A stretch of DNA of 64,000 nt from Clostridia bacterium. GTDB taxonomy: Bacteria; Bacillota; Clostridia; Christensenellales; Borkfalkiaceae. Positions 1 through 64,000 of the stretch are shown piece after piece. The first letter of the stretch is position 1. The number at the start of each line of letters is the position of its first letter. A program made the translations under genes and the position numbers. Under the pieces are notes generated by a model that saw nothing but the letters and a program-made list of their open reading frames with translations, searched no databases and was not told the origin of the DNA. The DNA is taken from NCBI GenBank assembly GCA_017467265.1, contig JAFTSO010000050.1, positions 11,532-75,531 on the forward strand. The letters run 5' to 3'.

Positions 1-16
1 AGAGGAGAATAAACAG

Positions 17-3000
17 ATGAAAGGGAAGAAGATTCTTTCATTATTGTTAGGTTTGTTTTTCGCGCAGAACTTTGCAGTAGCTTGTGCGAAGGACAATAAA
101 GACGCCGCCACGTTAAATTCGACCAGCAATATTGTGGACGTGGAGGACGTGACGGAGAAAGATCCCGAGAAGGAAACGGTGACGGGGAACGGCGGCACGG
201 AAGCGCCTACACAATATATGAAAGCGGAGACGTTGGACGAACAGTTTTCTAACGCCTTAACGCAGAAGTATTTGAAGACGACGGAGATGGACAGACTCTC
301 TTCGTTGGGAGTTTCCGCAGATGACTACGTCAACGTCATCGTCACGTTGAAGGGCGACAACCTTCTCGATCGTTATTTGGATGCAAATTTTGGCGGTGAA
401 GTGGCAGAATACGTTGCGACGGACGGTAGCTCCGCTCGTCAAGATATGCTTACGACACAGAACGCAATTAAGCAGAGCATCGCAGAAATCGATGCAGGGG
501 CGGAATTTTTGTATTCTTATACGTTGGCGCAGAACGGTTTTGCAGCGCGCGTGCGTTATGGTGCGCTGGACGAAATCAAGCAGATTTCGTCGGTAGAGAG
601 CGTGACGTTGTCCGAACGATATGCAACGCCCGACGGCAGCGAAAAATCGTTGTTCACGTCTTCGACGGGTAGCGCGACGGAGGGAACGGGAACGTCCGTT
701 TTGCCCGACGACGAATACCTTGGCGAAGGCACGCTGATCGCGGTGATGGATACGGCGTTGGATACGACGCACCCCGCTTTTGCAGGCGATTGCATCGATA
801 TGGCAAAGGCGAAGGTTTCGAGCAAAGACGTCGCTACGATCCTGGAAAGCACCGACGCGTTCTACTGGGACTATACGTATAATTACAACAGCACGAAGCC
901 CCTTTTGACGGCGGAAGACGTATATATTAATAATAAACTCGTCTTTACGTATGACTACGGTAATAAGGACGCTGACGTAAAACCTTATCAAGGTTTTGGC
1001 AACGAGCTCGAACATGGTACGCATACGTCGGGTATTGCCGTTGGGTATGACGAAGCGGCAGGCTATTGCGGCGTAGCACCGATGGCACAGCTCGCATTTA
1101 TGAAGGTTTTCTACGAAGACTTTACGAACGGAATTGTGTATTCGGAAGACATCTATATTGCGGCGGCAATCGAAGACAGTATTATGCTGGGCGTGGACGC
1201 GATTAACCTGAGCTTGGGCGCGGCGCGCGGTTTCTCCGTGGATAATACTTCCGTAAATTATATTTATCAATATTGCTATTATGCAGATCTTGTTGGTATC
1301 AGCGTACAGGCGTCGGTGGGCAACAGTTTTACGGCGGCGTACGACGGCTTGACGGGGGACTACCCTGCAATTTGGATGCCCGACTACGGTGCAGCGAACT
1401 CGCCTGCGACGTTCGACAGCACGCTCGCGATCGGTAGCTATAACGGTACGAACGTCAACCAGTATTACGCGCACTTTAACGAAGGCACGGAAAATAGCTG
1501 CAACCTTTACTACACCGATCCCGAAACGGGGGCGTTTATCGATACGCTCGGCGAAGGCACGTACACGTGGGTGTACGTGGACGGCGACGGTACATACGAA
1601 GATATGAAAGCAGCCGACGTCAAGGGCAAAATCGTTTTGGTTAAGCGCAATGACAGATTAGACGCAGTGCAACAGATGCTCAACGCACAGCGTTTGGGCG
1701 CGATTGCTATTCTCTTCTCGGATGCGGATTACCGTATGGTTTGCACGACGGAATGTAAGATTTTGAATCCCTTGCCTTACGCGGCGATGGCGTTGGTAGA
1801 TGCAGAACGTCTGTTCTCGCTCGGCGGTGGTACGGTGCGTATCGCAAAAAATCAAATCCGTCATAATTTGATGAGCGCGTTTAGCAGCTGGGGCACGACG
1901 AATACGCTGACTTTGAAACCGGAAGTGGTAGCGGTCGGCGGAAACGTATATTCTTCGTTGGTATCGGCAAACCATTACGGTTCGGTAGCGCAATATTACT
2001 CTCACGATTACGGTTATTTGTCTGGTTCGTCGATGGCAGCGCCTGCGGCGACGGCATACGTAGCGCGTTTGCGTCAGGCGTTTGAACAGCGGTATCCTGA
2101 TTTGAGTGATCGCGAACTTTCCGCTCTCGTTTCGCAGATAATAATGAGCACGGCAAAGCCGTTGACCGATTTGAACGATACATTGTATTCGCCCCGTTAT
2201 CAGGGTGCAGGTGCGATCGATTACGAAGGGGCGTTGACGGCGGACGAATACCTGTCCGTGACGGGCAGCAAGAAACCCAAGATCGAGCTGGGCGAAGATC
2301 CCGACAAGACGGGGGAATATTTCCTGCACTTTAACATCAACAATTTGTCTGTAGACGCGCAAACGTACGTACTTTCAATGAACGTTCTTACCGATTCCCT
2401 TTGTGCAGACGGCAAGACGGTGTCCTTGATTGCGCATACGTTGCACGATTACACGGCGAGCGTTGCGGTAAACAACGGCGTATATGATGCAACAACAAAC
2501 AGTGTGATCGTGGACGGGGAAAGCTCCGCTACGATCGCTATCAAGCTCACGCTTGGCAACGATAGCAAAGCCTATTTGGATCAATTCGATAATGGTACAT
2601 ACGTCGAAGGGTTTGTGCGCCTTCAAAACGGCGCAAGCGAACTCTCGCTGCCCTACCTTGCTTTCTATGGCGACTGGGAAGAAGCGCCTATGATGGATAA
2701 GACCATCTACGAAGACGAAGAAGGCTACGTGTTCGAATCGATGATCATCGGTACGTATAACGGCGGTTTCTCGTCGGCGGCACTCGGTCAATATCTGTAC
2801 GTCGTACCCGAAGGGTATGAAGAAATCGGCTTTGATGAAAGATTGATTTCTATCGGTTCGGCGACGGGCGGTTTCAACGCGATTTCTTCGCTGTACGTGG
2901 GCTTGATGCGCCACGCGGACAGCTTGGAATTCTATATTATGGACGCTGCGACGGGCGAAATTTACGAATATAACAGCTTGGAGCAGATCGGCAGAGCGAG

Positions 3001-6000
3001 CTATATCGAAAGCTCTGGTCAGATGTATCCCGTTATTCAGGGTTTGAACTACGGTTCGGGCTTGCCCAACAATACGGAGCTCAATATCGTGATCCGTGCA
3101 GGGCTGGACAATATGGGGAATACGGTAAACGATAACGATACGACCAGTTTCCGTATTGTCATCGACAGCGAAAGTCCCCGTTTCTACACGGACAGCGTGG
3201 GTATTTATCAAGAAAACGGCAGAACGTATCTTTCGGTCAACGTGATCGATAACAATATGGTCACCAGCCTTTGGCTGTACACCTATACGGCCGACGGGTA
3301 TCAGGAAGCTCTGGGCGAACCCCTGCCCGTATATCCTTGGGAATTCAAACCCAAAGAAAAGAATACGCTCGTTTATGACATCACCGATTATGCGGAGAAA
3401 TTTAATTCTAACGTAATTGGTTTTATCATCGAAGACGCGGCGATGAACCGTGCTTCGTACAGCTTGACGGTGCACGCCGATTTTGAAAAGGACGAAGAAC
3501 CCACGGACGAAGTGGTGTACGCAAAAGAATTGACGTACGACAAGACGGTAAACGTTGCGTCCGGCTATTCGGTGGATCTTGGTATCAAGACCGTCCCTGC
3601 CAATGCAAGCTATAAATTGACCGTCGTACCTGTTAGAGGATACACGGGTAGCGCGATTGTGGATGAAGAACGTCAGCTGGTCGTTGCACGTAATCCCGGC
3701 TACGTCCGTATACAAATCGAATCGGGTGACATTTGCGTGACCAGCGATATGTACGTGTACGTGAACGACGGCGAGTGGGTTTACGAAGTCGTCGCCAAGG
3801 GCAACAACTGGATTAAATCGTACTACGTCGAAGACGATATGGTACGCACGGAATCGGATACGTCCTTTAACTACGATCCCGAAAACGGTCAAACGACGGA
3901 ATATTATATGGTATCCGTTTACCGTGGCGAAGGCTCGCACGTGGTCGTTCCTTCGTCGTATACGGACGCGGACGGCGTGGAGCACGAAGTCGTGGCGATC
4001 GGTATGAACGCTTTCTTCGCGTGTCAGAATATGTATTCCGTGACGATTCCCAACACGATCCGTCACATCGGTTTCCAGGCGTTTATCTACAACTTCGCGT
4101 TGACGGAAGTCATTTTTGAAGAAAACAGTCAGCTTCGTACGATCGAATCGTTCGCGTTTGCATACGACGAATCGTTGCGCGGCGTGGAAATTCCCAAATC
4201 GGTGAACTGGATTGCAGACCGCGCGTTCGACGACAACTATTCGATGACGTCGCTCACCTTTGAGGCGCATACGGTAGCGGAAGGGGCGAGCCTGCTCTAT
4301 ATCGGTAGCACCGCGTTTGACGAAACGCAGATTACCGAGCTGGTGTTCCCCGAAACGTTAGTCACGCTCGGTGCGGCGTTTGCAGGTGCGAAGATCAAAC
4401 GTATCGTATTGCCTGAAAATATGACGGCGGTTGCCAGCCGCGCATTTGAAGGATGTGCATATTTGGAAGAAGTGGTCTTGCCAGACGGCATTGAAACAAT
4501 CAGTATGAGTGCGTTCGAAGGCTGTACTTCGCTGAAGAAGATCAATATGCCTTCGTCGCTTACACAGATCGGCGCGTTGGCATTTGCGGGTTGTTCGTCG
4601 CTTACGAGCATCGAATTGCCCGATACGGTGGAGAAGATCGGCAGCGGCGCGTTCGGGTACTGTACGTCGCTCGTTAGCGTGAAATTCGGCGACGGCTTGA
4701 AAGAGATCGACGACGAAGCCTTCCTTGGCGCGACGTCGTTGCGTACGGTGTATTTTGATCGCTATACAAAGCTGGAAACGCTGGGTACAGATCTGTTCTA
4801 CGGCTGTATGAGCTTTACGGATTTCTCCGTACATCCTTTGAACGAAAACTTTATGTCGGACGACGGTATCCTGTATCGCAAGATACCCGGTTCGACGCAT
4901 TATCAGCTGCACACCGTTCCCATCGCGAAACGCATCGACACGTTCTTGGTACGTCCCGACGTAGCGGAAATCAATGACTTTGCGTTTGCGTACCATACCG
5001 AAATGCAGGCGGTTCTGTTCCCTGCTGGCGGCGCGTTGTATTCGATTGGCGATTATGCCTTTACGGGTTGCTCGTCGTTGAAGACGGTGGGCTTGCAGAA
5101 CGCGACGGCGTTGTTGGAAATGGGCGATTACGTCTTTGCCTACTGTACGTCGTTGACGGATATCGTATTGCCGAATAACATTACGAAAATCCCGTCCTAC
5201 GCGTTCTACTATTGCGTATATTTGGAAAGAGTAGAATTTAACGAACAGCTGTCGAGTATCGGCTCTAATGCCTTTGCGTACTGTATCCGTTTCCAAGGTA
5301 CGGACGGCGAGGGTACGCTGAAATTGCCTGCGGCGCTCTCCACGCTCAATGCACAAGCGTTCGTAGCCAACAGACAGCTGGAAAAGGTCGATTTGAGCGA
5401 CTGCGTCGGTTTGAGCGGCAAATCCAACTACTGGGGCGAATATGGGTTCGCAGAATGTACGAACCTTCGCGAAGTTATCTTGCCGACGACGGCGAATATG
5501 ATTTTTGACGGTATGTTTGCATACTGTACGTCGCTGGAAAAGATCAACCTCGAAGAAACGCAGATCGATAATATCCGTACGTATGCGTTCTATGGCTGTG
5601 AGAGTCTGGAACACGTCGTCTTGCCCGAAACGATCGAAACGATTTACGCGCAGGTATTCGTGAATACGGCGATAAAGACGTTGACGATCCCCGATATGGG
5701 CGAGAACGGCCGCATTATGAGCAAAGCGTTTGCGCTTAACCCGTATCTGGAAACGCTGTATCTCCCCGATACGTTCGTGGAGCTCGAGGCGTACGTATTT
5801 GCGGAAACGGGCTTGAAAGAAGTACATATTCCTTCTTCCATAACGCGTAGCAATTTTGACCACAGAGCGTTCTATCTTTGCAGCAAGCTCGAACGGTTTA
5901 TCGTGGACGAAGACAACGAATATTTCGGCGTGACGAAAGAAGGTATTCTTTACACGAAAGAGTATAAGCAGACTTCCATTAGCGGCGACGATATCGACGT

Positions 6001-8320
6001 ACCAGCAACGCTCTTTATCTGTCCTTTGAACGCAAAAGCGGATACGCTGGTTATCGGGGAAGAATTTGAAGAAATTCCTGCAAACTTCTTCCAGCTGACA
6101 TCGAATATTCGCAAGATCGTCGTACCCGAAACGGTGAAGACGATCGGCGCAGGCGCGTTTAGCTATAGCCGCGTGGAAGAAGTGGAATTTGCAGCGGATT
6201 CGCCCGTACAATTTTCGGGCTATTCGGAAACCAACCTCTTTGACGGTTGCGAACAGCTGACGAAAGTGGTACTTCCTGAAAACCTGAACTGCATTACGGC
6301 GCAGATGTTCTACGGCTGTATCAACCTCGAAGAAATCGTTCTTCCCGAATCGGTGAAGACGATTTACGACGGCGCGTTCTACGGCTGTGAAAAACTGAAA
6401 AATATCAATCTCGAACACGTAGAAAACATTGAAGGCTCGGCGTTTGGCTACTGCTTATCGCTCGAAAAGCTGAACATCGGTTCGGTGACGAATTCGATTT
6501 GCTTTGATTTGAACTACACGGCGTTCGAAGGTTGTAGGGGGTTGACCGAAATCACGGTAGATCCTCAAAACAAGATGTTCAAGAGTATCGACGGCGTGCT
6601 GTTCGATAAGAAGGGTTCGGTGTTGTACGTATATCCTGCGGCGAAAGCTGGCAGCGAATATTCTATTCCCGAAGGGGTGACCAAGATTGCGGAATTTGCA
6701 TTTGGCGAAAACCGCAACTTGAAGAAAGTGGTATTGCCCAACACGCTCGCGGTTGTCGGCGCGGCTGCTTTCTATAAGACAGCGCAGCTGGATACGTACG
6801 TATTCCTCAGTGAAAAAGCTCCCGTTCTCGAAGGGCAATACAGCACGATGTACGGTTTGACGTTGTATATGAATTTCTTGGATATTTCGCAGGTATATTT
6901 CGATTATCCCCTGTATCTCTACCATAAAGAGGGAGCAACGGGCTACGATATGTTCCTGTATAGAGAATTCTTCTACGAAGCGAAGACGTTGGAAGACGTC
7001 GAATACGTACCTTCTCCCGATCAGCCGATCGAAGATTGCACGGACGGCGCAACGGGTAAGGACGGCGAAATCGAAACCGATTACGTGGTGAGATTTACCG
7101 CATACGTGGAAGAATTGAAGGAAAGTGCGCTTGACGGGTTGAAGGCGAAACTCGACGCGTTGGTGGATCAATTTGAAACGGAATACGACGCGTTCTTTGA
7201 TATGTTCGCAGACGATCAAAAGGCGCAGGAGAGTTTCTACAATTCTTACGTCGCCGAGGCGGATAAGCTCTACCAGATGGACGTAGAATTGTACGCGGCG
7301 CGCTGGGTGAGAATTCACGAAGTAATCGAGCTGATTGCCGATCTGAAAACGACGTACACGTACAGCGAAGAAGGGCTGGAAACTTTGGACACGATCGCGT
7401 ACTCCACGCAATACATTCTTGTTCGCTCGTACACGTTGGAAGAGATCGAAAAGAACTACGTATATTATAGAGATTTTGTTTTGGGTGTGCCCAAGGCAGA
7501 CGAAGAACAGGCGTTCAGCGAATATCTGACGACGGTAAAGGCAGATATGGAAACGGGCTACGAAACCTTCTTGGCAGAAAAATCTTCGCTCTATGACGAA
7601 GACGTTTTGGAAGAAATCGAAATCGAATACACTGACGTGGTGACGAGAGTGGCACAGGCGAAATCGAGATCGCTTATCGAAGAACTTCTGGACGGCTGGG
7701 ATTATTTCCTTGCGAACGTTGTGACAGCGGAAAACAGAGCGGCGTTCGAGACGGAAAAGGCGGCGATCATCGCGACCTTGGACGATTTCAAGGAAGAAGA
7801 TTACGAATACGCGCTGTGGCTGGTGATGAAGGAATACAAAGAAGACCAGCTGGGGCTCGTGGAAAGTATGTTCGTGCTCGACGAAGTTCGTAAGACGGTA
7901 GAATTTACGTACAACGAATTGGCGTCGCAGGAATCGAAATTGCAGTCGAGAAAACAGGCGGCGCTGAACGATTTCGATACGTTCATTGAATATTACAATA
8001 TGTATTCGTACCTGTACGACGCGAATATGAAGGAACTTCGCCTGATTGTTGCGGAAGAGATCGAAAAGATCGAGAACGTGACGACGGTAGCGGAAGTTGC
8101 AGACGCGTTAGACGCAGGGTTCGACCGCGTATGGAAATACTTTGAATATCATCAAAAAGCATACACCGAATACCGCCGTGCGTTGGAAGCGTTTGCAGCG
8201 TTGTCCGACGAGGACAAATCGGCGGCTATGGCAGAACTGAACGCAATCTCTTACCGTGTGGCAACCAACAGCGACAAGATTATCGCGCTCATCGAAAAAT
8301 ATTGTGGGGAAAAGGCGTAA
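17..8320 (+). CDS. Giant secreted/cell-surface S8 (subtilisin-family) serine peptidase of the cell-envelope-proteinase / C5a-peptidase type, fused to a BspA-type leucine-rich-repeat array and an acidic helical C-terminal region
   Basis: Uninterrupted 2767-codon ORF with AGGAG upstream of the ATG. N-terminal signal peptide with a possible lipobox (FAVAC). I9-like propeptide region. S8 triad motifs VMDTALD (D245), HGTHTSG (H333) and GSSMAAP (S672), with a PA-like insert (KGKIVLVKRN...GAIAILF) between His and Ser. YVEGFVRL...LPYLAFYGDW motif as in lactocepin/ScpA-type enzymes. Long LRR array. No C-terminal TM segment or LPXTG. Confidence 0.9.
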   Translation: MKGKKILSLLLGLFFAQNFAVACAKDNKDAATLNSTSNIVDVEDVTEKDPEKETVTGNGGTEAPTQYMKAETLDEQFSNALTQKYLKTTEMDRLSSLGVSADDYVNVIVTLKGDNLLDRYLDANFGGEVAEYVATDGSSARQDMLTTQNAIKQSIAEIDAGAEFLYSYTLAQNGFAARVRYGALDEIKQISSVESVTLSERYATPDGSEKSLFTSSTGSATEGTGTSVLPDDEYLGEGTLIAVMDTALDTTHPAFAGDCIDMAKAKVSSKDVATILESTDAFYWDYTYNYNSTKPLLTAEDVYINNKLVFTYDYGNKDADVKPYQGFGNELEHGTHTSGIAVGYDEAAGYCGVAPMAQLAFMKVFYEDFTNGIVYSEDIYIAAAIEDSIMLGVDAINLSLGAARGFSVDNTSVNYIYQYCYYADLVGISVQASVGNSFTAAYDGLTGDYPAIWMPDYGAANSPATFDSTLAIGSYNGTNVNQYYAHFNEGTENSCNLYYTDPETGAFIDTLGEGTYTWVYVDGDGTYEDMKAADVKGKIVLVKRNDRLDAVQQMLNAQRLGAIAILFSDADYRMVCTTECKILNPLPYAAMALVDAERLFSLGGGTVRIAKNQIRHNLMSAFSSWGTTNTLTLKPEVVAVGGNVYSSLVSANHYGSVAQYYSHDYGYLSGSSMAAPAATAYVARLRQAFEQRYPDLSDRELSALVSQIIMSTAKPLTDLNDTLYSPRYQGAGAIDYEGALTADEYLSVTGSKKPKIELGEDPDKTGEYFLHFNINNLSVDAQTYVLSMNVLTDSLCADGKTVSLIAHTLHDYTASVAVNNGVYDATTNSVIVDGESSATIAIKLTLGNDSKAYLDQFDNGTYVEGFVRLQNGASELSLPYLAFYGDWEEAPMMDKTIYEDEEGYVFESMIIGTYNGGFSSAALGQYLYVVPEGYEEIGFDERLISIGSATGGFNAISSLYVGLMRHADSLEFYIMDAATGEIYEYNSLEQIGRASYIESSGQMYPVIQGLNYGSGLPNNTELNIVIRAGLDNMGNTVNDNDTTSFRIVIDSESPRFYTDSVGIYQENGRTYLSVNVIDNNMVTSLWLYTYTADGYQEALGEPLPVYPWEFKPKEKNTLVYDITDYAEKFNSNVIGFIIEDAAMNRASYSLTVHADFEKDEEPTDEVVYAKELTYDKTVNVASGYSVDLGIKTVPANASYKLTVVPVRGYTGSAIVDEERQLVVARNPGYVRIQIESGDICVTSDMYVYVNDGEWVYEVVAKGNNWIKSYYVEDDMVRTESDTSFNYDPENGQTTEYYMVSVYRGEGSHVVVPSSYTDADGVEHEVVAIGMNAFFACQNMYSVTIPNTIRHIGFQAFIYNFALTEVIFEENSQLRTIESFAFAYDESLRGVEIPKSVNWIADRAFDDNYSMTSLTFEAHTVAEGASLLYIGSTAFDETQITELVFPETLVTLGAAFAGAKIKRIVLPENMTAVASRAFEGCAYLEEVVLPDGIETISMSAFEGCTSLKKINMPSSLTQIGALAFAGCSSLTSIELPDTVEKIGSGAFGYCTSLVSVKFGDGLKEIDDEAFLGATSLRTVYFDRYTKLETLGTDLFYGCMSFTDFSVHPLNENFMSDDGILYRKIPGSTHYQLHTVPIAKRIDTFLVRPDVAEINDFAFAYHTEMQAVLFPAGGALYSIGDYAFTGCSSLKTVGLQNATALLEMGDYVFAYCTSLTDIVLPNNITKIPSYAFYYCVYLERVEFNEQLSSIGSNAFAYCIRFQGTDGEGTLKLPAALSTLNAQAFVANRQLEKVDLSDCVGLSGKSNYWGEYGFAECTNLREVILPTTANMIFDGMFAYCTSLEKINLEETQIDNIRTYAFYGCESLEHVVLPETIETIYAQVFVNTAIKTLTIPDMGENGRIMSKAFALNPYLETLYLPDTFVELEAYVFAETGLKEVHIPSSITRSNFDHRAFYLCSKLERFIVDEDNEYFGVTKEGILYTKEYKQTSISGDDIDVPATLFICPLNAKADTLVIGEEFEEIPANFFQLTSNIRKIVVPETVKTIGAGAFSYSRVEEVEFAADSPVQFSGYSETNLFDGCEQLTKVVLPENLNCITAQMFYGCINLEEIVLPESVKTIYDGAFYGCEKLKNINLEHVENIEGSAFGYCLSLEKLNIGSVTNSICFDLNYTAFEGCRGLTEITVDPQNKMFKSIDGVLFDKKGSVLYVYPAAKAGSEYSIPEGVTKIAEFAFGENRNLKKVVLPNTLAVVGAAAFYKTAQLDTYVFLSEKAPVLEGQYSTMYGLTLYMNFLDISQVYFDYPLYLYHKEGATGYDMFLYREFFYEAKTLEDVEYVPSPDQPIEDCTDGATGKDGEIETDYVVRFTAYVEELKESALDGLKAKLDALVDQFETEYDAFFDMFADDQKAQESFYNSYVAEADKLYQMDVELYAARWVRIHEVIELIADLKTTYTYSEEGLETLDTIAYSTQYILVRSYTLEEIEKNYVYYRDFVLGVPKADEEQAFSEYLTTVKADMETGYETFLAEKSSLYDEDVLEEIEIEYTDVVTRVAQAKSRSLIEELLDGWDYFLANVVTAENRAAFETEKAAIIATLDDFKEEDYEYALWLVMKEYKEDQLGLVESMFVLDEVRKTVEFTYNELASQESKLQSRKQAALNDFDTFIEYYNMYSYLYDANMKELRLIVAEEIEKIENVTTVAEVADALDAGFDRVWKYFEYHQKAYTEYRRALEAFAALSDEDKSAAMAELNAISYRVATNSDKIIALIEKYCGEKA
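3981..6810 (+). repeat. BspA-type (LRR_5-like) leucine-rich repeat array inside the first protease (approximate bounds)
   Basis: About 940 aa of reiterated ~23-25-aa units of the form 'I(P/G)xxAFxxCxxLxx(I/V)xLPxxLxxIG' (e.g. IGSGAFGYCTSLVSVKF, IGDYAFTGCSSLKTVGL). Bounds were read by eye from the translation. Confidence 0.75.
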
Positions 8321-8334
8321 GGAGGTAAACAGAT

Positions 8335-11300
8335 ATGAGAAAAATAATGAAGAAAATATCCATCTTATGTCTTTCCGCGTTTATGGCGGCGTCCTCGGGC
8401 GTAGGTGCAGTATTCCACTCGGCGAGTGCGAACGAGAAATTGACGACCACCGTGAAAAACGGCGCTGCGACCAAGCCGACGTCCACGATGCTCTCGCAAA
8501 AGGAATACGACGTTGCTTTTGAAAAGGCAGAAGGACTGGACGTTTCGCAGCTGTTCATTGACAATTATAATCCCGAAGTGGTGTTGACGAACAAACTCCA
8601 ACCTGCTGAGGATTACGTTGCCGTAATCAACCTTGGCAAAGGTTCGCTGTCCGAACAGGCGGCAGAGAAAGGGCTTACCGTGGCAGAATTTGCAAAAACT
8701 GCCGCGGGGAAATCCGCTCGTAATAAGATCGGCAAAGAGCTCGATCAATTCGAGGACGAAGTAAAGGGCTTGGGGATTGATGCGGAAACGGTATATCGTT
8801 ACGATACGTTGACAAAAGGCGTTGCGATCCGTGCCAAGGGCGCAGATTTTGATAAAATCGCGTCGATTGTGGGCGTAGAAAGCGTGATCATGTCCGAACA
8901 CTACGCCGCACCGAAGGTATTGGAGATCTCCAACGATACCAACGTGTACGCAACGGGCATCTATAACACTTCGGAGATCGATCCTGCGTTGCGCGGCAAC
9001 GGCTCGGCGATCGCCGTGCTCGATACGGGTACGGACGTGCAGCACCCCGCTTTCCAAACGGACAATTTTTACGCGACGGAGTTTGCTCTGACGCGTGATG
9101 AAATCGCGGAAAGATTGCAGTACACCAAAGCGGTGGAATTTGACGACGAAGCGAGCATTGAAAACGTGTATAAGAGTGAAAAACTCCCATTCGCGTTCGA
9201 CTATGCGGATAAAGATTCCAACGTATATCCTGCGTACTCATCCCACGGTTTGCACGTTGCAGGTATTATCGCAGGGAACTATACGGAAGTGGAAGAAGAC
9301 ATTGTCAATTCCGATCCCGATTTGAAGTTTGAATACGACGAAGAGAAGGAAACGCATTATTTTGAAGGTGTTGTACCCGATGCGCAGATCGTCACGATGA
9401 AGGTATTCACGGACAACGTGGACGACGAAGCACTGGGTGGTGCGGAAACAGAGAATATTCTGGCGGCACTCGAAGACGCAGTCACTATCGGCGTGGACGT
9501 TATCAATATGTCGCTCGGTTCGTCCGCAGGGTTCTCTTCCTACGTGGACGAATATATGGAAAAGGTGTACACCGCGATCGAAAACGCAGGCATCAGCCTT
9601 GTGTGCGCGGCGAGCAACGACTATTCGTCGGGCTATGGTGGTGAAAACGGTACGAACTTGACCTCCGATCCCGACTCCGCAACGGTAGGCTCGCCCTCGA
9701 CGTATCACGCGGCGATCTCCGTGGCGAGTATCAACGGTCAGAAAGATCCGTATATGTTGGCGCAAGACGACATTATGGTATTCTTTACCGAGGCAACGGA
9801 CGGTAACTCCAACAAAATGGATTTCGTGGGGGATATCTTCACGGGATTAAAGGCAGAAGGCAAGATGCCCACCGCATCGGAAACGACCGAATTGCAGTAC
9901 GTCGTTATCCCCGGCTTGGGTAGAAGCTATAACTATTCGGCAAATATCCGTAGCAAATTGCAATCCCAGCCGAGTATTGCGCTGGTACAGCGTGGTACGA
10001 CGACGTTCGAAGAGAAAATGAAGATCGCCAAGGAAAACGGCGCGATCGGTATTATGATCTACAACAACGTTGCCGGCAAGATCAGCATGACGATGGGTGC
10101 AAAAAACAAGTCGGATATTATTCCCAGCTGTTCGATCACAATGGATATCGGAAACCAAATGGTATCGGCGGCGGTAGATTCGGTCGGTAAGATCGTTTTG
10201 AACAAAGCGTTCTTGTCCGGTCCGTTTATGAGTGATTTCTCGTCGTGGGGACCCACGCCGTCCTTGGAATTGAAACCAGAAATAACGGCGTACGGCGGCA
10301 ACGTCACGTCGTCGGTTGCAGGCGGCTACGACGTATATAGTGGTACGAGTATGGCAACGCCGAATATGGCGGGTGCGGTGGCGATTATCCGTACGCACTT
10401 AAAGAAAACGTATCCCGATATGACGGCACAGGAACTCGCAGCGCGTACTTATCAACTGATGATGAGTACGGCAGGGATTGTGTTGAACGAATACGGCGAT
10501 CCGTACAGCCCCAGAAAGCAGGGCGCAGGTATCGCAAATATCGAGGCGGCACTCGCTTCGCAATCGTATATCACCGTGCTGGACAAAGACGGTAACGTAT
10601 CGCCCAAGAGTAAGATTGAGCTTGGCGACGATCCTGACCGTACGGGCGTTTACGAATTTGAATTTACGATCAACAACGCGTCCAAAGAATTTGCACGCTA
10701 CGAGCTGGGCTGGTATGTAATGACGGAAACGGTATCGTCCGACGGCAAGACGGTTGCGGAAAAGAGCAACGTGTTGGACGATGCGAAAGTGGACGTTTGG
10801 GTAAACGGCAAAGCAACTTCGCAAAAACAAGTGATGATCGCTGGGGAATCGACGGCGCAGATCAAGATGAAAATTACGCTCTCCGACGCGAACAAAGCGT
10901 TCTTGGATAAGTATTTTGTCAACGGTATGTACGTGGAAGGTTTCGCGACGTTGCGCCAGAGTGCAACGGGCTTGGAAAGCGGCGAGATGCACGATTTGAC
11001 GTTGCCTTTCCTTGCGTTCTACGGCGACTGGACGGACGCGCCGATGCTCGATTATTCGATGTATGAAATCGCGGAGAACGAAGCGGACGACGCTATTCCC
11101 GACGATGAAAAATACGAGGTGAAATTCTTCTCGACGACTCCGTACAGCAAATACGGCGAAAAATATATTCTGCCGATGGGTATGTATCTGTACAACCTGC
11201 CCGATGACGCAGATCCTATCTATTCGTCCGAAGACAAAGCGTCGTTGTCCATCTACAACGAAGAATTCCATCAGACGGCATACGAATTCTATGCGGTATA

Positions 11301-14300
11301 TGCAGGCTTGATGCGCGGTATGGCAGTTTGCGAAGTGCAAATCGTCAACGAATACACGAGCGAAGTCGTTTGGCAGGAAACGCAAAAGAACGTAGCCAAA
11401 GGGTATGCAAACGGCGGTTCGACGCGTCCTGGGTTTATTGAAGTGGAATTTAACCCGTACGAGCTGAATTTGCCCAACAACACAAAATACCGTTTCTCGA
11501 TGGTCGGATATCTTGATTACGGCGACGGGAAACAGGGGAATAAGAATTCCTTCTCGTTCAGCTTTACGACGGACTATGAAAAGCCGACGTTGGTGGATGC
11601 AGGTCTTCGTTATGAAGAATATAAGAACGAAAAGGAAGAAATCCAGACGCGTGTATATCTCGATATTACCACGTTCGACAACAACTATACGCAGGCGATT
11701 TTGCTCTGCTACGTAGATCAGACGAACACGGTACAGCTGTTGACCGATTACATTACTCCCGTCTATTCGGATAGAAGGGGTCAAACGGTGACGACGTCGA
11801 TCGAGATTACCGATTATTACGAAGATTATTTTGATACGTTCTATTTGCAGGTCGAAGACTATGCAATGAACTACGATCTGTACGCGTTGACGCTGGATAA
11901 CGCGATTCTCTTCCCCGAACGCCTTTCGTTTGGTCAGGAAGAATTGCATTTGAATTTGTACGGCTCGGCAAAACCCGAAGTAACGGTGACGCCCAGCAGC
12001 GCACAGCGCTACGATCTCGTTTGGACGAGCAACGACGAAGACGTTGCGATCGTGAAAGACGGTGAAATCTATGCCAAGGGCGTAGGCGAAACGTATATCA
12101 CGGTATATGCGACGCGCGACGACGTTTTGCTCAAACCCAGCGCGAGAATTAAGGTAATCGTCACGGACGATACGGTGGAACTCCCCAAATATAAAGGGTT
12201 GAAATTTAATCTGATTAAGGATAAGAAGGAAACGGTGGTCAACCCCACGAACAGGACGGTGGAAGTTCACCCCAACGAATTTATTCAGCTGGAAGTAGTT
12301 TCCGAACCTTTCTATCTGCCTACGATGCAAGTAGAATGGAAGAGTTCCAACCCGTATATTGCTACCGTGGACGAAAACGGTATCGTGCATACGTTGCGCG
12401 AAGGCTCGTGTACGATCACGGCACAGCAGGTCAACGAAGACGGAACACTCGGGTTCTTCTCGGCAAATACGTATTTTAACGTAGGTCCTGAATTCGTTAT
12501 TAACAGCTATATTCTCGAAGAGTACCACGGTGCAGGCGGCGACGTCGTCGTACCCGAAGAGCTCAACTTTATGTACATCGACGAGGAATGTTTCAAAAAC
12601 AACAAGACGATCACCAGTTTCGTTGTTCCCGACGACGTAATGGAAATTTGGGAAGAGGCGTTCTACGGCTGTACGGCTCTCGAATATGTCAGCTTCCCGA
12701 AGAGTTTGACGCTCGTTCAGAAATCGGCGTTTGAGAACTGCAAAGCGCTGAAGACGGTGGACATGACCGACGCGTTGTCCGTGATTTTCTCCCACCGTGC
12801 GTTCTACGGCTGTACGTCGCTGGAAGAAATTGTGAACGACGAGCGATTGACGGCGATTTGGGATTATACTTTTGCAAACTGTTCGTCTTTGAAGAGCTTG
12901 AACATCTCTAATCTCGTGCAGGTAGGCGAATACGCGTTCTCTGGCTGTACGGGTCTGGAAGACATCACCGTGTCCAAATATACGATGATCGGCGAAGGTA
13001 TGTTCTACGGCTGCTCGGGGCTCAAGGAAGTGACCGTGCCTGCGGAATATATCGGCGAAAATGCGTTCTACGCTTGTAGCAATCTGGAAAAGGTAGTGCT
13101 CAACGGCAACACCGTCGTAGGGGAGAGTGCTTTCCGTGGCTGCGTGGCGCTTCGTCATTTGTATATGCCAGGCAGAATTTACGAGATCCGCGAACGTGCC
13201 TTTGAAGGGTGTACGGCGATGCGTATTCTCGTATTGCCCAACTGCGAAGTAGCAATCGGCAAAAATGCGTTCTACCGTTGTACCGGTTTGGCGACGGTAG
13301 GCGTGCGTGAACAGACGTCGCTGAACTTTGGCGAAGCGTTCCGCGATTGCAGCGCATTGAAAAATCTTGGCTATGCGACGTTGACGTATTCGGAAGAGAG
13401 CGGCTATGCAAATTCGTTCGATCCTAGCATTACGGAAACGGAGCATTACACGATCGAAGATAACGTTATCTATAACAAAGCAAAAACGGCGATCATGTTC
13501 GTTCCGTCGGCGACGACGGAGATCACGTTGCCCGATACGATCGAAACAATCGGTGCAGGCGCGTTCTACGGCAAGAGCTTGCTCACGTCCGTCACGCTGC
13601 CCGACGGGTTAAAGGAAATCGGCGATTATGCGTTCTCCTATACGGGGATCACGTCCGTCGAAATCCCTGTCGGTGTGACAAAACTGGGTGAGGGTGCATT
13701 CTCGTACTGCTATAGCCTGACGGAAGTGAAATTCGCGGAAGACAGCCAGTTGACGGAGATTCCCGAAGGTTGCTTTAACAGCGCGTTCGAGCTGGAAAGC
13801 ATCGCGCTGCCGAAGAGCGTGACGTATGTTGGCGATTATGCGTTCGGTGCGAGTGCGCTCTCCACGGTGTATGCGCTGGGCGAGACGGCAACGGCGAACA
13901 CGTTTAGTGGGGAACAGCTGTCCTTGACGGACATCGGCGAAGGCGCGTTCAGTAGCTGTAAATTACAAAAGATTATTTTGCCTACAACGTTGGAAACGCT
14001 GGGTGTCAGCGCGTTTGCGCTCAACCCGTTGCTGTTGGAAGTATATTTCCGTTCCAACGTGCAGATGGGCGAAGCGGTATTCTTTGATTCGACGAATCTC
14101 GAAAGGGTAGAATTCTTTGACGAAATGACGTCGGTGGGCGATTACACGTTTGCATCGACGGCAGGGCAGCACGGTTTGCGTTACGTCACGTTGCCTTCCG
14201 CGCTGACGAAGATCGGTGAATATACCTTCTCAAACTGTTTCAATCTGGAAACGTTGACGATCCCCGATACGGTCACCTACGTTGGTGATTATGCGTTCTA

Positions 14301-15861
14301 CGGCTGTTCGTCGCTGAACGACGTGGCTTTGGAGAACGTAGTATGGATAGGCGGCTATGCGTTTACGGGTACGCAGGCGTTTAAGTCGGCTAGCCTGCCC
14401 AACGTACAGTCGATCGGCGATTATGCGTTCTATCAGAGTAATATTCAGACGATTTCCGTGCCCGTGCTCGTGCACGTAGGCGAAGGTGGTATCGCGTATA
14501 CGAAGTTGGAGTGGCTGGATCTGCCCGAAACGTTGCTTTCGGTAGGACCTGGTGCGTTCCATTACAATTTCTATCTCGACGGTATCCGTATCGAAGACAA
14601 CGGCGTATTCTTTATCGATCCGTTGACGGACGACGGCTATGGCGTTATCTACTCCTACCGCGACAACGGAAAATATCAACTCGAAGGTTACCCCGGTGGT
14701 AATCCTGCGAGAGAATACACCATTCTCGAAGGGACGGAGCGTGTCGGCGAAATGGCGTTCACGGGTGCGAATACGTTGTATTCCATCTACGCGCCCAACT
14801 CGTTGAAGACGATCGGCGACAAAGCGTTCTACGACTGTGCTGCAATGGATTATAATTTCCTTAGCGTCAATGCGCCGAATTTGGAAACGAGATATATCGA
14901 CGGTGGTATGTACGAACCCGATTCTTGGATGTATGAAGTATTTTCAAGGGACGGTCAGTACGCAGACGAACGTTTCTATGCGAACTTCTATTACTACGCG
15001 ATGTTCCTGTATTACGGGCTCTACCCGTACGGCACGAGCTACGGCTTAATGCTCACCTATCCCACCAACGCGGTTGGCTATGACGAGTTCATTTGGTCGT
15101 GTTTCTTCCAAGATATTTATTATACGGACGATACCATCGACGAAACGACGATGGCGGCGGTAGAGGCGGTAAGAGCGCTGCCTTCGCTCGAAGAGATCAA
15201 TGCGTTGATCGCGGCGGTCGATCAAGAATCGGCGGCGGCGCGTGCAGAAGAGATCACCGAGCTTTTGAAAACGGCGCGTACTCTGTACAACAATATCGTC
15301 AGCGAAACGCAGCTCGCGTTCTTCAACGGCGACTTTGACGGCACCGATTACCTTGCCGAGCTTTCTGCAAGGGAAATGGCGATGCGTCCCGTGAAAGATC
15401 ATTACGGTATCTTGACGACGGTCGTATCCATCACGTTGATTTCCACGCCTGACAAGATGACCTACTATGCAGGCGAAGAGATCGACACGACGGGTATGGT
15501 AATCGAGGCGACCTACGACGACGGTACGACGGCGATTGTTGAAGATTATGAACTCTCGACATACGTGGCTAGCGTGACGGGCGGTAGAATTACCGTTTCG
15601 TACGGCGGCAAGACGACGTCCTTCCGTATCACCGTCAAGGCGGCGGAAGAAAAACCTGAGCCCCCCGAAGAATCGGAATCTGAATCGGAATCTTCCGAAG
15701 ACTCCGAATCGATCGTGGATTCGTCCGAAACCCCGAGCGCAGCTGGTAAGAAAAACGGCTGCAAGGGCGTAGGCATCGGGCTGGGCATCGGTATCCCTGT
15801 AGTAGCGCTTGGCGCGGTAGCAATCTTTGTGATGTTGAAAAAGAAGAAAGGAGGCAAATAA
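8335..15861 (+). CDS. Second giant S8 serine peptidase (paralog of the first): S8 with PA insert, Fn3-like motif, two Big_2-like domains, BspA-type LRR array, Ig-like domain, Ser/Glu linker and C-terminal TM anchor
   Basis: 2508-codon ORF with AGGAGG 8 nt upstream. Signal peptide (SILCLSAFMAASSGVGAVFHSASA). Triad motifs AVLDTGTD (D230), HGLHVAG (H304) and GTSMATP (S672). PA-like block (ALVQRGTTTFEEKMKIAKENGAIGIMIYN). YVEGFATL...LPFLAFYGDW motif. Big_2-like segments (VTPSSAQRYDLVWTSNDEDVAIV; VEWKSSNPYIATVDENG). C-terminal hydrophobic helix followed by KKKKGGK. Confidence 0.9.
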   Translation: MRKIMKKISILCLSAFMAASSGVGAVFHSASANEKLTTTVKNGAATKPTSTMLSQKEYDVAFEKAEGLDVSQLFIDNYNPEVVLTNKLQPAEDYVAVINLGKGSLSEQAAEKGLTVAEFAKTAAGKSARNKIGKELDQFEDEVKGLGIDAETVYRYDTLTKGVAIRAKGADFDKIASIVGVESVIMSEHYAAPKVLEISNDTNVYATGIYNTSEIDPALRGNGSAIAVLDTGTDVQHPAFQTDNFYATEFALTRDEIAERLQYTKAVEFDDEASIENVYKSEKLPFAFDYADKDSNVYPAYSSHGLHVAGIIAGNYTEVEEDIVNSDPDLKFEYDEEKETHYFEGVVPDAQIVTMKVFTDNVDDEALGGAETENILAALEDAVTIGVDVINMSLGSSAGFSSYVDEYMEKVYTAIENAGISLVCAASNDYSSGYGGENGTNLTSDPDSATVGSPSTYHAAISVASINGQKDPYMLAQDDIMVFFTEATDGNSNKMDFVGDIFTGLKAEGKMPTASETTELQYVVIPGLGRSYNYSANIRSKLQSQPSIALVQRGTTTFEEKMKIAKENGAIGIMIYNNVAGKISMTMGAKNKSDIIPSCSITMDIGNQMVSAAVDSVGKIVLNKAFLSGPFMSDFSSWGPTPSLELKPEITAYGGNVTSSVAGGYDVYSGTSMATPNMAGAVAIIRTHLKKTYPDMTAQELAARTYQLMMSTAGIVLNEYGDPYSPRKQGAGIANIEAALASQSYITVLDKDGNVSPKSKIELGDDPDRTGVYEFEFTINNASKEFARYELGWYVMTETVSSDGKTVAEKSNVLDDAKVDVWVNGKATSQKQVMIAGESTAQIKMKITLSDANKAFLDKYFVNGMYVEGFATLRQSATGLESGEMHDLTLPFLAFYGDWTDAPMLDYSMYEIAENEADDAIPDDEKYEVKFFSTTPYSKYGEKYILPMGMYLYNLPDDADPIYSSEDKASLSIYNEEFHQTAYEFYAVYAGLMRGMAVCEVQIVNEYTSEVVWQETQKNVAKGYANGGSTRPGFIEVEFNPYELNLPNNTKYRFSMVGYLDYGDGKQGNKNSFSFSFTTDYEKPTLVDAGLRYEEYKNEKEEIQTRVYLDITTFDNNYTQAILLCYVDQTNTVQLLTDYITPVYSDRRGQTVTTSIEITDYYEDYFDTFYLQVEDYAMNYDLYALTLDNAILFPERLSFGQEELHLNLYGSAKPEVTVTPSSAQRYDLVWTSNDEDVAIVKDGEIYAKGVGETYITVYATRDDVLLKPSARIKVIVTDDTVELPKYKGLKFNLIKDKKETVVNPTNRTVEVHPNEFIQLEVVSEPFYLPTMQVEWKSSNPYIATVDENGIVHTLREGSCTITAQQVNEDGTLGFFSANTYFNVGPEFVINSYILEEYHGAGGDVVVPEELNFMYIDEECFKNNKTITSFVVPDDVMEIWEEAFYGCTALEYVSFPKSLTLVQKSAFENCKALKTVDMTDALSVIFSHRAFYGCTSLEEIVNDERLTAIWDYTFANCSSLKSLNISNLVQVGEYAFSGCTGLEDITVSKYTMIGEGMFYGCSGLKEVTVPAEYIGENAFYACSNLEKVVLNGNTVVGESAFRGCVALRHLYMPGRIYEIRERAFEGCTAMRILVLPNCEVAIGKNAFYRCTGLATVGVREQTSLNFGEAFRDCSALKNLGYATLTYSEESGYANSFDPSITETEHYTIEDNVIYNKAKTAIMFVPSATTEITLPDTIETIGAGAFYGKSLLTSVTLPDGLKEIGDYAFSYTGITSVEIPVGVTKLGEGAFSYCYSLTEVKFAEDSQLTEIPEGCFNSAFELESIALPKSVTYVGDYAFGASALSTVYALGETATANTFSGEQLSLTDIGEGAFSSCKLQKIILPTTLETLGVSAFALNPLLLEVYFRSNVQMGEAVFFDSTNLERVEFFDEMTSVGDYTFASTAGQHGLRYVTLPSALTKIGEYTFSNCFNLETLTIPDTVTYVGDYAFYGCSSLNDVALENVVWIGGYAFTGTQAFKSASLPNVQSIGDYAFYQSNIQTISVPVLVHVGEGGIAYTKLEWLDLPETLLSVGPGAFHYNFYLDGIRIEDNGVFFIDPLTDDGYGVIYSYRDNGKYQLEGYPGGNPAREYTILEGTERVGEMAFTGANTLYSIYAPNSLKTIGDKAFYDCAAMDYNFLSVNAPNLETRYIDGGMYEPDSWMYEVFSRDGQYADERFYANFYYYAMFLYYGLYPYGTSYGLMLTYPTNAVGYDEFIWSCFFQDIYYTDDTIDETTMAAVEAVRALPSLEEINALIAAVDQESAAARAEEITELLKTARTLYNNIVSETQLAFFNGDFDGTDYLAELSAREMAMRPVKDHYGILTTVVSITLISTPDKMTYYAGEEIDTTGMVIEATYDDGTTAIVEDYELSTYVASVTGGRITVSYGGKTTSFRITVKAAEEKPEPPEESESESESSEDSESIVDSSETPSAAGKKNGCKGVGIGLGIGIPVVALGAVAIFVMLKKKKGGK
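12520..14880 (+). repeat. BspA-type LRR array inside the second protease (approximate bounds)
   Basis: About 790 aa of reiterated 'xxAFxGCxxLxxVxLPxxVxxIG' units (e.g. IWEEAFYGCTALEYVSFP, IGAGAFYGKSLLTSVTLP). Confidence 0.75.
15736..15858 (+). other. C-terminal tripartite signal of protease 2: AGKKNGCKG motif, hydrophobic helix, basic tail
   Basis: Translation SAAGKKNGCKGVGIGLGIGIPVVALGAVAIFVMLKKKKGGK. The Cys codon is at 15760-15762, 32 residues from the C-terminus, and is preceded by an (ES)n-rich linker. No LPXTG. Confidence 0.6.
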
Positions 15862-16559
15862 TGAATAAGATGAAAAAAATTCTGACGGTCATACTCGCTT
15901 TCTTTACGTTGCTATTATTTGGTGCGTGCGGTACTACGGACAGCCAAGTCCCTGCGGATTATTCCGTTTGCGTGACCTATCATTTTAATGGCGGCAAAAT
16001 GGAAAAATACGACGACGCGACGCAGTTGACGGTGTTTTACAAGCCGCAATCGCTCATCGCAGAGCCGGGTGTGACGACCAAAGAGCTGGAAGAAGTAAAA
16101 CGTAGCGGTTGCTTTGCGGCAGGTTGGTACTATGCAAAAACAGATGAAACGGGTGCGATTGTCCTCGATAACGAGGGCAATCCGATCCCCGGGGACGTAG
16201 CCTTTGATTTTAAGAACGAAGTGGTCACCAAGGACATTACGCTCGTGATCAAATGGAGTGAAAAAATCAAGGTTATCTTCAAGAATCTTTACTCGACGCA
16301 GACCAAAGAATATACCAAGGATTACGAATCGGGCGACGCGTTCAAACGCCCCGGTCTTGAAACCTCGGCAAAGGGCGGCAAGGTAGAGAATTACTACTGG
16401 TCGTACGATGCGGCAACGGATACGTATTCGGATATGATTGTGTTTGGCTCGCTCACGTATGACGACTTGAAGGCGCAGGTAGGGGAAAACCCTGAAAAAG
16501 ACGGTGAATACACGATTTTGTACGTTTACGTAAAGATCGTGCCGGAAACGGAAGAATAA
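15861..16559 (+). CDS. Small lipoprotein with a Listeria-Bacteroides (Flg_new-type) repeat-like segment
   Basis: The start overlaps the protease-2 stop (TAATG), and AAAGGAGG lies upstream. Signal peptide with lipobox LLFGAC. Segment VTYHFNGGKM...CFAAGWYYAKTDETG resembles the repeat family also present in the third protease. Confidence 0.8.
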   Translation: MNKMKKILTVILAFFTLLLFGACGTTDSQVPADYSVCVTYHFNGGKMEKYDDATQLTVFYKPQSLIAEPGVTTKELEEVKRSGCFAAGWYYAKTDETGAIVLDNEGNPIPGDVAFDFKNEVVTKDITLVIKWSEKIKVIFKNLYSTQTKEYTKDYESGDAFKRPGLETSAKGGKVENYYWSYDAATDTYSDMIVFGSLTYDDLKAQVGENPEKDGEYTILYVYVKIVPETEE

Positions 16560-16581
16560 TAAAAAAGGAAGGATAAAAATT

Positions 16582-19371
16582 ATGGTGAAATTTTTACGCG
16601 GAAAACACTTTTTCGCAAAAGCATTGTCGGCAATTCTCGCATTGACTTTCAGCTTTTCGGTGGTGGCGTGCGGCGGCGGTAGCTCCGGTTCGACGGACAA
16701 TAGTAGTAGCGGCAACAGCAGCGCTTCCAACCCGACGTCCAATTCCAGCTCGGAAGAAACGCCCCCTGAAAAAGAGAAAATCTACGATAACGAAAAAATG
16801 CCCGTCACCTTCTCCGTAGGGGAACTCGACGGCGTATTCAATCCTTTTTACTCCACGTCGGCGTACGACGGTGAAATCGTAGGGATGACGCAGATCAGTA
16901 TGCTCGGTTCTGACGCGTTTGGCGGCGTGGCTTACGGCCGCGACGAGGCTGTTATGACGTTGGATATGACGCAAACGATGTACGATGAAAACGGCAACGT
17001 CACCTCCGACGGCTCGTCCGAAGGTACGACCGTGTACGAGTTCTTGATCAAGAACGGCGTAAAGGACAGTCAGGGTTATCCGATTACGGTCGATGATATT
17101 CTCTTTAATATGTACGTATATCTCGATCCCGTTTACAATGGTTCTTCGACGATGTATTCGACCAAGATTCAGGGGTTGAACGCGTACAAGACGGGTAAAG
17201 AAACGGGTGACGAGGACGACGTAGGCGGTATGAACACGACGGCGCTTGCGAACGCACGTGCGACTATCGTTAATATGGTACTGTACGCGAACGCAACGTA
17301 TTTGCCTGATCAGTATCAGCACGCGTTCACGAACGAGCAGATCGCAGAATTTGAAACGTATATCGAAAAACTGTATTCGTTCTTTGAGAATATGCTCTCT
17401 ACCGATTGGAACGGCTGTGCGAACAGTATGGAAACGGCACAGGAAAACTATATTCTGGTGGACGGCGAAGATTACCGTGTCAACAAGGAAAACCCCAGAA
17501 CGTACGAAATCTCCAAGGTTTGGGAATATTTCTGCGTTTCGGAAGGTCTTTGCCAGTACGTTGAAATTAACGATAGTGAAAAGACGGACGAAGAAAAGCC
17601 CCGTTATTACGTGATCGTGGATACGGGTATCCAGAACGATATCGAGCAGGCGATCGAAGGCTTGACGAACGCGGAAGAAATTCTTGAAGCGGAAAAGAAT
17701 ATCTGTTTCGAAGCAATGCGCGACGAATATAAGAATTACGGCAAAGTGGAAACGCTGTGTTACGGGTTCTCGGTAGGCAACGAATTGCTCGAATATTTGA
17801 AGGGCGTTGAGCTGGAAAAATTGACGGCGGCATCCGACGCGATCAAGAGTATCAGCGGTATCACAACGTCGCAGACAAAGGAATTCAACGGCGTCACGTA
17901 CGCGGAAACGCACGACGTTTTGAAAATCGTCATCGACGGCGTTGACCCCAAGGCAATCTGGAACTTCGCATTTACAGTTGCTCCTATGCGCTATTATGCA
18001 AGTGAAGAACAGATCAACCTGTTCGACGGCGAAGAACACTTCGGCTTGGTAAAGAGCTCTATTTCCTATCGTGACAACTACTTGAAGAACGTAGAACGTA
18101 TGGGCTTGCCCATCGGCGGCGGCGCGTACATGGCAAGCTCGCCCAACGGTACGCCTGCGAACAAGAGAACGGATTTCCGCAACAAGAACGTTGTATATTA
18201 TCAGCGCAACCCGTATTTCTACACAATCGGTATCGACTCGCCTACGGCAACGCAAGCCGATTATGAAAAGAGCGCGGAAGAGGCAGATACGCCTATTCAC
18301 AACGCAAAGATCAAATATCTGCGTTATCAGGTCGTTTCATCGTCCAACGTTATGGACGCGATGATCGCAAAAGAAATCGATTACAGCTCGGAAATCTCTG
18401 CAAAACAGGCGACGATCAACCAGCTGAACCATTATAGCTATCTCGACTATGCTCGTCAGCCGAATAACGGTTATGGGTATATCGGTTTGAACGCGAAGTA
18501 CGTACAGGATATCGAAGTTCGTCGTTTGATTATGTACGTTATGGACCGTAGTATGATTACGGACAGCTACTACACCGACGGTTTGGGTAGCATCATCGAA
18601 CGTCCTATGACGACCAACTCTTGGGCATATCCCGAAGACGCAACGACGTACTATACGCAGGACTGGTTTATTAAGCATTATCAGGAAACGTACGGTATCA
18701 CGTTGCAGAAAGTAGCGGATACGTCGCAGTTCGTAGAGAACGCATTGAAGGCGCTCGGCTATCAAAAATCGGGCGGCGTTTACCAGAAGAAACTCGCTGA
18801 TAACAAGACGATTTCAAAACTGGATTATACTTTCACGATTGCAGGCGACACGAAAGACCACCCTGCATATTCGGTATTCGCTTTGGCAGCGGAAGACCTG
18901 AACAAAGCAGGTATGAGCATCGACGTTAAGACGGACGCACAGGCACTTTCCAAGCTTTCCAACGGTCAGCTTGCCGTTTGGGCGGCAGCTTGGGGCAGCG
19001 CAATCGACCCCGACCTGTATCAGGTATATCATAAGTATTCGCAGGCAACCAGCGTCAACAACTGGGGCTATTCCACGATTTTGGACAGCAATAACAACAA
19101 ACTGTACGCAGCAGAATTGAACATCATTGACAAACTCTCCAAAGACATCGATTTGGCGCGTGCAACGCTCGATCAGGACGTTCGTGCGGATATTTACGCA
19201 GAAGCGCTCGATTATATTATGGAACTCGCAGTAGAACTTCCTACCTATCAAAGAGTAAACCTGTTGGTGTACAATTCTTCGAAAATTGATCCTGCGTCCT
19301 TGACGCCGAAGAGTGATTTGACCGCATATAGAGGATTGATCGAAAACATTTGGGAACTCGATCTGCTCTAA
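16582..19371 (+). CDS. ABC transporter substrate-binding lipoprotein, family 5 (Opp/Dpp/Nik-type), unusually long at 929 aa
   Basis: Lipobox SVVAC followed by a Ser/Gly/Asn-rich tether. Family-5 core blocks (FNPFYSTSAYDGEIVGMTQISML; YEFLIKNGVKDSQGYPITVDDILFNMYVYLDP; GYGYIGLNAKY; DPDLYQVYH). A large extra segment sits between the first core blocks and the 'VLKIVIDGVDPKAIWNFAF' block. Confidence 0.85.
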   Translation: MVKFLRGKHFFAKALSAILALTFSFSVVACGGGSSGSTDNSSSGNSSASNPTSNSSSEETPPEKEKIYDNEKMPVTFSVGELDGVFNPFYSTSAYDGEIVGMTQISMLGSDAFGGVAYGRDEAVMTLDMTQTMYDENGNVTSDGSSEGTTVYEFLIKNGVKDSQGYPITVDDILFNMYVYLDPVYNGSSTMYSTKIQGLNAYKTGKETGDEDDVGGMNTTALANARATIVNMVLYANATYLPDQYQHAFTNEQIAEFETYIEKLYSFFENMLSTDWNGCANSMETAQENYILVDGEDYRVNKENPRTYEISKVWEYFCVSEGLCQYVEINDSEKTDEEKPRYYVIVDTGIQNDIEQAIEGLTNAEEILEAEKNICFEAMRDEYKNYGKVETLCYGFSVGNELLEYLKGVELEKLTAASDAIKSISGITTSQTKEFNGVTYAETHDVLKIVIDGVDPKAIWNFAFTVAPMRYYASEEQINLFDGEEHFGLVKSSISYRDNYLKNVERMGLPIGGGAYMASSPNGTPANKRTDFRNKNVVYYQRNPYFYTIGIDSPTATQADYEKSAEEADTPIHNAKIKYLRYQVVSSSNVMDAMIAKEIDYSSEISAKQATINQLNHYSYLDYARQPNNGYGYIGLNAKYVQDIEVRRLIMYVMDRSMITDSYYTDGLGSIIERPMTTNSWAYPEDATTYYTQDWFIKHYQETYGITLQKVADTSQFVENALKALGYQKSGGVYQKKLADNKTISKLDYTFTIAGDTKDHPAYSVFALAAEDLNKAGMSIDVKTDAQALSKLSNGQLAVWAAAWGSAIDPDLYQVYHKYSQATSVNNWGYSTILDSNNNKLYAAELNIIDKLSKDIDLARATLDQDVRADIYAEALDYIMELAVELPTYQRVNLLVYNSSKIDPASLTPKSDLTAYRGLIENIWELDLL

Positions 19372-19384
19372 GGAAGGACGAAAA

Positions 19385-19412
19385 CCGAGGCAAGGAGAAA
19401 ACCTTGCCTCGG
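19385..19412 (+). promoter_or_regulatory. Intercistronic stem-loop directly after the binding-protein gene (11-bp perfect stem, 6-nt loop, no T-run)
   Basis: ccgaggcaagg-agaaaa-ccttgcctcgg is followed by gaaaaaagg, not a U-tract. It lies between the SBP stop (19371) and the permease start (19432). Confidence 0.6.
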
Positions 19413-19431
19413 GAAAAAAGGAAGATGATTT

Positions 19432-20430
19432 ATGGTTAAATACATAGTAAAAAGATTGCTGATGTCGATTTTGATCTTGTTCGGCGTATCGATTAGTATT
19501 TATTTCTTGGTTCTCTTGATGCCGACAGACTTTGTCGATCAAAAATTTGCCTCGCAGATCGCGCAAGGCACGATGGACAAAGCCGCTATTCAAGAGATGA
19601 AGGAAAAATACGCCTTGGCGGACAAATCGTTTGTGGGCATCCTGAAAGGCTATACCAAATGGCTGGGTGGCGTATGCACGGGGGATTTGGGCAGATCGTT
19701 CAAATACGACGCTCCCGTTACGACCGTCATCGTAGAAAATATGGGCATTTCGTTCGGGATCTCCTTTGTGGCACTCGTGTTGCAATTTGTAATCGCGATC
19801 CCCTTGGGGATCAAAGCGGCGTATCATCAATACGGTAAAATCGATTATACGGTGACCGTGTTGACGATGATGGGTATTTCGTTGCCTACTTTCTTCTTGG
19901 CAACGCTCTTGATTCAGGTGTTCTCAATCAATCTTGGCTGGTTCCCCGTAAACGGTTTGGTCACGGCGAATTTGCCCGTAGATACCACGCCGTTTATGCG
20001 GTTTATGGACGAAGTTTGGCATCTCGTTTTGCCGATGACGACGCTCGTAATCCTGTCCATCGGCGGTTTGATGCGCCACACCCGTACGAATATGCTGGAA
20101 GTGCTCAATGCCGATTATATCCGTACTGCAAGAGCGAAAGGCTTGTCTGAAAGAACGGTCGTGTATAAGCACGCGTTCAAGAACACGATGATTCCTATCG
20201 TCACGATGACGGCAGGGATTATCCCCAGCCTGTTCGGCGGTGCGATGATTACGGAAACGGTATTCGGTATCCCCGGTATTGGTAAAATGGCGTACGACGC
20301 CTTGAAACTCGGCGACGTTCCCTTCGTTATGGGATACAATATGTTCCTTGCTATCTTGACGGTAATCGGGACGTTGTTGTCCGATTTGATGTATATGGTC
20401 GTTGACCCTCGCGTCAAGCTGACGAAGTAA
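19432..20430 (+). CDS. ABC transporter permease, OppB/DppB-like
   Basis: N-terminus MVKYIVKRLLMSILILFGVSI is typical of the family. Multi-TM protein with the EAA-type loop region (ADYIRTARAKGLSERTVVYKHAFKN). Confidence 0.9.
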   Translation: MVKYIVKRLLMSILILFGVSISIYFLVLLMPTDFVDQKFASQIAQGTMDKAAIQEMKEKYALADKSFVGILKGYTKWLGGVCTGDLGRSFKYDAPVTTVIVENMGISFGISFVALVLQFVIAIPLGIKAAYHQYGKIDYTVTVLTMMGISLPTFFLATLLIQVFSINLGWFPVNGLVTANLPVDTTPFMRFMDEVWHLVLPMTTLVILSIGGLMRHTRTNMLEVLNADYIRTARAKGLSERTVVYKHAFKNTMIPIVTMTAGIIPSLFGGAMITETVFGIPGIGKMAYDALKLGDVPFVMGYNMFLAILTVIGTLLSDLMYMVVDPRVKLTK

Positions 20431-20442
20431 GGAGGTGCTGAA

Positions 20443-21510
20443 ATGGAAGAAGAAAAGAAGATGATAGAGGAGCAGGCTGCTCCCGTACAACAGGAAACGA
20501 AGGAAGAAGGATTCCTTGCAGATAATATCCGTGTCCTTTCGCCTGGGAAACTCGTCGCAAGACGTTTTTTCCGTTCCCGTTTGTCCATCGTTGGTTTGGT
20601 GGTGATTCTGTCGCTGTTCTTGATCTCGTTCATTGGGCCTATTTTCTCGCGTTGGGGCGAGAAAACGCAGGATCTTTCGGGCGGCGCGGCGATCCACGGC
20701 GTCACGGGCTTTGAATTCAAAGTGCCTGATAGCGACGAAGTTATCCACGCGTATATTGAAACGATTTCCTATCCGCAGTTGAATAAAAACCAAACGTCGC
20801 CTTCTGCCGATCATTGGCTGGGTACGGACGATATGGGTATGGACATTTTTACCCGACTTATGTACGGCGGACGTATTTCGTTGACGCTGGGCTTTATCGT
20901 TATCATACTCGAAACAATCATAGGTATTATCCTAGGCGGTTTGGCAGGGTATTTCGGAAAATGGGTAGATAACATCATTATGCGTATCGTTGATATTTTG
21001 AGCTGTATTCCGTCGTTGCCGATCATGCTGATCATCAGCGTTGTTTTGGATTCGAACGGCGTACCGGGGCGATACAAAATCTATTATATGATGGTCATGA
21101 TGACGGCGCTAGGCTGGTCAGGTATAGCTCGTCTTGTTCGCGGTCAGATCCTTATGCTGCGAGAGCAGGAATATATGGTGGCGGCAGAGGCGTGCGGTAT
21201 TCCCGTAAGACAGCAGATTTTCAAGCATCTCGTTCCGAATATTATGCCGCAGCTGATCGTGACGATGACGTTGGGCTTGGGTTCGATTATTTTGACGGAA
21301 GCAACGCTGAGTTTCTTAGGCTTGGGCGTAGAATATCCCAGCGCGTCGTGGGGCACGATGATCGAAGCGGGCGCAAATCCCGACGTTTTGCGTAGCGGCT
21401 ATTGGAATATGTGGATTCCTGCGGGTATATGTATCGTTTTGGCGGTACTCGCGTTCAACTTTATCGGCGACGGATTGCGTGACGCGTTCGACCCGAAAAT
21501 GAAGAGGTGA
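20443..21510 (+). CDS. ABC transporter permease, OppC/DppC-like
   Basis: Multi-TM protein with the motif HWLGTDDMGMDIFTRLMYGGRISL and the EAA-type loop MVAAEACGIPVRQQIFKHLVPN. GGAGG lies upstream. Confidence 0.9.
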   Translation: MEEEKKMIEEQAAPVQQETKEEGFLADNIRVLSPGKLVARRFFRSRLSIVGLVVILSLFLISFIGPIFSRWGEKTQDLSGGAAIHGVTGFEFKVPDSDEVIHAYIETISYPQLNKNQTSPSADHWLGTDDMGMDIFTRLMYGGRISLTLGFIVIILETIIGIILGGLAGYFGKWVDNIIMRIVDILSCIPSLPIMLIISVVLDSNGVPGRYKIYYMMVMMTALGWSGIARLVRGQILMLREQEYMVAAEACGIPVRQQIFKHLVPNIMPQLIVTMTLGLGSIILTEATLSFLGLGVEYPSASWGTMIEAGANPDVLRSGYWNMWIPAGICIVLAVLAFNFIGDGLRDAFDPKMKR

Positions 21511-21516
21511 TCGGAA

Positions 21517-22833
21517 ATGGCGGAAAATAAACACGTGCATCGCATTAGCGCCAAGGAATTGCGCGCAACAGCGAAGCAAAATATAAAAATCACCAAGCGT
21601 TATGAAAAGCTGAAAAAACGTAAATATATCCCCGAGAGCGAATACGTGACGGAGATGAAAGACAGTAATAACGTTCTGGAAATCGAAAATTTACACACCT
21701 ATTTCTTTACGGACGTGGGTACGGTTAAGGCAGTCAACAGTGTTTCGTTCAACATACCGCAGGGGGCTACCGTCGGCATCGTCGGCGAGAGCGGCTGCGG
21801 TAAGAGCGTGACGTCGCTCTCGGTAATGGGCTTGGTACAAGGCCCTACTGGGCAGGTCGTTGACGGCGAAATCCGTTTTAAGAGCGAAGTGTTAAAGACG
21901 GACGAAAAAGGGAAATATATCCCCGTTTACGAGCTGGACGAAAACGGCGAGAAGATCGTGCTCTCCGAAAAGATTAACAAGCGTACGGGCGAAAAGATCG
22001 TCACGTACAAACAAAAACAGGACGAAACGGGCGGCTATATCTTTGAAAAAGAATCGAAAGTATATAATTTGGTGCGTGCGCCGAGAAGCGAGCTCGCCAA
22101 AATTCGCGGCAGAGAAATCGCGATGATTTTTCAAGAGCCGATGACTTCGCTCAATCCCGTGTTCACCATCGGACAGCAGCTCGACGAAGTGTACCTGCTG
22201 CACAATCCCGGCGTATCGAAAGAGGGTGCGAAAGCGCGTACGTACGATATGCTCAAACTGGTAGGGATTATCCCCGAAAACGTTTACACCCGTTATCCGC
22301 ACGAGTTGTCGGGCGGTATGAGACAAAGAGTCGTGATCGCGATGGCGTTGATGTGCAATCCGCGCCTGATCATCGGTGACGAGCCGACGACGGCGCTGGA
22401 CGTGACGATTCAGGCACAGATCTTGGAATTGTTGCGCGACATCAAAACGAAAATCAACGGTTCGATTATGCTCATCACGCACGATTTGGGCGTGATTGCG
22501 GAGATGGCGGATTTCGTCGTCGTTATGTACGCAGGCAGAGTGATCGAAACGGGTACGGCGATGGAGATTTTCTGCAATCCTTTGCACCCGTACACCATCG
22601 GTCTGCAAAAGAGCAAGCCCGTCGTGAACCAAAACAAAGAACGTCTGTACAGTATCCCCGGCAACGTTCCCAACCCCATCGAAATGCCTACGCATTGTTA
22701 TTTTAAGGACCGTTGCGATCGCGCTTGTGAAAAGTGCTCGGGCGAATACCCTGCATACGTGCAGGTATCTCCGACGCATACCGTAGCTTGCTATCTGTAT
22801 CAGGATCAGAAAAAGGAGGGAGCAGATGTCTAA
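21517..22833 (+). CDS. ABC transporter ATP-binding protein, OppD/DppD-like, with an N-terminal extension and an insertion after Walker A
   Basis: Walker A GESGCGKS, signature LSGGMRQR, Walker B LIIGDEPTTALD, H-loop ITHDL. About 55 extra N-terminal residues, plus an extra Lys/Glu-rich segment (KSEVLKTDEKGKYIPVYELDENGEKIV...) before the Q-loop (IAMIFQEP). Cys-rich C-terminal tail. GAGGTGA lies upstream of the ATG. Confidence 0.9.
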   Translation: MAENKHVHRISAKELRATAKQNIKITKRYEKLKKRKYIPESEYVTEMKDSNNVLEIENLHTYFFTDVGTVKAVNSVSFNIPQGATVGIVGESGCGKSVTSLSVMGLVQGPTGQVVDGEIRFKSEVLKTDEKGKYIPVYELDENGEKIVLSEKINKRTGEKIVTYKQKQDETGGYIFEKESKVYNLVRAPRSELAKIRGREIAMIFQEPMTSLNPVFTIGQQLDEVYLLHNPGVSKEGAKARTYDMLKLVGIIPENVYTRYPHELSGGMRQRVVIAMALMCNPRLIIGDEPTTALDVTIQAQILELLRDIKTKINGSIMLITHDLGVIAEMADFVVVMYAGRVIETGTAMEIFCNPLHPYTIGLQKSKPVVNQNKERLYSIPGNVPNPIEMPTHCYFKDRCDRACEKCSGEYPAYVQVSPTHTVACYLYQDQKKEGADV

Positions 22834-23881
22834 TCAAGTAGAAGAAATGCAAAACGAAGTCGCTCCTTCCGTAGCGGAACAGGCGACGGCAAATACGCCG
22901 ATTTTGGAAGTACATAACTTAAAGAAATACTTCCCCGTAGAATCGAACTTTTTCGGCAAACCGACGAGATATCTTCGCGCGGTGGACGACGTTTCGTTCA
23001 CGCTGCAAAGGGGTAAAACGATCGGTATCGTCGGGGAGTCGGGCTGCGGTAAAACGACGATGGGCAGAAGTATTTTGAAACTGCACGACATTACGGGCGG
23101 ACAGATTTTGTTCGACGGCGAAGATATTACGAAATACACGCGTTCGCAGATGCGTCCTTTCCGTAAGCGTATGCAGATCATTTTCCAAGATCCGTATTCT
23201 TCCCTGTCGCCACGATTGAACATCGGTGAAATCATCGGCGAAGCGGTGAAGGTGCACAACATTGTGCCTGCGAGCAAGCACAAGGAATACGTGCGCGAAA
23301 TTATGCAAAAATGCGGTCTGCAATCGCATTTCTACGATCGCTACCCGCACGAATTTTCAGGCGGTCAAAGACAGCGTATTTGTATTGCGAGAGCGATCGC
23401 TCTGCAACCGGAGCTGATCATCTGCGACGAGCCGGTGTCGGCACTCGACGTTTCGATACAGGCGCAGATTATCAACCTTTTGAAAGATATGCAAAAGGAA
23501 ATGAACATCGCATACGTGTTCATTTCGCACGACCTTTCGGTGGTCGAGCATATTTCGGACGAAATCGCGGTAATGTATCTGGGGAATATGGTGGAGAAAG
23601 GTCCGAAAACGAACATTTTCGCCAACCCGTTGCACCCTTATACGCAGGCGTTGTTCAGCGCGATCCCCAATCCCGATCCGCGAGTGAAAATGCACCGTCA
23701 GATTTTGAGAGGGGATATTCCCAGCCCGTCCAACCCGCCCTCGGGGTGTAAATTCCATACCCGTTGCGAAAAATGTATGGAGATCTGCAAAACGCAAGTC
23801 CCCGTTTCGCGCGAGGTAGAGCCCGAGCATTTCGTTGCTTGTCATTTGTATAACGACGCAAAGGGAAATGCCGATGAATAA
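22826..23881 (+). CDS. ABC transporter ATP-binding protein, OppF/DppF-like
   Basis: Walker A GESGCGKTT, signature FSGGQRQR, Walker B LIICDEPVSALD, H-loop ISHDL. Cys-rich C-terminal tail (CKFHTRCEKCMEICK...VACHLY). 8-nt overlap with the upstream ATPase gene. Confidence 0.9.
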   Translation: MSNQVEEMQNEVAPSVAEQATANTPILEVHNLKKYFPVESNFFGKPTRYLRAVDDVSFTLQRGKTIGIVGESGCGKTTMGRSILKLHDITGGQILFDGEDITKYTRSQMRPFRKRMQIIFQDPYSSLSPRLNIGEIIGEAVKVHNIVPASKHKEYVREIMQKCGLQSHFYDRYPHEFSGGQRQRICIARAIALQPELIICDEPVSALDVSIQAQIINLLKDMQKEMNIAYVFISHDLSVVEHISDEIAVMYLGNMVEKGPKTNIFANPLHPYTQALFSAIPNPDPRVKMHRQILRGDIPSPSNPPSGCKFHTRCEKCMEICKTQVPVSREVEPEHFVACHLYNDAKGNADE

Positions 23882-24206
23882 CACCGAAAAGGGAACTTTG
23901 GGAAACGAGGAAGAAAAGAAAGATCTGGAACAGGAAGCGCAAACGCGCGAAGAACAGGACGAAAAGCCCGAAAAGGAAGAGATTATTTACATTGACGATC
24001 ACCACACCGTTGCCGATATGAACGTCGAGGGTTTGCCTTGGTACGTAAAGGGCGGTCACAATCGTGAAAAGAAAGTAAACAAACTCTCGTTCAAGGAAAA
24101 ATTCGCCATTGTTTTCGGCGCGTACCGCGCTTATCTTCCGATCATTTTGGCAATAGGTAGCGGATTTTTGTTCGTATTTTTGTTGCTGAAATTGATTTGG
24201 GGCTAA
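23874..24206 (+). CDS. Small hypothetical protein: acidic Glu/Lys-rich N-terminus and a single C-terminal TM helix
   Basis: The ATG at 23874 overlaps the OppF-like stop (ATGAATAA). 110 codons. The C-terminal hydrophobic stretch is AYLPIILAIGSGFLFVFLLLKLIWG. I recognise no family. The ORF track lists a longer version starting at 23835. Confidence 0.5.
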   Translation: MNNTEKGTLGNEEEKKDLEQEAQTREEQDEKPEKEEIIYIDDHHTVADMNVEGLPWYVKGGHNREKKVNKLSFKEKFAIVFGAYRAYLPIILAIGSGFLFVFLLLKLIWG

Positions 24207-24213
24207 CGTTTGG

Positions 24214-27200
24214 ATGTTGATTATGCAATGGAAAAAACTTAAAAACATACTGTTAAAAACGGCGATCGGCTGTGTGGTATGCGGCGCTCTGGGCGTTGCG
24301 GCACGCAACCTGCCGTTTTTAACGCAAACACAGGCAGAGGAAAACGTTTTGGCGACCTCTGCTTTGCCTTTTGACCAAGAGCCGCTCTTGCCGTCAGGGA
24401 CGGCGGAAGGGGCGTTTTCGGATACGTACGCGGCGAACCAAGAAAAATATCTGTATTCGCGTATCGGGCTGCAAAAGGACGGCGTGTCCGTGCGCGATAT
24501 TACCAAAGGAGCAACGGAAAAGCACCGTTCTCGCGTTGTCGTGATCGACAGCGGCGTGAAATACGATCACGAAGATTTTTTGGCGGCGGACGGCTCGATT
24601 CGGTTTAGTCCGCTCAGCTATAACGTGACGATGAAAAAGACGGTGGCAGAGGCAGGCTATGAGATTTTGGCGGACAGCGAAATCGTCAACGGACACGGCA
24701 CGCAGGTATGCGGTCAGATCTTCGCGGTGGGCGATAACGGCGTCGGGATCGCAGGGCTGGCGGAAGACGTCGAGCTGATTTTCGTCAAGGTCACCCCCAC
24801 TTCGGAAGGCGGCTACGACGGGTATGAGATGTTGGAAGCGATGGAATATGCCGCAACGCTGAACGCCGACGTTGTCAATATGTCCTTGGGCAACTTTTTG
24901 ACGAACAACCCCTATGCGACCGTTCTGCGCAGAATCCGCAACAGCGGCGCGGTGATCGTGTCAGCCGCAGGCAACGTTTCGAAGAGTGATTTACATTATC
25001 CGTCCGCGGATAACAGCGTAATCGGGGTGGGTGCGTTTACCAGCCTTTTGAATTACAGCGAAAGCGCGACGGAATATCCCTTGGCATCCTATTCGACGTT
25101 TGGGGATAAGAACGTACAGATTTGCGCGCCAGGCGGTTTTTACACTACGAAGATGGACGGGGGGTATGCCTACGGCAACGGCACGTCCTTGGCAACGCCG
25201 ATCGTCACTTCGGCGGTAGCGCTGTACCGTTCGCTCTATCCCGAATCCACGGTCGAGGAAGTGGAGGCGGCTCTCTTCGCATCTGCGAACGATCAAGGGG
25301 ATAAGGGCAAAGATTACAAATACGGCTACGGCGGTTTGAACGTGTACGATTTCCTGTTCGGGGAAAAGGGCACGGTCACGTTCGATTACGGAACGGGCAA
25401 AACGGAAACGCGCGCGATTTGCAAAGGAAAGGCGCTGCAAGAATATCCCTTCCCCAGCGTTTCGGGCGCGCCGACGGGTAAAGAATTCGGCGGTTGGTAT
25501 TTGGACGTAGGGCGTACGCGTCCGTTGACCTATTACAAAGAAAATTTGACCGACGGAGCGACGGTATATGCAAAATGGCAGGACGTAGGGGCGGACGGGC
25601 TTTCGCGCGGCGAGGCGCAGGGCGTCGGCGCGCTCGATTATACGTTCACGACGAGTGGAAATATTGCGATTAAAGGGTACTATGGCGGCGGCGAGCGTAT
25701 TATTTTGCCAAACATGCTGACGGTGGAAGGCAGGGAGTATAGCGTGACGGAGATCGCAGCAAGAGCCTTCCAAAAACACGCGACGTTGACAAAGATTGTT
25801 CTGCCGACGACGGTGACGACAGTGCGCGAATACGCATTTGCGGACGATTACGAATACGTATATCTCCCGTCCACTGTAAAAAAGGTGGAAAAGCACGCCT
25901 TTGAGAACGCGGAAACCGTTTTGTATTTGCCAACGGAAGACGGCACGGAGAGCTTTACCATCGGCTGGAATACAAACGCTACGTTGACGACGGTGACGGG
26001 CGTGGAGCAGGTGACGATGCAGGACGGGTTGGAGCTGGTACTCCAAAACGGCGCATATACGTTGCTTGGATATGAAGGGCAGGAGAGAGAAATCGATTTG
26101 ACGGCGGAATATCCGATTATCGAGATTGCGCCGCATGCGTTTGAAAACAACGGCTATATCCAGAGCGTTTCCGCGCCTGACGTGGTGACGATCGGGGACA
26201 GAGCGTTTTACGGCTGCACCGCCTTGACGGAAGTAAAAATGCCCAAGGTGGAAACGATCGGCAATTCGGCGTTTTATAGCTGCGGTGCGTTGACGTACCT
26301 GCAATTCCCTAAAACGCTGCGCGAGATCGGGGATTCGGCGTTCGCAAAAAACGCGTCGTTGTTCCGCTTTGCAATGCCCGACGGCATTGTGCTGGAAAAA
26401 ATCGGGGATTATGCCTTTGAGGGCTGTACTTCGCTCGAATATATAGATTGCAGCAACGCGCAGACATTGACGTACGTGGGCGCAAATGCCTTTTTTGGCG
26501 CGAAAAACGTGTTCGTTGCATATTTACCCGACTCGGTGCAAACGATCGGTTATAACGCGTTTGGCGGCTTGCAATCGCTGCATGCGGCAAGATTGCCTTT
26601 CCTTGGCAGGGGCAGAACGGATACCTATACGCATTTTGGGTACGCGTTCGGTGCGAGCAATATCGAACTGCAAGGCTCGGTTGTTTTAGAGAATTTGCAA
26701 TCTCTCTTTATCGGCGGCGATGTGCAGGACGGCGCGTTGAAGGGCGTTAGCGGCTTGACGATTTTTGCGGAAGGGCGCTGCTCTGCTGTGGACGGTTGCA
26801 CCGTGTACGAGGGGGGCAGGTACGCGTTTATTCGTATGTATGCAGACGAAATTCTCGTTGGATTGCTTGGCGGCGAAGAGGGCGTGGAAGTGTCGGCGGC
26901 GACTTTGCAATCGGCGTTCCGTATGCCGCAAGGCTATCGAGCAACGGGCTGGAGTGCGGACGTGTCCGTGTTCCCTGCGACGGGCGAGCACGTTTGGACG
27001 ATGACGGCGGATATGGAAGAATACGCGATCGTGTTTCAAGACGAAACGGGCAAAGTGCTCTCCGAGCAAACGCGCGTGTTCGGCGAAAGACCGACAGAAC
27101 CGACTGCGCCGACAAAGGCGGCTACGGCGCAATACGAATATGTATTTACAGGCTGGAACGCGCCCGTTGCGCCTGCGACGGAGAACGTCGTTTATACGCC

Positions 27201-28548
27201 CGTATATCAAGCGGTGGAAAGATCGTACGTCGTGTCTTTCTATAACGGCGACGAGCTGATCGCGCAGGCGGAATACACGTACGGCGCAACGCCGCTCGCC
27301 CCTGTACTTGCCGACCGTCCGCTCGATGAAACGTATTATGAAAAATTCATCGGCTGGGATCAGGAGCTTAGTACGGTACAGGGCAACGCCGAATATCGGG
27401 CTTGCTTTGAAAAGACGTACGTGCTCTATCTCGTCCGTTTTACGTACGAGAACGGCAAGACGTTCTGTGAGCAAAGCTATCATTACGGCGAAACGATCGT
27501 GCCGCCGAGCACGGATAGAGCGCCTGACGAGCAATACACGTATGCGTTTATCGGCTGGCAGGAAACTTTCCAGCCCGTCACCAAGGCTGCGGAATATACC
27601 GCACTGTATGAAAAAACGTTGCGCGAATATACCGTGCGTTTTGTCGATTACGACGGCACGGAAATCAGCGCAGAGCGCTACACTTACGGCGAAATGCCCA
27701 CGCCCCCGACCGCGCCCGAACGCGCGGAAGAAGACGGATTCCGCTTTGAATTTATCGGCTGGGATACGGACGTGAGCGCGGTGGACGGCGACAAGACGTA
27801 CACGGCGACGTACAAAGCCCTTTCGTCGAAGATTTTGGTGCGCTTTGTCAATTATGACGGCACGTTGCTTTCCGAAACGGAATACGAAAAGGGTGCGACG
27901 GTCGTGCAGCCCGAAACGCCGAAGAGAACGGTGGATAGCAAGAGCTATTATTACGAATTTAGCGGCTGGGATCGCGACGTGACGGCGGCGACGGAAAACG
28001 TCACCTACAAAGCGACGTTTGAGCGTAAATATTACGCATACACCGTGCGTTTTGTTGATTTTGACAATAGTTTGATAGCGGAAAAGACGTACCGCTACGG
28101 TGCGACGGTAGAGATTCCCAACGATCCCGTTCGCGACGGATATACGTTCGTCGGTTGGGACAAAGAGATCACAAAAGTGGAAACGGACGCCGTGTATAAG
28201 GCGGTGTACGAGTCTATCGCTGGCGGTGACGATTCGGAGAGCGACAGCTCGGAAGAAGAACCGTCGGAGATCCCTGACAGCTATATTTCGTCCGAAATTT
28301 CTTCGGAAGATAGCAGCGAAGTTTCTTCAGAAACGGAATCTTCGGAAACAGAATTTTCCGATTCGGCAGAAGAATCTTCGTCGAGCGCGTCTGTACCGAG
28401 TTTAGATAGTTCGAGCCAGACAGGGGCAGGCAGTGCGAAGAAAGGCGGCTGTGGCGGCACGGTTTGGGCGGCACACGGGGGCTTGTTGGCGGTGTGTGCG
28501 CTTGGCGTGCTGGCAGGAATTTTCCTTCGCAAAAAGGAAAGACGTTGA
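24214..28548 (+). CDS. Third surface S8 serine peptidase (compact subtilisin-type domain) with Flg_new-type repeats, a BspA-type LRR array, a Ser/Glu-rich linker and a C-terminal TM anchor
   Basis: 1444-codon ORF. Signal peptide. Triad motifs VVVIDSGV (D112), NGHGTQVCG (H161) and GTSLATP (S325), plus oxyanion-type SAAGN. The start could instead be the ATG at 24223. Confidence 0.9.
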   Translation: MLIMQWKKLKNILLKTAIGCVVCGALGVAARNLPFLTQTQAEENVLATSALPFDQEPLLPSGTAEGAFSDTYAANQEKYLYSRIGLQKDGVSVRDITKGATEKHRSRVVVIDSGVKYDHEDFLAADGSIRFSPLSYNVTMKKTVAEAGYEILADSEIVNGHGTQVCGQIFAVGDNGVGIAGLAEDVELIFVKVTPTSEGGYDGYEMLEAMEYAATLNADVVNMSLGNFLTNNPYATVLRRIRNSGAVIVSAAGNVSKSDLHYPSADNSVIGVGAFTSLLNYSESATEYPLASYSTFGDKNVQICAPGGFYTTKMDGGYAYGNGTSLATPIVTSAVALYRSLYPESTVEEVEAALFASANDQGDKGKDYKYGYGGLNVYDFLFGEKGTVTFDYGTGKTETRAICKGKALQEYPFPSVSGAPTGKEFGGWYLDVGRTRPLTYYKENLTDGATVYAKWQDVGADGLSRGEAQGVGALDYTFTTSGNIAIKGYYGGGERIILPNMLTVEGREYSVTEIAARAFQKHATLTKIVLPTTVTTVREYAFADDYEYVYLPSTVKKVEKHAFENAETVLYLPTEDGTESFTIGWNTNATLTTVTGVEQVTMQDGLELVLQNGAYTLLGYEGQEREIDLTAEYPIIEIAPHAFENNGYIQSVSAPDVVTIGDRAFYGCTALTEVKMPKVETIGNSAFYSCGALTYLQFPKTLREIGDSAFAKNASLFRFAMPDGIVLEKIGDYAFEGCTSLEYIDCSNAQTLTYVGANAFFGAKNVFVAYLPDSVQTIGYNAFGGLQSLHAARLPFLGRGRTDTYTHFGYAFGASNIELQGSVVLENLQSLFIGGDVQDGALKGVSGLTIFAEGRCSAVDGCTVYEGGRYAFIRMYADEILVGLLGGEEGVEVSAATLQSAFRMPQGYRATGWSADVSVFPATGEHVWTMTADMEEYAIVFQDETGKVLSEQTRVFGERPTEPTAPTKAATAQYEYVFTGWNAPVAPATENVVYTPVYQAVERSYVVSFYNGDELIAQAEYTYGATPLAPVLADRPLDETYYEKFIGWDQELSTVQGNAEYRACFEKTYVLYLVRFTYENGKTFCEQSYHYGETIVPPSTDRAPDEQYTYAFIGWQETFQPVTKAAEYTALYEKTLREYTVRFVDYDGTEISAERYTYGEMPTPPTAPERAEEDGFRFEFIGWDTDVSAVDGDKTYTATYKALSSKILVRFVNYDGTLLSETEYEKGATVVQPETPKRTVDSKSYYYEFSGWDRDVTAATENVTYKATFERKYYAYTVRFVDFDNSLIAEKTYRYGATVEIPNDPVRDGYTFVGWDKEITKVETDAVYKAVYESIAGGDDSESDSSEEEPSEIPDSYISSEISSEDSSEVSSETESSETEFSDSAEESSSSASVPSLDSSSQTGAGSAKKGGCGGTVWAAHGGLLAVCALGVLAGIFLRKKERR
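25636..26780 (+). repeat. BspA-type LRR array inside the third protease (approximate bounds)
   Basis: Units such as IAARAFQKHATLTKIVLP, IGDRAFYGCTALTEVKMP, IGNSAFYSCGALTYLQFP and IGDYAFEGCTSLEYIDC. Confidence 0.7.
27016..28215 (+). repeat. Six tandem ~67-aa protein repeats (Listeria-Bacteroides / Flg_new-like) in the third protease
   Basis: Each unit reads roughly 'Y(T/V)VRF(V)xxDGxxxxxxxYxYGxxxxxPxxPxxxxxxxYxYxFxGWDxxVxxVxxxxxYxAxY'. Examples: YTVRFVDYDGTEISAERYTYGEMPTPP...FEFIGWDTDVSAVDGDKTYTATYK and YTVRFVDFDNSLIAEKTYRYGATVEIP...YTFVGWDKEITKV. Confidence 0.8.
28432..28545 (+). other. C-terminal tripartite signal of protease 3: SAKKGGCGG motif, hydrophobic helix, basic tail
   Basis: Translation GSAKKGGCGGTVWAAHGGLLAVCALGVLAGIFLRKKERR. 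The Cys codon is at 28450-28452, 31 residues from the C-terminus, and is preceded by a ~60-aa Ser/Glu-rich linker. Confidence 0.6.
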
Positions 28549-28557
28549 CGTAAAAGA

Positions 28558-28589
28558 TAAAAACCGTTCCTTATCGGGGCGGTTTTTTT
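28558..28589 (+). terminator. Rho-independent terminator closing the protease/Opp locus
   Basis: aaccgttcc-ttatc-ggggcggtt stem followed by tttttt. This is the first hairpin with a T-run seen downstream of position 17 on this strand. Confidence 0.8.
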
Positions 28590-28688
28590 ACGTGTCATTA
28601 TGAATACAATGCGGCGTTCCACCGCGCGAAAAAATGCAGGACGACTAGCTACTGCGTATTTTCTTGCAAGTTTGCGTTTTTTACGGGG

Positions 28689-28725
28689 ATCAGGCGTTTT
28701 GATGGCAAAATGCCTGATTTTTCTT
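28689..28725 (+). terminator. Second strong hairpin with a T-run (13-bp stem), abutting the -35 of the next promoter
   Basis: atcaggcgttttg-atgg-caaaatgcctgat followed by ttttcttt. Its role is unresolved: a back-up terminator or a leader attenuator. Confidence 0.55.
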
Positions 28726-28752
28726 TACAAGATTGCCTTTTTATGCTATAAT
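28724..28752 (+). promoter_or_regulatory. Sigma-A-type promoter for the MacB-like ABC gene
   Basis: TTTACA - 17 nt - TATAAT, with TGc immediately upstream of the -10 (extended -10). Confidence 0.55.
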
Positions 28753-28784
28753 AAGCGCATATTTTGCAAACGAGGCAATTCTTT

Positions 28785-31637
28785 ATGCTACAGCTACAAA
28801 ACGTTGTCAAAAAATATAAGACCAAGGCAGGAGAAGTGGGCGCATTGAACGGCGTTTCGCTGACCTTTCCCACGACGGGTTTGGTGTTTATCACGGGTAA
28901 GAGCGGCTGCGGTAAAACGACGTTGCTCAACGTAATCGGCGGTCTGGACGGCATCGATTCGGGCGAAATCCTGATACAGGACAAGAAATTTTCCGAGTTT
29001 TCTGCCGCGGAATACGACAGCTATCGCAACACGTTTATCGGGTTTATTTTCCAAGAATATAATATTTTGCCCGAATTTACCGTGGAAAAGAACATCAAAA
29101 TCGCGATGGAATTGCAGGGCCGTAAAGCGGACGAAGAGGAGTATGAAAAGCTCCTCAAAGACGTGGAGATTGACGCGCTCAAAAACCGAAAGCCGTCCGA
29201 GCTTTCGGGCGGTCAGCGCCAACGCGTTGCGATTGCTCGTGCGCTCGTCAAGCAGCCGCGTATCATTATGGCGGACGAACCGACGGGTGCGCTCGATTCG
29301 GGGACGGGCTTGCAAGTGCTCGATACCCTGAAAAAGCTCTCGAAAGAAACGCTGGTTATCGTCGTTTCGCACGATCGTGAATTTGCGGAGAGATACGCTG
29401 ACCGTATTATCCATCTCGAAGACGGCAGAGTGGTGCAGGACGTCACGTTCACCGAAAAGGAGATCGAAACGAACGTCAGCGAGCAGGGGGATACGTTCAT
29501 TGTGCGCGAAGGCTCGGATTTGAGCGAGTGCGAAAAGAACGCTCTTGCCAAGGCTGTAAAGGAGCGCAAAAACATCGAAATCATCGAAAAGCCGTGTTTT
29601 AGGGACAAAGCCCCTACGGGTGTGGTGGAACACAATGCCGAGCGCCCCGTTTCGATGCGAAAGAGCAAAATGAAACTGCGCAGCTCCGCACATTTCGGGC
29701 TGAAATCTTTGGTTGTAAAGCCTATTCGTTTGATTATCACGATCATCATTTCGGCGCTTGCGTTCGCGGTGTTTGGCGTGTTCGATACGATCGCTAACGT
29801 CAGTACGTCGAAGGTGCTGAAAAATCAGCTGAAAATCGCCCCTGCCAAGACGGTGGTCACCACCACCGATTACGTGGTGGATTACGAGGCTGGCGATCGC
29901 TATGCGGTGAAACTCTCGCAGAACGCCGTCGAAGATTTAGAGAACAAAACGGGCGGCAAAATCAAGGGGATCTTTGATCTTACCGACAACTTTGCAGGCA
30001 CGATTCAGCAGTCGTTGGCGGTGACGGAACTTAGCTCGTCCAACGTTTTGACGGGTAAAAAATATTATTCTAACTCTGTGAACGGCTTGATTGAATTTGA
30101 AAAGGACACGGAGATCGCGGAAGACGGAAAATTTAGAGATTTCGATTACAAACTCATTTGCGGCGAATATCCCGAGCTGGTTTATAACGAAGACGGCAGC
30201 GTGCGCTACGAGAGCGTGTACAAGGTGGCGGTTTCGACGTATTTTGCCGATTCTGCGATGCATTATCTCAACGGCAATCCCTTGCAGGGCGACGTGATTG
30301 ACGAGTATGAAAAATTACTGGGCAAGACGATCACCGTAGCGTCCTGCCGCTATCAGATCGTAGGGATTATCGATTGCGGAGCAATCCCCGAAAAGTACGC
30401 GCCGCTCGCACAAGCTACGCTGTCCAGCCTTGGCAACAATACGCTTGCCAGCGATTTTAATGCGTACATAAACGCGAGTGCGCAAAAGTGTTTGTTCGTG
30501 GCAAAAGATTTCTTGAAAGCGGTGAAAGCGGACGAAGGCGCGGCGGATATTTTCTATACGGGCAACGTCAGCTGGACGCTTTCCGAAGAGGGTGGCAAAA
30601 CGAAGAAACAGGTGGCGACGTACGTGTATAACGCCGCCGATTACAATGCGGACAACGTCGTGCTCTTTAGCGGCGAATACGCGCAAGACGGCAAGATTAC
30701 GCTCGCGGACGACGAAGTGCTAATCAGTGTGCTCAATCTCGAAGAGTTGTTCGCGACGAAGATTGCGGCGCTGCCTACGAACGCGGAAAAATCGGACGTT
30801 AAACAGATGATTCACGCAATGCAGACGAACACGGTCGCCAACAACCGCGCCGCGCTCAAGGAGCTGATTAAGGAGCTGAACGTCGATCTGGGTGGGGGTG
30901 TGCCCACCGCTACGATCTACCAGCGTTTCACCAAAACGGGAAAGACGTATGAAAAGCAGGTGAAGATCGTGGGCGCGTATTTTGGCGTCGATCTTAGCAG
31001 CTATACGCTGTCCTACCGCTATAAACTGATGATGAACAAAAACCTGATGCAAGAGATGAGCGTGTTCCCCGAACAGGGCGATTATAATAAGCTGCTTTTC
31101 TCGCCGCGCAGCGTACGTTCGGGCGGCAATGCGATCACGGGGTATCTGTTGAGCGAAGACGGGCTGATGATGAGCTGGTACAACAATACCGTGCTCAACG
31201 ACATCCGCACCAACGAAACGGTGATACGTCAGGCGGCAAAGCTCTTCCTGTACGTCGATCTCGCGCTGTCGCTGTTCGCTATCTTTATGCTCTATAATTA
31301 TATGAGTACGAGTATTTCGAGTAAAAAGCGGAGCGTGGGTATTTTGCGTGCGCTCGGCTCGGGCGGCAAGGATATTCTCATCACCTTCCTTTGCGAGAGC
31401 TTGATCGTTGCGGTGATCAACGGTATTCTCGCGACGGGGCTTGCCGTGCTCGGTTGTGCGCTCGTCAACGCGTACATTGTACAAGTAATGAATATTTCCA
31501 TACATTTTGCGCTCTTTGGGATCAGACAGGTCTTCTTGATCTGGGCGGTCAGCTTGCTTACGGCGATCATTTCTTCGTCGTTGCCGATTGTAAAAATTTC
31601 CAAGAAAAAACCCGTCGAACTCATTAGACGTGTCTAA
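28785..31637 (+). CDS. Fused ABC transporter ATPase / FtsX-type permease (MacB-like)
   Basis: MLQLQNVVKKYKT start, typical of the family. Walker A GKSGCGKTT, signature LSGGQRQR, Walker B IIMADEPTGALD. One TM helix, then a ~480-aa extracytoplasmic region, then three C-terminal TM helices with FtsX-like sequence (KKRSVGILRALGSGGKDI). The ORF track starts 21 nt earlier, at 28764. Confidence 0.85.
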   Translation: MLQLQNVVKKYKTKAGEVGALNGVSLTFPTTGLVFITGKSGCGKTTLLNVIGGLDGIDSGEILIQDKKFSEFSAAEYDSYRNTFIGFIFQEYNILPEFTVEKNIKIAMELQGRKADEEEYEKLLKDVEIDALKNRKPSELSGGQRQRVAIARALVKQPRIIMADEPTGALDSGTGLQVLDTLKKLSKETLVIVVSHDREFAERYADRIIHLEDGRVVQDVTFTEKEIETNVSEQGDTFIVREGSDLSECEKNALAKAVKERKNIEIIEKPCFRDKAPTGVVEHNAERPVSMRKSKMKLRSSAHFGLKSLVVKPIRLIITIIISALAFAVFGVFDTIANVSTSKVLKNQLKIAPAKTVVTTTDYVVDYEAGDRYAVKLSQNAVEDLENKTGGKIKGIFDLTDNFAGTIQQSLAVTELSSSNVLTGKKYYSNSVNGLIEFEKDTEIAEDGKFRDFDYKLICGEYPELVYNEDGSVRYESVYKVAVSTYFADSAMHYLNGNPLQGDVIDEYEKLLGKTITVASCRYQIVGIIDCGAIPEKYAPLAQATLSSLGNNTLASDFNAYINASAQKCLFVAKDFLKAVKADEGAADIFYTGNVSWTLSEEGGKTKKQVATYVYNAADYNADNVVLFSGEYAQDGKITLADDEVLISVLNLEELFATKIAALPTNAEKSDVKQMIHAMQTNTVANNRAALKELIKELNVDLGGGVPTATIYQRFTKTGKTYEKQVKIVGAYFGVDLSSYTLSYRYKLMMNKNLMQEMSVFPEQGDYNKLLFSPRSVRSGGNAITGYLLSEDGLMMSWYNNTVLNDIRTNETVIRQAAKLFLYVDLALSLFAIFMLYNYMSTSISSKKRSVGILRALGSGGKDILITFLCESLIVAVINGILATGLAVLGCALVNAYIVQVMNISIHFALFGIRQVFLIWAVSLLTAIISSSLPIVKISKKKPVELIRRV

Positions 31638-31662
31638 ACGAACGCGAATTTGACTGTGAAAA

Positions 31663-31687
31663 ACGCCCCTACGCAGGGGTGTTTTTT
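31663..31687 (+). terminator. Rho-independent terminator after the MacB-like gene
   Basis: acgcccct-acgc-aggggtgt followed by ttttt. Confidence 0.75.
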
Positions 31688-31704
31688 ATCGAATTAAAAA
31701 CTTT

Positions 31705-31723
31705 TTTGTATTATAAATACAAA
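31705..31723. promoter_or_regulatory. Palindrome TTTGTAT-tataa-ATACAAA upstream of the ytrA-like promoter
   Basis: Perfect 7-bp arms. It shares the TTGTAT/ATACAA core with the inverted repeat at 31840-31869. Confidence 0.45.
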
Positions 31724-31767
31724 CGCCCGATCGCCGCAAAGGGGAGCAAAAAAATTTCAAAAAAGCC

Positions 31768-31796
31768 TTGACAAAGCGGAACGTTTGTGTTATAGT
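31768..31796 (+). promoter_or_regulatory. Sigma-A-type promoter of the GntR/ABC operon
   Basis: TTGACA - 17 nt - TATAGT. Confidence 0.6.
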
Positions 31797-31839
31797 ATGC
31801 ATAAGGATAAACTGGAATCGGTGTCCGTTTTTTTATCCC

Positions 31840-31869
31840 TTGCTTGTATTATTCGAGTGATACAAGCAA
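31840..31869. promoter_or_regulatory. 10-bp perfect inverted repeat TTGCTTGTAT-N10-ATACAAGCAA in the 5' UTR of the GntR gene (candidate operator or RNA hairpin)
   Basis: Lies between the predicted -10 (31791-31796) and the ATG (31906). Confidence 0.5.
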
Positions 31870-31905
31870 AAAGAACAAAGGCGGCGGTCGAACGGGAGGC
31901 GCGGT

Positions 31906-32253
31906 ATGGATTTTAAGAGCAATCAGACGATTGTATCGCAGATCATTACGTATATGAAAAAGCAAATTTTTAGCGGCAAGCTGCCGCCGGGGCACAAGAT
32001 TGCGCCGATTCGTGAATTTGCTGCGTTTTGCGCCGTAAATCCGAACACCATCACCAAGGCGTACGCGGCGTTGGAAGAAGAAAAGCTGATCTACACGGAC
32101 AGCACGCTGGGGAAATTCGTCACGCCGAACGTTGTGTATCTCCGCGCAAAGCGGCTGGAATATCTTCGGGGCGAAGTGCAAAAATTCCGCTGCGAGCTGA
32201 CGGAGTGCGGCGTGAGCGAAGAAGAGTTTATCAAACTGATTAAGGAGAAGTAA
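31906..32253 (+). CDS. GntR-family transcriptional regulator, short YtrA-type
   Basis: 115 aa. wHTH block GKLPPGHKIAPIREFAAFCAVNPNTITKAYAALEEEKLIYTDSTLGKFVT, with only a short C-terminal helix region. GGGAGG lies upstream. Confidence 0.85.
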   Translation: MDFKSNQTIVSQIITYMKKQIFSGKLPPGHKIAPIREFAAFCAVNPNTITKAYAALEEEKLIYTDSTLGKFVTPNVVYLRAKRLEYLRGEVQKFRCELTECGVSEEEFIKLIKEK

Positions 32254-32256
32254 GGT

Positions 32257-32931
32257 ATGTTCGGTGGAAAGAATATTCAAAAGAGATACGGAGCGCGCGA
32301 GGTATTGCGTGACGTGACGTTTGCGATAGAAACGAACAAGATCGTAGGTGTTTTCGGACTGAACGGCGCTGGGAAAACGACGTTGCTCCGTATTTTATCG
32401 GGGCTGGACGGGTATTACAAGGGCACGGTCTATAAGACGGATTTTGAAGATGTGGCGTATATGGCGGTGGAGAATATGTATCCGCCCGAGATGACGGTGA
32501 AAGGCTTGATCGAATTTTGCGCGACGTTCATGCCCAAACAGGACACGGCGAAGATTATGGAGCAGATACAAGAGCAGGGGATAAAACCCAAAAGTTTTCT
32601 GCGGAATTTATCGTCGGGTATGCGGCAATACGTAAAATTTCTGCTCACGGTGTACAGCGGCGCGAGCGTATGCCTGTTCGACGAGCCGCTGACGAATTTG
32701 GACGTCAATATGCGCGAAAGGATAATACAAACGCTGATTAGCGAGATCAACGAAGAGCGACTGTTCATCGTCACCACCCACGAAATCAAAGAGATCGAGC
32801 GGATTATCGACGGGTTTTACGTTTTGAAAAACGGAACGTTTTCGCCCTATTACGAGTGCGAACAAATCGTGGACGAAACGGGCGCGAGCGTCGAAGAATT
32901 TTATAAGGAGAAAGTCAATGCGAAAGAGTAA
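32257..32931 (+). CDS. ABC transporter ATP-binding protein (YtrB-like partner of the GntR regulator)
   Basis: Walker A GLNGAGKTT, signature LSSGMRQ, Walker B CLFDEPLTNLD. Confidence 0.85.
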   Translation: MFGGKNIQKRYGAREVLRDVTFAIETNKIVGVFGLNGAGKTTLLRILSGLDGYYKGTVYKTDFEDVAYMAVENMYPPEMTVKGLIEFCATFMPKQDTAKIMEQIQEQGIKPKSFLRNLSSGMRQYVKFLLTVYSGASVCLFDEPLTNLDVNMRERIIQTLISEINEERLFIVTTHEIKEIERIIDGFYVLKNGTFSPYYECEQIVDETGASVEEFYKEKVNAKE

Positions 32932-33829
32932 TGGAAAACTGTTTTTATACGAACTGAAAAAGACGTTTTTGATACCGAGCCTTTTGGCTGGTATATATCT
33001 GCTCGTCGCGTTGTTCGACACCGTAGTGTTCAACGTCGGGGCAGGAGCTGCGCGCGACTACGATCGGTATTCACATATCTTTTTATACGTGTTTTACGCG
33101 GTCGTGCTCACGCTGTTTATCTATCGCGTATTTACGATGCGAAAGCTGTACGAAAAGATGCGTATAGCCCACGAAAAGCTGTTTTGGATTCACGTGTTGT
33201 ATATCTTTACGTATTGCTTTTTGTGCACGACGGCGCTGCTCTTGGTAGGTACGCTCCGCGTGTATAAGATGAAAAACGGATACTACGCAGAATACGTCGG
33301 GTACGCACGGCACAGTCTATTTGCTTTGCAGGGCAAAACGAAGTGGTATTTTCTGTTCGGCGCGTCGGTGGGTTTGACGGGCGTGATCACCTATTCGGTG
33401 GCGGTGTTTATCCAACACCTGTTCGTTTGCAGGGACAAATGGTATTTCAAAGCCGTGTGGGGCTGCGTGTTCGCGGCGGCGATTCTTTCGACGCATTTCG
33501 TCATTACGAGAACGTACACGTGTCCTGCGCTCGGCAACAACGAAGGGTTTGCTACGCCCCTGCCGTATGGGGGTATGAGCTATCAAACGTACAAAGATTT
33601 TTTCGAGCACGGTTTGTCGAGTCCGTTCGATCCGTTCTCCGCTCTGCTGCCGTCGGCAGAGATATTGCGCTGTGATCTTTGCTGGAATATCGCCAACCCG
33701 TGGGTACTGCTTAGCGGCTTGTTCGTGATCGTGTTTGCGTTCGTATCCATCGGTTTTTTGCACAGAGCGAAAAACGCAAATTATGCCTATACCGTTCAAA
33801 AGGAGAAGAACAATGAGATTGAAAATTAA
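32918..33829 (+). CDS. Polytopic membrane protein, likely the permease component of the YtrA-type ABC module
   Basis: 303 aa with at least 6 hydrophobic helices. 14-nt overlap with the ATPase gene. No family recognised from sequence. Confidence 0.65.
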   Translation: MRKSNGKLFLYELKKTFLIPSLLAGIYLLVALFDTVVFNVGAGAARDYDRYSHIFLYVFYAVVLTLFIYRVFTMRKLYEKMRIAHEKLFWIHVLYIFTYCFLCTTALLLVGTLRVYKMKNGYYAEYVGYARHSLFALQGKTKWYFLFGASVGLTGVITYSVAVFIQHLFVCRDKWYFKAVWGCVFAAAILSTHFVITRTYTCPALGNNEGFATPLPYGGMSYQTYKDFFEHGLSSPFDPFSALLPSAEILRCDLCWNIANPWVLLSGLFVIVFAFVSIGFLHRAKNANYAYTVQKEKNNEIEN

Positions 33830-34877
33830 GAAAGGGATCTGTATCGCACTCTTTTTGCTGTTGTCGGTGCTCTCCGTCGGGAGTTTTTCCGCGTTTATGT
33901 GGCACAATCCGTCCAAGGAAGCGAACGGCAGAGTGGCGTACCAGTCTTCGGGGCTTATCCAGCTAAAACGGGGCGAGAAGATTTCGTTTGCGGACGCGTT
34001 GGAGATTTCGGGTACGAAGGAAAAGTACGAAGAGCTGTCGCAGCGATACGAAAACACGTTGAAGGTGCACGATCAGAGCGCGTATCATTTGACGATCGAC
34101 AGACTGAACGAGAAAGCGGAAGACGTTACGAAAATGGTATATATCGACGAAGACGGGTACATACGCGGCGTGCAGACGGGGGTGTATCAGCTGGAATATA
34201 CCTTTGGGGTGGCGTATGATCCCATCGCGAAAAAGGAATCGTATAACGCATATACGTTCAATTTTTTGATCTGCGTATATGAAGGCGATGAAGATAAATT
34301 CCAGCCGTTGCCCGATACCCCTGCCGCGATGCGAGAGGATAACGCATACGGAAAAAATAATTATATTTTGACGAAGGATATAACGTGGTATGCCGAAGAT
34401 CTCTGGACGGTCGGTTTGTTCTACGGCACGCTCATCAATCCCCACGGCTACACGTTGACGTGGAATATCGATCGGGAAAATTCCTACCTGCATAGCAACG
34501 ATACGAAGGCTTTGTTTGGTATAAACAAGGGGTATATCGACGGATTGAAGGTGCGCGTGGTCTGCGAGCAAGACAATCCCGTGACGAACGTCGATTTTTA
34601 CGGCTTGGTAGAACAAAATCACGGCGTTTTGCAAAATTGTACAATCGAAGGCACGGTGTATATCTGCAACGAAACCAAAGAGCCGTATCAGTATTTTTAC
34701 GCGTTGCCGATGCACGGTTTTTCTTATAACAACCGAGCAAACATGGCGGTGTGGGCGTATGGGGATTGTCTGATCTACGAGGGCAATAAAAACGGCGTTA
34801 GCGATTCTAAGTTCTCGCATCGTGTATGGCAGGAAAAGAATAACGTGGCGGTATTACAATGGGGGTATTACGATTAA
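33813..34877 (+). CDS. Secreted or signal-anchored hypothetical protein with GLUG-like beta-helix-type repeats
   Basis: AAAGGAG lies upstream of the ATG at 33813. N-terminus MRLKIKKGICIALFLLLSVLSVGSFSAF. Repeated 'GLFYGTLINPHGYTL / LFGINKGYIDGLKV / FYGLVEQNHGVLQNCTIEG' pattern. The ORF track lists a longer version from 33735. Confidence 0.6.
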   Translation: MRLKIKKGICIALFLLLSVLSVGSFSAFMWHNPSKEANGRVAYQSSGLIQLKRGEKISFADALEISGTKEKYEELSQRYENTLKVHDQSAYHLTIDRLNEKAEDVTKMVYIDEDGYIRGVQTGVYQLEYTFGVAYDPIAKKESYNAYTFNFLICVYEGDEDKFQPLPDTPAAMREDNAYGKNNYILTKDITWYAEDLWTVGLFYGTLINPHGYTLTWNIDRENSYLHSNDTKALFGINKGYIDGLKVRVVCEQDNPVTNVDFYGLVEQNHGVLQNCTIEGTVYICNETKEPYQYFYALPMHGFSYNNRANMAVWAYGDCLIYEGNKNGVSDSKFSHRVWQEKNNVAVLQWGYYD

Positions 34878-34945
34878 AAAACGCATTGATCGCGTGACGT
34901 GTAGGGCCTTTCGATAATTTTACGAAAAAAACAGGAGAGAAAATA

Positions 34946-35806
34946 ATGGGATACGGACGGTTTATAAAACGGTGGATAGGGATTTTGCTCGCGCTGATGG
35001 TATCGGTGTGCGCGATCGCCTGTCAAAAAAAGGGGCGTGCCAAAGACCCTATCAACACGTTTTTCCTCGATCTGTACGTGACGACGGACACGGACGAAGA
35101 TCCGACGAGAGTTTACGGCGTGGAGCACAGCGGTACGCAGCCACAAATGTACCTGTATGAAATCACGGACTACCACGGCAAACCGTTCTACGCAAAGATC
35201 GGCAAGCCGCGCGAGAGATACAGCCTTTTTTCGTCCATTGACGAAAAACTGTATCGAGTGACCGATTCGCCGCTGGAAGATCCGTGGTCGTATATCTACG
35301 TACGCGACGATATCGTTTTGCGGTGGGAGATTGAAATTTTGCACGATAACGGAGCAGGGGCGTTCGTGCCCGCGTATGCAATCCGCTTGGAGTGGAAAAT
35401 TTTCATAGACGAAGATCCGCCTGTGGCGTTGGAGTACCGCGCGAAATCTTTTCCGTTGCCATACTTTGACGGGAAAAACTATCCTAGCGTGGACGTGATC
35501 CGCACGGTGGACGAGTTGGCAGCATACGCCGCACGAGAAAATATATCGCCGCCCACGTCATACGACGAGGACTTTTTTGCAGGCAGGCTCATAATCGTGT
35601 TGGAGCTGGCGACGGGCAATTCTGCCGTTCAGTATTCCGTCGTTGGCGTGGAGCAAAAAGGTGACGCGTTGAGTGTGCGTGTGGAAAACACAACGCCTGA
35701 CGGCGTGGAGGGGGCTGCTGTGATGGGCGCGGAGCTTTTTGTGATCGAGCTAGACAAAAAGGCGTTCGACGGAACGGCGGAAAACGTAGTTTTGAAAATA
35801 TCGTAA
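34946..35806 (+). CDS. Hypothetical lipoprotein; the C-terminal part resembles the PrcB_C-type domain
   Basis: Lipobox AIAC, with AGGAGAG upstream. The C-terminal FFAGRLIIVLELATGNSAVQYSVVGVEQKGDALSVRVENTTPDGV...LFVIELDKK pattern is reminiscent of protease-complex PrcB C-terminal domains. This is a tentative call by eye. Confidence 0.6.
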   Translation: MGYGRFIKRWIGILLALMVSVCAIACQKKGRAKDPINTFFLDLYVTTDTDEDPTRVYGVEHSGTQPQMYLYEITDYHGKPFYAKIGKPRERYSLFSSIDEKLYRVTDSPLEDPWSYIYVRDDIVLRWEIEILHDNGAGAFVPAYAIRLEWKIFIDEDPPVALEYRAKSFPLPYFDGKNYPSVDVIRTVDELAAYAARENISPPTSYDEDFFAGRLIIVLELATGNSAVQYSVVGVEQKGDALSVRVENTTPDGVEGAAVMGAELFVIELDKKAFDGTAENVVLKIS

Positions 35807-35824
35807 CGTTTGCAAGGGGATAAA

Positions 35825-35861
35825 GACGAGCCGAATCGCGTGCGTGAGCGGCTCGTTTTTA
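35825..35861 (+). terminator. Rho-independent terminator
   Basis: gacgagccg...cggctcgt followed by tttt. Confidence 0.7.
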
Positions 35862-35923
35862 TCGGTGGCGACGATCACCTGAAAAAAGTGTAAAAATCGC
35901 AATGTTTTTTTGTGAAAAAACTA

Positions 35924-35952
35924 TTTACAAACGCCAAAAAATGGTTTATAAT
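35924..35952 (+). promoter_or_regulatory. Sigma-A-type promoter lying 7 nt upstream of the DMT gene ATG
   Basis: TTTACA - 17 nt - TATAAT, then tcttctc, then the ATG at 35960. Confidence 0.55.
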
Positions 35953-35959
35953 TCTTCTC

Positions 35960-36883
35960 ATGGATAAATATATTTTGTTATTACTTTCGGCATTTTTGTT
36001 TTCGTCGGAATTTATATTTGTCAAGCTCTTCGAGACGAAAAACGGCTCGTCTTATACGTCTGCGCTCGCGTTTTCTTTGGGTAGCAGCGTCATCGGGCTG
36101 CCTATCCTACTGCTTTGTTTCTTTATTTGTAACGGTTGCAGTTTTTCAGGTTTGGGCGTAGGCGGATTTACGCTCGGTATGGCGGCGGCGTTAGCGCTAG
36201 TTAGCGTGGCGGCGAACGTTATCGGGATCAAAGCCGTCTCCATCGGCTCGGTGGCGGTATATACCCTGTTTATGATGCTTGGCGGCATGATCATACCCTT
36301 TTTTGTCGGCGCAGTATTTTTGGGCGAAACGGTGAAGGTTTGGTACGTGATCGCAACGGTGATGCTGACGGGCGCGCTCATCCTGCCCGTGTTTGATAAA
36401 ACACAAGGCCAAACAGGGCAAAAGGGGAAGTTTTGGCTGTTTATCGTGCTTTGTTCGCTGTTGTTTTTGCTCAATGGAGCGAATTCCACGATTGGAAATC
36501 TCCACCAAAGAAAGGCGGGGGCGAGGCTGGACGACGTGGTCGTTTTTACCGTTGTTTTTCTCATTTGGAAATATATTTTTAAGATACTCTACTGCGGCGT
36601 TTTATTCGCGACGTGCCGCGACAAGGGGAAATGCAAACTGCTCTTGGGCAGGGATTCTTGGACGATGGGAACGGGATTTGCCGCGGTACATATCGCAGCG
36701 ACGCTGTTACAGCTCTATTGCGCGATCAGCGTCAACGCGAGTTTGATGTATCCGCTCGTTACAGGCGGAACGCTCGTATTCACGCCTATTTTATCGCGCG
36801 TGATGTTCAAGGAAAAAATCAATCTGTTCGTGGCGGCGGAAATGCTGATCTCCGTGGCGGCGACGGTGTTATTCGTGTTTTAA
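35960..36883 (+). CDS. DMT/EamA-like polytopic membrane transporter
   Basis: About 10 hydrophobic helices in two halves, with Gly-rich helices typical of drug/metabolite transporters. The start is placed at the first ATG. The track's GTG at 35912 lies upstream of the promoter and has no SD. Confidence 0.65.
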   Translation: MDKYILLLLSAFLFSSEFIFVKLFETKNGSSYTSALAFSLGSSVIGLPILLLCFFICNGCSFSGLGVGGFTLGMAAALALVSVAANVIGIKAVSIGSVAVYTLFMMLGGMIIPFFVGAVFLGETVKVWYVIATVMLTGALILPVFDKTQGQTGQKGKFWLFIVLCSLLFLLNGANSTIGNLHQRKAGARLDDVVVFTVVFLIWKYIFKILYCGVLFATCRDKGKCKLLLGRDSWTMGTGFAAVHIAATLLQLYCAISVNASLMYPLVTGGTLVFTPILSRVMFKEKINLFVAAEMLISVAATVLFVF

Positions 36884-36912
36884 TCATTTGAAAAAGGAGA
36901 AGGCTTATCGTT

Positions 36913-38202
36913 ATGGAGATCAAGAAGTTGCGCGCCGTTTTGGTGGGTGCTGGCAATCGCGGCTGTGTATATGCGGATTATTCATTGCAAGCGCCTGAAG
37001 AATTAACAATCGTCGGCGTGGTAGAACCCAACGATATCCGACGGAACGATGCGGCGGCACGGTACGCCGTGGCGAAAGAACGTTGTTTTCGGGATATAGA
37101 CGAGTTTTTGCGTGCAAAGCTCGATTGTGATTTCGTCATCAATGCGACGATGGACGAAATGCATTACGACACGGCGAAGGCGTTGATGACGGCAGGGTAT
37201 AATATGCTTCTGGAAAAGCCCGTCGTGCCCAACCGCGAACAGCTGTTGCAGCTGCAGGCGATCGCCAAAGAAAAGGGCGTCAAAGTGAATATTTGCCACG
37301 TGTTGCGCTATACGCCTTTTTACAAGCGAATCAAAGAGATCATCAATGCAGGCGCAATCGGCAAGATCATGACGATGGAGCTTAACGAGCATGTTTGGAT
37401 AGCGCATTTTCTCGATTCGTTCGTGCGTGGAAAATGGAACAGCGAAAAGCGCTGCGGCAGCGGATTTTTGTTGCAAAAATCCTGTCACGATATGGATCTC
37501 ATCTGTTGGCTGAACAACGCCACACAGCCGAAAAAGGTGGTTAGCGTGGGTTCTCGCGCGCAGTTTATTCCCGAAAACGCACCCGTCGGCGCGACAGAAT
37601 TTTGTTATCATTGTCCGCACAACGATACCTGCCTGTATTCGGCGCAAAAGGTGCATTTGGAAGTGGACGGTATGCCTTTCCAGACGTGGATGGGGATGAA
37701 CAAGCCCTTGAATACGATCACGAAGGAAGACAAGGCGGCTTGGCTCAAAACGTCCGATTACGGACGTTGCGCCTACAACAGCGGCGGTGATATCAACGAT
37801 CGGCAGACGGTTAGCGTAGCGTTTGAAAACGGTTCGGTTGCTTCGTTCACGATGGTTGGCGGCACGAACAAACCGGGGCGGTATATCCATATCTGCGGCA
37901 CGAAAGGTGAAGTGGAAGGGCGTTTGGAAGAAGGGAAATTCGCGCTTCGCATCTTTGATCGCAGCGGCGATAAATTCTGGTATGACGAAGAGATTGTGGA
38001 CGTGAACAAAGACGTGGTAAACAGCGTGGAATACGGCGGACACGGTGGTGGCGATTATGCCATCATGTACGAGCTAGTGCGCTATTTTAACGGGGACGAA
38101 TCTTCCGTTTCGATTACGACGATCGACGATTCCGTCAACGGGCATTTGGTCGTGTATGCGGCGGAAGAGAGCGTAAAGACGGACAAAGCGGTATGTGTAT
38201 AA
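36913..38202 (+). CDS. Gfo/Idh/MocA-family NAD(P)-dependent oxidoreductase
   Basis: N-terminal Rossmann motif LRAVLVGAGNRGCVY, EKP motif (LLEKPV), and a conserved ...CHVLRYTPFY... block. AAGGAGAAGG lies upstream. Confidence 0.85.
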   Translation: MEIKKLRAVLVGAGNRGCVYADYSLQAPEELTIVGVVEPNDIRRNDAAARYAVAKERCFRDIDEFLRAKLDCDFVINATMDEMHYDTAKALMTAGYNMLLEKPVVPNREQLLQLQAIAKEKGVKVNICHVLRYTPFYKRIKEIINAGAIGKIMTMELNEHVWIAHFLDSFVRGKWNSEKRCGSGFLLQKSCHDMDLICWLNNATQPKKVVSVGSRAQFIPENAPVGATEFCYHCPHNDTCLYSAQKVHLEVDGMPFQTWMGMNKPLNTITKEDKAAWLKTSDYGRCAYNSGGDINDRQTVSVAFENGSVASFTMVGGTNKPGRYIHICGTKGEVEGRLEEGKFALRIFDRSGDKFWYDEEIVDVNKDVVNSVEYGGHGGGDYAIMYELVRYFNGDESSVSITTIDDSVNGHLVVYAAEESVKTDKAVCV

Positions 38203-38256
38203 CGCGAAAGATTTTGTAGAAAAGAGCGAATACTTGCAAGAAAATGAGATCAAGCC

Positions 38257-38285
38257 TTGACAAACGAGTAAAAAAATGATACCAT
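38257..38285 (+). promoter_or_regulatory. Candidate promoter for the DUF4127-like/AGE gene pair
   Basis: TTGACA - 17 nt - TACCAT, with TGa upstream of the -10 (extended -10). Confidence 0.45.
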
Positions 38286-38304
38286 AGTTTTGTGGAGAAA
38301 GAAT

Positions 38305-39798
38305 ATGAAGAAAGTTGTGTATTTACCTTTAGATGAAAGACCTTGCAATTATTCTTTCGTTAATTTTTTAAGTGAAAAGCAGAAAAATTACCGTTTGATC
38401 AGTCCGAATTTGGACGAAATGGGGGATAAAAAGATTCCTGCCGATTATGAAAAGATCAAGGCGTTTTTGCTGCGTGAGTGTGCGGACGCGGACTATCTCG
38501 TGATTGCGGTGGATACTCTTTTATACGGGGGGATTATTCCGTCCAGATTGCACCGTTTATCCAAGGAAACCTTGGAAGAAAGGTTGAACGTATTGGTGGA
38601 AATCAAAAAACGCAATCCAAAAATGACGGTGTACGGATTTTCGCTCGTGATGCGCTGTCCTTGCTATTCGGACGCGGACGAAGAGCCTGATTATTACGGC
38701 GTTTGCGGTCTGGAAATTTTCGAGTACGGTCAAAACGAACATAAATTTAAGGACGGCAAAATCAGCGAGGCGGAATATCTTGCGGAAAAAGCGCGATTAA
38801 AGGTGGTAGAGCCGTACCTTGACGATTATCTCACACGCCGTCAATGCAATATCGAGTTGTTTATGAAAACGCTGGATTTGGTGGGGGACGTGTTCGAATC
38901 GTTCGTCATTTTGCAGGACGATTCTAATCCCTGTGGATTTACGGCGATGGATCAGGCGAAGGTTCGCAAGATGGTTGCCGAGAAAAATTTGAAGGTGGAT
39001 ATTTATCCGGGTGCGGACGAGGGCGGCATGACCTTGCTTGCGCGCGTGGTGGCGGATATGGAAGGGTATGCCCCGAAAATCTGTCCCGTCTATCCAAAAG
39101 AACAATGTAAAAACGTGATTCCCTTATACGAAGACCGTGAAGTGTATAAGACGATTAAATTGCAGATCGAAAGCGCGGGCGGTCAGCTTTGCGAAAACGA
39201 AGAAAAGGCGGATATTTTGCTCTTTTGCAATTTGCCCGTGGGCAAGGTACAAAACATTTCTATGCCCCACGGTCGGCAGTATTACGACCGCGATTTGCCC
39301 GCGTATATCGCCCGTATGAAAAAGGCAGTGGAAGAGGGCAAAGGGGTTGCGGTGGCGGATATCGCCTATTGCAACGGAGCGGACGTGCGGCTGTGTGAAC
39401 GGATTACGCAAGAAATCGGGTTCTTTAACCTGTGGGGTTTTGCTGGCTGGAACACTTCGTCCAACACCTTGGGCACGGTCATTTGTCAGGCGATACTCCG
39501 CTATTTTTACGGCGACACGCCCACGCATCGTAAATTTACGGCGGAGCGTATGTACGAGGATATCGGTTATTGTGCGTACGTGCGTAAGCAGATTTGGGAT
39601 TACGAAGTGGAAAAAATGGGATATAAGTACGAGGATACGAAAGAGCAAGTGGGCGAAGTGAGCGCACGTGTAGAAGAACTTCTTAACGAGTATATGTCTG
39701 CGAATTATCCCGAATTGACCGACCGCTATAAGATCGAAAAATGCTATTTGCCTTGGCGCAGAATGTTTGAGGTCGGCTTAATTATCGAAGAAAAATAA
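38305..39798 (+). CDS. DUF4127-like protein of unknown function
   Basis: GGAGAAAG lies upstream of the ATG at 38305. The N-terminal VVYLPLDERPCNY is what I remember as the hallmark start of DUF4127-family proteins. About 497 aa. Confidence 0.65.
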   Translation: MKKVVYLPLDERPCNYSFVNFLSEKQKNYRLISPNLDEMGDKKIPADYEKIKAFLLRECADADYLVIAVDTLLYGGIIPSRLHRLSKETLEERLNVLVEIKKRNPKMTVYGFSLVMRCPCYSDADEEPDYYGVCGLEIFEYGQNEHKFKDGKISEAEYLAEKARLKVVEPYLDDYLTRRQCNIELFMKTLDLVGDVFESFVILQDDSNPCGFTAMDQAKVRKMVAEKNLKVDIYPGADEGGMTLLARVVADMEGYAPKICPVYPKEQCKNVIPLYEDREVYKTIKLQIESAGGQLCENEEKADILLFCNLPVGKVQNISMPHGRQYYDRDLPAYIARMKKAVEEGKGVAVADIAYCNGADVRLCERITQEIGFFNLWGFAGWNTSSNTLGTVICQAILRYFYGDTPTHRKFTAERMYEDIGYCAYVRKQIWDYEVEKMGYKYEDTKEQVGEVSARVEELLNEYMSANYPELTDRYKIEKCYLPWRRMFEVGLIIEEK

Positions 39799-39821
39799 AT
39801 AAAAAGGATACATATAATATT

Positions 39822-41030
39822 ATGAAACAAACGGTAAATGAACTGAAAAATTTTTATTACGACGCGCTTTTTAACGACGTAGTGCCCTTTTGGATGAATT
39901 CCGATCTTATTGACAAGAAATACGGCGGCTTTATCACGAGCGTGGATAGACAGGGCAAATCGTATAACGACGACAAGAGCGTATGGTTTCAGGGTAGATG
40001 CCTTTGGACGTTTTCCAAACTGTGCAACGTGTACGGTGTAAATAAGGACTGGGCTGAGGCGGCAGATTTGGGCGCAAAATTTATCAAGGACCACTGCATC
40101 GATACCGACGGCAGAATGTTTTTCACGGTCACGCGCGACGGTCAACCGCTTAGAAAACGTCGTTATTTCTTCTCGGAGAGCTTTTTGGTGGTCGGTTTTG
40201 CCGAATACTATATGCTGCGTAAAAACCCCGAAGATCTGGCTTTGGCGGTGAAATATTTTGATTTTATGTGGGATATGTATTGCGATCCTGCCGCTGATCC
40301 GTTCAAGATCACGCCGAAGGAAAACGGCGAAATCCGTCCTTTGCACTCCAATACCAACCCGATGGTTTTGGTCAGCTCTGCGCAGACGTTGCGCCGTATC
40401 ACGGGCAATCACGAATATTACGATAACATCATCAAAAAGATCGTTGCCGATATGATGAATTTGCATTATAAGGAAGACCTGAAATGCGTTCTGGAAACGG
40501 TCTATACGGACGGGAGTATTTTGGATAATCCCGTTGGGCGCACGATCAACCCCGGGCACTCCATTGAAAATTCGTGGTTCTTGATGAACGCGGCGGTGCA
40601 GACGGGGGATAAAACGTTGCTCAAACAGGCGCTGAATATTCTCGATTGGTCGCTGGATATCGGTTGGGATGAACAATACGGCGGTATTTATTATTTCCGC
40701 GACGTGTACGGCAGACCTTGTGAACAGCTGGAACACGATATGAAACTGTGGTGGGTGCATAACGAAGCGCTGATTGCAACGCTGGTAGCGTACAAAATCA
40801 CGGGCGATGAAAAATATTCCGCTTGGTACGATAAATTGCACGAATATATTTTTAGCCATTTCTCGGACAAGGAATACGGCGAGTGGTACGGGTATCTGCA
40901 CCGCGACGGCACGGTATCGCACGAACAGAAAGGCTCGCTGTGGAAAGGTCCTTATCATTTGCTCCGCTGCCTGATTTTGTGTGAACAGATCTTGGCGAAC
41001 TGGGATAACGAGCTGCCTGCGCTGCTGTAA
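39822..41030 (+). CDS. AGE-family epimerase/isomerase (N-acylglucosamine 2-epimerase / cellobiose 2-epimerase superfamily)
   Basis: Alpha/alpha-barrel motifs VWFQGRCLWTFSKL, NPGHSIENSWFLM, LWWVHNEALIA, GEWYGYLHRDG and KGPYHLLR. Confidence 0.85.
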   Translation: MKQTVNELKNFYYDALFNDVVPFWMNSDLIDKKYGGFITSVDRQGKSYNDDKSVWFQGRCLWTFSKLCNVYGVNKDWAEAADLGAKFIKDHCIDTDGRMFFTVTRDGQPLRKRRYFFSESFLVVGFAEYYMLRKNPEDLALAVKYFDFMWDMYCDPAADPFKITPKENGEIRPLHSNTNPMVLVSSAQTLRRITGNHEYYDNIIKKIVADMMNLHYKEDLKCVLETVYTDGSILDNPVGRTINPGHSIENSWFLMNAAVQTGDKTLLKQALNILDWSLDIGWDEQYGGIYYFRDVYGRPCEQLEHDMKLWWVHNEALIATLVAYKITGDEKYSAWYDKLHEYIFSHFSDKEYGEWYGYLHRDGTVSHEQKGSLWKGPYHLLRCLILCEQILANWDNELPALL

Positions 41031-41053
41031 TTAGCGGCAAAGCTCGGCTTATA

Positions 41054-41084
41054 AAAGCAAAACAAAAACCGCTCTTTTTTCGGG
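41054..41084 (+). terminator. Rho-independent terminator after the AGE gene
   Basis: aaccgctc-ttttttc-ggggcggtt followed by tttt. Confidence 0.7.
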
Positions 41085-41126
41085 GCGGTTTTTTCGTGAA
41101 CAAAGGAGGGTTTTTTCAGAAAACAC

Positions 41127-41155
41127 TTGACACGCGTTTATAGATAAGGTATAAT
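41127..41155 (+). promoter_or_regulatory. Consensus sigma-A promoter for fabK-fabZ-degV
   Basis: TTGACA - 17 nt - TATAAT (both hexamers perfect). A ~115-nt leader precedes the ATG at 41275. Confidence 0.7.
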
Positions 41156-41274
41156 ATTTTTAGATCAAAAGCGGCGTTTAGGGGTGGATAATACCCAAAA
41201 GTGGCAATAATATGTAGAAAAAACAACAAAAAGAGAGGGACAGCGCGTGTAAGGCGTGCGTAGGAGAAAGCGTT

Positions 41275-42222
41275 ATGATCAAGAGCAGAATTTGCGATAT
41301 TTTAGGGATCAAATACCCCGTATTTCAGGGGGGTATGGCTTGGGTAGCGGACGCGGATTTGGCGGCGGCAGTATCCAACGCAGGCGGTTTGGGAATTATC
41401 GCAGGGATGAATATGAACGGGGAACAGCTCCGCGCGGAGATCAAGAAAGTGCGTGCGAAAACGGACAAGCCGTTCGGCGTGAACGTGATGCTGATGAGCC
41501 CGTACACTCCCGAAGTGGCGGAAGTGATTATCGAAGAGAACGTGCCCGTAGTGACGACGGGTGCAGGCAACCCTTTGGCATATATTAAAAAGTGGCTGGA
41601 CGCAGGGGTGAAGGTGATCCCCGTGGTGGCGTCGGTGGCTCTGGCAAAGATGGTGGCAAAGCGCGGCGCGACGGCGGTCGTTGCCGAAGGCGGTGAAAGC
41701 GGCGGCCATATCGGCGAAGCGCACACGTTGCCACTCGTGCCGCAAGTGGTGGACGCGGTAGATATTCCCGTGATCGCCGCAGGCGGTATTGCAGACGGCA
41801 GGGGCATGGCGGCGGCGCTGATGCTGGGTGCGGAAGGCGTGCAGATGGGCACGGCGTTCTTGGTGGCGAAGGAGTGCAACGTGCACCAGACGTATAAGGA
41901 CAGAGTGATCAAGGCAGGGGATGCGGACACGGTAGTGAACGGCAGAAAGGTAGGACATCCTGCGCGTGCCTTGAAAAATCCGTTTACCCGTTCGTTTAGC
42001 GATTTGGAGAACGGAGCGAACGTGACGGACGAAGAAATTATGGCATACGGCACGGGGGCTTTACGCCGTGCTGTGCAGGACGGCGACTGGGAAACGGGTT
42101 CGTTCCTGTGCGGTCAGATTGCAGGGCTGATTAAGGAAGAGCGGTCTTGTCAAGAGATTGTGGAGCGTATCGTAGCGGAAACGGAAACGATCTTAAAAAG
42201 CGCGGCGGCGCGTTGCGAGTAA
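41275..42222 (+). CDS. fabK: Enoyl-ACP reductase II (FabK; NPD/nitronate monooxygenase-fold flavoprotein)
   Basis: N-terminus ICDILGIKYPVFQGGMAWVADADLAAAVSNAGGLGIIA, GGESGGHIG and PVIAAGGIADGRG motifs. Followed directly by fabZ. Confidence 0.8.
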   Translation: MIKSRICDILGIKYPVFQGGMAWVADADLAAAVSNAGGLGIIAGMNMNGEQLRAEIKKVRAKTDKPFGVNVMLMSPYTPEVAEVIIEENVPVVTTGAGNPLAYIKKWLDAGVKVIPVVASVALAKMVAKRGATAVVAEGGESGGHIGEAHTLPLVPQVVDAVDIPVIAAGGIADGRGMAAALMLGAEGVQMGTAFLVAKECNVHQTYKDRVIKAGDADTVVNGRKVGHPARALKNPFTRSFSDLENGANVTDEEIMAYGTGALRRAVQDGDWETGSFLCGQIAGLIKEERSCQEIVERIVAETETILKSAAARCE

Positions 42223-42240
42223 TCGTAGGGGGATAGCCAA

Positions 42241-42684
42241 ATGACGAGAGAAGAAATCAAAGAAATTATACCGCATAGAGAGCCGATGCTGCTCGTGGAC
42301 GAAATCCACGCCAACGACGACGGAACGGTGACAGGTACGTACACGGTACGCGGTGACGAGTTCTTTTTGCAGGGACACTTCCCTGGAAACCCGATCGTAC
42401 CGGGGGTGATTTTGTGTGAAATGGCGGCGCAATGCTCCTGCCTTTTGATGGCGGACAAAGTAAAGGGTAAGACGACGCTGTACGCAGGGATGAACAACGT
42501 AAAATTTAAAAATCCCGTGCGCCCGGGCGACACGGTGGCGTTCACGTGCACGGCGGTGAAATCGATCGGACCTTTCCATTTTATGAAAGCGGTGGGGTAT
42601 AACGGCGACAAGCTGGCGTTAAGCGGTGAGTTTTCCTTTGCGCTCATCGACAACGACAAGGTAAAGGCGGCGGAAAATCAATAA
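42241..42684 (+). CDS. fabZ: 3-hydroxyacyl-ACP dehydratase FabZ
   Basis: IPHREPMLLVDEI and GHFPGNPIVPGVILCEMAAQ hotdog-fold motifs. Confidence 0.85.
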   Translation: MTREEIKEIIPHREPMLLVDEIHANDDGTVTGTYTVRGDEFFLQGHFPGNPIVPGVILCEMAAQCSCLLMADKVKGKTTLYAGMNNVKFKNPVRPGDTVAFTCTAVKSIGPFHFMKAVGYNGDKLALSGEFSFALIDNDKVKAAENQ

Positions 42685-42704
42685 CAACGGGAGAATAATC
42701 AAAT

Positions 42705-43568
42705 ATGTATCAATTATTTTGCGATTCGAACTGCGAACTTTGGCATACGACGGCCAAGGAGCTGGGACTCAACGTAATCCGTATGCCGTATATTGAAAAT
42801 GGCGAAGAGAAATTTTACGATATGGGCGAAAACACCGATTTCAAGGCGTTTTTCGACGGTATGCGTGCAGGCGGCACGCCCAAAACGGCGGCGCTCAACG
42901 AATACGCCTACACCGAATATTTCGAGCCGATCTTGGCGCGTGGCGAAGATATTTATTACATCACGTTCTCGCACCAGATGAGCGGTACGTTCAACGCGAT
43001 GAAGAACGTGATTGCACAGCTCAAAGAAAAATATCCCGACAGAGAGATCCGCTATAAGGACAGCAAGCTGATTTCGCTCGGCAGCGGTTTTGTCACCTAT
43101 TACGGCGCGCTCAAATACAAGGACGGCGCGACAATGGACGAGCTGGACAGCTATTTGGACGAGTTGATCGAGCACACGGCGACTTATTTCGTGGTCAATG
43201 ATTTGACGTATCTGCACCGCGGCGGCAGAGTGTCGGGCGTGTCCAAGGTGCTGGGCAACCTGCTGGGGATCAAGCCGATTTTGTATTTTAACGAAGAGGG
43301 CAAAATCCTGAATATCAACAAGGTAAAAGGGTTCAAAAAGGCGCTGGCGACGCTGCTTGGCTATATGAAAACCAAGGGTAGCGAGCTGGATCAATACAAG
43401 GTGTACGTCTTGCATGCGGATTGCGAAGACGACGCCAACGCGTTCATCAATATGATCAAGGCGGAATTTGGCGAGCTGGACATTCACGTGCAGCCCGTAG
43501 GGCCTGTGATCGGCGCGCATTGCGGCCCCGGTACGATCGGGCTGATCTTCCACAGCAAAGAAAAATAA
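42705..43568 (+). CDS. DegV-family fatty-acid-binding protein
   Basis: 287 aa. Blocks GTPKTAALNEYAYTEYFE, SHQMSGTFNAM, VVNDLTYLHRGGRVSG and GPVIGAHCGPGTIGL are typical of DegV. Confidence 0.85.
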   Translation: MYQLFCDSNCELWHTTAKELGLNVIRMPYIENGEEKFYDMGENTDFKAFFDGMRAGGTPKTAALNEYAYTEYFEPILARGEDIYYITFSHQMSGTFNAMKNVIAQLKEKYPDREIRYKDSKLISLGSGFVTYYGALKYKDGATMDELDSYLDELIEHTATYFVVNDLTYLHRGGRVSGVSKVLGNLLGIKPILYFNEEGKILNINKVKGFKKALATLLGYMKTKGSELDQYKVYVLHADCEDDANAFINMIKAEFGELDIHVQPVGPVIGAHCGPGTIGLIFHSKEK

Positions 43569-43589
43569 TCGCAAATGCAAGGCAAAAAA

Positions 43590-43612
43590 CGGACGGGCAA
43601 CCGCCCGTTTTT
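43590..43612 (+). terminator. Rho-independent terminator after degV
   Basis: acgggc-aacc-gcccgt followed by tttt. Confidence 0.7.
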
Positions 43613-43704
43613 CATACTAAAATCGCGGTAGGGTATTGCTTTTTTTCTACTTTTTTGCGGCGATTGCGTTTTTTCGGTTTACGGCAAAGCGGAGCGCAAA
43701 AGCA

Positions 43705-43734
43705 TTGACGGACGGGGCAAAATTATGCTACAAT
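43705..43734 (+). promoter_or_regulatory. Candidate promoter for the LRR lipoprotein gene
   Basis: TTGACG - 18 nt - TACAAT, with TGc upstream of the -10. Confidence 0.5.
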
Positions 43735-43771
43735 AAATAACGTATTTGAAGATATGAATAGGAGAAAGAAG

Positions 43772-45106
43772 ATGATAAAGACGAGAAGAATATTCTCTGT
43801 GCTGTTGGCGTTCACGCTGACCGCGGCGACGTTCGCGCTCGGCGGTTGCAATAAGGGCAACTCCACGCACAAACATAAATATAGCGCGTGGGAACGTGTC
43901 AGCGCGACGGGGAATTGTGAAGAGGATTCTTATCAGCGGATTTGTTTAGATTGCGAAAGAACGGAAACGCGCCGCGGCACGGCAGAAGACCACGTTTGGG
44001 CAACGGAATATACATATAACGAAACGGAACATTGGCTCTGCTGTACGCTGTGCAACGAAACCAAGGGCGAAAGCGGACATCAGGACGATGGATCGAGCCT
44101 TTGCAAAGATTGCGGCGGTGTGCTCCCGACGGCAGGCGTGTATTACGTTTTGTCCGAAGATGGTACGTATGCGCGTGTGACGGGGTATGACGGCGTGGAA
44201 ATGCGCGTAGTGATCAATTCGACGTACGAAGGCGTACCCGTGCAAGCAATCGACGCTGGGGCATTCGAGAATGAAAAGGGTATGACGAGGATATATTTCC
44301 CCACGACGCTCCGTTCCATCGGTGAAAACGCGTTTTACGGCTGTAAAAACCTGATGGGGGCGTTTATCCCTGCCAGCGTGACGAGTATAGGAGATAACGC
44401 GTTTAACGGCTGTATCGACGCTCTGTTCTATTGCGAAGCGGAAGAACAACCCGAGGGTTGGAGCGAGAGTTGGCGCGAGAATACCTATTATGCGTACTGG
44501 GGACGTACCCAAAGCAATATGACCGAAGTATCGCTCAAAGCGATTGCGATCGGCGAAAGTATGCTGAACGTGAACGATCTCGATCGTCGGCAGATTGTAT
44601 TCAACGAAGACGTGGGGGACGTGCGCGCGCCCGAAGGATTTTCGTTGGTGACTCGTTTTGACGCAAAGACGGAAGGTGCGTTCGCTTGGGGCAAGGGCAA
44701 GAGTGCCGTTTGGAATTATAACTTTGATGGCATGAACTTGGCGGAATATTCGGACGTATGGTTTGCGGCGAAGCTCGTCAATGCGCACTGGCAATTTATC
44801 GACGGCAAAACGCCTGTTATCATCACGCCTTGGACGTATTTTCATTTTAAGCAGCTCGGCACGAATATCTATGGGATTCGACAATGGCGCATTGAGATTT
44901 CGGTAGGCGGACAAAAATTCGTGGTATTCCAAGAACAGAGCGGCAGCTATATCGACGACGACAGACCTGCAAACAGTATTGCGCGTATGCTCTGGGACGA
45001 AGGTTTTTCCAGCGCGGATAAGACGGCGGCGCTTATTTACAGCGATTCGGACGAGCGTGCTAGCTTTTACTGCACGGAAATTCTCGGACTCAAAATGGGC
45101 TATTGA
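43772..45106 (+). CDS. Lipoprotein with Cys-rich HxW/CxxC modules, a short BspA-type LRR segment and a C-terminal domain of unknown function
   Basis: AGGAGAAAG lies upstream. Lipobox ALGGC. CLDC / CTLC / CKDC pairs. LRR units IDAGAFENEKGMTRIYFP, IGENAFYGCKNLMGAFIP and IGDNAFNGC. The ORF track starts at 43754. Confidence 0.75.
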   Translation: MIKTRRIFSVLLAFTLTAATFALGGCNKGNSTHKHKYSAWERVSATGNCEEDSYQRICLDCERTETRRGTAEDHVWATEYTYNETEHWLCCTLCNETKGESGHQDDGSSLCKDCGGVLPTAGVYYVLSEDGTYARVTGYDGVEMRVVINSTYEGVPVQAIDAGAFENEKGMTRIYFPTTLRSIGENAFYGCKNLMGAFIPASVTSIGDNAFNGCIDALFYCEAEEQPEGWSESWRENTYYAYWGRTQSNMTEVSLKAIAIGESMLNVNDLDRRQIVFNEDVGDVRAPEGFSLVTRFDAKTEGAFAWGKGKSAVWNYNFDGMNLAEYSDVWFAAKLVNAHWQFIDGKTPVIITPWTYFHFKQLGTNIYGIRQWRIEISVGGQKFVVFQEQSGSYIDDDRPANSIARMLWDEGFSSADKTAALIYSDSDERASFYCTEILGLKMGY

Positions 45107-45133
45107 TTGCAAAAATGACAATCGGGAAATAAG

Positions 45134-45162
45134 AAAACCCCGACCGAAACGGTCGGGGTTTT
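45134..45162. terminator. Bidirectional rho-independent terminator between convergent genes
   Basis: aaaa-ccccgaccg-aaa-cggtcgggg-tttt. There is an A-run on one side and a T-run on the other. Confidence 0.85.
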
Positions 45163-45176
45163 GCTATGCAAAAATA

Positions 45177-45917
45177 TCAATTTTCTGCCTTGAACTCATA
45201 ACAGGGTATAGGCTTTAACTTAAATTCGTTGATTTTGTGCAGGCGGTCGATACGTGCCTTTGTGTCCTGATCTTCGCATACGCCCGTGCGGATATATTCG
45301 TCCAAAACGGCGTACGTAAAGCCGAGGTTATCTTCGTCCGTGCGATCGGTCAGTCCGTCAGAGGGCACTTTTTCTACCAAATTTTCGGGCAAGTTCAGAT
45401 ACCGTCCGATGGCTTTTACTTCGCGCACGGTCAGCTTGCCAAGGGGGGAAAAATCGCCGGCGGCGTCGCCGTATCTCGTGGAATAGCCCACCCAGTCTTC
45501 GGACAGATTGCACGTATTCGCCACGCGCCCGTTCATCGATTGCGATAAGGCGTATAAGGTTGACATACGGATACGGGGTGGCAGATTGACGAGCGTCTGA
45601 CGGGTGAGCTCCACACCGCTCTCCATCAGCGATTGTTTCACGCCGTCCACCGCTTTTTTAATGTTGCAAACGTAAAAGGGGATACCCAGGTACGCGACGA
45701 GCTGGCGAGAGCAGTCAATATCAGGCTGCTCGCCGTTGGGCATCAGCACGCCGATCACCCGCTCTTTTCCCAGCGCTTTCACACACAGCGCGGCAACCAC
45801 GCTCGAATCCTTTCCGCCCGAAATCCCGACGACGGCGTTGCAGCCTTTGCCGTTAGTTTCGAACCAGTCGCGTATCCATTGTACCGCCTCGGCGGTCGTT
45901 TTTTGCACGTCAAACAT
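45177..45917 (-). CDS. nadE: NH3-dependent NAD+ synthetase
   Basis: PP-loop motif GISGGKDSSVVAAL. 246 aa. AAGGA lies upstream. It sits 44 nt downstream of glnN on the same strand. Confidence 0.85.
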   Translation of the reverse strand: MFDVQKTTAEAVQWIRDWFETNGKGCNAVVGISGGKDSSVVAALCVKALGKERVIGVLMPNGEQPDIDCSRQLVAYLGIPFYVCNIKKAVDGVKQSLMESGVELTRQTLVNLPPRIRMSTLYALSQSMNGRVANTCNLSEDWVGYSTRYGDAAGDFSPLGKLTVREVKAIGRYLNLPENLVEKVPSDGLTDRTDEDNLGFTYAVLDEYIRTGVCEDQDTKARIDRLHKINEFKLKPIPCYEFKAEN

Positions 45918-45961
45918 ATCGATTTTTTCCTTGTCGTTAGCTTTGCTTATCTCTTGCGAAA

Positions 45962-48052
45962 TTATACGCCGAACATCAGATCGCCGTAGGTGGGGATAGG
46001 CCAGCAGTCTGCGGAAACCAGCGTTTCCAGTACGTCCGCTTCGCTACGCAATTTTGCCATCACGGGCAAAACTTTGTCCTTATAATATACCGACTGCGCC
46101 GCTGCACCCTGCGTCTTTTCAGCAGTGGCGAGCGCCTTTTCCAGCGCTTTGAGATGCTTGTACGCCTTGGAAATACGCGCGGAAATATCCGTCAAAATCT
46201 CCGTTTCGTAGCTACAATCGAGCGTTTCGCACACCGATCTCTTGGAAATGATCGTCGCGGAAAGGAGCTGACTGTATCTGCTTGCAGCAGGCAAAATCTC
46301 TTTTTTCGCCATCTCGATCATCGTCTTTGCCTCGATGTTGATGAGTGCGCTGTAATTTTGCAACTGAATTTCTAAACGGGAGTGCATTTCGCGCTCGGTA
46401 TATACCTTGTGTGCGGTGAACAGGTCGATATTTTTTTGATCGACGAAGTGGGGGAGTGCGTCGGGGGTGGTACGCAGGTTCAAAAGACCGCGCTTTTGCG
46501 CCTCGGCGAGCCACTTATCGTCGTACCCGTTGCCGTTGAAAATGATGCGCTTGTGTTGCGTAATAACGCGCTGAATAAGGTCGTGGAGTGCGCTTTCGAA
46601 GTTTTCCGCGTTTTCCAGTTCGTCTGCGAACTGTTTCAAAATTTCCGCTACCGCCGTATTGATGACGGTGTTGGGTGCGGAAACGGACGCCGACGAGCCG
46701 AGCATACGGAACTCGAATTTGTTGCCCGTAAAGGCAAACGGTGAGGTACGGTTTCTATCGGTGGTGTCCTTGGGGAATTTCGGCATCGTATGTACGCCTA
46801 CGCGCAGGAGCTCTTTTTCCTTCGCGCCGTACGGCTGATCTTTTTCGATTGCTTCCAAAATCTCCGTCAGCTCGTCGCCGAGGAAAATGGAAACGACGGC
46901 GGGGGGCGCTTCGTGTGCGCCAAGTCGGTGATCGTTGCCTGCGGACGCTACGGAGATACGGAGCAAATCCTGATAATCGTCCACTGCCTTCAAAACGGAA
47001 CAAAGGAAGAGCAGGAATTGCGCGTTTTCACTCGGCGTATCGCCCGGCTCGAACAGGTTCATACCCGTGTTCGTCGAGATCGACCAGTTGTTATGTTTAC
47101 CGCTACCGTTCACGCCCTCGAAGGGTTTTTCGTGCAACAGACACACCATATCGTGTTTTTTTGCCAGCTTTTGCATAATTTCCATTGTCAGCTGGTTGTG
47201 ATCGGCAGCAATATTCGTCGTTGCAAAAATAGGCGCGAGTTCGTGTTGTGCAGGCGCTGCCTCGTTGTGTTCCGTCTTGGCAAGCACGCCCAATTTCCAC
47301 AGCTCTTCGTTGAGATCGTTCATAAACGCCTGTACACGGGGCTTGATCACGCCGTAATAATGGCTTTCGAGCGCTTGTCCTTTGGGGGGCGCTGCGCCAA
47401 ACAAAGTGCGCCCCGTATAGACGAGGTCCTTGCGCTTTGTAAACATCTGTTTATCGACCAAGAAATATTCCTGTTCAGGACCGACCGTCGTTTTGACGGA
47501 GGTCACGTCTTCGTTGCCAAACAGCTTGAGAACGCGGAGCGTCTGACGGTTGATTGCTTCCATCGAGCGGAGCAAGGGAGTTTTTTGATCGAGCGCGTCG
47601 CCGCTGTACGAACAAAACGCCGTGGGAATACACAGCACGCCGTCCTTGATGAACGCGTACGAAGTCGCGTCCCAAGCGGTATAGCCGCGCGCCTCGAACG
47701 TCGCGCGCAAGCCGCCCGAAGGGAAAGAAGACGCGTCCGTTTCGCCGCGGACGAGCTCCTTGCCTGAAAATTCCATAATCACGCGCCCGTCTTTGTCGGG
47801 GGAGATAAAGCTGTCGTGTTTTTCGGCGGTGATACCCGTCATCGGTTGGAACCAATGGGTAAAGTGGGTAGCCCCCAACGAAATTGCCCAGTCTTTCATT
47901 GCGTTTGCAACTTCGTTTGCCACAGACAAATTCAGGCTGCGCCCGTCTTTAATCGTGCGTTTGAGCGTGTTGTAGATGTTCTCGTCGAGCATCGACTTCA
48001 TCACTTTGTCATCGAAGACCATCGAGCCAAAATAATCGCTTACCGTTTTCAT
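45962..48052 (-). CDS. glnN: Glutamine synthetase, type III
   Basis: 696 aa from the ATG at 48052, which is preceded by AAGGAG. N-terminus MKTVSDYFGSMVFDDKVMK. Blocks HFTHWFQPMTG, GPEQEYFLVD, NEAAPAQHELAPIF and NGSGKHNNWS are typical of GSIII. The 63 extra codons in the ORF track cover the promoter/leader and look non-coding. Confidence 0.85.
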   Translation of the reverse strand: MKTVSDYFGSMVFDDKVMKSMLDENIYNTLKRTIKDGRSLNLSVANEVANAMKDWAISLGATHFTHWFQPMTGITAEKHDSFISPDKDGRVIMEFSGKELVRGETDASSFPSGGLRATFEARGYTAWDATSYAFIKDGVLCIPTAFCSYSGDALDQKTPLLRSMEAINRQTLRVLKLFGNEDVTSVKTTVGPEQEYFLVDKQMFTKRKDLVYTGRTLFGAAPPKGQALESHYYGVIKPRVQAFMNDLNEELWKLGVLAKTEHNEAAPAQHELAPIFATTNIAADHNQLTMEIMQKLAKKHDMVCLLHEKPFEGVNGSGKHNNWSISTNTGMNLFEPGDTPSENAQFLLFLCSVLKAVDDYQDLLRISVASAGNDHRLGAHEAPPAVVSIFLGDELTEILEAIEKDQPYGAKEKELLRVGVHTMPKFPKDTTDRNRTSPFAFTGNKFEFRMLGSSASVSAPNTVINTAVAEILKQFADELENAENFESALHDLIQRVITQHKRIIFNGNGYDDKWLAEAQKRGLLNLRTTPDALPHFVDQKNIDLFTAHKVYTEREMHSRLEIQLQNYSALINIEAKTMIEMAKKEILPAASRYSQLLSATIISKRSVCETLDCSYETEILTDISARISKAYKHLKALEKALATAEKTQGAAAQSVYYKDKVLPVMAKLRSEADVLETLVSADCWPIPTYGDLMFGV

Positions 48053-48102
48053 AGCGTTCTCCTTATGCTCGTTTTCGCTGTCGAAAACGAAGGTAAATAA
48101 CG

Positions 48103-48149
48103 AAAAAAGGCAAAGGCAACAGGGTTTTAGACCTTGTAGCACCTTTGCC
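48103..48149 (-). terminator. Terminator-type hairpin with a U-run inside the glnN 5' leader (candidate attenuator)
   Basis: Minus-strand sequence ggcaaagg-(25 nt, partly self-paired)-cctttgcc followed by tttttt. It starts ~10 nt after the predicted TSS. A second perfect 8-bp hairpin (48070-48089) sits just upstream of the SD. Confidence 0.55.
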
Positions 48150-48161
48150 GTCGATGGTTTT

Positions 48162-48190
48162 ATTATACCCCTTTTGATGGGCTTTGTCAA
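48162..48190 (-). promoter_or_regulatory. Consensus sigma-A promoter for glnN-nadE
   Basis: Minus strand TTGACA - 17 nt - TATAAT (both hexamers perfect). Confidence 0.7.
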
Positions 48191-48349
48191 CGGTTTGAAC
48201 GGCGTTTCCCGTAAAAATACGGGTGGAACTTGGCTCGGCACGGGACATTTGCACTATAATCTTCGTTCGCCTTGCGCAAAACGTTTTACTTTTTTTGAAA
48301 AAAGTATTATAATACTTTTGATAAAGTGTTAGACAAGGAGTGCTTTTTT

Positions 48350-50356
48350 ATGGCAAAGAAACCTTATTACATCACGACGGCGATTGCATACACGTCGGGC
48401 AAACCCCACATCGGGAACACCTACGAGGCGATTTTGGCGGACGCGATCGCGCGTTTTAAGCGCAAGGAGGGCTACGACGTGTTCTTCCAAACGGGCACGG
48501 ACGAGCACGGTCAAAAGATTCAGGAAAAAGCGCAGGCGGCAGGGCTTACGCCGCAGGCGTTCGTCGATAACGTGGCAGGCGAGATCAAGGGCATTTGGGA
48601 TCTCGTCAATACTTCGTACGATAAATTTATGCGTACGACCGATCCGTATCACGTGAAACAGGTTTCGAAAATATTCAAAAAACTCTACGACCAGGGGGAT
48701 ATTTACAAGGGGTATTACGAAGGTATGTATTGTACCCCTTGCGAATCGTTCTGGACGGAGAGCCAGCTCGTCGATGGCAAATGCCCCGATTGCGGCAGGG
48801 ACGTAAAGCCTGCCAAGGAAGAGGCGTACTTCTTTAAAATGGGCAAATATGCCGATAGGTTGATCGAGCATATCAACACCCACCCCGAATTTATCCAGCC
48901 CGTTTCGCGTAAGAACGAAATGATGAACAACTTCCGTTTGAAAGGATTGCAGGATCTTTGCGTGTCGCGTACTTCGTTCTCGTGGGGGATTCCTGTCGAG
49001 TTCGACGAAAGACACGTCGTTTACGTTTGGATGGACGCGCTGACGAACTATATCACGGGGATCGGGTTTGACGCAGACGGTAATCACGACGATAAATATA
49101 AAAAATACTGGCCTGCCGATCTGCACCTGATCGGTAAGGACATTTTGCGTTTCCACACGATCTACTGGCCCATTTTCCTGATGGCGCTCGGCGAACCTTT
49201 GCCCAAACAGGTGTTCGGGCATCCTTGGCTGTTGCAGGGCGATGGCAAAATGAGCAAATCGAAAGGCAACGTGATCTACGCGGACGATTTGGCACGCCTT
49301 TTCGGCGTGGATGCGGTGCGCTATTTCGTGCTCCACGAAATGCCGTTCGATAACGACGGGCAGATCACTTGGGAGCTCGTCACCGAGCGTTTCAATACCG
49401 AGCTTGCCAACGTTTTGGGCAACCTTGTCAACCGTACGATCGCGATGATTGAAAAATATTTCGGCGGTACGGTCGTAAAATCCTTGGCGGCAAACGAACA
49501 AGACCCTGACGCAGAGTTCAAGGCGACGGTGACGGGTGTTGCGGCAAAGGTGCAGGCGAAAGCGGACGAATTGCGTATCGCGGACGCGATTACAGAGATT
49601 TTCGCGCTCTTTAGAAGAGCGAATAAATATATCGACGAAACGATGCCTTGGGCGCTTGCCAAAGACGAGAGCAAAAAGGCGCGCTTGAACGATGTGTTGT
49701 ACAATCTTGCCGAGGCAATCCAGATCGGCGCGTCGCTGTTGGATAGCTTTATGCCCGATACGAGCGCGAAGATTTTGGCGGCGTACGGTGGGGAAAGCAG
49801 AACGCTGGAAGATTGCGGCGCGTTCGGGCTGCGTGACAGCGTGACGGTGACGGCGATTCCGCCCCTGTTTGCGCGTATCGATTTTAAGACGCTCGTGCCA
49901 GAGATTGAAAAGATCCAAAAGGAGCAGGCGGCGGCGTATGCGGCGGAAATGGCAAAGACTGCACCCGTAGAAAAGAAAGAAGAAAAGAAAGCGGACGTGG
50001 CAGCGGAAACGACGGACGAGAACGCCGTACCCGAAATTACCTTTGACGATTTTATGAAGGTGCAGCTGCGCGTGGGCGAGATTATTGCTTGCGAGCCCGT
50101 TCCGAAATCGAACAAGCTCTTAAAAGAAACGGTGAAATTCGGGGATGAAGTCCGCACGATCGTTTCGGGGATTGCAAAGCATTACAAGCCCGAAGAAATG
50201 GTGGGCAAGAAAGTGGTGTTCGTCACCAACCTTGCGCCCAGAAAGGTATGCGGCATTGTGTCCGAGGGTATGATTATGGCGGCGGAAGACGAAGACGGAA
50301 CGCTGTCGCTTATCGTGCCCGATAAGGATATCAAGAGCGGCGCGAACCTTGGCTAA
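48350..50356 (+). CDS. metG: Methionyl-tRNA synthetase with a C-terminal tRNA-binding (EMAP/Trbp111-like) domain
   Basis: HIGN motif (GKPHIGNTYE), KMSKS, zinc knuckle CTPCESF...CPDCG, and C-terminal FMKVQLRVGEIIACEPVPKSNKLL. AAGGAG lies upstream of the ATG at 48350. Confidence 0.9.
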   Translation: MAKKPYYITTAIAYTSGKPHIGNTYEAILADAIARFKRKEGYDVFFQTGTDEHGQKIQEKAQAAGLTPQAFVDNVAGEIKGIWDLVNTSYDKFMRTTDPYHVKQVSKIFKKLYDQGDIYKGYYEGMYCTPCESFWTESQLVDGKCPDCGRDVKPAKEEAYFFKMGKYADRLIEHINTHPEFIQPVSRKNEMMNNFRLKGLQDLCVSRTSFSWGIPVEFDERHVVYVWMDALTNYITGIGFDADGNHDDKYKKYWPADLHLIGKDILRFHTIYWPIFLMALGEPLPKQVFGHPWLLQGDGKMSKSKGNVIYADDLARLFGVDAVRYFVLHEMPFDNDGQITWELVTERFNTELANVLGNLVNRTIAMIEKYFGGTVVKSLAANEQDPDAEFKATVTGVAAKVQAKADELRIADAITEIFALFRRANKYIDETMPWALAKDESKKARLNDVLYNLAEAIQIGASLLDSFMPDTSAKILAAYGGESRTLEDCGAFGLRDSVTVTAIPPLFARIDFKTLVPEIEKIQKEQAAAYAAEMAKTAPVEKKEEKKADVAAETTDENAVPEITFDDFMKVQLRVGEIIACEPVPKSNKLLKETVKFGDEVRTIVSGIAKHYKPEEMVGKKVVFVTNLAPRKVCGIVSEGMIMAAEDEDGTLSLIVPDKDIKSGANLG

Positions 50357-50388
50357 TCGAGCCGCATAACGGCAAAAAGAGCGGATTT

Positions 50389-51174
50389 ATGTATATTGAT
50401 ATTCATTGTCACCTGACGGGTGACGAATATGAGGAGATCGGCGGCACGGACGGCGCGATTGCCCGTGCACGTAAAAACGGCGTGGGACGTATCGTGTGTT
50501 CGGGGTTTGATTTACAATCTTCGTATATCGCGGCGGATCTTTCCGCGCGGCACGACGACGTGTATTTTTCGGCAGGGTTTCACCCCAGCGAGTTGAAAAA
50601 ATATCAGGACGGCGATTTGGAAAAACTCCGCGCGCTGTGCAAAAACGAAAAATGTATTGCCGTGGGAGAGATCGGGCTCGATTATCATTTCGACGACAAC
50701 CCTGCTCCTGAAACGCAAAGGGATTTGTTTATCCGCCAAATGGAGTTGGCGGACGAAGTAGGCTTACCCGTGGTCTTGCACAGCCGCGACGCGGCGGCGG
50801 AAACGTTGCAGATTTTGCAATCACATACGCAGCTCTTAAAACGGGGCGGCTTGATGCATTGTTATTCGTATTCGCCTGAAATGGTAGCGGATTTTGCGGC
50901 GCTGGGGCTGTATTTTTCCTTTGGTGGGCCTTCGACGTTCAAAAACGCGAAAAAGGTATGGGAGAGCGTTCAACGCGTACCGTATGACCGCATTTTGTCA
51001 GAAACGGATTGCCCGTATTTAACGCCCGTGCCCTTCCGCGGCACGTTTCCCAACGAGCCGAAAAACGTGAAGTATATCGTCGAAAATTTGGCGTTGCTTC
51101 GCAACGAAAACGAAAAGGAGCTGAAAAAACAAATTCTCGATAACGCGAGAAGACTGTTTTTCAGATTGAAATGA
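50389..51174 (+). CDS. TatD-family metal-dependent hydrolase (DNase-like)
   Basis: MYIDIHCHL start, GEIGLDYHF, VVLHSRDA and ETDCPYLTPVPFRG motifs. Confidence 0.9.
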   Translation: MYIDIHCHLTGDEYEEIGGTDGAIARARKNGVGRIVCSGFDLQSSYIAADLSARHDDVYFSAGFHPSELKKYQDGDLEKLRALCKNEKCIAVGEIGLDYHFDDNPAPETQRDLFIRQMELADEVGLPVVLHSRDAAAETLQILQSHTQLLKRGGLMHCYSYSPEMVADFAALGLYFSFGGPSTFKNAKKVWESVQRVPYDRILSETDCPYLTPVPFRGTFPNEPKNVKYIVENLALLRNENEKELKKQILDNARRLFFRLK

Positions 51175-51178
51175 TCGT

Positions 51179-52186
51179 ATGGACGAAAATAAGAACAGAA
51201 ACGAACAGCAAAACGTAGGCGCACAAGCCAACGCGCAGGGTGGTCAAGGCGGTCAGGGCGGTAGAAGACGTAGGCATCGCCACAGAAATCACGGCAACGG
51301 CGGTGGGAATAATCCGCAGGCGCAGGGCGCGCAAAACGTGCAGAACGGACAAAGCGGACAGAATCAGCCTAAACAAGGCAATCCACAGGCGCAAAATGCC
51401 CAAAAACAGGCGCAAAATCAGGGGCAGGGCAAGCAAAAGCACAAGAACAAGCAAGGTCAGCCCCAAAATCAAAACGTGCAAAACGGACAGAAACAAAATC
51501 AGAATACCCCGCAAAAACAAAATCAAAATCAGAGCCAAAACAAGAATAAGGGGAACGACAAAAAGGAAGAGAACCGCAAGGATACGTACGTATATACCTT
51601 GGACGGCAATCTGTATATAAACCTGACCAACAAGTGCTCGAACGGCTGCGATTTCTGCGTGCGGAACGAACGGAGCAGCTATTACGGCAATTATCTTTGG
51701 ATACGCCACGGCGATCCCACGGTGGAAAAAGTGATCGCGCAGGCGAACGGCTTTGGTGATCTCACGAGGTTTAAGGAAGTGGTATTCTGCGGCTTTGGCG
51801 AGCCGACGTATAAGGTGGCGGAAATGGTGGCGTTGTGCGATTATTTCCACGGCAAGGGGTTAAAGACGCGGCTCAACACCAACGGACAGGGGAACTTGAT
51901 CAACAAACGCGACATCGTGCCCGATCTGAAAGACAAGATTGATTTTGTGAATATTTCGCTCAACGCGTCCTGCGTGGAAAAATATCAGCCTATCTGCCGT
52001 TCGCAGTTTGGCGAGGCAGGATTCGCAGGGATTGTCGAGTTCGCGAAGATATGTAAAAAGAACGACGTAGCCTGCCGTTTTTCGATTGTCGATTGCATCG
52101 GCGAAGAGGAAGTGGAGGCGTGCAAACGCTTGGCGGAGAGTATTCGCGTGCCGCTCTACGTGCGGAAATATATCACCGATTGTTAA
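51179..52186 (+). CDS. TatD-associated radical SAM protein with a ~135-aa Gln/Asn/Gly/Lys-rich N-terminal extension
   Basis: CX3CX2C motif CSNGCDFC preceded by YVYTLDGNLYINLTNK. Positioned directly after tatD (4-nt gap). Translation of the extension is uncertain because the tract is T-poor and open in several frames. Confidence 0.7.
   Translation: MDENKNRNEQQNVGAQANAQGGQGGQGGRRRRHRHRNHGNGGGNNPQAQGAQNVQNGQSGQNQPKQGNPQAQNAQKQAQNQGQGKQKHKNKQGQPQNQNVQNGQKQNQNTPQKQNQNQSQNKNKGNDKKEENRKDTYVYTLDGNLYINLTNKCSNGCDFCVRNERSSYYGNYLWIRHGDPTVEKVIAQANGFGDLTRFKEVVFCGFGEPTYKVAEMVALCDYFHGKGLKTRLNTNGQGNLINKRDIVPDLKDKIDFVNISLNASCVEKYQPICRSQFGEAGFAGIVEFAKICKKNDVACRFSIVDCIGEEEVEACKRLAESIRVPLYVRKYITDC
51200..51580 (+). 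repeat. T-depleted CA/AG-rich low-complexity tract with an internal duplication (encodes QNVQNGQ twice)
   Basis: caaaacgtgcagaacggacaaagcggacagaatcag (~51341) is echoed by caaaacgtgcaaaacggacagaaacaaaatcag (~51473). ORFs are open in two forward frames and one reverse frame across it. Confidence 0.7.
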
Positions 52187-52252
52187 AAATGCCCCACCCA
52201 GGTATGCGTTCACGGCTTTCGTGAACGCAAAATTTTACAAAAGGAGCAAAGT

Positions 52253-53095
52253 ATGCAGGATTTGCGTTCGGTGCTGGAAAAGCACGGCTTTCATTTCAAA
52301 AAACAGTTCGGACAGAACTTTATATCGGATACGAATTTGCTGCGCTCCATCGTAGAGGCGTCGGGGATTGACAAGGACACGACGGTGGTGGAGATCGGTT
52401 GTGGAGCGGGAACGCTGACGCGCGCGCTCGCCGAGGCGGCAAAAAAAGTGTATGCTTTCGATATTGACCGCGATTTGCAGCCCGTTCTGGCGGAAACGTT
52501 GGCAGGGTTAGAGAACGTGGAAGTCATTTTCCGAGATTTTAACAAGCTGAATTTGAGAGAGTTTGAACAGGAAATCGAAGAATATATGGTGGTGGCGAAT
52601 TTGCCCTACTATATCACGACGCCGTTGGTGACGAAACTTTTAGAAGAGAGCGACAAAGTGCAAGGACTGTCGATTATGGTGCAGGAAGAAGTGGCAGACA
52701 GGTTTTGCGCCAAGGAAGATACGCCCGAATACGGCTCGATCACGGCGGCGATCGCCTTAAAAGGCAACGCAAAGGTGGTAAAACGCGTCTCGCGCAATCT
52801 TTTTTATCCCCGTCCGAACGTTGATTCGGCGGTGGTAAAAATCGAATTTGAACGGGGACGTATCGCGGTGAAGGACGAACGTGCCTACCGCCAGACGGTA
52901 AAATGCGCTTTTTTGAACCGCAGAAAAACGCTGGAAAACAATCTCGTCAATTTCTTTAAGCTCACACGTGAACAGGCAAAGGAAATTTTGATTACTGCGG
53001 GGGTAGAGGACAAGGCTCGCGGCGAAACGCTCTCGCCTGAACGGTTGGCAAAACTCTCGGACGTACTGCTTGATTACGGCGCGATAAAACTGTAA
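52253..53095 (+). CDS. rsmA: 16S rRNA (adenine1518/1519-N6)-dimethyltransferase
   Basis: FKKQFGQNFI start block, SAM motif VVEIGCGAGTLT, NLPYYITTP. Confidence 0.9.
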   Translation: MQDLRSVLEKHGFHFKKQFGQNFISDTNLLRSIVEASGIDKDTTVVEIGCGAGTLTRALAEAAKKVYAFDIDRDLQPVLAETLAGLENVEVIFRDFNKLNLREFEQEIEEYMVVANLPYYITTPLVTKLLEESDKVQGLSIMVQEEVADRFCAKEDTPEYGSITAAIALKGNAKVVKRVSRNLFYPRPNVDSAVVKIEFERGRIAVKDERAYRQTVKCAFLNRRKTLENNLVNFFKLTREQAKEILITAGVEDKARGETLSPERLAKLSDVLLDYGAIKL

Positions 53096-53133
53096 AAAAG
53101 AAAAGCTCTCGGTGAAAAACCGAGAGCTTTTTT
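53094..53133. terminator. Bidirectional rho-independent terminator
   Basis: aaaaaagaaaa-gctctcgg-tgaaaaa-ccgagagc-tttttt. Confidence 0.85.
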
Positions 53134-53146
53134 GGTAAATGTTTGT

Positions 53147-53662
53147 TTAGAAAAAAACGGTACAGCCGCACAGCACGCCGAGAACAAAGCCAGCCGCGAG
53201 ATCGGACGGATAATGCACGCCGAGCGAAAAGCGGAGATAGCCGAGTGCCAACGCACAGACGAGCAGAAAACCGCCGACGACGGGGAATACGGACAAAAAC
53301 GCCGTTGCAATCGCCGCCGCGCACGCGATATGCCTGCTTGGGAAGGAATCGCCGTCGCGATCTTGCTTGGGTACGAGCGGCGTAATACCGGCGCCGTATT
53401 TTGAATACGGACGGGGGCGGTCTGCGCCGAGCCGTATCGCGCTGACCAAAATCAGGGCGAGCGTGGGTGCGAAAAATAAGGGGATGAGATCGGGCAACGG
53501 GAGCTTTTCCGATTTGACTGCGTACAGCCACAGGGCGACGTACGCCGCCGCAAACAGCCACGTCAACGTCGTATTGCACAGCTGTAAGAATTTCAGTCGC
53601 TGAGGCGATTTTTGGTAAAGCGCCGCGTTCTTTTCATAGAGAGCTTTGTAATCGTATTTCAT
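53147..53662 (-). CDS. PAP2-family phosphatase (membrane-bound)
   Basis: Motifs RPRP, PSRH (FPSRHIACAAA) and GVHYPSDLAAG. Start placed at the ATG at 53662, 6 nt downstream of a good -10. The ORF track's TTG at 53719 has no SD and lies upstream of that promoter. Confidence 0.75.
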   Translation of the reverse strand: MKYDYKALYEKNAALYQKSPQRLKFLQLCNTTLTWLFAAAYVALWLYAVKSEKLPLPDLIPLFFAPTLALILVSAIRLGADRPRPYSKYGAGITPLVPKQDRDGDSFPSRHIACAAAIATAFLSVFPVVGGFLLVCALALGYLRFSLGVHYPSDLAAGFVLGVLCGCTVFF

Positions 53663-53668
53663 ACGTTT

Positions 53669-53697
53669 AGTATAGCACAAACGGGCGGCTTTGGCAA
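53669..53697 (-). promoter_or_regulatory. Sigma-A-type promoter 6 nt upstream of the PAP2 ATG
   Basis: Minus strand TTGCCA - 17 nt - TATACT with TGc (extended -10), then aaacgt, then ATG. Confidence 0.5.
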
Positions 53698-53804
53698 GCG
53701 GTTGTTTATCGCGCTCCAAAAAAGTTCGTGCGCAAAAAAGTTCTTCTGTAAGAAGAAAAAATGGAAAAAAGCGAAAAACTTAATAATTTTTTTGGAAAAT
53801 TTCA

Positions 53805-53832
53805 TTGAAAAAACACGAAAGTGTGATATAAT
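53805..53832 (+). promoter_or_regulatory. Candidate promoter for the BCR/HAD-like gene pair
   Basis: TTGAAA - 16 nt - TATAAT, with TGa extended -10. Confidence 0.55.
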
Positions 53833-53862
53833 TTAAGAAAAACAAGCCTTGGAAGGTAAATA

Positions 53863-56838
53863 ATGGCGTATTTGTTAGGGATTGACGTCGGTTCGACGAC
53901 CGTAAAAACGGTAGTGCTGGACGAGCGGACGGGGACAATTTTATATTCGAGCTACGAGCGGCACTTCTCTCGCGTGAAGGAGTGCGTGCTTTCCGCTCTG
54001 CAAAAGGTGGAAAAGGCGTTCGGTGACGTGACGTTCCGTGCGGCGATCACGGGCAGCGCGGGGCTGGGCTTGGCGCAAAAGAGCGGCGTGTGTTTTGTAC
54101 AAGAAGTGCAGGCGGCGTTCGGCGCGATTAAAAAATATCACGCGGATACGGACGTGGCGGTGGAGCTTGGCGGCGAAGACGCGAAAATTATCTTTTTGAC
54201 GGGCGGCGCGGAGCAACGTATGAACGGGAGCTGTGCAGGTGGCACGGGTGCGTTCATCGATCAGATGGCGACGTTGCTCGATATTAGCGTGGACGAAATG
54301 GATTCGCTCGCCCTGAAGGCAGAGAAGACGTACCCGATTGCGTCCCGTTGCGGCGTGTTTGCAAAATCGGATATTCAGCCGCTCATCAATCAAGGTGCGG
54401 AAAAAGCGGATATTTCGGCGTCCATCTTCCGTGCGGTGGTAGAGCAGACGGTTTCGGGCTTGGCACAGGGCAGAAAAATCAAAGGCAAAGTCCTGTTTTT
54501 GGGCGGCCCGTTGCATTTCTTGAAAGGTTTGCGGAAGGCGTTCCAGGACACGCTGGGGCTGGACGAAGCGCACGCGATTTTTCCCGAAAACGCGCCCGTA
54601 TTCATCGCGCTCGGCGCGGCGATTTCCGCGACTGCGGAGCAGGCGGAAAGCATAAAAACGCTCTATCAAAAGATATATAATTGCGAGGCAAAGGACGAAG
54701 TGGTGCGCGGCAAGCCGCTGTTTGAAACGCGCGAAGAATATGATGAATTTGTTTCGCGACATAAACGTAGCGATTTGGAATTCGCCGATATTCGCACCTA
54801 TCAGGGGGACGCGTATTTGGGCGTGGATAGCGGCTCTACCACGACCAAGCTGATGCTGATTAGCGAAGATTGCAAGGTGCTGTATTCGCACTATCAATCG
54901 AATAACGGACAGCCGCTCGACATTGTGGTGGCGCGGCTCAAAGAGATGTATGCGCTCTGTGGCGCAGGGGTACGTATCCGTGGCGCGGCGGTGACGGGGT
55001 ACGGCGAAGATATGATGAAGGCTGCGCTGAAAATGGATTTTGGCATCGTGGAAACGGTGGCGCATTTTAAGGCGGCTGTGCATTTTAATCCGTGGGTGGA
55101 TTTCATCATCGACATCGGCGGTCAGGATATCAAGTGTTTCAAGGTCAAAAACGGAGCGATCGATTCGATTATGCTCAACGAAGCGTGCTCGTCGGGGTGC
55201 GGTTCGTTTATCCAGACGTTCGCCAAGGCGATGGATATGGACGTAGAGAACTTTGCTCGTCTTGGTTTGTTCGCGAAAAAGCCCGTCGAGCTGGGTTCTC
55301 GCTGCACGGTGTTTATGAACAGCGCGGTGAAACAGGCGCAAAAGGAAGGCGCGAGTGTGGAAGATATCTCCGCAGGGCTTTCGTCGTCCATCGTCAAGAA
55401 CGCCGTGTATAAGGTCATCCGTGCGAAAACGCCCGAAGAACTGGGCAAGCATATCGTCGCACAAGGGGGGACGTTCTTAAACGACGCCGTTTTGCGTTCG
55501 TTTGAAATGGAAACGGGCAGAGAAGTCGTTCGTCCTGCCATCGCAGGGCTGATGGGCGCGTTCGGTGCGGCACTCTACGCCAAAGAAATGCAGACGGCAC
55601 AGACGTCTTCCTTGCTCTCTGCGGAGCAATTACAGAAGTTTTCTTACACGTCACGCGGAACGGTGTGCCGCGGCTGTACTTCGCATTGTAATATCAACAT
55701 TTTGACGTTCGAGGACGGGAGCAGGTTTATTTCGGGCAACAAATGCGAGCGCGGTGCAGGCTTAAAGCCGCAGGACGGCAAGTGGAATATCTACGAATAC
55801 AAATACGAGCGTTTGCTTTCTTCGGTGGGGGACGTGCCGTGTTCAGGTGAAGAAGACGGGCAAAAACGCGCGGTGGTAGGTTTGCCTTTTCAGCTGGTCA
55901 TGTTTGAACAGTTGCCGTTTTGGTCTGCATTTTTCCGTGAACTGGGCTTTGCTGTCAAGGTGAGCGACAAGAGTAGCCGCGATTTGTATTTCCGCGGTCA
56001 GCACACAGTAGCCAGCGATACGGTATGCTACCCTGCTAAATTGATGCACGGGCATATCGAGAGCTTGCTTGATAGCGGCGTGGATTTCATTTTCTATCCG
56101 TGCGAGAGCTATAATATCGACGAACACGCGTCGAGTAATCATTATAATTGCCCGATCGTGGCGTATTATCCCGAGCTGTTAAAGGCGAACAACGAACGGC
56201 TGACGGCGGAAAATTTCCTTTCGCCGTACATCGATCTCAACGAGCGCAAATCGTGCGTGCGGAATTTGGTAGCGGCGCTTTCCAAATACGGCGTGGGCGC
56301 AAAGGAAATTAACAGCGCGCTGGACAAGGGCTTTGCGGCGCTTTGCAGCTATCAAAAGGACGTGCGTGAAAAGGGCAGAGAGATCTTGCAAAACGCGCGT
56401 GCAGCAGGCAAAAACACCATCGTTTTGGCAGGCAGACCGTACCACGTCGATCCTGAAATCAATCACGGGATCGGGAAACTGCTGACGTCGTTGGGGTTGG
56501 CGGTTTTGTCCGAAGACAGCGTTTGTGACCAAGCACCGATCGTGGACGTGAACGTGCTCAATCAATGGACGTATCACGCGCGGCTGTACCGCGCGGCAGA
56601 GTACGTATGCGCGCAAAAGGACATGCAGCTGGTACAGTTGGTATCGTTTGGGTGCGGTATTGACACACTCACGACGGACGAAATCCGTGAAATTTTGGAA
56701 AAGAACGACAAGCTCTATACGCAGATCAAGATTGACGAAATCAACAACCTTGGCGTGGTGAAGATCCGACTGCGTAGTATGGTGGCGGCGATTGGCGAAA
56801 AGGGCGTGAAGGCAGAGAAAGGGGGCGCGAGCGTATGA
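53863..56838 (+). CDS. BCR/HAD-family activase-fusion protein (two BcrAD/BadFG-type ATPase modules, a Cys cluster and a DUF2229-like region); PlsA-like
   Basis: Two actin-fold ATPase modules, each starting LGIDVGSTTVK / LGVDSGSTTTK. Cys-rich linker CRGCTSHCNINILTF...GNKCERG. The C-terminal region is like 'CoA-substrate-specific enzyme activase' fusions. GGAAGG lies upstream. Confidence 0.8.
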   Translation: MAYLLGIDVGSTTVKTVVLDERTGTILYSSYERHFSRVKECVLSALQKVEKAFGDVTFRAAITGSAGLGLAQKSGVCFVQEVQAAFGAIKKYHADTDVAVELGGEDAKIIFLTGGAEQRMNGSCAGGTGAFIDQMATLLDISVDEMDSLALKAEKTYPIASRCGVFAKSDIQPLINQGAEKADISASIFRAVVEQTVSGLAQGRKIKGKVLFLGGPLHFLKGLRKAFQDTLGLDEAHAIFPENAPVFIALGAAISATAEQAESIKTLYQKIYNCEAKDEVVRGKPLFETREEYDEFVSRHKRSDLEFADIRTYQGDAYLGVDSGSTTTKLMLISEDCKVLYSHYQSNNGQPLDIVVARLKEMYALCGAGVRIRGAAVTGYGEDMMKAALKMDFGIVETVAHFKAAVHFNPWVDFIIDIGGQDIKCFKVKNGAIDSIMLNEACSSGCGSFIQTFAKAMDMDVENFARLGLFAKKPVELGSRCTVFMNSAVKQAQKEGASVEDISAGLSSSIVKNAVYKVIRAKTPEELGKHIVAQGGTFLNDAVLRSFEMETGREVVRPAIAGLMGAFGAALYAKEMQTAQTSSLLSAEQLQKFSYTSRGTVCRGCTSHCNINILTFEDGSRFISGNKCERGAGLKPQDGKWNIYEYKYERLLSSVGDVPCSGEEDGQKRAVVGLPFQLVMFEQLPFWSAFFRELGFAVKVSDKSSRDLYFRGQHTVASDTVCYPAKLMHGHIESLLDSGVDFIFYPCESYNIDEHASSNHYNCPIVAYYPELLKANNERLTAENFLSPYIDLNERKSCVRNLVAALSKYGVGAKEINSALDKGFAALCSYQKDVREKGREILQNARAAGKNTIVLAGRPYHVDPEINHGIGKLLTSLGLAVLSEDSVCDQAPIVDVNVLNQWTYHARLYRAAEYVCAQKDMQLVQLVSFGCGIDTLTTDEIREILEKNDKLYTQIKIDEINNLGVVKIRLRSMVAAIGEKGVKAEKGGASV

Positions 56839-58160
56839 AAGCACGGACGGAAAAGACGGGGAGAGTAAGCTATAAAGAAAGTGTGCCCACGTTCACAAAC
56901 GAGATGAAACAGGGTTATACGATCCTTGCGCCGAATATGCTCCCGTACCATTTTGATATTTTGGCGGAGATCGTAGAGAGCCGCGGCTACAAGGTTGAGA
57001 TTTTGAAGACGGAAGGCCGCTCGATCATCGACGAGGGGCTGAAACACGTGCACAACGATACGTGCTATCCTGCGCTCTGCGTCATCGGGCAGTTTATCGA
57101 CGCGCTCAAAAGCGGTAAATACGACGTAAATAAAACGGCGGTATTGATCACGCAATCGGGTGGCGGTTGTCGCGCGTCCAACTACGTGTCTTTACTCCGC
57201 AAAGCGTTAAAGGCGGAATATCCACAGGTGCCCGTGGTGTCCTTGAATTTTTCGGGGCTGGAAAAGGGGAACGGGCTGGATTTGCGGCTTAAAGATATTC
57301 TGAAAATGGGGTATGGGATTTTTTACGCGGACGCGATTATGAGTCTGTATAATCAATGCAAACCGTACGCGAAAAACCCGATAGAGGCGGACCGTGTCCG
57401 CGATGAGAGCATTTTGTTCGTAAAAACGGCGTTGCGCTCCAAGGCGTATAAGAAATACGAAATGATCGTTGCGGAGCTAATTTCGCGCTTTAAGAGCGTG
57501 GAGATAGAGCGCACGAATAAGGTAAAAGTGGGGATCGTCGGCGAGATTTACGTTAAATATTCTCCGCTTGCCAACAACGGCTTGGAGAACTTTTTATATG
57601 CGGAAGGCTGTGAACCCGTCGTGCCTGCGCTGATGGATTACGTGCTGTATTGTATCGTCAACGTCATCAACGACGCCAAGCTGTACAACAAGGGCAAAAA
57701 GATGGCGTTCGTGTATAAGCTCATCTACAAATTGCTGTTGAAGATACAGCGGAATATCATCGAGCAGTTTGAAGCGGCTGGTTTTGAGCCACCGCACGAT
57801 TTTGAATATTTGCGCGCGTGCGCGGACAAAGTTATCCACCAAGGCGTGAAGATGGGCGAGGGGTGGTTGATCCCTGCGGAAATGGTAGCGCTGTACGAGA
57901 GTGGAACGGAAAATATCGTATGCGCGCAGCCGTTCGGGTGCTTGCCAAACCATATCGTTGGTAAGGGTGCGGCACGCGCAGTAAAGACGTTGCACGAAGG
58001 CGTGAATATCGTGCCGATCGACTATGATCCGTCTGCGACCAAGGTCAACCAAGAAAACCGATTAAAGCTGATGCTGGCGACGGCGCGTGATAAGATTGCG
58101 GAGCAATCCGTGGCAGTAGTCGTTGAGGGCGAAGTGGAACAAGAAGTCGCGATCGATTAA
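56835..58160 (+). CDS. 2-hydroxyacyl-CoA-dehydratase-like (HgdB/D-component-like) protein; PlsR-like partner
   Basis: 4-nt overlap with the upstream gene. Conserved blocks HNDTCYPALCVIGQFIDAL, ITQSGGGCRASNY and CAQPFGCLPNHIVGKG are typical of this family. Confidence 0.75.
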   Translation: MKARTEKTGRVSYKESVPTFTNEMKQGYTILAPNMLPYHFDILAEIVESRGYKVEILKTEGRSIIDEGLKHVHNDTCYPALCVIGQFIDALKSGKYDVNKTAVLITQSGGGCRASNYVSLLRKALKAEYPQVPVVSLNFSGLEKGNGLDLRLKDILKMGYGIFYADAIMSLYNQCKPYAKNPIEADRVRDESILFVKTALRSKAYKKYEMIVAELISRFKSVEIERTNKVKVGIVGEIYVKYSPLANNGLENFLYAEGCEPVVPALMDYVLYCIVNVINDAKLYNKGKKMAFVYKLIYKLLLKIQRNIIEQFEAAGFEPPHDFEYLRACADKVIHQGVKMGEGWLIPAEMVALYESGTENIVCAQPFGCLPNHIVGKGAARAVKTLHEGVNIVPIDYDPSATKVNQENRLKLMLATARDKIAEQSVAVVVEGEVEQEVAID

Positions 58161-58165
58161 AAAAG

Positions 58166-58195
58166 AAAAGGGGTTGTGAAAGCAACCCCCTTTTT
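58166..58195 (+). terminator. Rho-independent terminator
   Basis: ggggttg-tgaaag-caacccc followed by ctttttg. Confidence 0.8.
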
Positions 58196-58231
58196 GCAAC
58201 CCAAAGTTGATAAAAAACAACGAATGGTATA

Positions 58232-58260
58232 TTGAATTTTAAGAGAAAAGGCGGTATAAT
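58232..58260 (+). promoter_or_regulatory. Candidate promoter for the XRE regulator
   Basis: TTGAAT - 17 nt - TATAAT. GGAGG SD lies upstream of the ATG at 58287. Confidence 0.55.
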
Positions 58261-58286
58261 AGACGTAGAACGTTGGAGGTTGAGCT

Positions 58287-58769
58287 ATGAGAACGATAGG
58301 ACAGAATATTACGTTTTACCGTAAGAAAACAGGTATTACGCAGGAAAAACTTGCCGAAATTTGCGAAATAACCCCACAAGCGGTGTCCAAGTGGGAAAAC
58401 GATTTGTCTTGTCCCGACGTGACGCTTTTGAAACGGATTGCCCGTGCGTTTGGCGTTAGTGTGGATATGTTGTTGGAAGAAGACGAAAACGCCGTCGTGG
58501 CTTTTGTCACGGAAGAGAAGGCAAAGGGAAAACTTCTTAAAATGCGCGTTGTGGATGGGGAAGATCGGGTGATGATAAATCTGCCGATTGCGCTTATGGA
58601 GATAATCCTGAAAAATAAAGAGCTAAAAAACAGTATTCATATCACGGACAAAGATTTGATGAAAAGTGTGGATTTTGAAAAAGTGATGGAGCTGGCGTCG
58701 CTGGGGATCATCGGTAAAATTTTAGAAGTGCAATCGGGGAGTTCTTTGGTGGAGATATGGGTAGAATAA
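58287..58769 (+). CDS. XRE-family (HTH_3) transcriptional regulator with a C-terminal beta-rich domain
   Basis: HTH block IGQNITFYRKKTGITQEKLAEICEITPQAVSKWENDLSCPDVTLLKRIARAFGVSVDMLL. The C-terminal LKMRVVDGEDRVMINLPIALMEIILKN pattern resembles SHOCT/LiaX-N-like domains (by eye). Confidence 0.85.
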   Translation: MRTIGQNITFYRKKTGITQEKLAEICEITPQAVSKWENDLSCPDVTLLKRIARAFGVSVDMLLEEDENAVVAFVTEEKAKGKLLKMRVVDGEDRVMINLPIALMEIILKNKELKNSIHITDKDLMKSVDFEKVMELASLGIIGKILEVQSGSSLVEIWVE

Positions 58770-59002
58770 ATATTGAAATTGCGCAATACGGAGAAGAAAA
58801 ACAGATAACAATGGGCTTGGAAGAAGGGCTGAAAATTGTCTTTGCGAAAAGCAAGTGTTGCAGTGAGGATGAAGAGAAAGAAAAGGTATTAATAGGAGAG
58901 ATTGAAAGGCGTTTGGAAGCATATATTCACAAAAACAATTCTCTGGTGTTGTTGGAAGTGAAAGAAAACGAAAAGGATATTGTGAAAATTACGATCGAAT
59001 AG
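58757..59002 (+). CDS. Small hypothetical protein (81 aa)
   Basis: 13-nt overlap with the regulator gene. A GGAG lies very close (2 nt) to the ATG, so coupling would be required. The C-terminal LLEVKENEKDIVKITIE echoes the regulator's ILEVQSGSSLVEIWVE. Confidence 0.4.
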   Translation: MGRINIEIAQYGEEKQITMGLEEGLKIVFAKSKCCSEDEEKEKVLIGEIERRLEAYIHKNNSLVLLEVKENEKDIVKITIE

Positions 59003-59042
59003 AACGAAAAAGACACGGGGATTTTCCGTGTCTTTTTCGTTC
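59002..59042. terminator. Bidirectional rho-independent terminator
   Basis: gaacgaaaaagacacgg-ggattt-tccgtgtctttttcgttc (17-bp stem including A/T runs). Confidence 0.85.
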
Positions 59043-59074
59043 ATCGCGTACCGTGTGTGCATATTTACATATAT

Positions 59075-59815
59075 TTACGGCATATCGGGCGGTTGTTTCT
59101 GTCGTTCGGGCAGGAATTTCCAGTACCGCGCAGGCATATATCCGCGCATTTGTTTTAGCCGCTCTCGGCAGGGGATATTCACTGCGCCGTAATATTGTTT
59201 CCACAGGCTTTGCCAGCCGCTTTCGTCGGCGGAGAGCAAAACGTCTGCCTGCGATAGAGGCGCAACAAATACGTTCTTCCCGTCGTACACCGCCGCTTTT
59301 TGCCGTTTTACGTCGTGCAGAACAAAAGGAAACTGCGGCAAACGCGCCCGAAAATGGGGCACGAGCAAATCGCAAATATCGTTATCGGGGGAAAAGGGGG
59401 CGTAGAGCGCGCCGCTCTCCGTTTCCAGAAAGCGGATAAAACCGTGAAACCTATGAATCTCGTAGCCAACCTTTTTGATATACTCGATCGCGGTGAACAC
59501 GTCGGGATTGGCGAGCCGCTTGGCAACGGGGCGTTTTTCCTGCGCAAGCAGGCGAAAATACCGAAAGGCGACCTGTTCTTTGTCGTTCATACCGCACCGC
59601 CACAGGCGATCGAAATCAAAATCAAAATCCCGATCGAAGGAGCGCAAACGCTCTTCCGCGCGTTTTGCACGTGGTAGGTCGGTAGGCACGTCCAGCGTAG
59701 CCATACCCAAGGGGATTTGCATTTTACCCGACGTGACAATGGCGGCAGGATCGGGAAAAGCGGTGAGCAGCGCGGATAAAAATCCGTATTTTGTTCCGTC
59801 GAAAATATAGACCAT
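59075..59815 (-). CDS. Probable DNA metabolism protein of the TIGR03915 type (DUF4130 / UDG-related), partner of the radical SAM gene
   Basis: N-terminus MVYIFDGTKYGFLSALLTAF, C-terminal WQSLWKQYYGAVNIPCRERLKQMRGYMPARYWKFLPE. AAGGGGG SD. It lies 9 nt downstream of the rSAM gene. Confidence 0.7.
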   Translation of the reverse strand: MVYIFDGTKYGFLSALLTAFPDPAAIVTSGKMQIPLGMATLDVPTDLPRAKRAEERLRSFDRDFDFDFDRLWRCGMNDKEQVAFRYFRLLAQEKRPVAKRLANPDVFTAIEYIKKVGYEIHRFHGFIRFLETESGALYAPFSPDNDICDLLVPHFRARLPQFPFVLHDVKRQKAAVYDGKNVFVAPLSQADVLLSADESGWQSLWKQYYGAVNIPCRERLKQMRGYMPARYWKFLPERQKQPPDMP

Positions 59816-59824
59816 ACCGCCCCC

Positions 59825-61096
59825 TTACAGCTGTCCGTGCAGAGCGATCAAGGCGTTTTGGGGGGTGGAGAGCATACCGAACAGATCGAGCTGTTCGGCG
59901 CTTTCCTGTGTTTCCGCCGCTGCCAGCAGACCGCGCACGGCGGTTTCGTTTTCCGTCCCGAAAAACTTGCCGTCGCAGGTGATAAAATGTTTTGCGCGTT
60001 TGAGCGCAACGCGCATTTTCGTCAGGTCTTCAAAACGCAGCGTAGTGTACTTGCGCGCTTCCATAATTTTGTAGGCGTTTTTCGCGCCGATACCCGGCAC
60101 ACGGAGCAGCGTTTCCAAGGGCGCGCGGTTGATCTCGACGGGGAATAGGTGCATATTGCGAAGTGCCCAAGCGCATTTTGGATCGTACTCCATCGACAGA
60201 TTTTCCCCCTCACCGACGATCTCTTCCACCGAAAATCCGTAAAAACGGAGCAGCCAGTCTGCCTGATACAAGCGGTGTTCGCGGAGCTGTCCTGCGCCCA
60301 CGTCGGGCAGGGCGTTATCGCGTACCACGGGCACGTACGACGAATAATATACCCGTTTTAGCCCGTTCTTTTGATACAGCGCGTTGGTCAGGCGCAAAAT
60401 TTGCCCGTCCGCTTCGGGGCTTGCCCCGATGATCATCTGCGTCGTTTGCCCAGCAGGCAAAAAATATCCCTTTACCAAGCCCTTGCACTTTTCTTCGCGG
60501 AAAGCCTCGCTTTGTAAGGACAACGTTTTCATCGGTGTCAAAAGGCTTTCTTTGCTCTTTTGCGGAGCGAGTAATTTTAGGCTCTTTTCGCTGGGTAGCT
60601 CGACGTTGTAGCTCATACGGTCGACGTACCGCGCCGCCTCCGTCATCATCCGTTCGTCTGCGCGCGGAATCCCTTTCAGGTGGATATACCCGTGAAAACC
60701 GTATTCCGTCCGCAATTTTGTCACGACCAACAGCAGCCGTTCCATCGTATAATCGGGGTTGATATGTACCGCCGACGATAAAAACAGCCCTTCGATATAG
60801 TTCCGCTTGTAAAAATCGATTGTCAGCTGACAGATCTCGTCTGGCGTAGCCGTTGCGCGCGGCACGTCCGCATCCAAACGGTTTGGACAATATTTGCAAT
60901 TATAAATGCAATCGTTGGAGAGCAGGATTTTGAGTAAGGAAACGCACCGTCCGTCGGGCGTGAACGAGTGGCAGCATCCGGCAACGTACCCGTTGCCCAT
61001 ACCGCCTGCGTTTTTTCGTCCGCTCCCCGACGATGAACAGGACACGTCGTACTTCGCGCTCTCCGTTAAAATTGTCAGCTTTTCTTCCGAGATCAT
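59825..61096 (-). CDS. Putative DNA modification/repair radical SAM protein (TIGR03916 type) with a C-terminal helix-hairpin-helix region
   Basis: LTILTESAKYDVSCSSSG start block, rSAM cluster CIYNCKYC, C-terminal LLRVPGIGAKNAYKI (HhH). Start placed at the ATG at 61096, 6 nt after a -10. The track's start at 61135 lies upstream of that promoter. Confidence 0.75.
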   Translation of the reverse strand: MISEEKLTILTESAKYDVSCSSSGSGRKNAGGMGNGYVAGCCHSFTPDGRCVSLLKILLSNDCIYNCKYCPNRLDADVPRATATPDEICQLTIDFYKRNYIEGLFLSSAVHINPDYTMERLLLVVTKLRTEYGFHGYIHLKGIPRADERMMTEAARYVDRMSYNVELPSEKSLKLLAPQKSKESLLTPMKTLSLQSEAFREEKCKGLVKGYFLPAGQTTQMIIGASPEADGQILRLTNALYQKNGLKRVYYSSYVPVVRDNALPDVGAGQLREHRLYQADWLLRFYGFSVEEIVGEGENLSMEYDPKCAWALRNMHLFPVEINRAPLETLLRVPGIGAKNAYKIMEARKYTTLRFEDLTKMRVALKRAKHFITCDGKFFGTENETAVRGLLAAAETQESAEQLDLFGMLSTPQNALIALHGQL

Positions 61097-61102
61097 ACCT
61101 AT

Positions 61103-61131
61103 ATTATAATCCGTACGAAAATAAAAGTCAA
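61103..61131 (-). promoter_or_regulatory. Sigma-A-type promoter 6 nt upstream of the rSAM ATG
   Basis: Minus strand TTGACT - 17 nt - TATAAT, then ataggt, then ATG. Confidence 0.55.
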
Positions 61132-61152
61132 ACATTTGTTCGTGTTTTTTAC

Positions 61153-61203
61153 AAAAAAATACGCCGAAGTGAAAGGTTTTCTATAAGGATTTCCACTCGG
61201 CGT
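61153..61203 (-). terminator. Rho-independent terminator of pnuC
   Basis: Minus strand acgccgagtggaaa...tttcacttcggcgt followed by attttttt. Confidence 0.75.
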
Positions 61204-61210
61204 AGATGTA

Positions 61211-61921
61211 TTAAGAGAGAGTTTCGTCGCGAGCCTGCCGTTTTTGCATACGCGTCCAGTTGACAAAGCTGTACGTATCGTTGAACAAAAAGGTGGTAAA
61301 GCAGACGACGGTGGGCAGGTAGGAAAGGTCGTGCACGCTCGCTGTCACCCACAGGACGATAAGCACGAGATCGTTGGCAACGTACGCGAGTGCGTAGAAA
61401 GGACTGCGGAAAAAGAGCAGGGATGCCGCTAACATACTCGTCGTCACGGAGATGGTGCTAACGATCAGGTTGTTCGCGTTAAAATATCGCAAGACGAAAT
61501 ACAAAACGATGGTGGCAACGATGGACAGACCAACGCAAATCAGCCATTTTTGTAAGGATAATTTTCCGATCTGGACTTCGTGTTTGCCCTGTTTGGACGG
61601 GTTTTTCAGCCAGCTGATACATGCGAACACGGCGGCAGGCAAGCTCATAAACAGATAGGTGATCATTTCGCCGTAATACCGCGCGCGGATAGAAATAATG
61701 CCGTACAAAATGCTGAAAATCATAATCATAATTTGCCCGACAAAATTCCCTTTGGCGATAAAGATGAGCGAAGTGACGCCGAGCAGGGACGCGATCAGGC
61801 TCAACGGATAAAAATCCTTTCCCAAGCAGGAGGACAGCGTGATCAACGTGACCGAGCACAGCCACAGCACCCGTTCAAATGGGGTGAAATATGCAATTAT
61901 CTCTTTGAAAGATTTTTTCAT
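61211..61921 (-). CDS. pnuC: PnuC-family nicotinamide riboside (or related vitamin) transporter
   Basis: 236 aa with 7-8 TM helices. N-terminal FTPFERVLW and the C-terminal FTTFLFNDTYSFVNW pattern are typical of PnuC proteins. Confidence 0.75.
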   Translation of the reverse strand: MKKSFKEIIAYFTPFERVLWLCSVTLITLSSCLGKDFYPLSLIASLLGVTSLIFIAKGNFVGQIMIMIFSILYGIISIRARYYGEMITYLFMSLPAAVFACISWLKNPSKQGKHEVQIGKLSLQKWLICVGLSIVATIVLYFVLRYFNANNLIVSTISVTTSMLAASLLFFRSPFYALAYVANDLVLIVLWVTASVHDLSYLPTVVCFTTFLFNDTYSFVNWTRMQKRQARDETLS

Positions 61922-62044
61922 ATCGACCTACAAAAAAAGCATTCCTATCGCGTGCCTGCAAAGACCTAACGGCACGGAATATGAACGCTGTTCATTTTGC
62001 TACCCGGTGGCAGCGAGATATTCTTTAAGGACTAAGATTTATAT
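61922..62044 (-). promoter_or_regulatory. Structured ~120-nt 5' leader of pnuC ending in a terminator-type hairpin (61932-61980)
   Basis: Minus strand attccgtgcc-gttaggtctttgca-ggcacg-cgata-ggaat followed by gcttttttt, just 10 nt upstream of the ATG. Upstream helix cgctg...cagcg. No SD is evident. Confidence 0.5.
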
Positions 62045-62074
62045 ATTATACACGATTTTGTATGCCGTTGTCAA
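62045..62074 (-). promoter_or_regulatory. Promoter of pnuC
   Basis: Minus strand TTGACA - 18 nt - TATAAT, with TGt extended -10. Confidence 0.6.
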
Positions 62075-62165
62075 GCGTTGAAAACAAGAAAATTTTGCGA
62101 TTAAAAAAATCTATAATATTCCACAAAATAATCAAAAAATATGGAAAAAGGATCCTTTCAAACGT

Positions 62166-62195
62166 TTGACAGCGCTTAAAAAAGTATGCTACAAT
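62166..62195 (+). promoter_or_regulatory. Promoter of the Na/Pi cotransporter leader
   Basis: TTGACA - 18 nt - TACAAT, with TGc extended -10. Confidence 0.55.
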
Positions 62196-62199
62196 ACAA

Positions 62200-62378
62200 A
62201 AGGTAATGATGAGAAAGTAGCAAACGCAGGGGGCTGCGGCGAGCCGTAGGAGTGACTGATCGGAAATCAGTCAGGCTAGCAAAAAATTGTGAAACTCATT
62301 GTAGGCATAGCCGTACAATGACGTTCTTGAACAAAGAAAGATCAGGAGTACGGCGGTAATAGGCGCTGTACTTTTTTT
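62200..62378 (+). promoter_or_regulatory. Structured ~180-nt leader with an intrinsic terminator (62347-62378) upstream of the Na/Pi cotransporter gene; class unknown
   Basis: Hairpins at 62253-62273 (tgactgat-cggaa-atcagtca) and 62298-62319 (attgtaggc-ata-gccgtacaat). Terminator agtacggcg-gtaatagg-cgctgtact followed by tttttt. The start atgatgagaaagtag resembles a GA/K-turn motif. Confidence 0.5.
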
Positions 62379-62440
62379 GTTGTAAAAAGGGTATCTACAA
62401 ACGAGAAAAAACAAATATTATATACAAAGGAGAGGAATAA

Positions 62441-64000
62441 TGACGGCACAGGAAGTAATGCAATTAGTGCAGAGCTTGATATGGCTGCTCGCAGGCGTGG
62501 GCATCTTTATCGTAGGTATGAACTTTATGGGGGACGCGCTGGAAAAGAGCGCGGGCAGCGGTATGAAAAAACTGCTGGGCAAAATCAGCAACAACCGTTT
62601 TTCGGGGGTTGGGATCGGCGCGGGGGTGACGGCGATTATACAGAGCTCGTCGGCTACGTCGGTTATGGTGATCGGTTTGGTAAACGCAGGGGTAATGACC
62701 TTGATGCAGGCAACGCCGATCATTATGGGCGCGAATATCGGTACGACGATCACGGGCGTGCTCGTGTCCTTGAAGAACGATTATTTCAATATGGCGATGT
62801 ATCTGCTGGCGTTCGTGGGCGTGATGATGAGCTTTATGAAAAAGGAAAAGGTCAAAATTTTGGCGAACCTGTTCTGCGGCTTGGGGCTGATCTTCGTAGG
62901 GCTGAACGTAATGAGCAGCGATCAGGCGTTCGGCAACGCGCTGGTGGAAGATATGTTCATTAGCTTGTTCAGCAAAAAAGCGGTGCAGTTCCCCTTGCTC
63001 TTAATTTTGATCGGTGTAATCTTTACGGCGTTGATCCAGAGTTCGTCCGCAGCGACGGGCGTCGTGATCACGATGGTGGGTACGGGCGTTCTGCCACTCG
63101 AATTGGCGCTATTCATCGTCCTTGGCGCAAACATCGGTACGTGTGTGACGGCGTTGCTTGCGTCTGTCGGTGCGAATACGAATTCCAAGCGCGTTGCATT
63201 GATACATTTCACGTTCAACGTGATCGGTACGGTACTCTTTACCGCGATCATTTGGATTTTCAAAGACCCTGTAATCAAGATGTTGACGTCCTTCTTCCCC
63301 GGCAAAGACGCGATGTCCTTACAGATGCGCGTGTCCAGTTTCCACGTAATCTTTAACGTGACGACGACGCTCCTTTTGCTCCCGTTCGTAAAACATCTGG
63401 TAAAATATTCCTGTACGGTGATCAAGGATAAAAAATCTCCCGAAGACAATCGCCGCCTGAAATACGTGGACGAACGCCTTTTGACCACGCCCCCCGTTGC
63501 CATTATGCAGGTGAAAAAGGAAGTGGAATATATGGCGGACCTTGCCAAAGCAAATTTGGAAAAATCGTTCGCAGCGATGTCGGGTAAAGCAAAGGAATAT
63601 GAGGACGAAATCGCTGAAACAGAGCGCACGATCAACTTCACGAACAAAGCGCTCACGCGGTTTTTGATCAAGCTCTCGCCCCTTGTAGATAGCGGCAACG
63701 AAAAGCGTATCGGCGCGTACTTCCACGTATTGAACGACTTGGAGCGTATCGGCGACCACGCGGAGAACTTTGGCGAGATTGCAACGGAAATGCAGGGCAG
63801 CGGCATCGCGTTCTCTTCGGAGGCAAGCGAAGAGCTACAAGCGATGCAGGAGAAAGTGCTGGAAATGTTCGCAATCGCCGCGGAAGTATTCGACGACCGC
63901 GACGTGAGTCGTCTTGCCGAGCTCAACGTGCTGGAAAACGAAGTGGACGGTTTGAAACGCGAACTGACGGCGAAACATTACAAGCGTCTTGCGGACGGGA
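62441..64000 (+). CDS. Na/Pi cotransporter family protein with a C-terminal PhoU-like domain (3' end outside the window)
   Basis: Not in the ORF track because no stop is reached. My translation from the ATG at 62441 (AAAGGAGAGG upstream) stays open to 64000. Duplicated QSSSA motifs (AIIQSSSATSVMVIG; ALIQSSSAATGVVI), ANIGTT/ANIGTC and NDLERIGDHAENF. Confidence 0.85.

Follow-up and report, generated by a model that had tools for sequence, protein, structure and literature searches.

Results

Organization and boundaries of the gene cluster

Ten open reading frames (ORFs) occupy positions 17-28548 of the + strand of the window, the whole 64,000-nt stretch of DNA analyzed here, as established from the ORF listing and our own check of every junction. 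In order, they code for two large surface proteases (P1 and P2), a lipoprotein (lipoprotein X), a substrate-binding lipoprotein, the OppB, OppC, OppD and OppF subunits of an ABC importer, a small membrane protein, and a third surface protease (P3). The successive gaps between the ORFs are 14, -1, 22, 60, 12, 6, -8, -8 and 7 nt, so the tight packing of ten + strand ORFs first described for this DNA stands, with recomputed gaps of at most 60 nt. The three start/stop overlaps claimed at the same time are likewise exact: TAATG at 15859-15863 joins the P2 stop to the lipoprotein X start, the oppD stop and oppF start share 8 nt at 22826-22833, and ATGAATAA at 23874-23881 is the overlap of the oppF stop with the start of the small-protein gene.

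A ribosome-binding site (AGAGGAG) and its spacer, read from the sequence, precede P1 at 1..16 (+). As the window begins at this site, the promoter and any upstream genes lie outside it. An exact-sequence look-up of the window P1 returned no record, and a 99% identical P1 (P0121) on a near-identical contig (locus L093) served to view the upstream region. There the P1 ribosome-binding-site sequence is identical; upstream of it come a hairpin-containing 96-nt spacer and then two more co-directional + strand genes for LRR_5 surface proteins. Therefore, position 17 is not established as the start of the cluster.

An intrinsic terminator follows P3 at 28558..28589 (+), with the stem AAAACCGTTCC / GGGGCGGTTTT, a 5-nt loop and then seven T (fold energy -19.8 kcal/mol, z = -3.8); it is the sole good terminator on the + strand of the locus. 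The original prediction had found no hairpin with a T-run before this one, which is literally correct and the terminator is real, but it missed a strong G+C-rich stem-loop without a U-run at 19385..19412 (+), between the binding-protein gene and oppB (11 bp, 8 G-C pairs, fold energy -22.6 kcal/mol, z = -6.8). The same spacer holds similar stem-loops, differing in sequence, in five other loci (L001, L011, L003, L006 and L009). Given the tight or overlapping junctions (at most 60 nt, with three overlaps) and the terminator after P3, the ten genes may be co-transcribed as one operon. Counts of promoter-like and terminator-like patterns within the locus are near the chance level of shuffled controls and are therefore neutral, neither for nor against a single transcript; internal promoters and terminators were set aside as evidence on transcript number. 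A strong promoter-like site for the next gene (11/12 matches plus an extended TG) lies at 28724-28752. With Rfam at gathering thresholds the whole window gave zero matches, indicating no riboswitch or leader, and neither an intracellular peptidase nor a regulator is encoded in the locus. A mobile element or recent transfer was rejected as an origin for the cluster given the even G+C content across the window, flanks that carry housekeeping genes (MetRS, KsgA and TatD), and conserved synteny. At 43754-45106 the window also codes for an LRR_5/Flg_new surface protein without a protease domain.

Three surface proteases with intact catalytic triads

P1 (17..8320, +; 2767 aa), as read from Pfam matches, motifs and the span of its leucine-rich repeats (LRRs), consists of a lipoprotein-type signal peptide, a pro-region, an S8 domain with a PA insert, an fn3_5 domain, an LRR_5 array of ~920 aa, and an acidic helical C-terminal region of ~500 aa for which there was no family match. 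P2 (8335..15861, +; 2508 aa), identified as the conserved core enzyme by Pfam, PDB sequence match, transmembrane (TM) helix and adjacency to the importer, has a signal peptide, a pro-region, S8 with a PA insert, an Fn3-like domain and Big_2, followed by an LRR_5 array, Big_3, an acidic Ser-rich linker, a Gly-Cys motif, a C-terminal TM helix and a KKKK tail. P3 (24214..28548, +; 1444 aa), described from Pfam, its repeats, the position of its Ser and its TM helix, has a signal peptide, a compact S8 domain without a PA insert (residues 108-373), one Flg_new repeat, LRR_5, six clear tandem Flg_new-type repeats, an acidic Ser-rich linker, a Gly-Cys motif and a TM anchor. The earlier description of P3 as a compact subtilisin domain with LRRs and six Flg_new-type repeats thus needs only the addition of the extra repeat after the S8 domain.

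All three proteins match Peptidase_S8 in Pfam far over the cut-off of 21.8 bits (P1 123.3, P2 147.9 and P3 151.7 bits). The Asp-His-Ser triads, on whose integrity the original prediction depended, are present in all three: D245 (MDTA), H333 (HGTH) and S672 (GSSMAAP) in P1; D230 (DTG), H304 (HGLH) and S672 (GTSMATP) in P2; and D112 (DSG), H161 (HGTQ) and S325 (GTSLATP) in P3. P1 and P2 both have their catalytic Ser at position 672, as had been noticed. Among P2-type orthologous ORFs the triad is intact in 70 of 71, the single exception being cut by a contig end. With intact catalytic triads, the possibility that these are pseudo-proteases was rejected.

P1 and P2 are paralogs, as proposed, with 30% identity over 1218 aa that include the YVEGF...LAFYGDW motif. 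In P1 the PA match is barely above its cut-off (25.3 versus 23.9 bits) and fn3_5 scores 36.1 bits (cut-off 27.6), while PA in P2 scores 44.7 bits. The window copy of P2 has no fn3_5 match, yet it aligns to the Fn3 region of C5a peptidase through residue 929, and P2 orthologues do match fn3_5. Against PDB sequences, P2 residues 215-929 align with C5a peptidase, SpyCEP and a cell-envelope proteinase at E = 3e-62 to 3e-56 (best, C5a peptidase 7edd, 3e-62), over the catalytic motifs, PA insert and Fn3-like domain, and the P2 catalytic motifs fall in the same alignment columns as those of C5a peptidase. The S8/PA/Fn3 organization of the lactocepin and C5a peptidase type originally suggested therefore extends throughout this region. 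With a PA insert and an Fn3-like domain, P1 and P2 qualify for the cell-envelope proteinase/C5a peptidase subgroup of S8; P3, with neither, falls outside it. LRR_5 (cut-off 27.7 bits) matches nine stretches in P1 (496 bits), nine in P2 (540 bits) and three in P3 (135 bits), the LRR motifs spanning residues ~1328-2247 of P1 and 1438-2160 of P2. Across the locus the HMM searches thus found the expected S8, LRR_5, Flg_new, SBP_bac_5, OppB, OppC, OppD and OppF families, with Inhibitor_I9 under its gathering score (19.8 bits in P1).

P1 has a lipobox, the Cys of which is kept in its orthologues (P0121-P0127), while P2 and P3 have TM helices at residues 2476-2503 and 1415-1440, respectively, each followed by a basic tail. 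The C-terminal sortase signal LPXT[GAS] was found in the last 60 residues of 0 of 44 full-length P2-type ORFs, and no NCBIfam C-terminal sorting-signal model matches the Gly-Cys, TM helix and basic tails. The Gly-Cys motif was rejected as a general sorting signal, as only 9 of 51 TM-bearing homologues from a wider set have it ahead of the TM helix. None of the three proteases matches an NCBIfam equivalog. The NCBIfam family of SGO_0316/SGO_0317 LPXTG-anchored serine peptidases gives P1 227 and P2 231 bits against a cut-off of 1400, a partial match confined to the catalytic region. A maturase of the PrtM/PrsA type is not apparent, with no rotamase or PrsA family match among the ten locus proteins.

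A complete, atypical Opp-type importer

The importer was predicted to be atypical, and it is, while also being complete: a family-5 binding protein, two BPD_transp_1 permeases, one of them with OppC_N, and two ATPases with oligo_HPY are all over the Pfam cut-offs. The binding protein (16582..19371, +; 929 aa; SBP_bac_5, cluster C, in Pfam) has an insert of about 220 aa (residues about 199-420), mostly helical, that is absent from typical OppA/AppA. In profile searches of the PDB its best match is Bacillus subtilis AppA (1xoc, E = 3e-16); in this alignment the insert, here about 220-270 aa, separates the parts matching AppA residues 117 and 216. Similarly, a Foldseek search with its AF2 model (pLDDT 87.8) placed 1xoc at the top (E = 2e-19, TM 0.76 normalized to the target). 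Identity to solved relatives is only 10-17% (12% to AppA), and NikZ, NikA, EppA and a chitobiose binder are among the fold matches at E = 1e-15 to 1e-18, nearly level with peptide binders. The NCBIfam Opp4A model gives 70 bits against a cut-off of 650, and no equivalog cut-off was reached. A protein search found more than 1500 binding-protein homologues of 840-930 aa; a lipobox is present in 106 of 120 homologues.

The OppB-type permease (19432..20430, +; 332 aa; Pfam BPD_transp_1 and BPD_transp_1_N) has six hydrophobic segments and is nearest to the NCBIfam model Opp4B (258 bits, cut-off 450). The OppC-type permease (20443..21510, +; 355 aa; Pfam OppC_N and BPD_transp_1) scores 330.6 bits on Opp4C (cut-off 350). 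Both permeases score similarly against the nickel-type Opp2 and NikBC models of NCBIfam. In the OppD-type ATPase (21517..22833, +; 438 aa; Pfam ABC_tran and oligo_HPY) an insert of ~80 aa lies within the ABC domain, stretching the 137-position ABC_tran profile over residues 74-292, and the C-terminal oligo_HPY region is Cys-rich; its homologues are 435-546 aa long. The OppF-type ATPase (22826..23881, +; 351 aa; Pfam ABC_tran and oligo_HPY) scores 426.7 bits on the NCBIfam subfamily PRK11308, over the cut-off of 408. Nickel, metallophores and other ligands are also among the substrates of family-5 binding proteins and Opp-type permeases. From the AppA matches, the putative ligand transported here is an oligopeptide.

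Two conserved accessory proteins

The original description left two conserved proteins of the module uninterpreted. The translation of 15861..16559 (+) is a 232-aa lipoprotein (lipoprotein X; lipobox LFGAC), a short member of a family of Flg_new-like (beta-grasp repeat) lipoproteins that are usually 360-460 aa, the larger of which match Flg_new above the cut-off. The family was seen with an HMM iterated by hand on fetched loci, a word-based homologue search having given six close relatives only. By the iterated HMM, an Flg_new-like lipoprotein is encoded directly 5' of the binding-protein gene in 71 of 72 loci. The AF2 model of lipoprotein X has a pLDDT of 76, with four of five models poor, and a fold search with it gave no significant PDB match (best E = 8e-3), with a weak likeness to the InlB B-repeat.

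The second (23874..24206, +; 110 aa), defined by translation and HMM, is a small membrane protein with a tail anchor and no signal peptide. At its N terminus is the conserved motif YIDDxHTVADMNVEGxPWY, after which come a basic linker, the amphipathic segment ERRAxIxAAxxAYLP and, at the C terminus, a TM helix. A search with an HMM derived from the loci detects the protein in 63 loci; its gene is directly 3' of oppF in 52 of 62 and elsewhere in the cassette in 5 more. The family comprises 115 representative clusters, all stand-alone proteins of 74-150 aa (typically ~90 aa), and corresponds to no Pfam or NCBIfam family. Its translation is probably coupled to that of oppF, and, with its conserved N-terminal motif predicted to face the cytoplasm, the protein may contact the ATPases.

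Conservation of the protease-importer linkage

A genome scan gave at least 593 matching stretches, and the 80 best-scoring loci, in species-representative genomes, were surveyed. A check for co-occurrence of S8-LRR and Opp genes had been proposed for related genomes, and the linkage is widespread: of the 51 species-representative genomes in which both flanks could be seen, 47 have a P2-type protease directly adjoining the importer on the same strand, the remaining four loci being without an adjacent protease. The protease is upstream of the importer in 26 of the 47 and downstream in 21, and the two positions interleave in several blocks of the neighbor-joining tree of the binding protein. The linkage has thus been retained through repeated changes of gene order, with two orders found across many species. 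Six further metagenomic neighborhoods, with binding-protein identity from 85% down to 37%, have a matching layout.

The conserved core consists of one P2-type protease, the Flg_new-like lipoprotein, the binding protein of 850-930 aa with its helical insert, OppBCDF, and the ~90-aa tail-anchored protein. P1 and P3 are lineage-specific extras. P1-type proteins are found in close relatives only, down to 36% identity, and P3-type genes also in close relatives only, lying downstream of the importer in three loci (L001, L011 and L091) and upstream of lipoprotein X in a fourth (L006). Accordingly, the picture of three proteases bracketing the importer holds in the sub-clade of the window, while the conserved unit has a single P2-type protease. 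The related proposal of a self-contained module for protein capture, degradation and import fares in a similar way: the linkage supports harvesting, but the module may not be self-contained, as the cluster runs on upstream in the near-identical contig and includes the two extra conserved proteins. With triads intact and the linkage conserved, the original interpretation withstands both of its refuting conditions that sequence analysis can address, and is supported.

Discussion

A probable protein-harvesting module

The recurrence of the protease-importer pairing in dozens of related species suggests that the locus probably serves uncultured gut Clostridia, relatives of Christensenellales, as a module for harvesting protein at the cell surface. 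Alongside the observed domain content, intact triads, membrane-anchor signals and conserved adjacency in two gene orders, the following route can be proposed. A giant S8 protease of the cell-envelope-proteinase type, with its PA insert and Fn3-like domain, would be tethered to the membrane by a C-terminal TM helix (P2 and P3) or an N-terminal lipid anchor (P1). The long BspA-type LRR array may hold a protein substrate or a surface, and the protease would cut the bound protein to oligopeptides. These would be captured by the lipid-anchored, unusually long family-5 binding protein and brought in by the OppBCDF ABC importer, with the stem-loop after the binding-protein gene probably lifting the ratio of binding protein to membrane subunits. 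The Flg_new-like lipoprotein and the ~90-aa tail-anchored protein would be part of the same unit as the protease and importer. In favor of harvesting, the binding protein matches the B. subtilis oligopeptide binder AppA best in sequence as well as in fold, and surface-location signals are found on P1, lipoprotein X and the binding protein (lipoboxes) and on P2 and P3 (C-terminal TM anchors). Counting against it are the lack of an intracellular peptidase, a regulator or a PrtM-like maturase in the locus, the four loci that have no protease beside the importer, and the near-equal scores of nickel-type binders and permease models.

The proteases could instead be chiefly colonization or host-interaction factors, with LRR arrays as adhesins and S8 domains that cleave a few specific host or microbial targets in the manner of C5a peptidase and SpyCEP, the importer only salvaging the products or being co-regulated. 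These two specific virulence proteases are the best solved relatives of P2, which speaks against a nutritional role; the LRR_5 regions are similar to HupY/LrrG, an LRR adhesin of streptococci, albeit far under its NCBIfam cut-off; and the genome encodes more protease-less LRR_5/Flg_new surface proteins, two upstream of P1 in L093 and the one at 43754-45106 of the window. Adjacency to the importer in 47 of 51 species and its persistence through rearrangement nevertheless fit a direct functional link better than incidental salvage, and the co-travel of lipoprotein X and the small membrane protein would be left unexplained. We therefore consider this explanation unlikely.

A role in self-processing, in which the organism's own pro-peptides or surface or secreted proteins are matured or shed by the protease and the released peptides are taken back by the importer for signaling or recycling, appears quite improbable. 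Opp systems of Firmicutes are established importers of processed signaling peptides, the many giant LRR_5 and Flg_new surface proteins encoded are possible substrates, and subtilases often process precursors, with PatA/PatG-type and mycosin models matching P3 weakly and far under their cut-offs. Yet neither an RNPP-type regulator nor a modification enzyme nor a gene for a small secreted pro-peptide lies in the locus, its small conserved ORF codes for a tail-anchored membrane protein without a signal peptide, and an LRR array of 700-900 aa is hard to account for on such terms. Import of a non-peptide ligand (a chelate of nickel or another metal, a glycan or a glycopeptide fragment), with the protease link then not one of substrate channeling, is very improbable: the NikZ, NikA, EppA and chitobiose-binder fold matches, the similar permease scores on nickel-type models, and the low identity and large unmatched insert of the binding protein would permit it, but the top sequence and fold match is the nonapeptide binder AppA, both ATPases have an oligo_HPY C-terminal region, and a peptide substrate is the simplest account of conserved adjacency to an endopeptidase.

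Relation to known systems

In Lactococcus lactis, the cell-envelope proteinase supplies oligopeptides to Opp (PMC7783315). The present locus is a variant of this known protease-plus-Opp type of proteolytic system. As in lactococcal PrtP/PrtM and OppDFBCA, a large S8 protease that has a PA insert and Fn3-like domains is tethered at the surface, a family-5 binding protein with a lipid anchor is accompanied by two permeases and two ATPases, and proteins would be cut outside and imported as oligopeptides. Whereas prtP-prtM and opp are separate loci in lactococci, the protease and importer genes are adjacent and co-directional here in dozens of species. The locus further differs from the lactococcal system in having no PrtM-like isomerase among its ten proteins, a C-terminal TM helix or N-terminal lipid anchor in place of LPXTG, LRR_5 arrays of 700-900 aa in place of the PrtP A, B and H domains, a binding protein ~350 aa longer, and two extra conserved small proteins.

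C5a peptidase (ScpA/ScpB) and SpyCEP/ScpC, the top-ranking solved structures by sequence (E = 3e-62 to 1e-47), align to P2 in their catalytic domain, PA insert and first Fn3-like domain, with the YxEGF and FxGxF motifs included, but these are sortase-anchored virulence proteases of narrow range, ~1100-1650 aa long and without an LRR array, and we know of no link of their genes to an Opp operon. BspA-type proteins such as Tannerella forsythia BspA, Treponema denticola LrrA and Streptococcus HupY/LrrG share the LRR_5 repeat type, with partial matches here to the HupY/LrrG model; they are adhesins without a protease domain, whereas the arrays of the present proteins are joined to an S8 catalytic module. 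Relative to the B. subtilis App importer, whose AppA is the best binding-protein match by profile and fold, the importer here additionally has the helical insert in the binding protein, the ~80-aa insert in OppD, and the small membrane protein. The polysaccharide-utilization loci of Bacteroidota may offer a functional analogy only, combining surface binding proteins, a surface hydrolase and a matching importer in one locus; there is no homology and no SusC or SusD here, the envelope is Gram-positive, and the putative substrate class is protein rather than glycan.

More speculatively, and with perhaps some chance of being right, the cassette could be a physically assembled surface machine, a Gram-positive "protein utilization locus" in which the LRR array selects particular host, dietary or microbial glycoproteins, the helical insert and the Flg_new lipoprotein dock on the protease so that peptides are handed directly to the importer, and the ~90-aa protein, touching OppD/OppF from the cytoplasmic side, serves an ABC importer as a new subunit for regulation or assembly. 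Were such a machine to exist, it would be a main nitrogen-acquisition route for a large uncultured gut order.

We found no description of a protease-importer cassette of this kind in the literature, and the cassette is not known to have been studied experimentally. According to the original prediction, no characterized enzyme was known that fuses S8 with BspA-type LRRs (LRR_5) at this size, and our literature search found none. A lone paper names both Pfam families; its subject is an LRR_5-NEAT protein. Christensenellales relatives are widespread in human and animal guts, and almost all are uncultured. If the harvesting reading is true, it would provide a testable hypothesis of life on extracellular protein for the bacteria that carry the cassette, a set of very large unstudied proteases whose targets in the gut may be host or dietary proteins, a natural case of selection keeping a protease and an importer together, and two new candidate accessory components for an Opp-type transporter. 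One of these, the small membrane protein encoded after oppF, is overlooked by gene callers and annotators.

Conservation of the Protease-Importer Linkage

The original prediction joined the surface proteases of this locus to its Opp-type importer as one module, and the linkage recurs well outside the window. A scan of species-representative genomes returned at least 593 matching stretches, from which the best 80 loci were kept; segments of the window proteins then served as tblastn queries against them. The gut sources of these loci are sheep, roe deer, rabbit, mouse and human, and the labels include Christensenella, Christensenellaceae, Candidatus Scatosoma, Candidatus Coproplasma, CAG:727 and CAG:307, along with some evident mislabels. 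Where both flanks are visible (51 loci among these best 80 of at least 593), a protease orthologous to P2, the second protease of the locus (8335-15861), is directly adjacent on the same strand in 47, and none is on the opposite strand. It lies upstream in 26 of the 51, its catalytic region 7.7-9.4 kb ahead of the binding-protein gene, and downstream in 21, 0.5-1.6 kb past oppF. Both arrangements interleave in several blocks of a neighbor-joining tree of the binding proteins (without support values), which suggests that gene order changed several times with adjacency retained. Of 71 orthologous protease ORFs, 70 keep all their triad motifs, and the remaining one is interrupted by a contig end.

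Binding-protein homologues of 840-930 aa number more than 1500, nearly all from uncultured Clostridia. Six metagenomic neighbourhoods, with binding-protein identities of 85%, 63%, 60%, 42%, 39% and 37%, repeat the layout: a giant protease (S8-PA-fn3_5-LRR_5) is followed by a small ORF and a long binder, then by OppB/C/D/F within contig reach. Four of them extend past oppF, and in three of these an ORF of roughly 90 aa comes next. The three-protease layout holds in the window but not as a conserved unit. As proteases of the P1 (17-8320) and P3 (24214-28548) types occur in closer relatives only, that layout is an elaboration, within a sub-clade, of a core with one protease. Three loci (L021, L025 and L074) carry the cassette of lipoprotein, binder, OppBCDF and small protein with no adjacent protease; L021 is a second copy in MAG RGIG5595, in addition to the protease-bearing copy L011.

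Anatomy of the Locus

The ORF listing confirmed ten + strand ORFs from 17 to 28548, with successive junctions of 14, -1, 22, 60, 12, 6, -8, -8 and 7 nt. The junction check reproduced all three predicted overlaps: TAATG at 15859-15863, ATGTCTAA at 22826-22833 and ATGAATAA at 23874-23881. The terminator at 28558-28589 is real; the statement that no hairpin with a T-run precedes it is correct as worded but overlooks a strong stem-loop without a U-run at 19385-19412. In the window and five relatives, such a G+C-rich stem-loop lies at the same position 3' of the binding-protein gene, with differing sequences. Elements of this kind in binding-protein-dependent operons can shield the mRNA on their 5' side or cause partial termination, leading to binding-protein excess, and by analogy we infer the same role here.

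The window's first bases are the ribosome-binding site of P1. The near-identical contig L093 has two further co-directional LRR_5 surface-protein genes ahead of P1, and a hairpin-containing spacer of 96 nt lies between them and P1. Their products (569-9170 of L093) are a 1482-aa protein with LRR_5 and a collagen-like stretch and a 1323-aa protein with four Flg_new repeats and LRR_5; hairpins lie 3' of both genes, and a promoter-like TTGACG-17-TATAAT is found at 245-274.

Pfam bore out the predicted domains of the locus proteins. P1 (2767 aa) has Peptidase_S8, PA, fn3_5 and nine LRR_5 stretches, and Inhibitor_I9, expected from the proposed I9-like propeptide, scores slightly under its cut-off. 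P2 (2508 aa) has S8, PA, Big_2, nine LRR_5 stretches and Big_3, and P3 (1444 aa) combines a compact S8 domain with LRR_5 and Flg_new, the last as the six clear tandem repeats foreseen and one more besides. P1 and P2 are paralogs, as proposed (30% identity over 1218 aa), with the catalytic Ser at residue 672 in each, and the S8 triads of all three proteases are intact. Residues 215-929 of P2 align with C5a peptidase, SpyCEP and a cell-envelope proteinase (E = 3e-62 to 3e-56), the Asp/His/Ser motifs, PA insert and Fn3-like YxEGF...FxG motifs being in register. None of the three proteases scores high enough for any NCBIfam equivalog or subfamily.

At the C-termini of P2 and P3 (15700-15861 and 28400-28548), an acidic Ser-rich linker leads through a Gly-Cys motif into a TM helix with a basic tail. 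This tripartite layout is reminiscent of sorting signals at protein C-termini, for example MYXO-CTERM; it matched no NCBIfam model. The Gly-Cys takes the forms KKNGCKG and KKGGCGG. The same tail is found in seven relative loci (L001, L002, L003, L008, L011, L019 and L032), and in a wider set Gly-Cys is present in just 9 of 51 TM-bearing homologues. In P1, a lipobox Cys is conserved across the orthologues. Its last ~500 aa (residues ~2270-2767; 6800-8320), rich in Glu, Ala, Leu and Tyr, have neither a family match nor a C-terminal anchor, and the final residues ISYRVA...LIEKYCG are kept in orthologues P0121-P0127.

The five transporter genes (16582-23881) match SBP_bac_5, BPD_transp_1 (one with OppC_N) and, twice, ABC_tran with oligo_HPY. 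Within the ABC domain of OppD there is an insert of some 80 aa (residues ~120-200; 21700-22080), rich in Lys and Glu; homologues range from 435 to 546 aa, and the partial NCBIfam matches of OppD include a mycoplasma OppD model, likewise with long inserts. Lipoprotein X (15861-16559), at 232 aa, is short for its family, whose members usually measure 360-460 aa, the larger ones matching Flg_new; in 71 of 72 loci the gene of this family immediately precedes that of the binding protein. The model of lipoprotein X has no significant match among known structures. The 110-aa product of the small ORF (23874-24206) belongs to a tail-anchored family with the consensus KYVDDGHTIADMNVEGMPWY, a basic linker, ERRALIRAAFKAYLP and a C-terminal TM helix. 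In 52 of 62 loci its gene is the next one after oppF, and in five more it sits at another place within the cassette; a full HMMER scan gave 115 representative clusters, every one a stand-alone small protein. Because a basic stretch precedes the helix, the conserved N-terminal motif would face the cytoplasm under the positive-inside rule.

Possible Function

Anatomy, intact active sites, anchoring signals and conserved linkage are established for the locus. Based on these sequence features, its best-supported reading is that it probably serves as a surface protein-harvesting module. An LRR-bearing, membrane-tethered protease of the cell-envelope type would release oligopeptides, the long lipoprotein binder would catch them and OppBCDF would take them in, the same logic as in the lactococcal PrtP-Opp system (PMC7783315). 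In its working the locus would resemble the proteolytic system known from lactic acid bacteria, with a protease core in the same S8 subgroup by its catalytic, PA and Fn3-like features. However, it lacks an LPXTG anchor (the signal is absent from P1, P2 and P3) and a PrtM-like maturase, its proteases bear giant LRR_5 arrays and are physically linked to the importer, its binding protein is about 350 aa longer than usual, and it has an insert-bearing OppD and two added conserved proteins.

A role in host interaction, or as an adhesin-protease with salvage by the importer incidental, is a less likely explanation, and it is more doubtful still that the cell's own surface proteins or pro-peptides are processed and then taken back up. 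The binding protein is a 929-aa lipoprotein whose best solved relative in a profile search is B. subtilis AppA, with ~370 profile positions where AppA has ~100; the extra part (residues ~199-420) is mainly helical in the AlphaFold model (pLDDT 87.8). As Foldseek ranked AppA first (E = 2e-19) but NikZ, NikA, EppA and lactococcal OppA close behind, the fold class is clear but the ligand class is not; a non-peptide ligand seems improbable.

In the source databases the proteins go by no other names than 'hypothetical protein', 'leucine-rich repeat protein' or (JGI) 'peptide/nickel transport system substrate-binding protein', and literature searches found no study of them. The cassette is widespread, conserved, uncharacterised and easily testable, its likeliest function being unsurprising in principle.

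Other Genes in the Window

Directly past the 28558-28589 terminator is a strong promoter-like TTTACA-17-TATAAT with extended TG, followed by a 957-aa gene (28724-31637 for both) encoding a MacB-like ABC ATPase domain fused to an FtsX-type permease. Another LRR_5-containing protein, of 450 aa, is encoded at 43754-45106, which shows repeated use of BspA-type repeats in proteins of this genome. The run of + strand genes at 36913-41030 looks like a cluster for the utilisation of amino sugars or glycans: it encodes a GFO/IDH/MocA oxidoreductase, a DUF4127 protein (485 bits) and an N-acylglucosamine 2-epimerase family protein. The four ORFs immediately upstream (32918-36883) have no family matches. 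The region 53863-58160 encodes a 991-aa BcrAD/BadFG ATPase fused to DUF2229, of the CoA-enzyme activase type; the stop of its gene overlaps the start of the next, which encodes a 441-aa DUF2229-related protein. This pair is flanked by the housekeeping genes for MetRS, TatD, KsgA and a type III glutamine synthetase.

Follow-up and report, generated by a model that had tools for sequence, protein, structure and literature searches.

A Gly-Cys C-terminal tail on secreted proteases and other surface proteins of gut Clostridia as a candidate cysteine-type sorting signal

Two secreted proteases with related tails flank a peptide importer

The window analyzed here, a 64,000-nucleotide stretch from an uncultured gut Clostridia bacterium (GCA_017467265.1, JAFTSO010000050.1:11532-75531), carries on its + strand two genes for secreted proteases, protease 2 (8335-15861, 2508 aa) and protease 3 (24214-28548, 1444 aa). 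Both C-termini consist of KK-x-G-C-x-G, a hydrophobic helix of ~23 residues, and a Lys/Arg cluster. According to ORF translation and Pfam, protease 2 starts with a Sec signal peptide and goes on with an S8 (subtilase) domain carrying a PA insert, then Big_2, ~9 BspA-type LRR_5 units, and Big_3 ahead of the linker and tail; in protease 3, the signal peptide is followed by an S8 domain of mycosin-like type, LRR_5, and a Flg_new repeat, again ahead of linker and tail. A protein identical to protease 2 (P0001) is encoded by a "MAG Clostridia bacterium" (GCA_017621575.1, contig JAGASW010000011.1), while an exact sequence look-up found no protein on record identical to protease 3 or protease 1. The best NCBIfam match of protease 2 is the SGO_0316 family, an example of the LPXTG-anchored S8 surface proteases of other Firmicutes.

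An Opp-type peptide ABC importer (16582-23881, + strand; translation and Pfam) lies between the two protease genes and consists of a 929-aa SBP_bac_5 lipoprotein, two permeases, and two ATPases. Lipobox-like sequences are present in the genes starting at 15861 (LLFGAC) and 16582 (VVACGG); the same locus uses the N-terminal lipoprotein route.

The last 42 codons of protease 2 (15736-15861, + strand) translate to SAAGKKNGCKGVGIGLGIGIPVVALGAVAIFVMLKKKKGGK and a stop, in exact agreement with the sequence quoted in the earlier note. A Glu/Ser/Pro-rich low-complexity linker, AAEEKPEPPEESESESESSEDSESIVDSSETPSAAG (residues 2436-2471; 15640-15747), leads into the signature motif KKNGCKG (15748-15768; Cys-2476, codon TGC at 15760-15762), a predicted transmembrane helix of 23 residues, VGIGLGIGIPVVALGAVAIFVML (15769-15837), detected as an uncharged stretch, and a predicted basic cytoplasmic tail, KKKKGGK, with its TAA stop (15838-15861). 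This stop shares its last base with the start codon (ATG) of the next gene (15861-16559). Protease 3 ends in GSAKKGGCGGTVWAAHGGLLAVCALGVLAGIFLRKKERR and a stop, all on the + strand: a Ser/Glu/Asp-rich linker (about residues 1337-1408; 28222-28437) precedes the motif KKGGCGG (28438-28458; Cys-1413, codon TGT at 28450-28452), a predicted transmembrane helix, TVWAAHGGLLAVCALGVLAGIFL (28459-28527), with a second Cys inside it at residue 1428, and the basic tail RKKERR with its stop (28528-28548).

The Ser/Glu/Asp-rich linkers bear out what the earlier note had described before both tails, and so do the positions of the two Cys, after which 32 (protease 2) and 31 (protease 3) residues remain. Its shared A-x-KK holds for protease 2 (A-G-KK) but not for protease 3 (A-KK), and the common core is KK-x-G-C-x-G. 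The two tails are only about 28% identical. In a six-frame scan of the window, [KR][KR]xGCxG occurred three times, and only the copies in proteases 2 and 3 lead into a helix, basic cluster, and stop codon.

The Gly-Cys is conserved in close relatives of both proteases

Gly-Cys is found at the same place in 8 of the 9 closest homologs of protease 2 (57-83% identity), where the remainder of the tail diverges, and in an ortholog of protease 3 (L016:5774-10093) that is 55.5% identical over its full length and ends in EKKGCGSSLGFG...KKKED. Among homologs, at least 90% of tails have G at position -1, and C is invariant. Synonymous codons alternate at the motif (GGC/GGT/GGA for Gly, TGC/TGT for Cys, and TCN and AGC for Ser); therefore, conservation acts at the protein level. 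A DNA-level explanation, such as a conserved terminator or recombination site, was rejected because synonymous positions vary freely. We also discarded the argument that Cys is rare and hence meaningful, as the LRR units of these proteins hold many Cys residues.

The Cys is kept in close orthologs, as the reading in the earlier note requires. About two thirds of the more distant homologs (36-39% identity), which have the same architecture, instead end in plain helix anchors without Gly-Cys. A helix alone therefore suffices to anchor such a protease. The two kinds of tail differ beyond the motif, however, since more than 15 residues follow the helix in 0 of 34 Gly-Cys tails versus 36 of 74 plain helix tails (Fisher P = 3e-8). 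The missing cytoplasmic extension suggests a recognized sorting unit over a passive anchor. A true LPXTG was absent from all 120 homologs, and this lineage therefore anchors these proteases in some other way.

The tail is a portable module of gut Clostridia

A search of 1.84 billion representatives with a profile of the tail (A1) retrieved 135 proteins at E ≤ 1e-3. In nearly all of them the match lay at the extreme C-terminus, and 131 of the 135 had Gly-Cys at the same position. The consensus of these proteins reads (E)KK-G-C-G-S-[SAV]-[IVL]-x-x-G, with a helix of ~20 residues behind it and a Lys/Arg cluster (KKKED) before the stop. In the corresponding logo (n = 131), G at -1 (128/131) and C (131/131) are partly circular counts, as the profile that selected the set itself contains those columns; S at +2 (102/131), I/V/L at +4 (121/131), and G at +1 (89/131) are also prominent, a further Gly is often found ahead of the motif, and the distance from Cys to the end is mostly 27-29 residues. 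Among the passengers are proteins with Big_2, Flg_new, Cadherin_4, Laminin_G_3, or no known domain. The tail is a module that is portable across diverse surface proteins with signal peptides.

All 26 confirmed genome loci came from 21 gut or fecal Clostridia metagenome-assembled genomes, with every tail on an ORF with a signal peptide, and metagenomes contributed 16 more loci. Five genomes matched twice, and a further 11 tails were found in the flanks, some of them in tandem. In a census of the flanks that was agnostic to Cys, all 8 of the secreted ORFs that close with a helix and a basic tail had G-C; no tail was found with the motif intact and the Cys replaced. The genome scan used a narrow alignment of 8 tails, one of 48 tails being too variable; word-index searches returned no match with a 45-aa tail alone and only 14 tiny fragments with a 108-tail alignment. 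These results bear out the earlier description of a tripartite C-terminal signal, with an invariant Gly-Cys at the extreme C-terminus, and extend it to surface proteins with unrelated passenger domains, several per genome in related genomes. They also rule out a chance likeness of the window's two membrane anchors, which the short shared motif and low identity might have suggested: the motif recurs at the same position in orthologs, across the 135 family members, and in the scans of genomes and metagenomes.

We propose that the family be defined by G-C directly before a single helix, a Lys/Arg cluster, an end 24-40 residues after the Cys, and an N-terminal signal peptide, all of which are found in both window proteins and in the orthologs with canonical tails. 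Neither NCBIfam (June 2026) nor Pfam has a model for the family, and a literature search (Firmicu-CTERM; "GCGS" sorting; invariant-Cys C-terminal sorting in Clostridia) returned no description of such a tail. Against an HMM of 48 canonical tails, which themselves score 25-44 bits, the window tails scored 16.5 and 17.8 bits and thus overlap with plain helix tails (up to 20.8 bits). They are weak members by this measure, which counts against the reading as a sorting signal; in sequence terms, the window copies are divergent members of the family.

The tails could instead be passive type-I membrane anchors, in which the helix and Lys/Arg cluster would hold the protease and never be removed, with Gly-Cys kept for another reason, for instance because it is acylated but not cleaved, packs against a partner, or provides thiol chemistry at the surface of the membrane. 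Both the plain helix anchors that replace the Gly-Cys tail in same-architecture homologs and the HMM scores of the window tails, no better than those of plain anchors, are consistent with this. However, a passive anchor leaves unexplained why G-C is invariant at a fixed distance from the helix in unrelated proteins, why the cytoplasmic extension is strictly lacking, why the length from Cys to the end is so narrow, and why GS[SAV][IVL]xxG and KKKED recur family-wide. We consider a passive anchor rather unlikely.

Comparison with known C-terminal signals

To our knowledge, all four known Cys-type systems (MYXO-, JDVT-, Synerg-, and CGP-CTERM) were recognized only recently and are confined to diderm bacteria or archaea. 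This confinement counts against a sorting signal of the same type in Clostridia. Nevertheless, the Clostridia Gly-Cys tail looks like a Gram-positive counterpart of the myxobacterial signals. MYXO-CTERM has many substrates per genome and often a doubled GCxGC, and it is limited to Myxococcota and Bradymonadales (Haft 2023, bioRxiv 10.1101/2023.06.07.544157); its cleavage by the CPBP protease myxosortase (MrtX) is Cys dependent (Guo, Haft & Wall 2025, PMC11980579). In both, secreted surface proteins have motif, helix, and basic cluster in this order at their extreme C-terminus, a genome has many substrates, and Gly stands before an invariant Cys. The relatives' tails often double the motif to GCxGC, while the window tails have a single G-C. 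In contrast to MYXO-CTERM, the host is a monoderm, so there is no outer membrane or type II secretion (T2SS) step, the basic cluster is Lys-rich (KKKED) instead of Arg-rich, and there is an additional conserved GS[SAV][IVL]xxG.

The MYXO-CTERM models have curated cut-offs of 20 bits (TIGR03901.2) and 15.85 bits (TIGR03382); the relatives P0100 (31.3 bits), P0008 (22.1 bits), and P0023 (21.7 bits) exceed the former, and P0008 scores 27 bits on the latter, in line with the likeness to Cys-type signals that the earlier note had drawn. The passing relatives are few and Arg-rich, however; only 5 of 35 tails match these models at E ≤ 10, and neither window tail matches at E ≤ 1.

Synerg-CTERM/MrtS, JDVT-CTERM/MrtJ, and CGP-CTERM/MrtA are likewise tripartite C-terminal signals bearing a Cys (Haft 2023), and in Synerg-CTERM the Cys, immediately next to the helix, closes a cluster rich in Gly and Ser. 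They differ from the Clostridia tails in their taxa and in features described with them, namely the Pro in the Synerg helix, the DP motif of JDVT, and the Gly-Pro after the Cys of CGP (Haft 2023, 10.1101/2023.06.07.544157). The Clostridia tails reach at best 13.5 bits on Synerg-CTERM (TIGR04564, cut-off 22.5) and lack its invariant Pro in a Leu-rich helix; on JDVT-CTERM (NF033191, cut-off 27) they reach at best 13.4 bits, without the near-invariant DP and without an adjacent CPBP protease (MrtJ). CGP-CTERM is archaeal (Thermococcales) and has an invariant Gly-Pro after the Cys, whereas the Gly-Cys tails have G/K and then S/G and occur in bacterial hosts. Scores on GVDTG_CTERM (NF058571; at most 18 bits versus a cut-off of 29) and PEP_CTERM (9.1 bits versus 16) were also low. 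In the comparison with existing models that the earlier note had proposed, the window tails match none of those for Firmicu-, Synerg-, JDVT-, GlyGly-, and MYXO-CTERM or LPXTG.

GlyGly-CTERM, the substrate signal of rhombosortase, likewise combines a motif of small residues at the outer end of its C-terminal helix with a basic cluster behind that helix. With this same architecture (Haft 2023) and a motif that is Gly/Ser-rich, often with another Gly before it, the G-C-G-S-S at the top of the helix could be a site for an intramembrane serine protease of the rhomboid or rhombosortase type, leading to release or lipid transfer. Small residues alone would leave the invariant Cys, which GlyGly-CTERM does not require, unexplained; moreover, in NCBIfam scans neither GlyGly-CTERM nor Firmicu-CTERM (TIGR04145) matched the Clostridia tails, even at E ≤ 10, and there was no rhomboid gene in the examined loci. 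A rhomboid substrate is improbable.

Sortase and LPXTG form the textbook route for fixing proteins to the Gram-positive surface. LPXTG signals resemble the Gly-Cys tails in their Gram-positive hosts, similar length, helix, and KRKEE-like ending, but the tails have Gly-Cys in place of the pentapeptide, and neither window tail contains LPXTG or NPXTG. A noncanonical sortase signal, with K-x-G-C|G-S standing in for L-P-x-T|G and a specialized sortase forming a cell-wall linkage, would agree with the helix and KKKED ending, the Gly at +1 (the P1' residue in LPXTG), and the lack of true LPXTG among the homologs, by which anchoring must take another route. Matches to LPXTG-type models were subthreshold to marginal: up to 21.1 bits on TIGR01167 (cut-off 15.9), 16.5 on PF00746 Gram_pos_anchor (cut-off 20), and 20 on Rumino_NPXTG (NF033846, cut-off 23.5). 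They cover only the helix and basic half and never include the motif. All sortase motifs known to us have Pro at P3 and Thr, Ala, or Asn at P1, and a motif search found no TLxTC (sortase) ORF in any flank. This explanation is very improbable.

The N-terminal lipobox (Lgt/LspA) also offers a parallel in its Gly/Ala-Cys at the outer membrane interface beside a single helix. Its topology is mirrored, however, since the Cys of the Clostridia tail precedes a C-terminal helix, and the tail has Lys/Gly at -3 and -2 where the lipobox has Leu-Ala/Ser.

The search for a processing enzyme

The earlier note had suggested that a sorting enzyme could be encoded elsewhere. We clustered all ORFs against all others from the 26 genome loci and the window, counted helices by hydropathy, applied regular expressions for TLxTC and the CPBP triad, and ran Pfam and NCBIfam on polytopic neighbors. 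Apart from shared gene order in close relatives, this turned up only transporters, the sporulation proteins YabQ and SpoIIE, and a single generic CPBP gene. That gene lies 8.5 kb from a tail gene in one locus (L022), which is about the chance expectation; all of its matches are to generic or other models and fall far short of the cut-offs. No myxosortase (core model NF040914) was found in the window or flanks, and there was no sortase, rhomboid, or recurrent CPBP protease near the tails across the 64-kb window, ~10 kb past its 3' end, and 42 related loci. The sorting-signal reading is thus upheld in its conserved, portable module but not in a cognate enzyme within these regions; the absence of a nearby candidate counts against it and agrees with a passive anchor.

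A model for C-terminal lipid anchoring

With belief and doubt about evenly balanced, we propose that the final 42 codons of protease 2 encode a C-terminal signal that sorts and anchors this secreted subtilase, in which the Gly-Cys is lipidated and the helix clipped off. Given the signal peptides, the proteases would be exported through Sec. The helix and Lys/Arg cluster would then act as a stop-transfer element that holds the C-terminus in the cytoplasmic membrane, and the predicted topology puts the invariant Gly-Cys precisely at the outer interface of this membrane. There, the Cys thiol may be modified with a lipid, after which an intramembrane protease would cut off the helix together with the basic tail. 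If the MYXO-, JDVT-, Synerg-, and CGP-CTERM systems are a guide, this protease could be a CPBP/Rce1-type, "myxosortase-like" enzyme encoded elsewhere. The mature protease would remain tethered by a C-terminal lipid to the outer face of the membrane of the monoderm cell.

More tentatively still, the tail may represent a fifth Cys-type C-terminal sorting system and the first in monoderm bacteria, used by gut Clostridia with a dedicated intramembrane protease in place of sortase and LPXTG. With a well-defined Gly-Cys family in Clostridia of gut and rumen, the Cys-type class would reach into monoderm cells, and, if the proposal is true, uncultured gut Clostridia use this route to present proteases, adhesins, and further large proteins at their surface. 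The family would also supply annotators with a new model for tails that today are unannotated or may trip LPXTG_anchor or MYXO-CTERM cut-offs, and the cognate enzyme would be a concrete target for phylogenetic profiling.

At the locus itself, lipid anchoring predicts two giant subtilases tethered beside a peptide importer that feeds on their products. The Opp importer encoded between the two protease genes likely consumes peptides released by the tethered enzymes. The same order, a protease 2 homolog followed by the substrate-binding protein, permease, and ATPases, recurs in a related locus (L006), and in L016 the ATPases are followed by the protease 3 ortholog.

A conserved Cys-bearing tail in secreted Clostridial proteins

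The Gly-Cys tail is genuine: it is a conserved tripartite C-terminal signal that bears a Cys and belongs to a large Clostridial family without an NCBIfam or Pfam model. In protease 2 (8335-15861, + strand; 2,508 aa), which combines a Sec signal peptide, a subtilase S8 domain with a PA insert, Big_2, about nine BspA-type LRR_5 units, and Big_3, the ORF is closed by SAAGKKNGCKGVGIGLGIGIPVVALGAVAIFVMLKKKKGGK and a stop codon (15736-15861, +). Protease 3 (24214-28548, +), a second subtilase/LRR protein of 1,444 aa, ends in GSAKKGGCGGTVWAAHGGLLAVCALGVLAGIFLRKKERR and a stop. Translation bears out the earlier note's description of both tails, except that its common element "A-x-KK" is true of protease 2 only. 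The motif Cys is residue 2476 in protease 2 and 1413 in protease 3, followed, as the note had counted, by 32 and 31 residues, respectively, and the low-complexity linkers that it placed before both tails are present and rich in Ser, Glu, and Asp. A six-frame scan of the window gave three matches to [KR][KR]xGCxG, of which only the ones in proteases 2 and 3 lead into a helix, basic cluster, and stop; protease 1 (17-8320, +) has no Gly-Cys tail at the end of its ORF.

Among 120 homologues of protease 2 chosen by passenger and not by tail, about 36 have G-C-x-[GSA], often in a doubled form (GCxGC), ahead of a C-terminal helix and basic cluster, while most others carry a plain "GL[PS]xGAI" helix anchor and a few lack a helix. 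The loss of the Cys from orthologues had been named as evidence against a sorting signal; instead, G-C is kept in eight of the nine closest protease 2 homologues (57-83% identity), the remaining tail having diverged (e.g., KKGCRSVIS, GVGCKGAGCNSVV, KKKGCGGGCKSVV, and MGCTGSIAL), and the full-length protease 3 orthologue (L016:5774-10093, 55.5% identity) terminates in EKKGCGSSLGFGAIGMLAIACAVVFKKKED. In an alignment of 35 tails (A1), the Cys is invariant and preceded by Gly in at least 90%, and no small-residue motif with the Cys replaced by another residue was found in the passenger-selected tail set. The plain anchors among homologues P0012-P0120 have a recurring start, (N/G)GL[PS]xGAI[VI]GI, and about half bear acidic cytoplasmic extensions of 20-50 residues beyond KKKK; they may represent another tail type in its own right, exchanged with the Gly-Cys tail from homologue to homologue.

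A search of 1.84 billion representative proteins with the A1 profile found 135 at E ≤ 1e-3, nearly all matches reaching the last residue of the protein. The consensus of these tails, (E)KK-G-C-G-S-[SAV]-[IVL]-x-x-G, ~18 hydrophobic residues, and (K/R)KK(K)ED-stop, is sharper and is not dominated by A1 itself. Relative to the Cys (position 0; 131/131 profile-found tails), Gly occupies position -1 in 128/131, +1 in 89/131, and +7 in 85/131, Ser occupies +2 in 102/131, and Ile, Val, or Leu occupies +4 in 121/131; the counts at -1 and 0 are partly circular because the profile holds those columns, whereas GS[SAV][IVL], the +7 Gly, and KKKED are not. The Cys mostly lies 27-29 residues from the end, and the passengers are diverse (Big_2, Flg_new, Cadherin_4, Laminin_G_3, or no known domain). 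The best profile match, P0121 (1,026 aa; 52.8 bits), is a false positive, being a repeat protein and not a C-terminal tail; its 12 internal repeats (e.g., ...DDNGCKAYASYEV...) match only profile positions 6-21.

Distribution among genomes and metagenomes

The pattern [EP]KKGCGS[ASV][ILV][TSG], scanned across 596 Gb of genomes with each GTDB species represented once, gave 69 matches, compared with ~12 expected by chance (our own estimate, assuming uniform codon usage). Twenty-six of these are confirmed loci, all from gut or faecal Clostridia MAGs (Eubacteriales, Oscillospiraceae, "Lachnospiraceae," Ca. Scatosoma, and Anaerotruncus sp.), so that the motif does recur on other surface proteins of related genomes, where the earlier note had proposed to look for it. 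The match is the extreme C-terminus in 26/26 loci, every tail ORF whose 5' end is present starts with a signal peptide, and five genomes have two matches each. Eleven more Gly-Cys tails lie in the flanks, with tandem tails in L014 and L024 (three each) and in L009 and L017 (two each), and a Cys-blind census of the flanks found G-C at the junction in each of the eight secreted ORFs, seeds excluded, that close with a helix and basic tail. A metagenome scan added 16 loci with the same tail anatomy. The KKGCGS codons differ synonymously, with Ser drawn from both of its codon families, and selection therefore acts on the peptide. The sporulation genes YabQ and SpoIIE neighbour Gly-Cys-tail genes, which fits hosts that are endospore-forming, monoderm Firmicutes.

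The tandem arrays comprise two or three genes (L014:7365-12736, L024:1350-7283, L009:227-5808, and L017:319-6113), the tails varying in detail between copies. Some tailed proteins (L006:2714-10111, L009:227-2632, and L017:3279-6113) have lipoprotein-like signal peptides (TLGAC, ALGAC, LMGC) and might be membrane-anchored at the N-terminus as well as the C-terminus.

Relation to known C-terminal signals

Comparison with existing sorting-domain models, which the earlier note had proposed, found no model for the family in NCBIfam (release 20, June 2026) or Pfam. The only matches of the window tails were to GVDTG_CTERM (weak, 14.7 bits; cut-off 29) and PEP_CTERM (9.1 bits; cut-off 16), canonical tails matched LPXTG_anchor, Rumino_NPXTG, GG_III-CTERM, and models of that kind only marginally and only over the helix and basic half, and the only Pfam matches of the tails were sub-threshold ones to Gram_pos_anchor; no model scan of the tails matched Firmicu-CTERM or GlyGly-CTERM. 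Full-text literature searches turned up no account of a Firmicutes tail of this kind. Three Arg-rich relatives exceeded the MYXO-CTERM TIGR03901.2 cut-off (31.3, 22.1, and 21.7 bits; cut-off 20), and one of them also exceeded that of TIGR03382 (27 bits; cut-off 15.85); thus, judged by sequence, the family lies beside MYXO-CTERM, its closest neighbour, yet is not a member. The doubled GCxGC habit of MYXO-CTERM (Haft 2023, bioRxiv 10.1101/2023.06.07.544157) is common to the Clostridial tails. Some Clostridial Gly-Cys tails, those of the Arg-rich relatives (P0100, P0008, and P0023) and EPEESKKKGGCGSSVALGMVGALTAAGAALVIKKRKED, thus pass the MYXO-CTERM (20 bits) or LPXTG_anchor TIGR01167 (15.9 bits; scores up to 21.1) cut-offs; such tails have no LPXTG and are not myxobacterial, so they could be given the wrong label by automatic annotation.

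Against an HMM built from 48 canonical tails that included neither window copy, the window tails scored 16.5 and 17.8 bits, compared with up to 20.8 for plain helix homologue tails and 25-44 for canonical tails; in silico Cys-to-Ala replacement cost 5-7 bits, and P0002, 83% identical to protease 2, scored 44.1 bits. By sequence, the window tails are divergent copies, and given their low scores, membership rests on orthology (to canonical-tailed P0002 and L016), the retained KK-x-G-C-x-G, and architecture jointly, not on score alone.

Passive anchor or processed signal

Within the same protein family, more than 15 residues follow the helix in 0/34 Gly-Cys tails versus 36/74 plain helix tails (Fisher p = 3e-8), and in some of the latter the extension is acidic and 40-50 residues long. 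A constant length from Cys to end, an invariant G-C at the membrane interface, conserved residues at the helix top, portable passengers, and several copies per genome are traits that an enzyme-recognised unit would show and a passive anchor would not need. All four known Cys-type signals pair with CPBP/Rce1-type proteases (Haft 2023), and experiments have shown Cys-dependent cleavage by the myxosortase MrtX (Guo et al. 2025, PMC11980579). By analogy, processing with lipidation is plausible, the most likely mechanism being that the Cys would be lipidated first and the helix then removed, so that a lipid would hold the processed protease at the membrane's outer face.

The earlier note's sorting-signal reading is supported in part, as regards the conserved, tripartite, portable signal; neither a sortase nor a rhomboid gene, nor any CPBP gene that recurs, occurs in the window, in the 10 kb past its 3' end, or in 42 related loci. 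This absence is weak evidence because housekeeping sorting enzymes are usually not adjacent to their substrates (Haft 2023). The sole CPBP/Rce1-like (PF02517) gene near a Gly-Cys-tail gene, L022:8952-10052 in Oscillospiraceae MAG SIG681, lies 8.5 kb away and matched no specific myxosortase model above cut-off; it is a generic CPBP, and finding one is about what would be expected by chance.

Locus setting

Protease 2 is identical to P0001 ("MAG: Clostridia bacterium," GCA_017621575.1, contig JAGASW010000011.1), and its nearest named relative locus is L006 (Candidatus Scatosoma). An Opp-type peptide importer (a 929-aa SBP_bac_5 lipoprotein, two permeases, and two ATPases) lies between the two tailed proteases, and L006 and L016 show this gene order as well; we therefore read the locus as a unit for extracellular proteolysis and the uptake of peptides. 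Protease 2 is followed by a gene (15861-16559, +) whose ATG overlaps the protease 2 TAA by one base (TAATG) and which encodes a putative lipoprotein (232 aa, LLFGAC) of no Pfam or NCBIfam family, and the next (16582-19371, +) encodes the unusually long SBP_bac_5 lipoprotein. Protease 1 (2,767 aa; S8, PA, fn3_5, LRR_5) has no C-terminal helix, terminating in ...EKYCGEKA, and its signal peptide closes with the lipobox-like FAVAC; it may therefore have an N-terminal lipid tether, versus the C-terminal tails of both neighbours.

Further downstream, 32257-36883 (+) encodes an ABC ATPase and then four ORFs (286-380 aa) that match nothing in Pfam or NCBIfam, two of them polytopic (six and nine predicted helices). 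The gene after protease 3 (28764-31637, +) encodes a fusion of ABC_tran and FtsX (MacB-like), and half-size ABC_membrane and ABC_tran exporters adjoin Gly-Cys-tail genes at L004:10673-14381, L037:56-2377 and 4490-8178, and L039:4473-6767; this adjacency is probably a coincidence.
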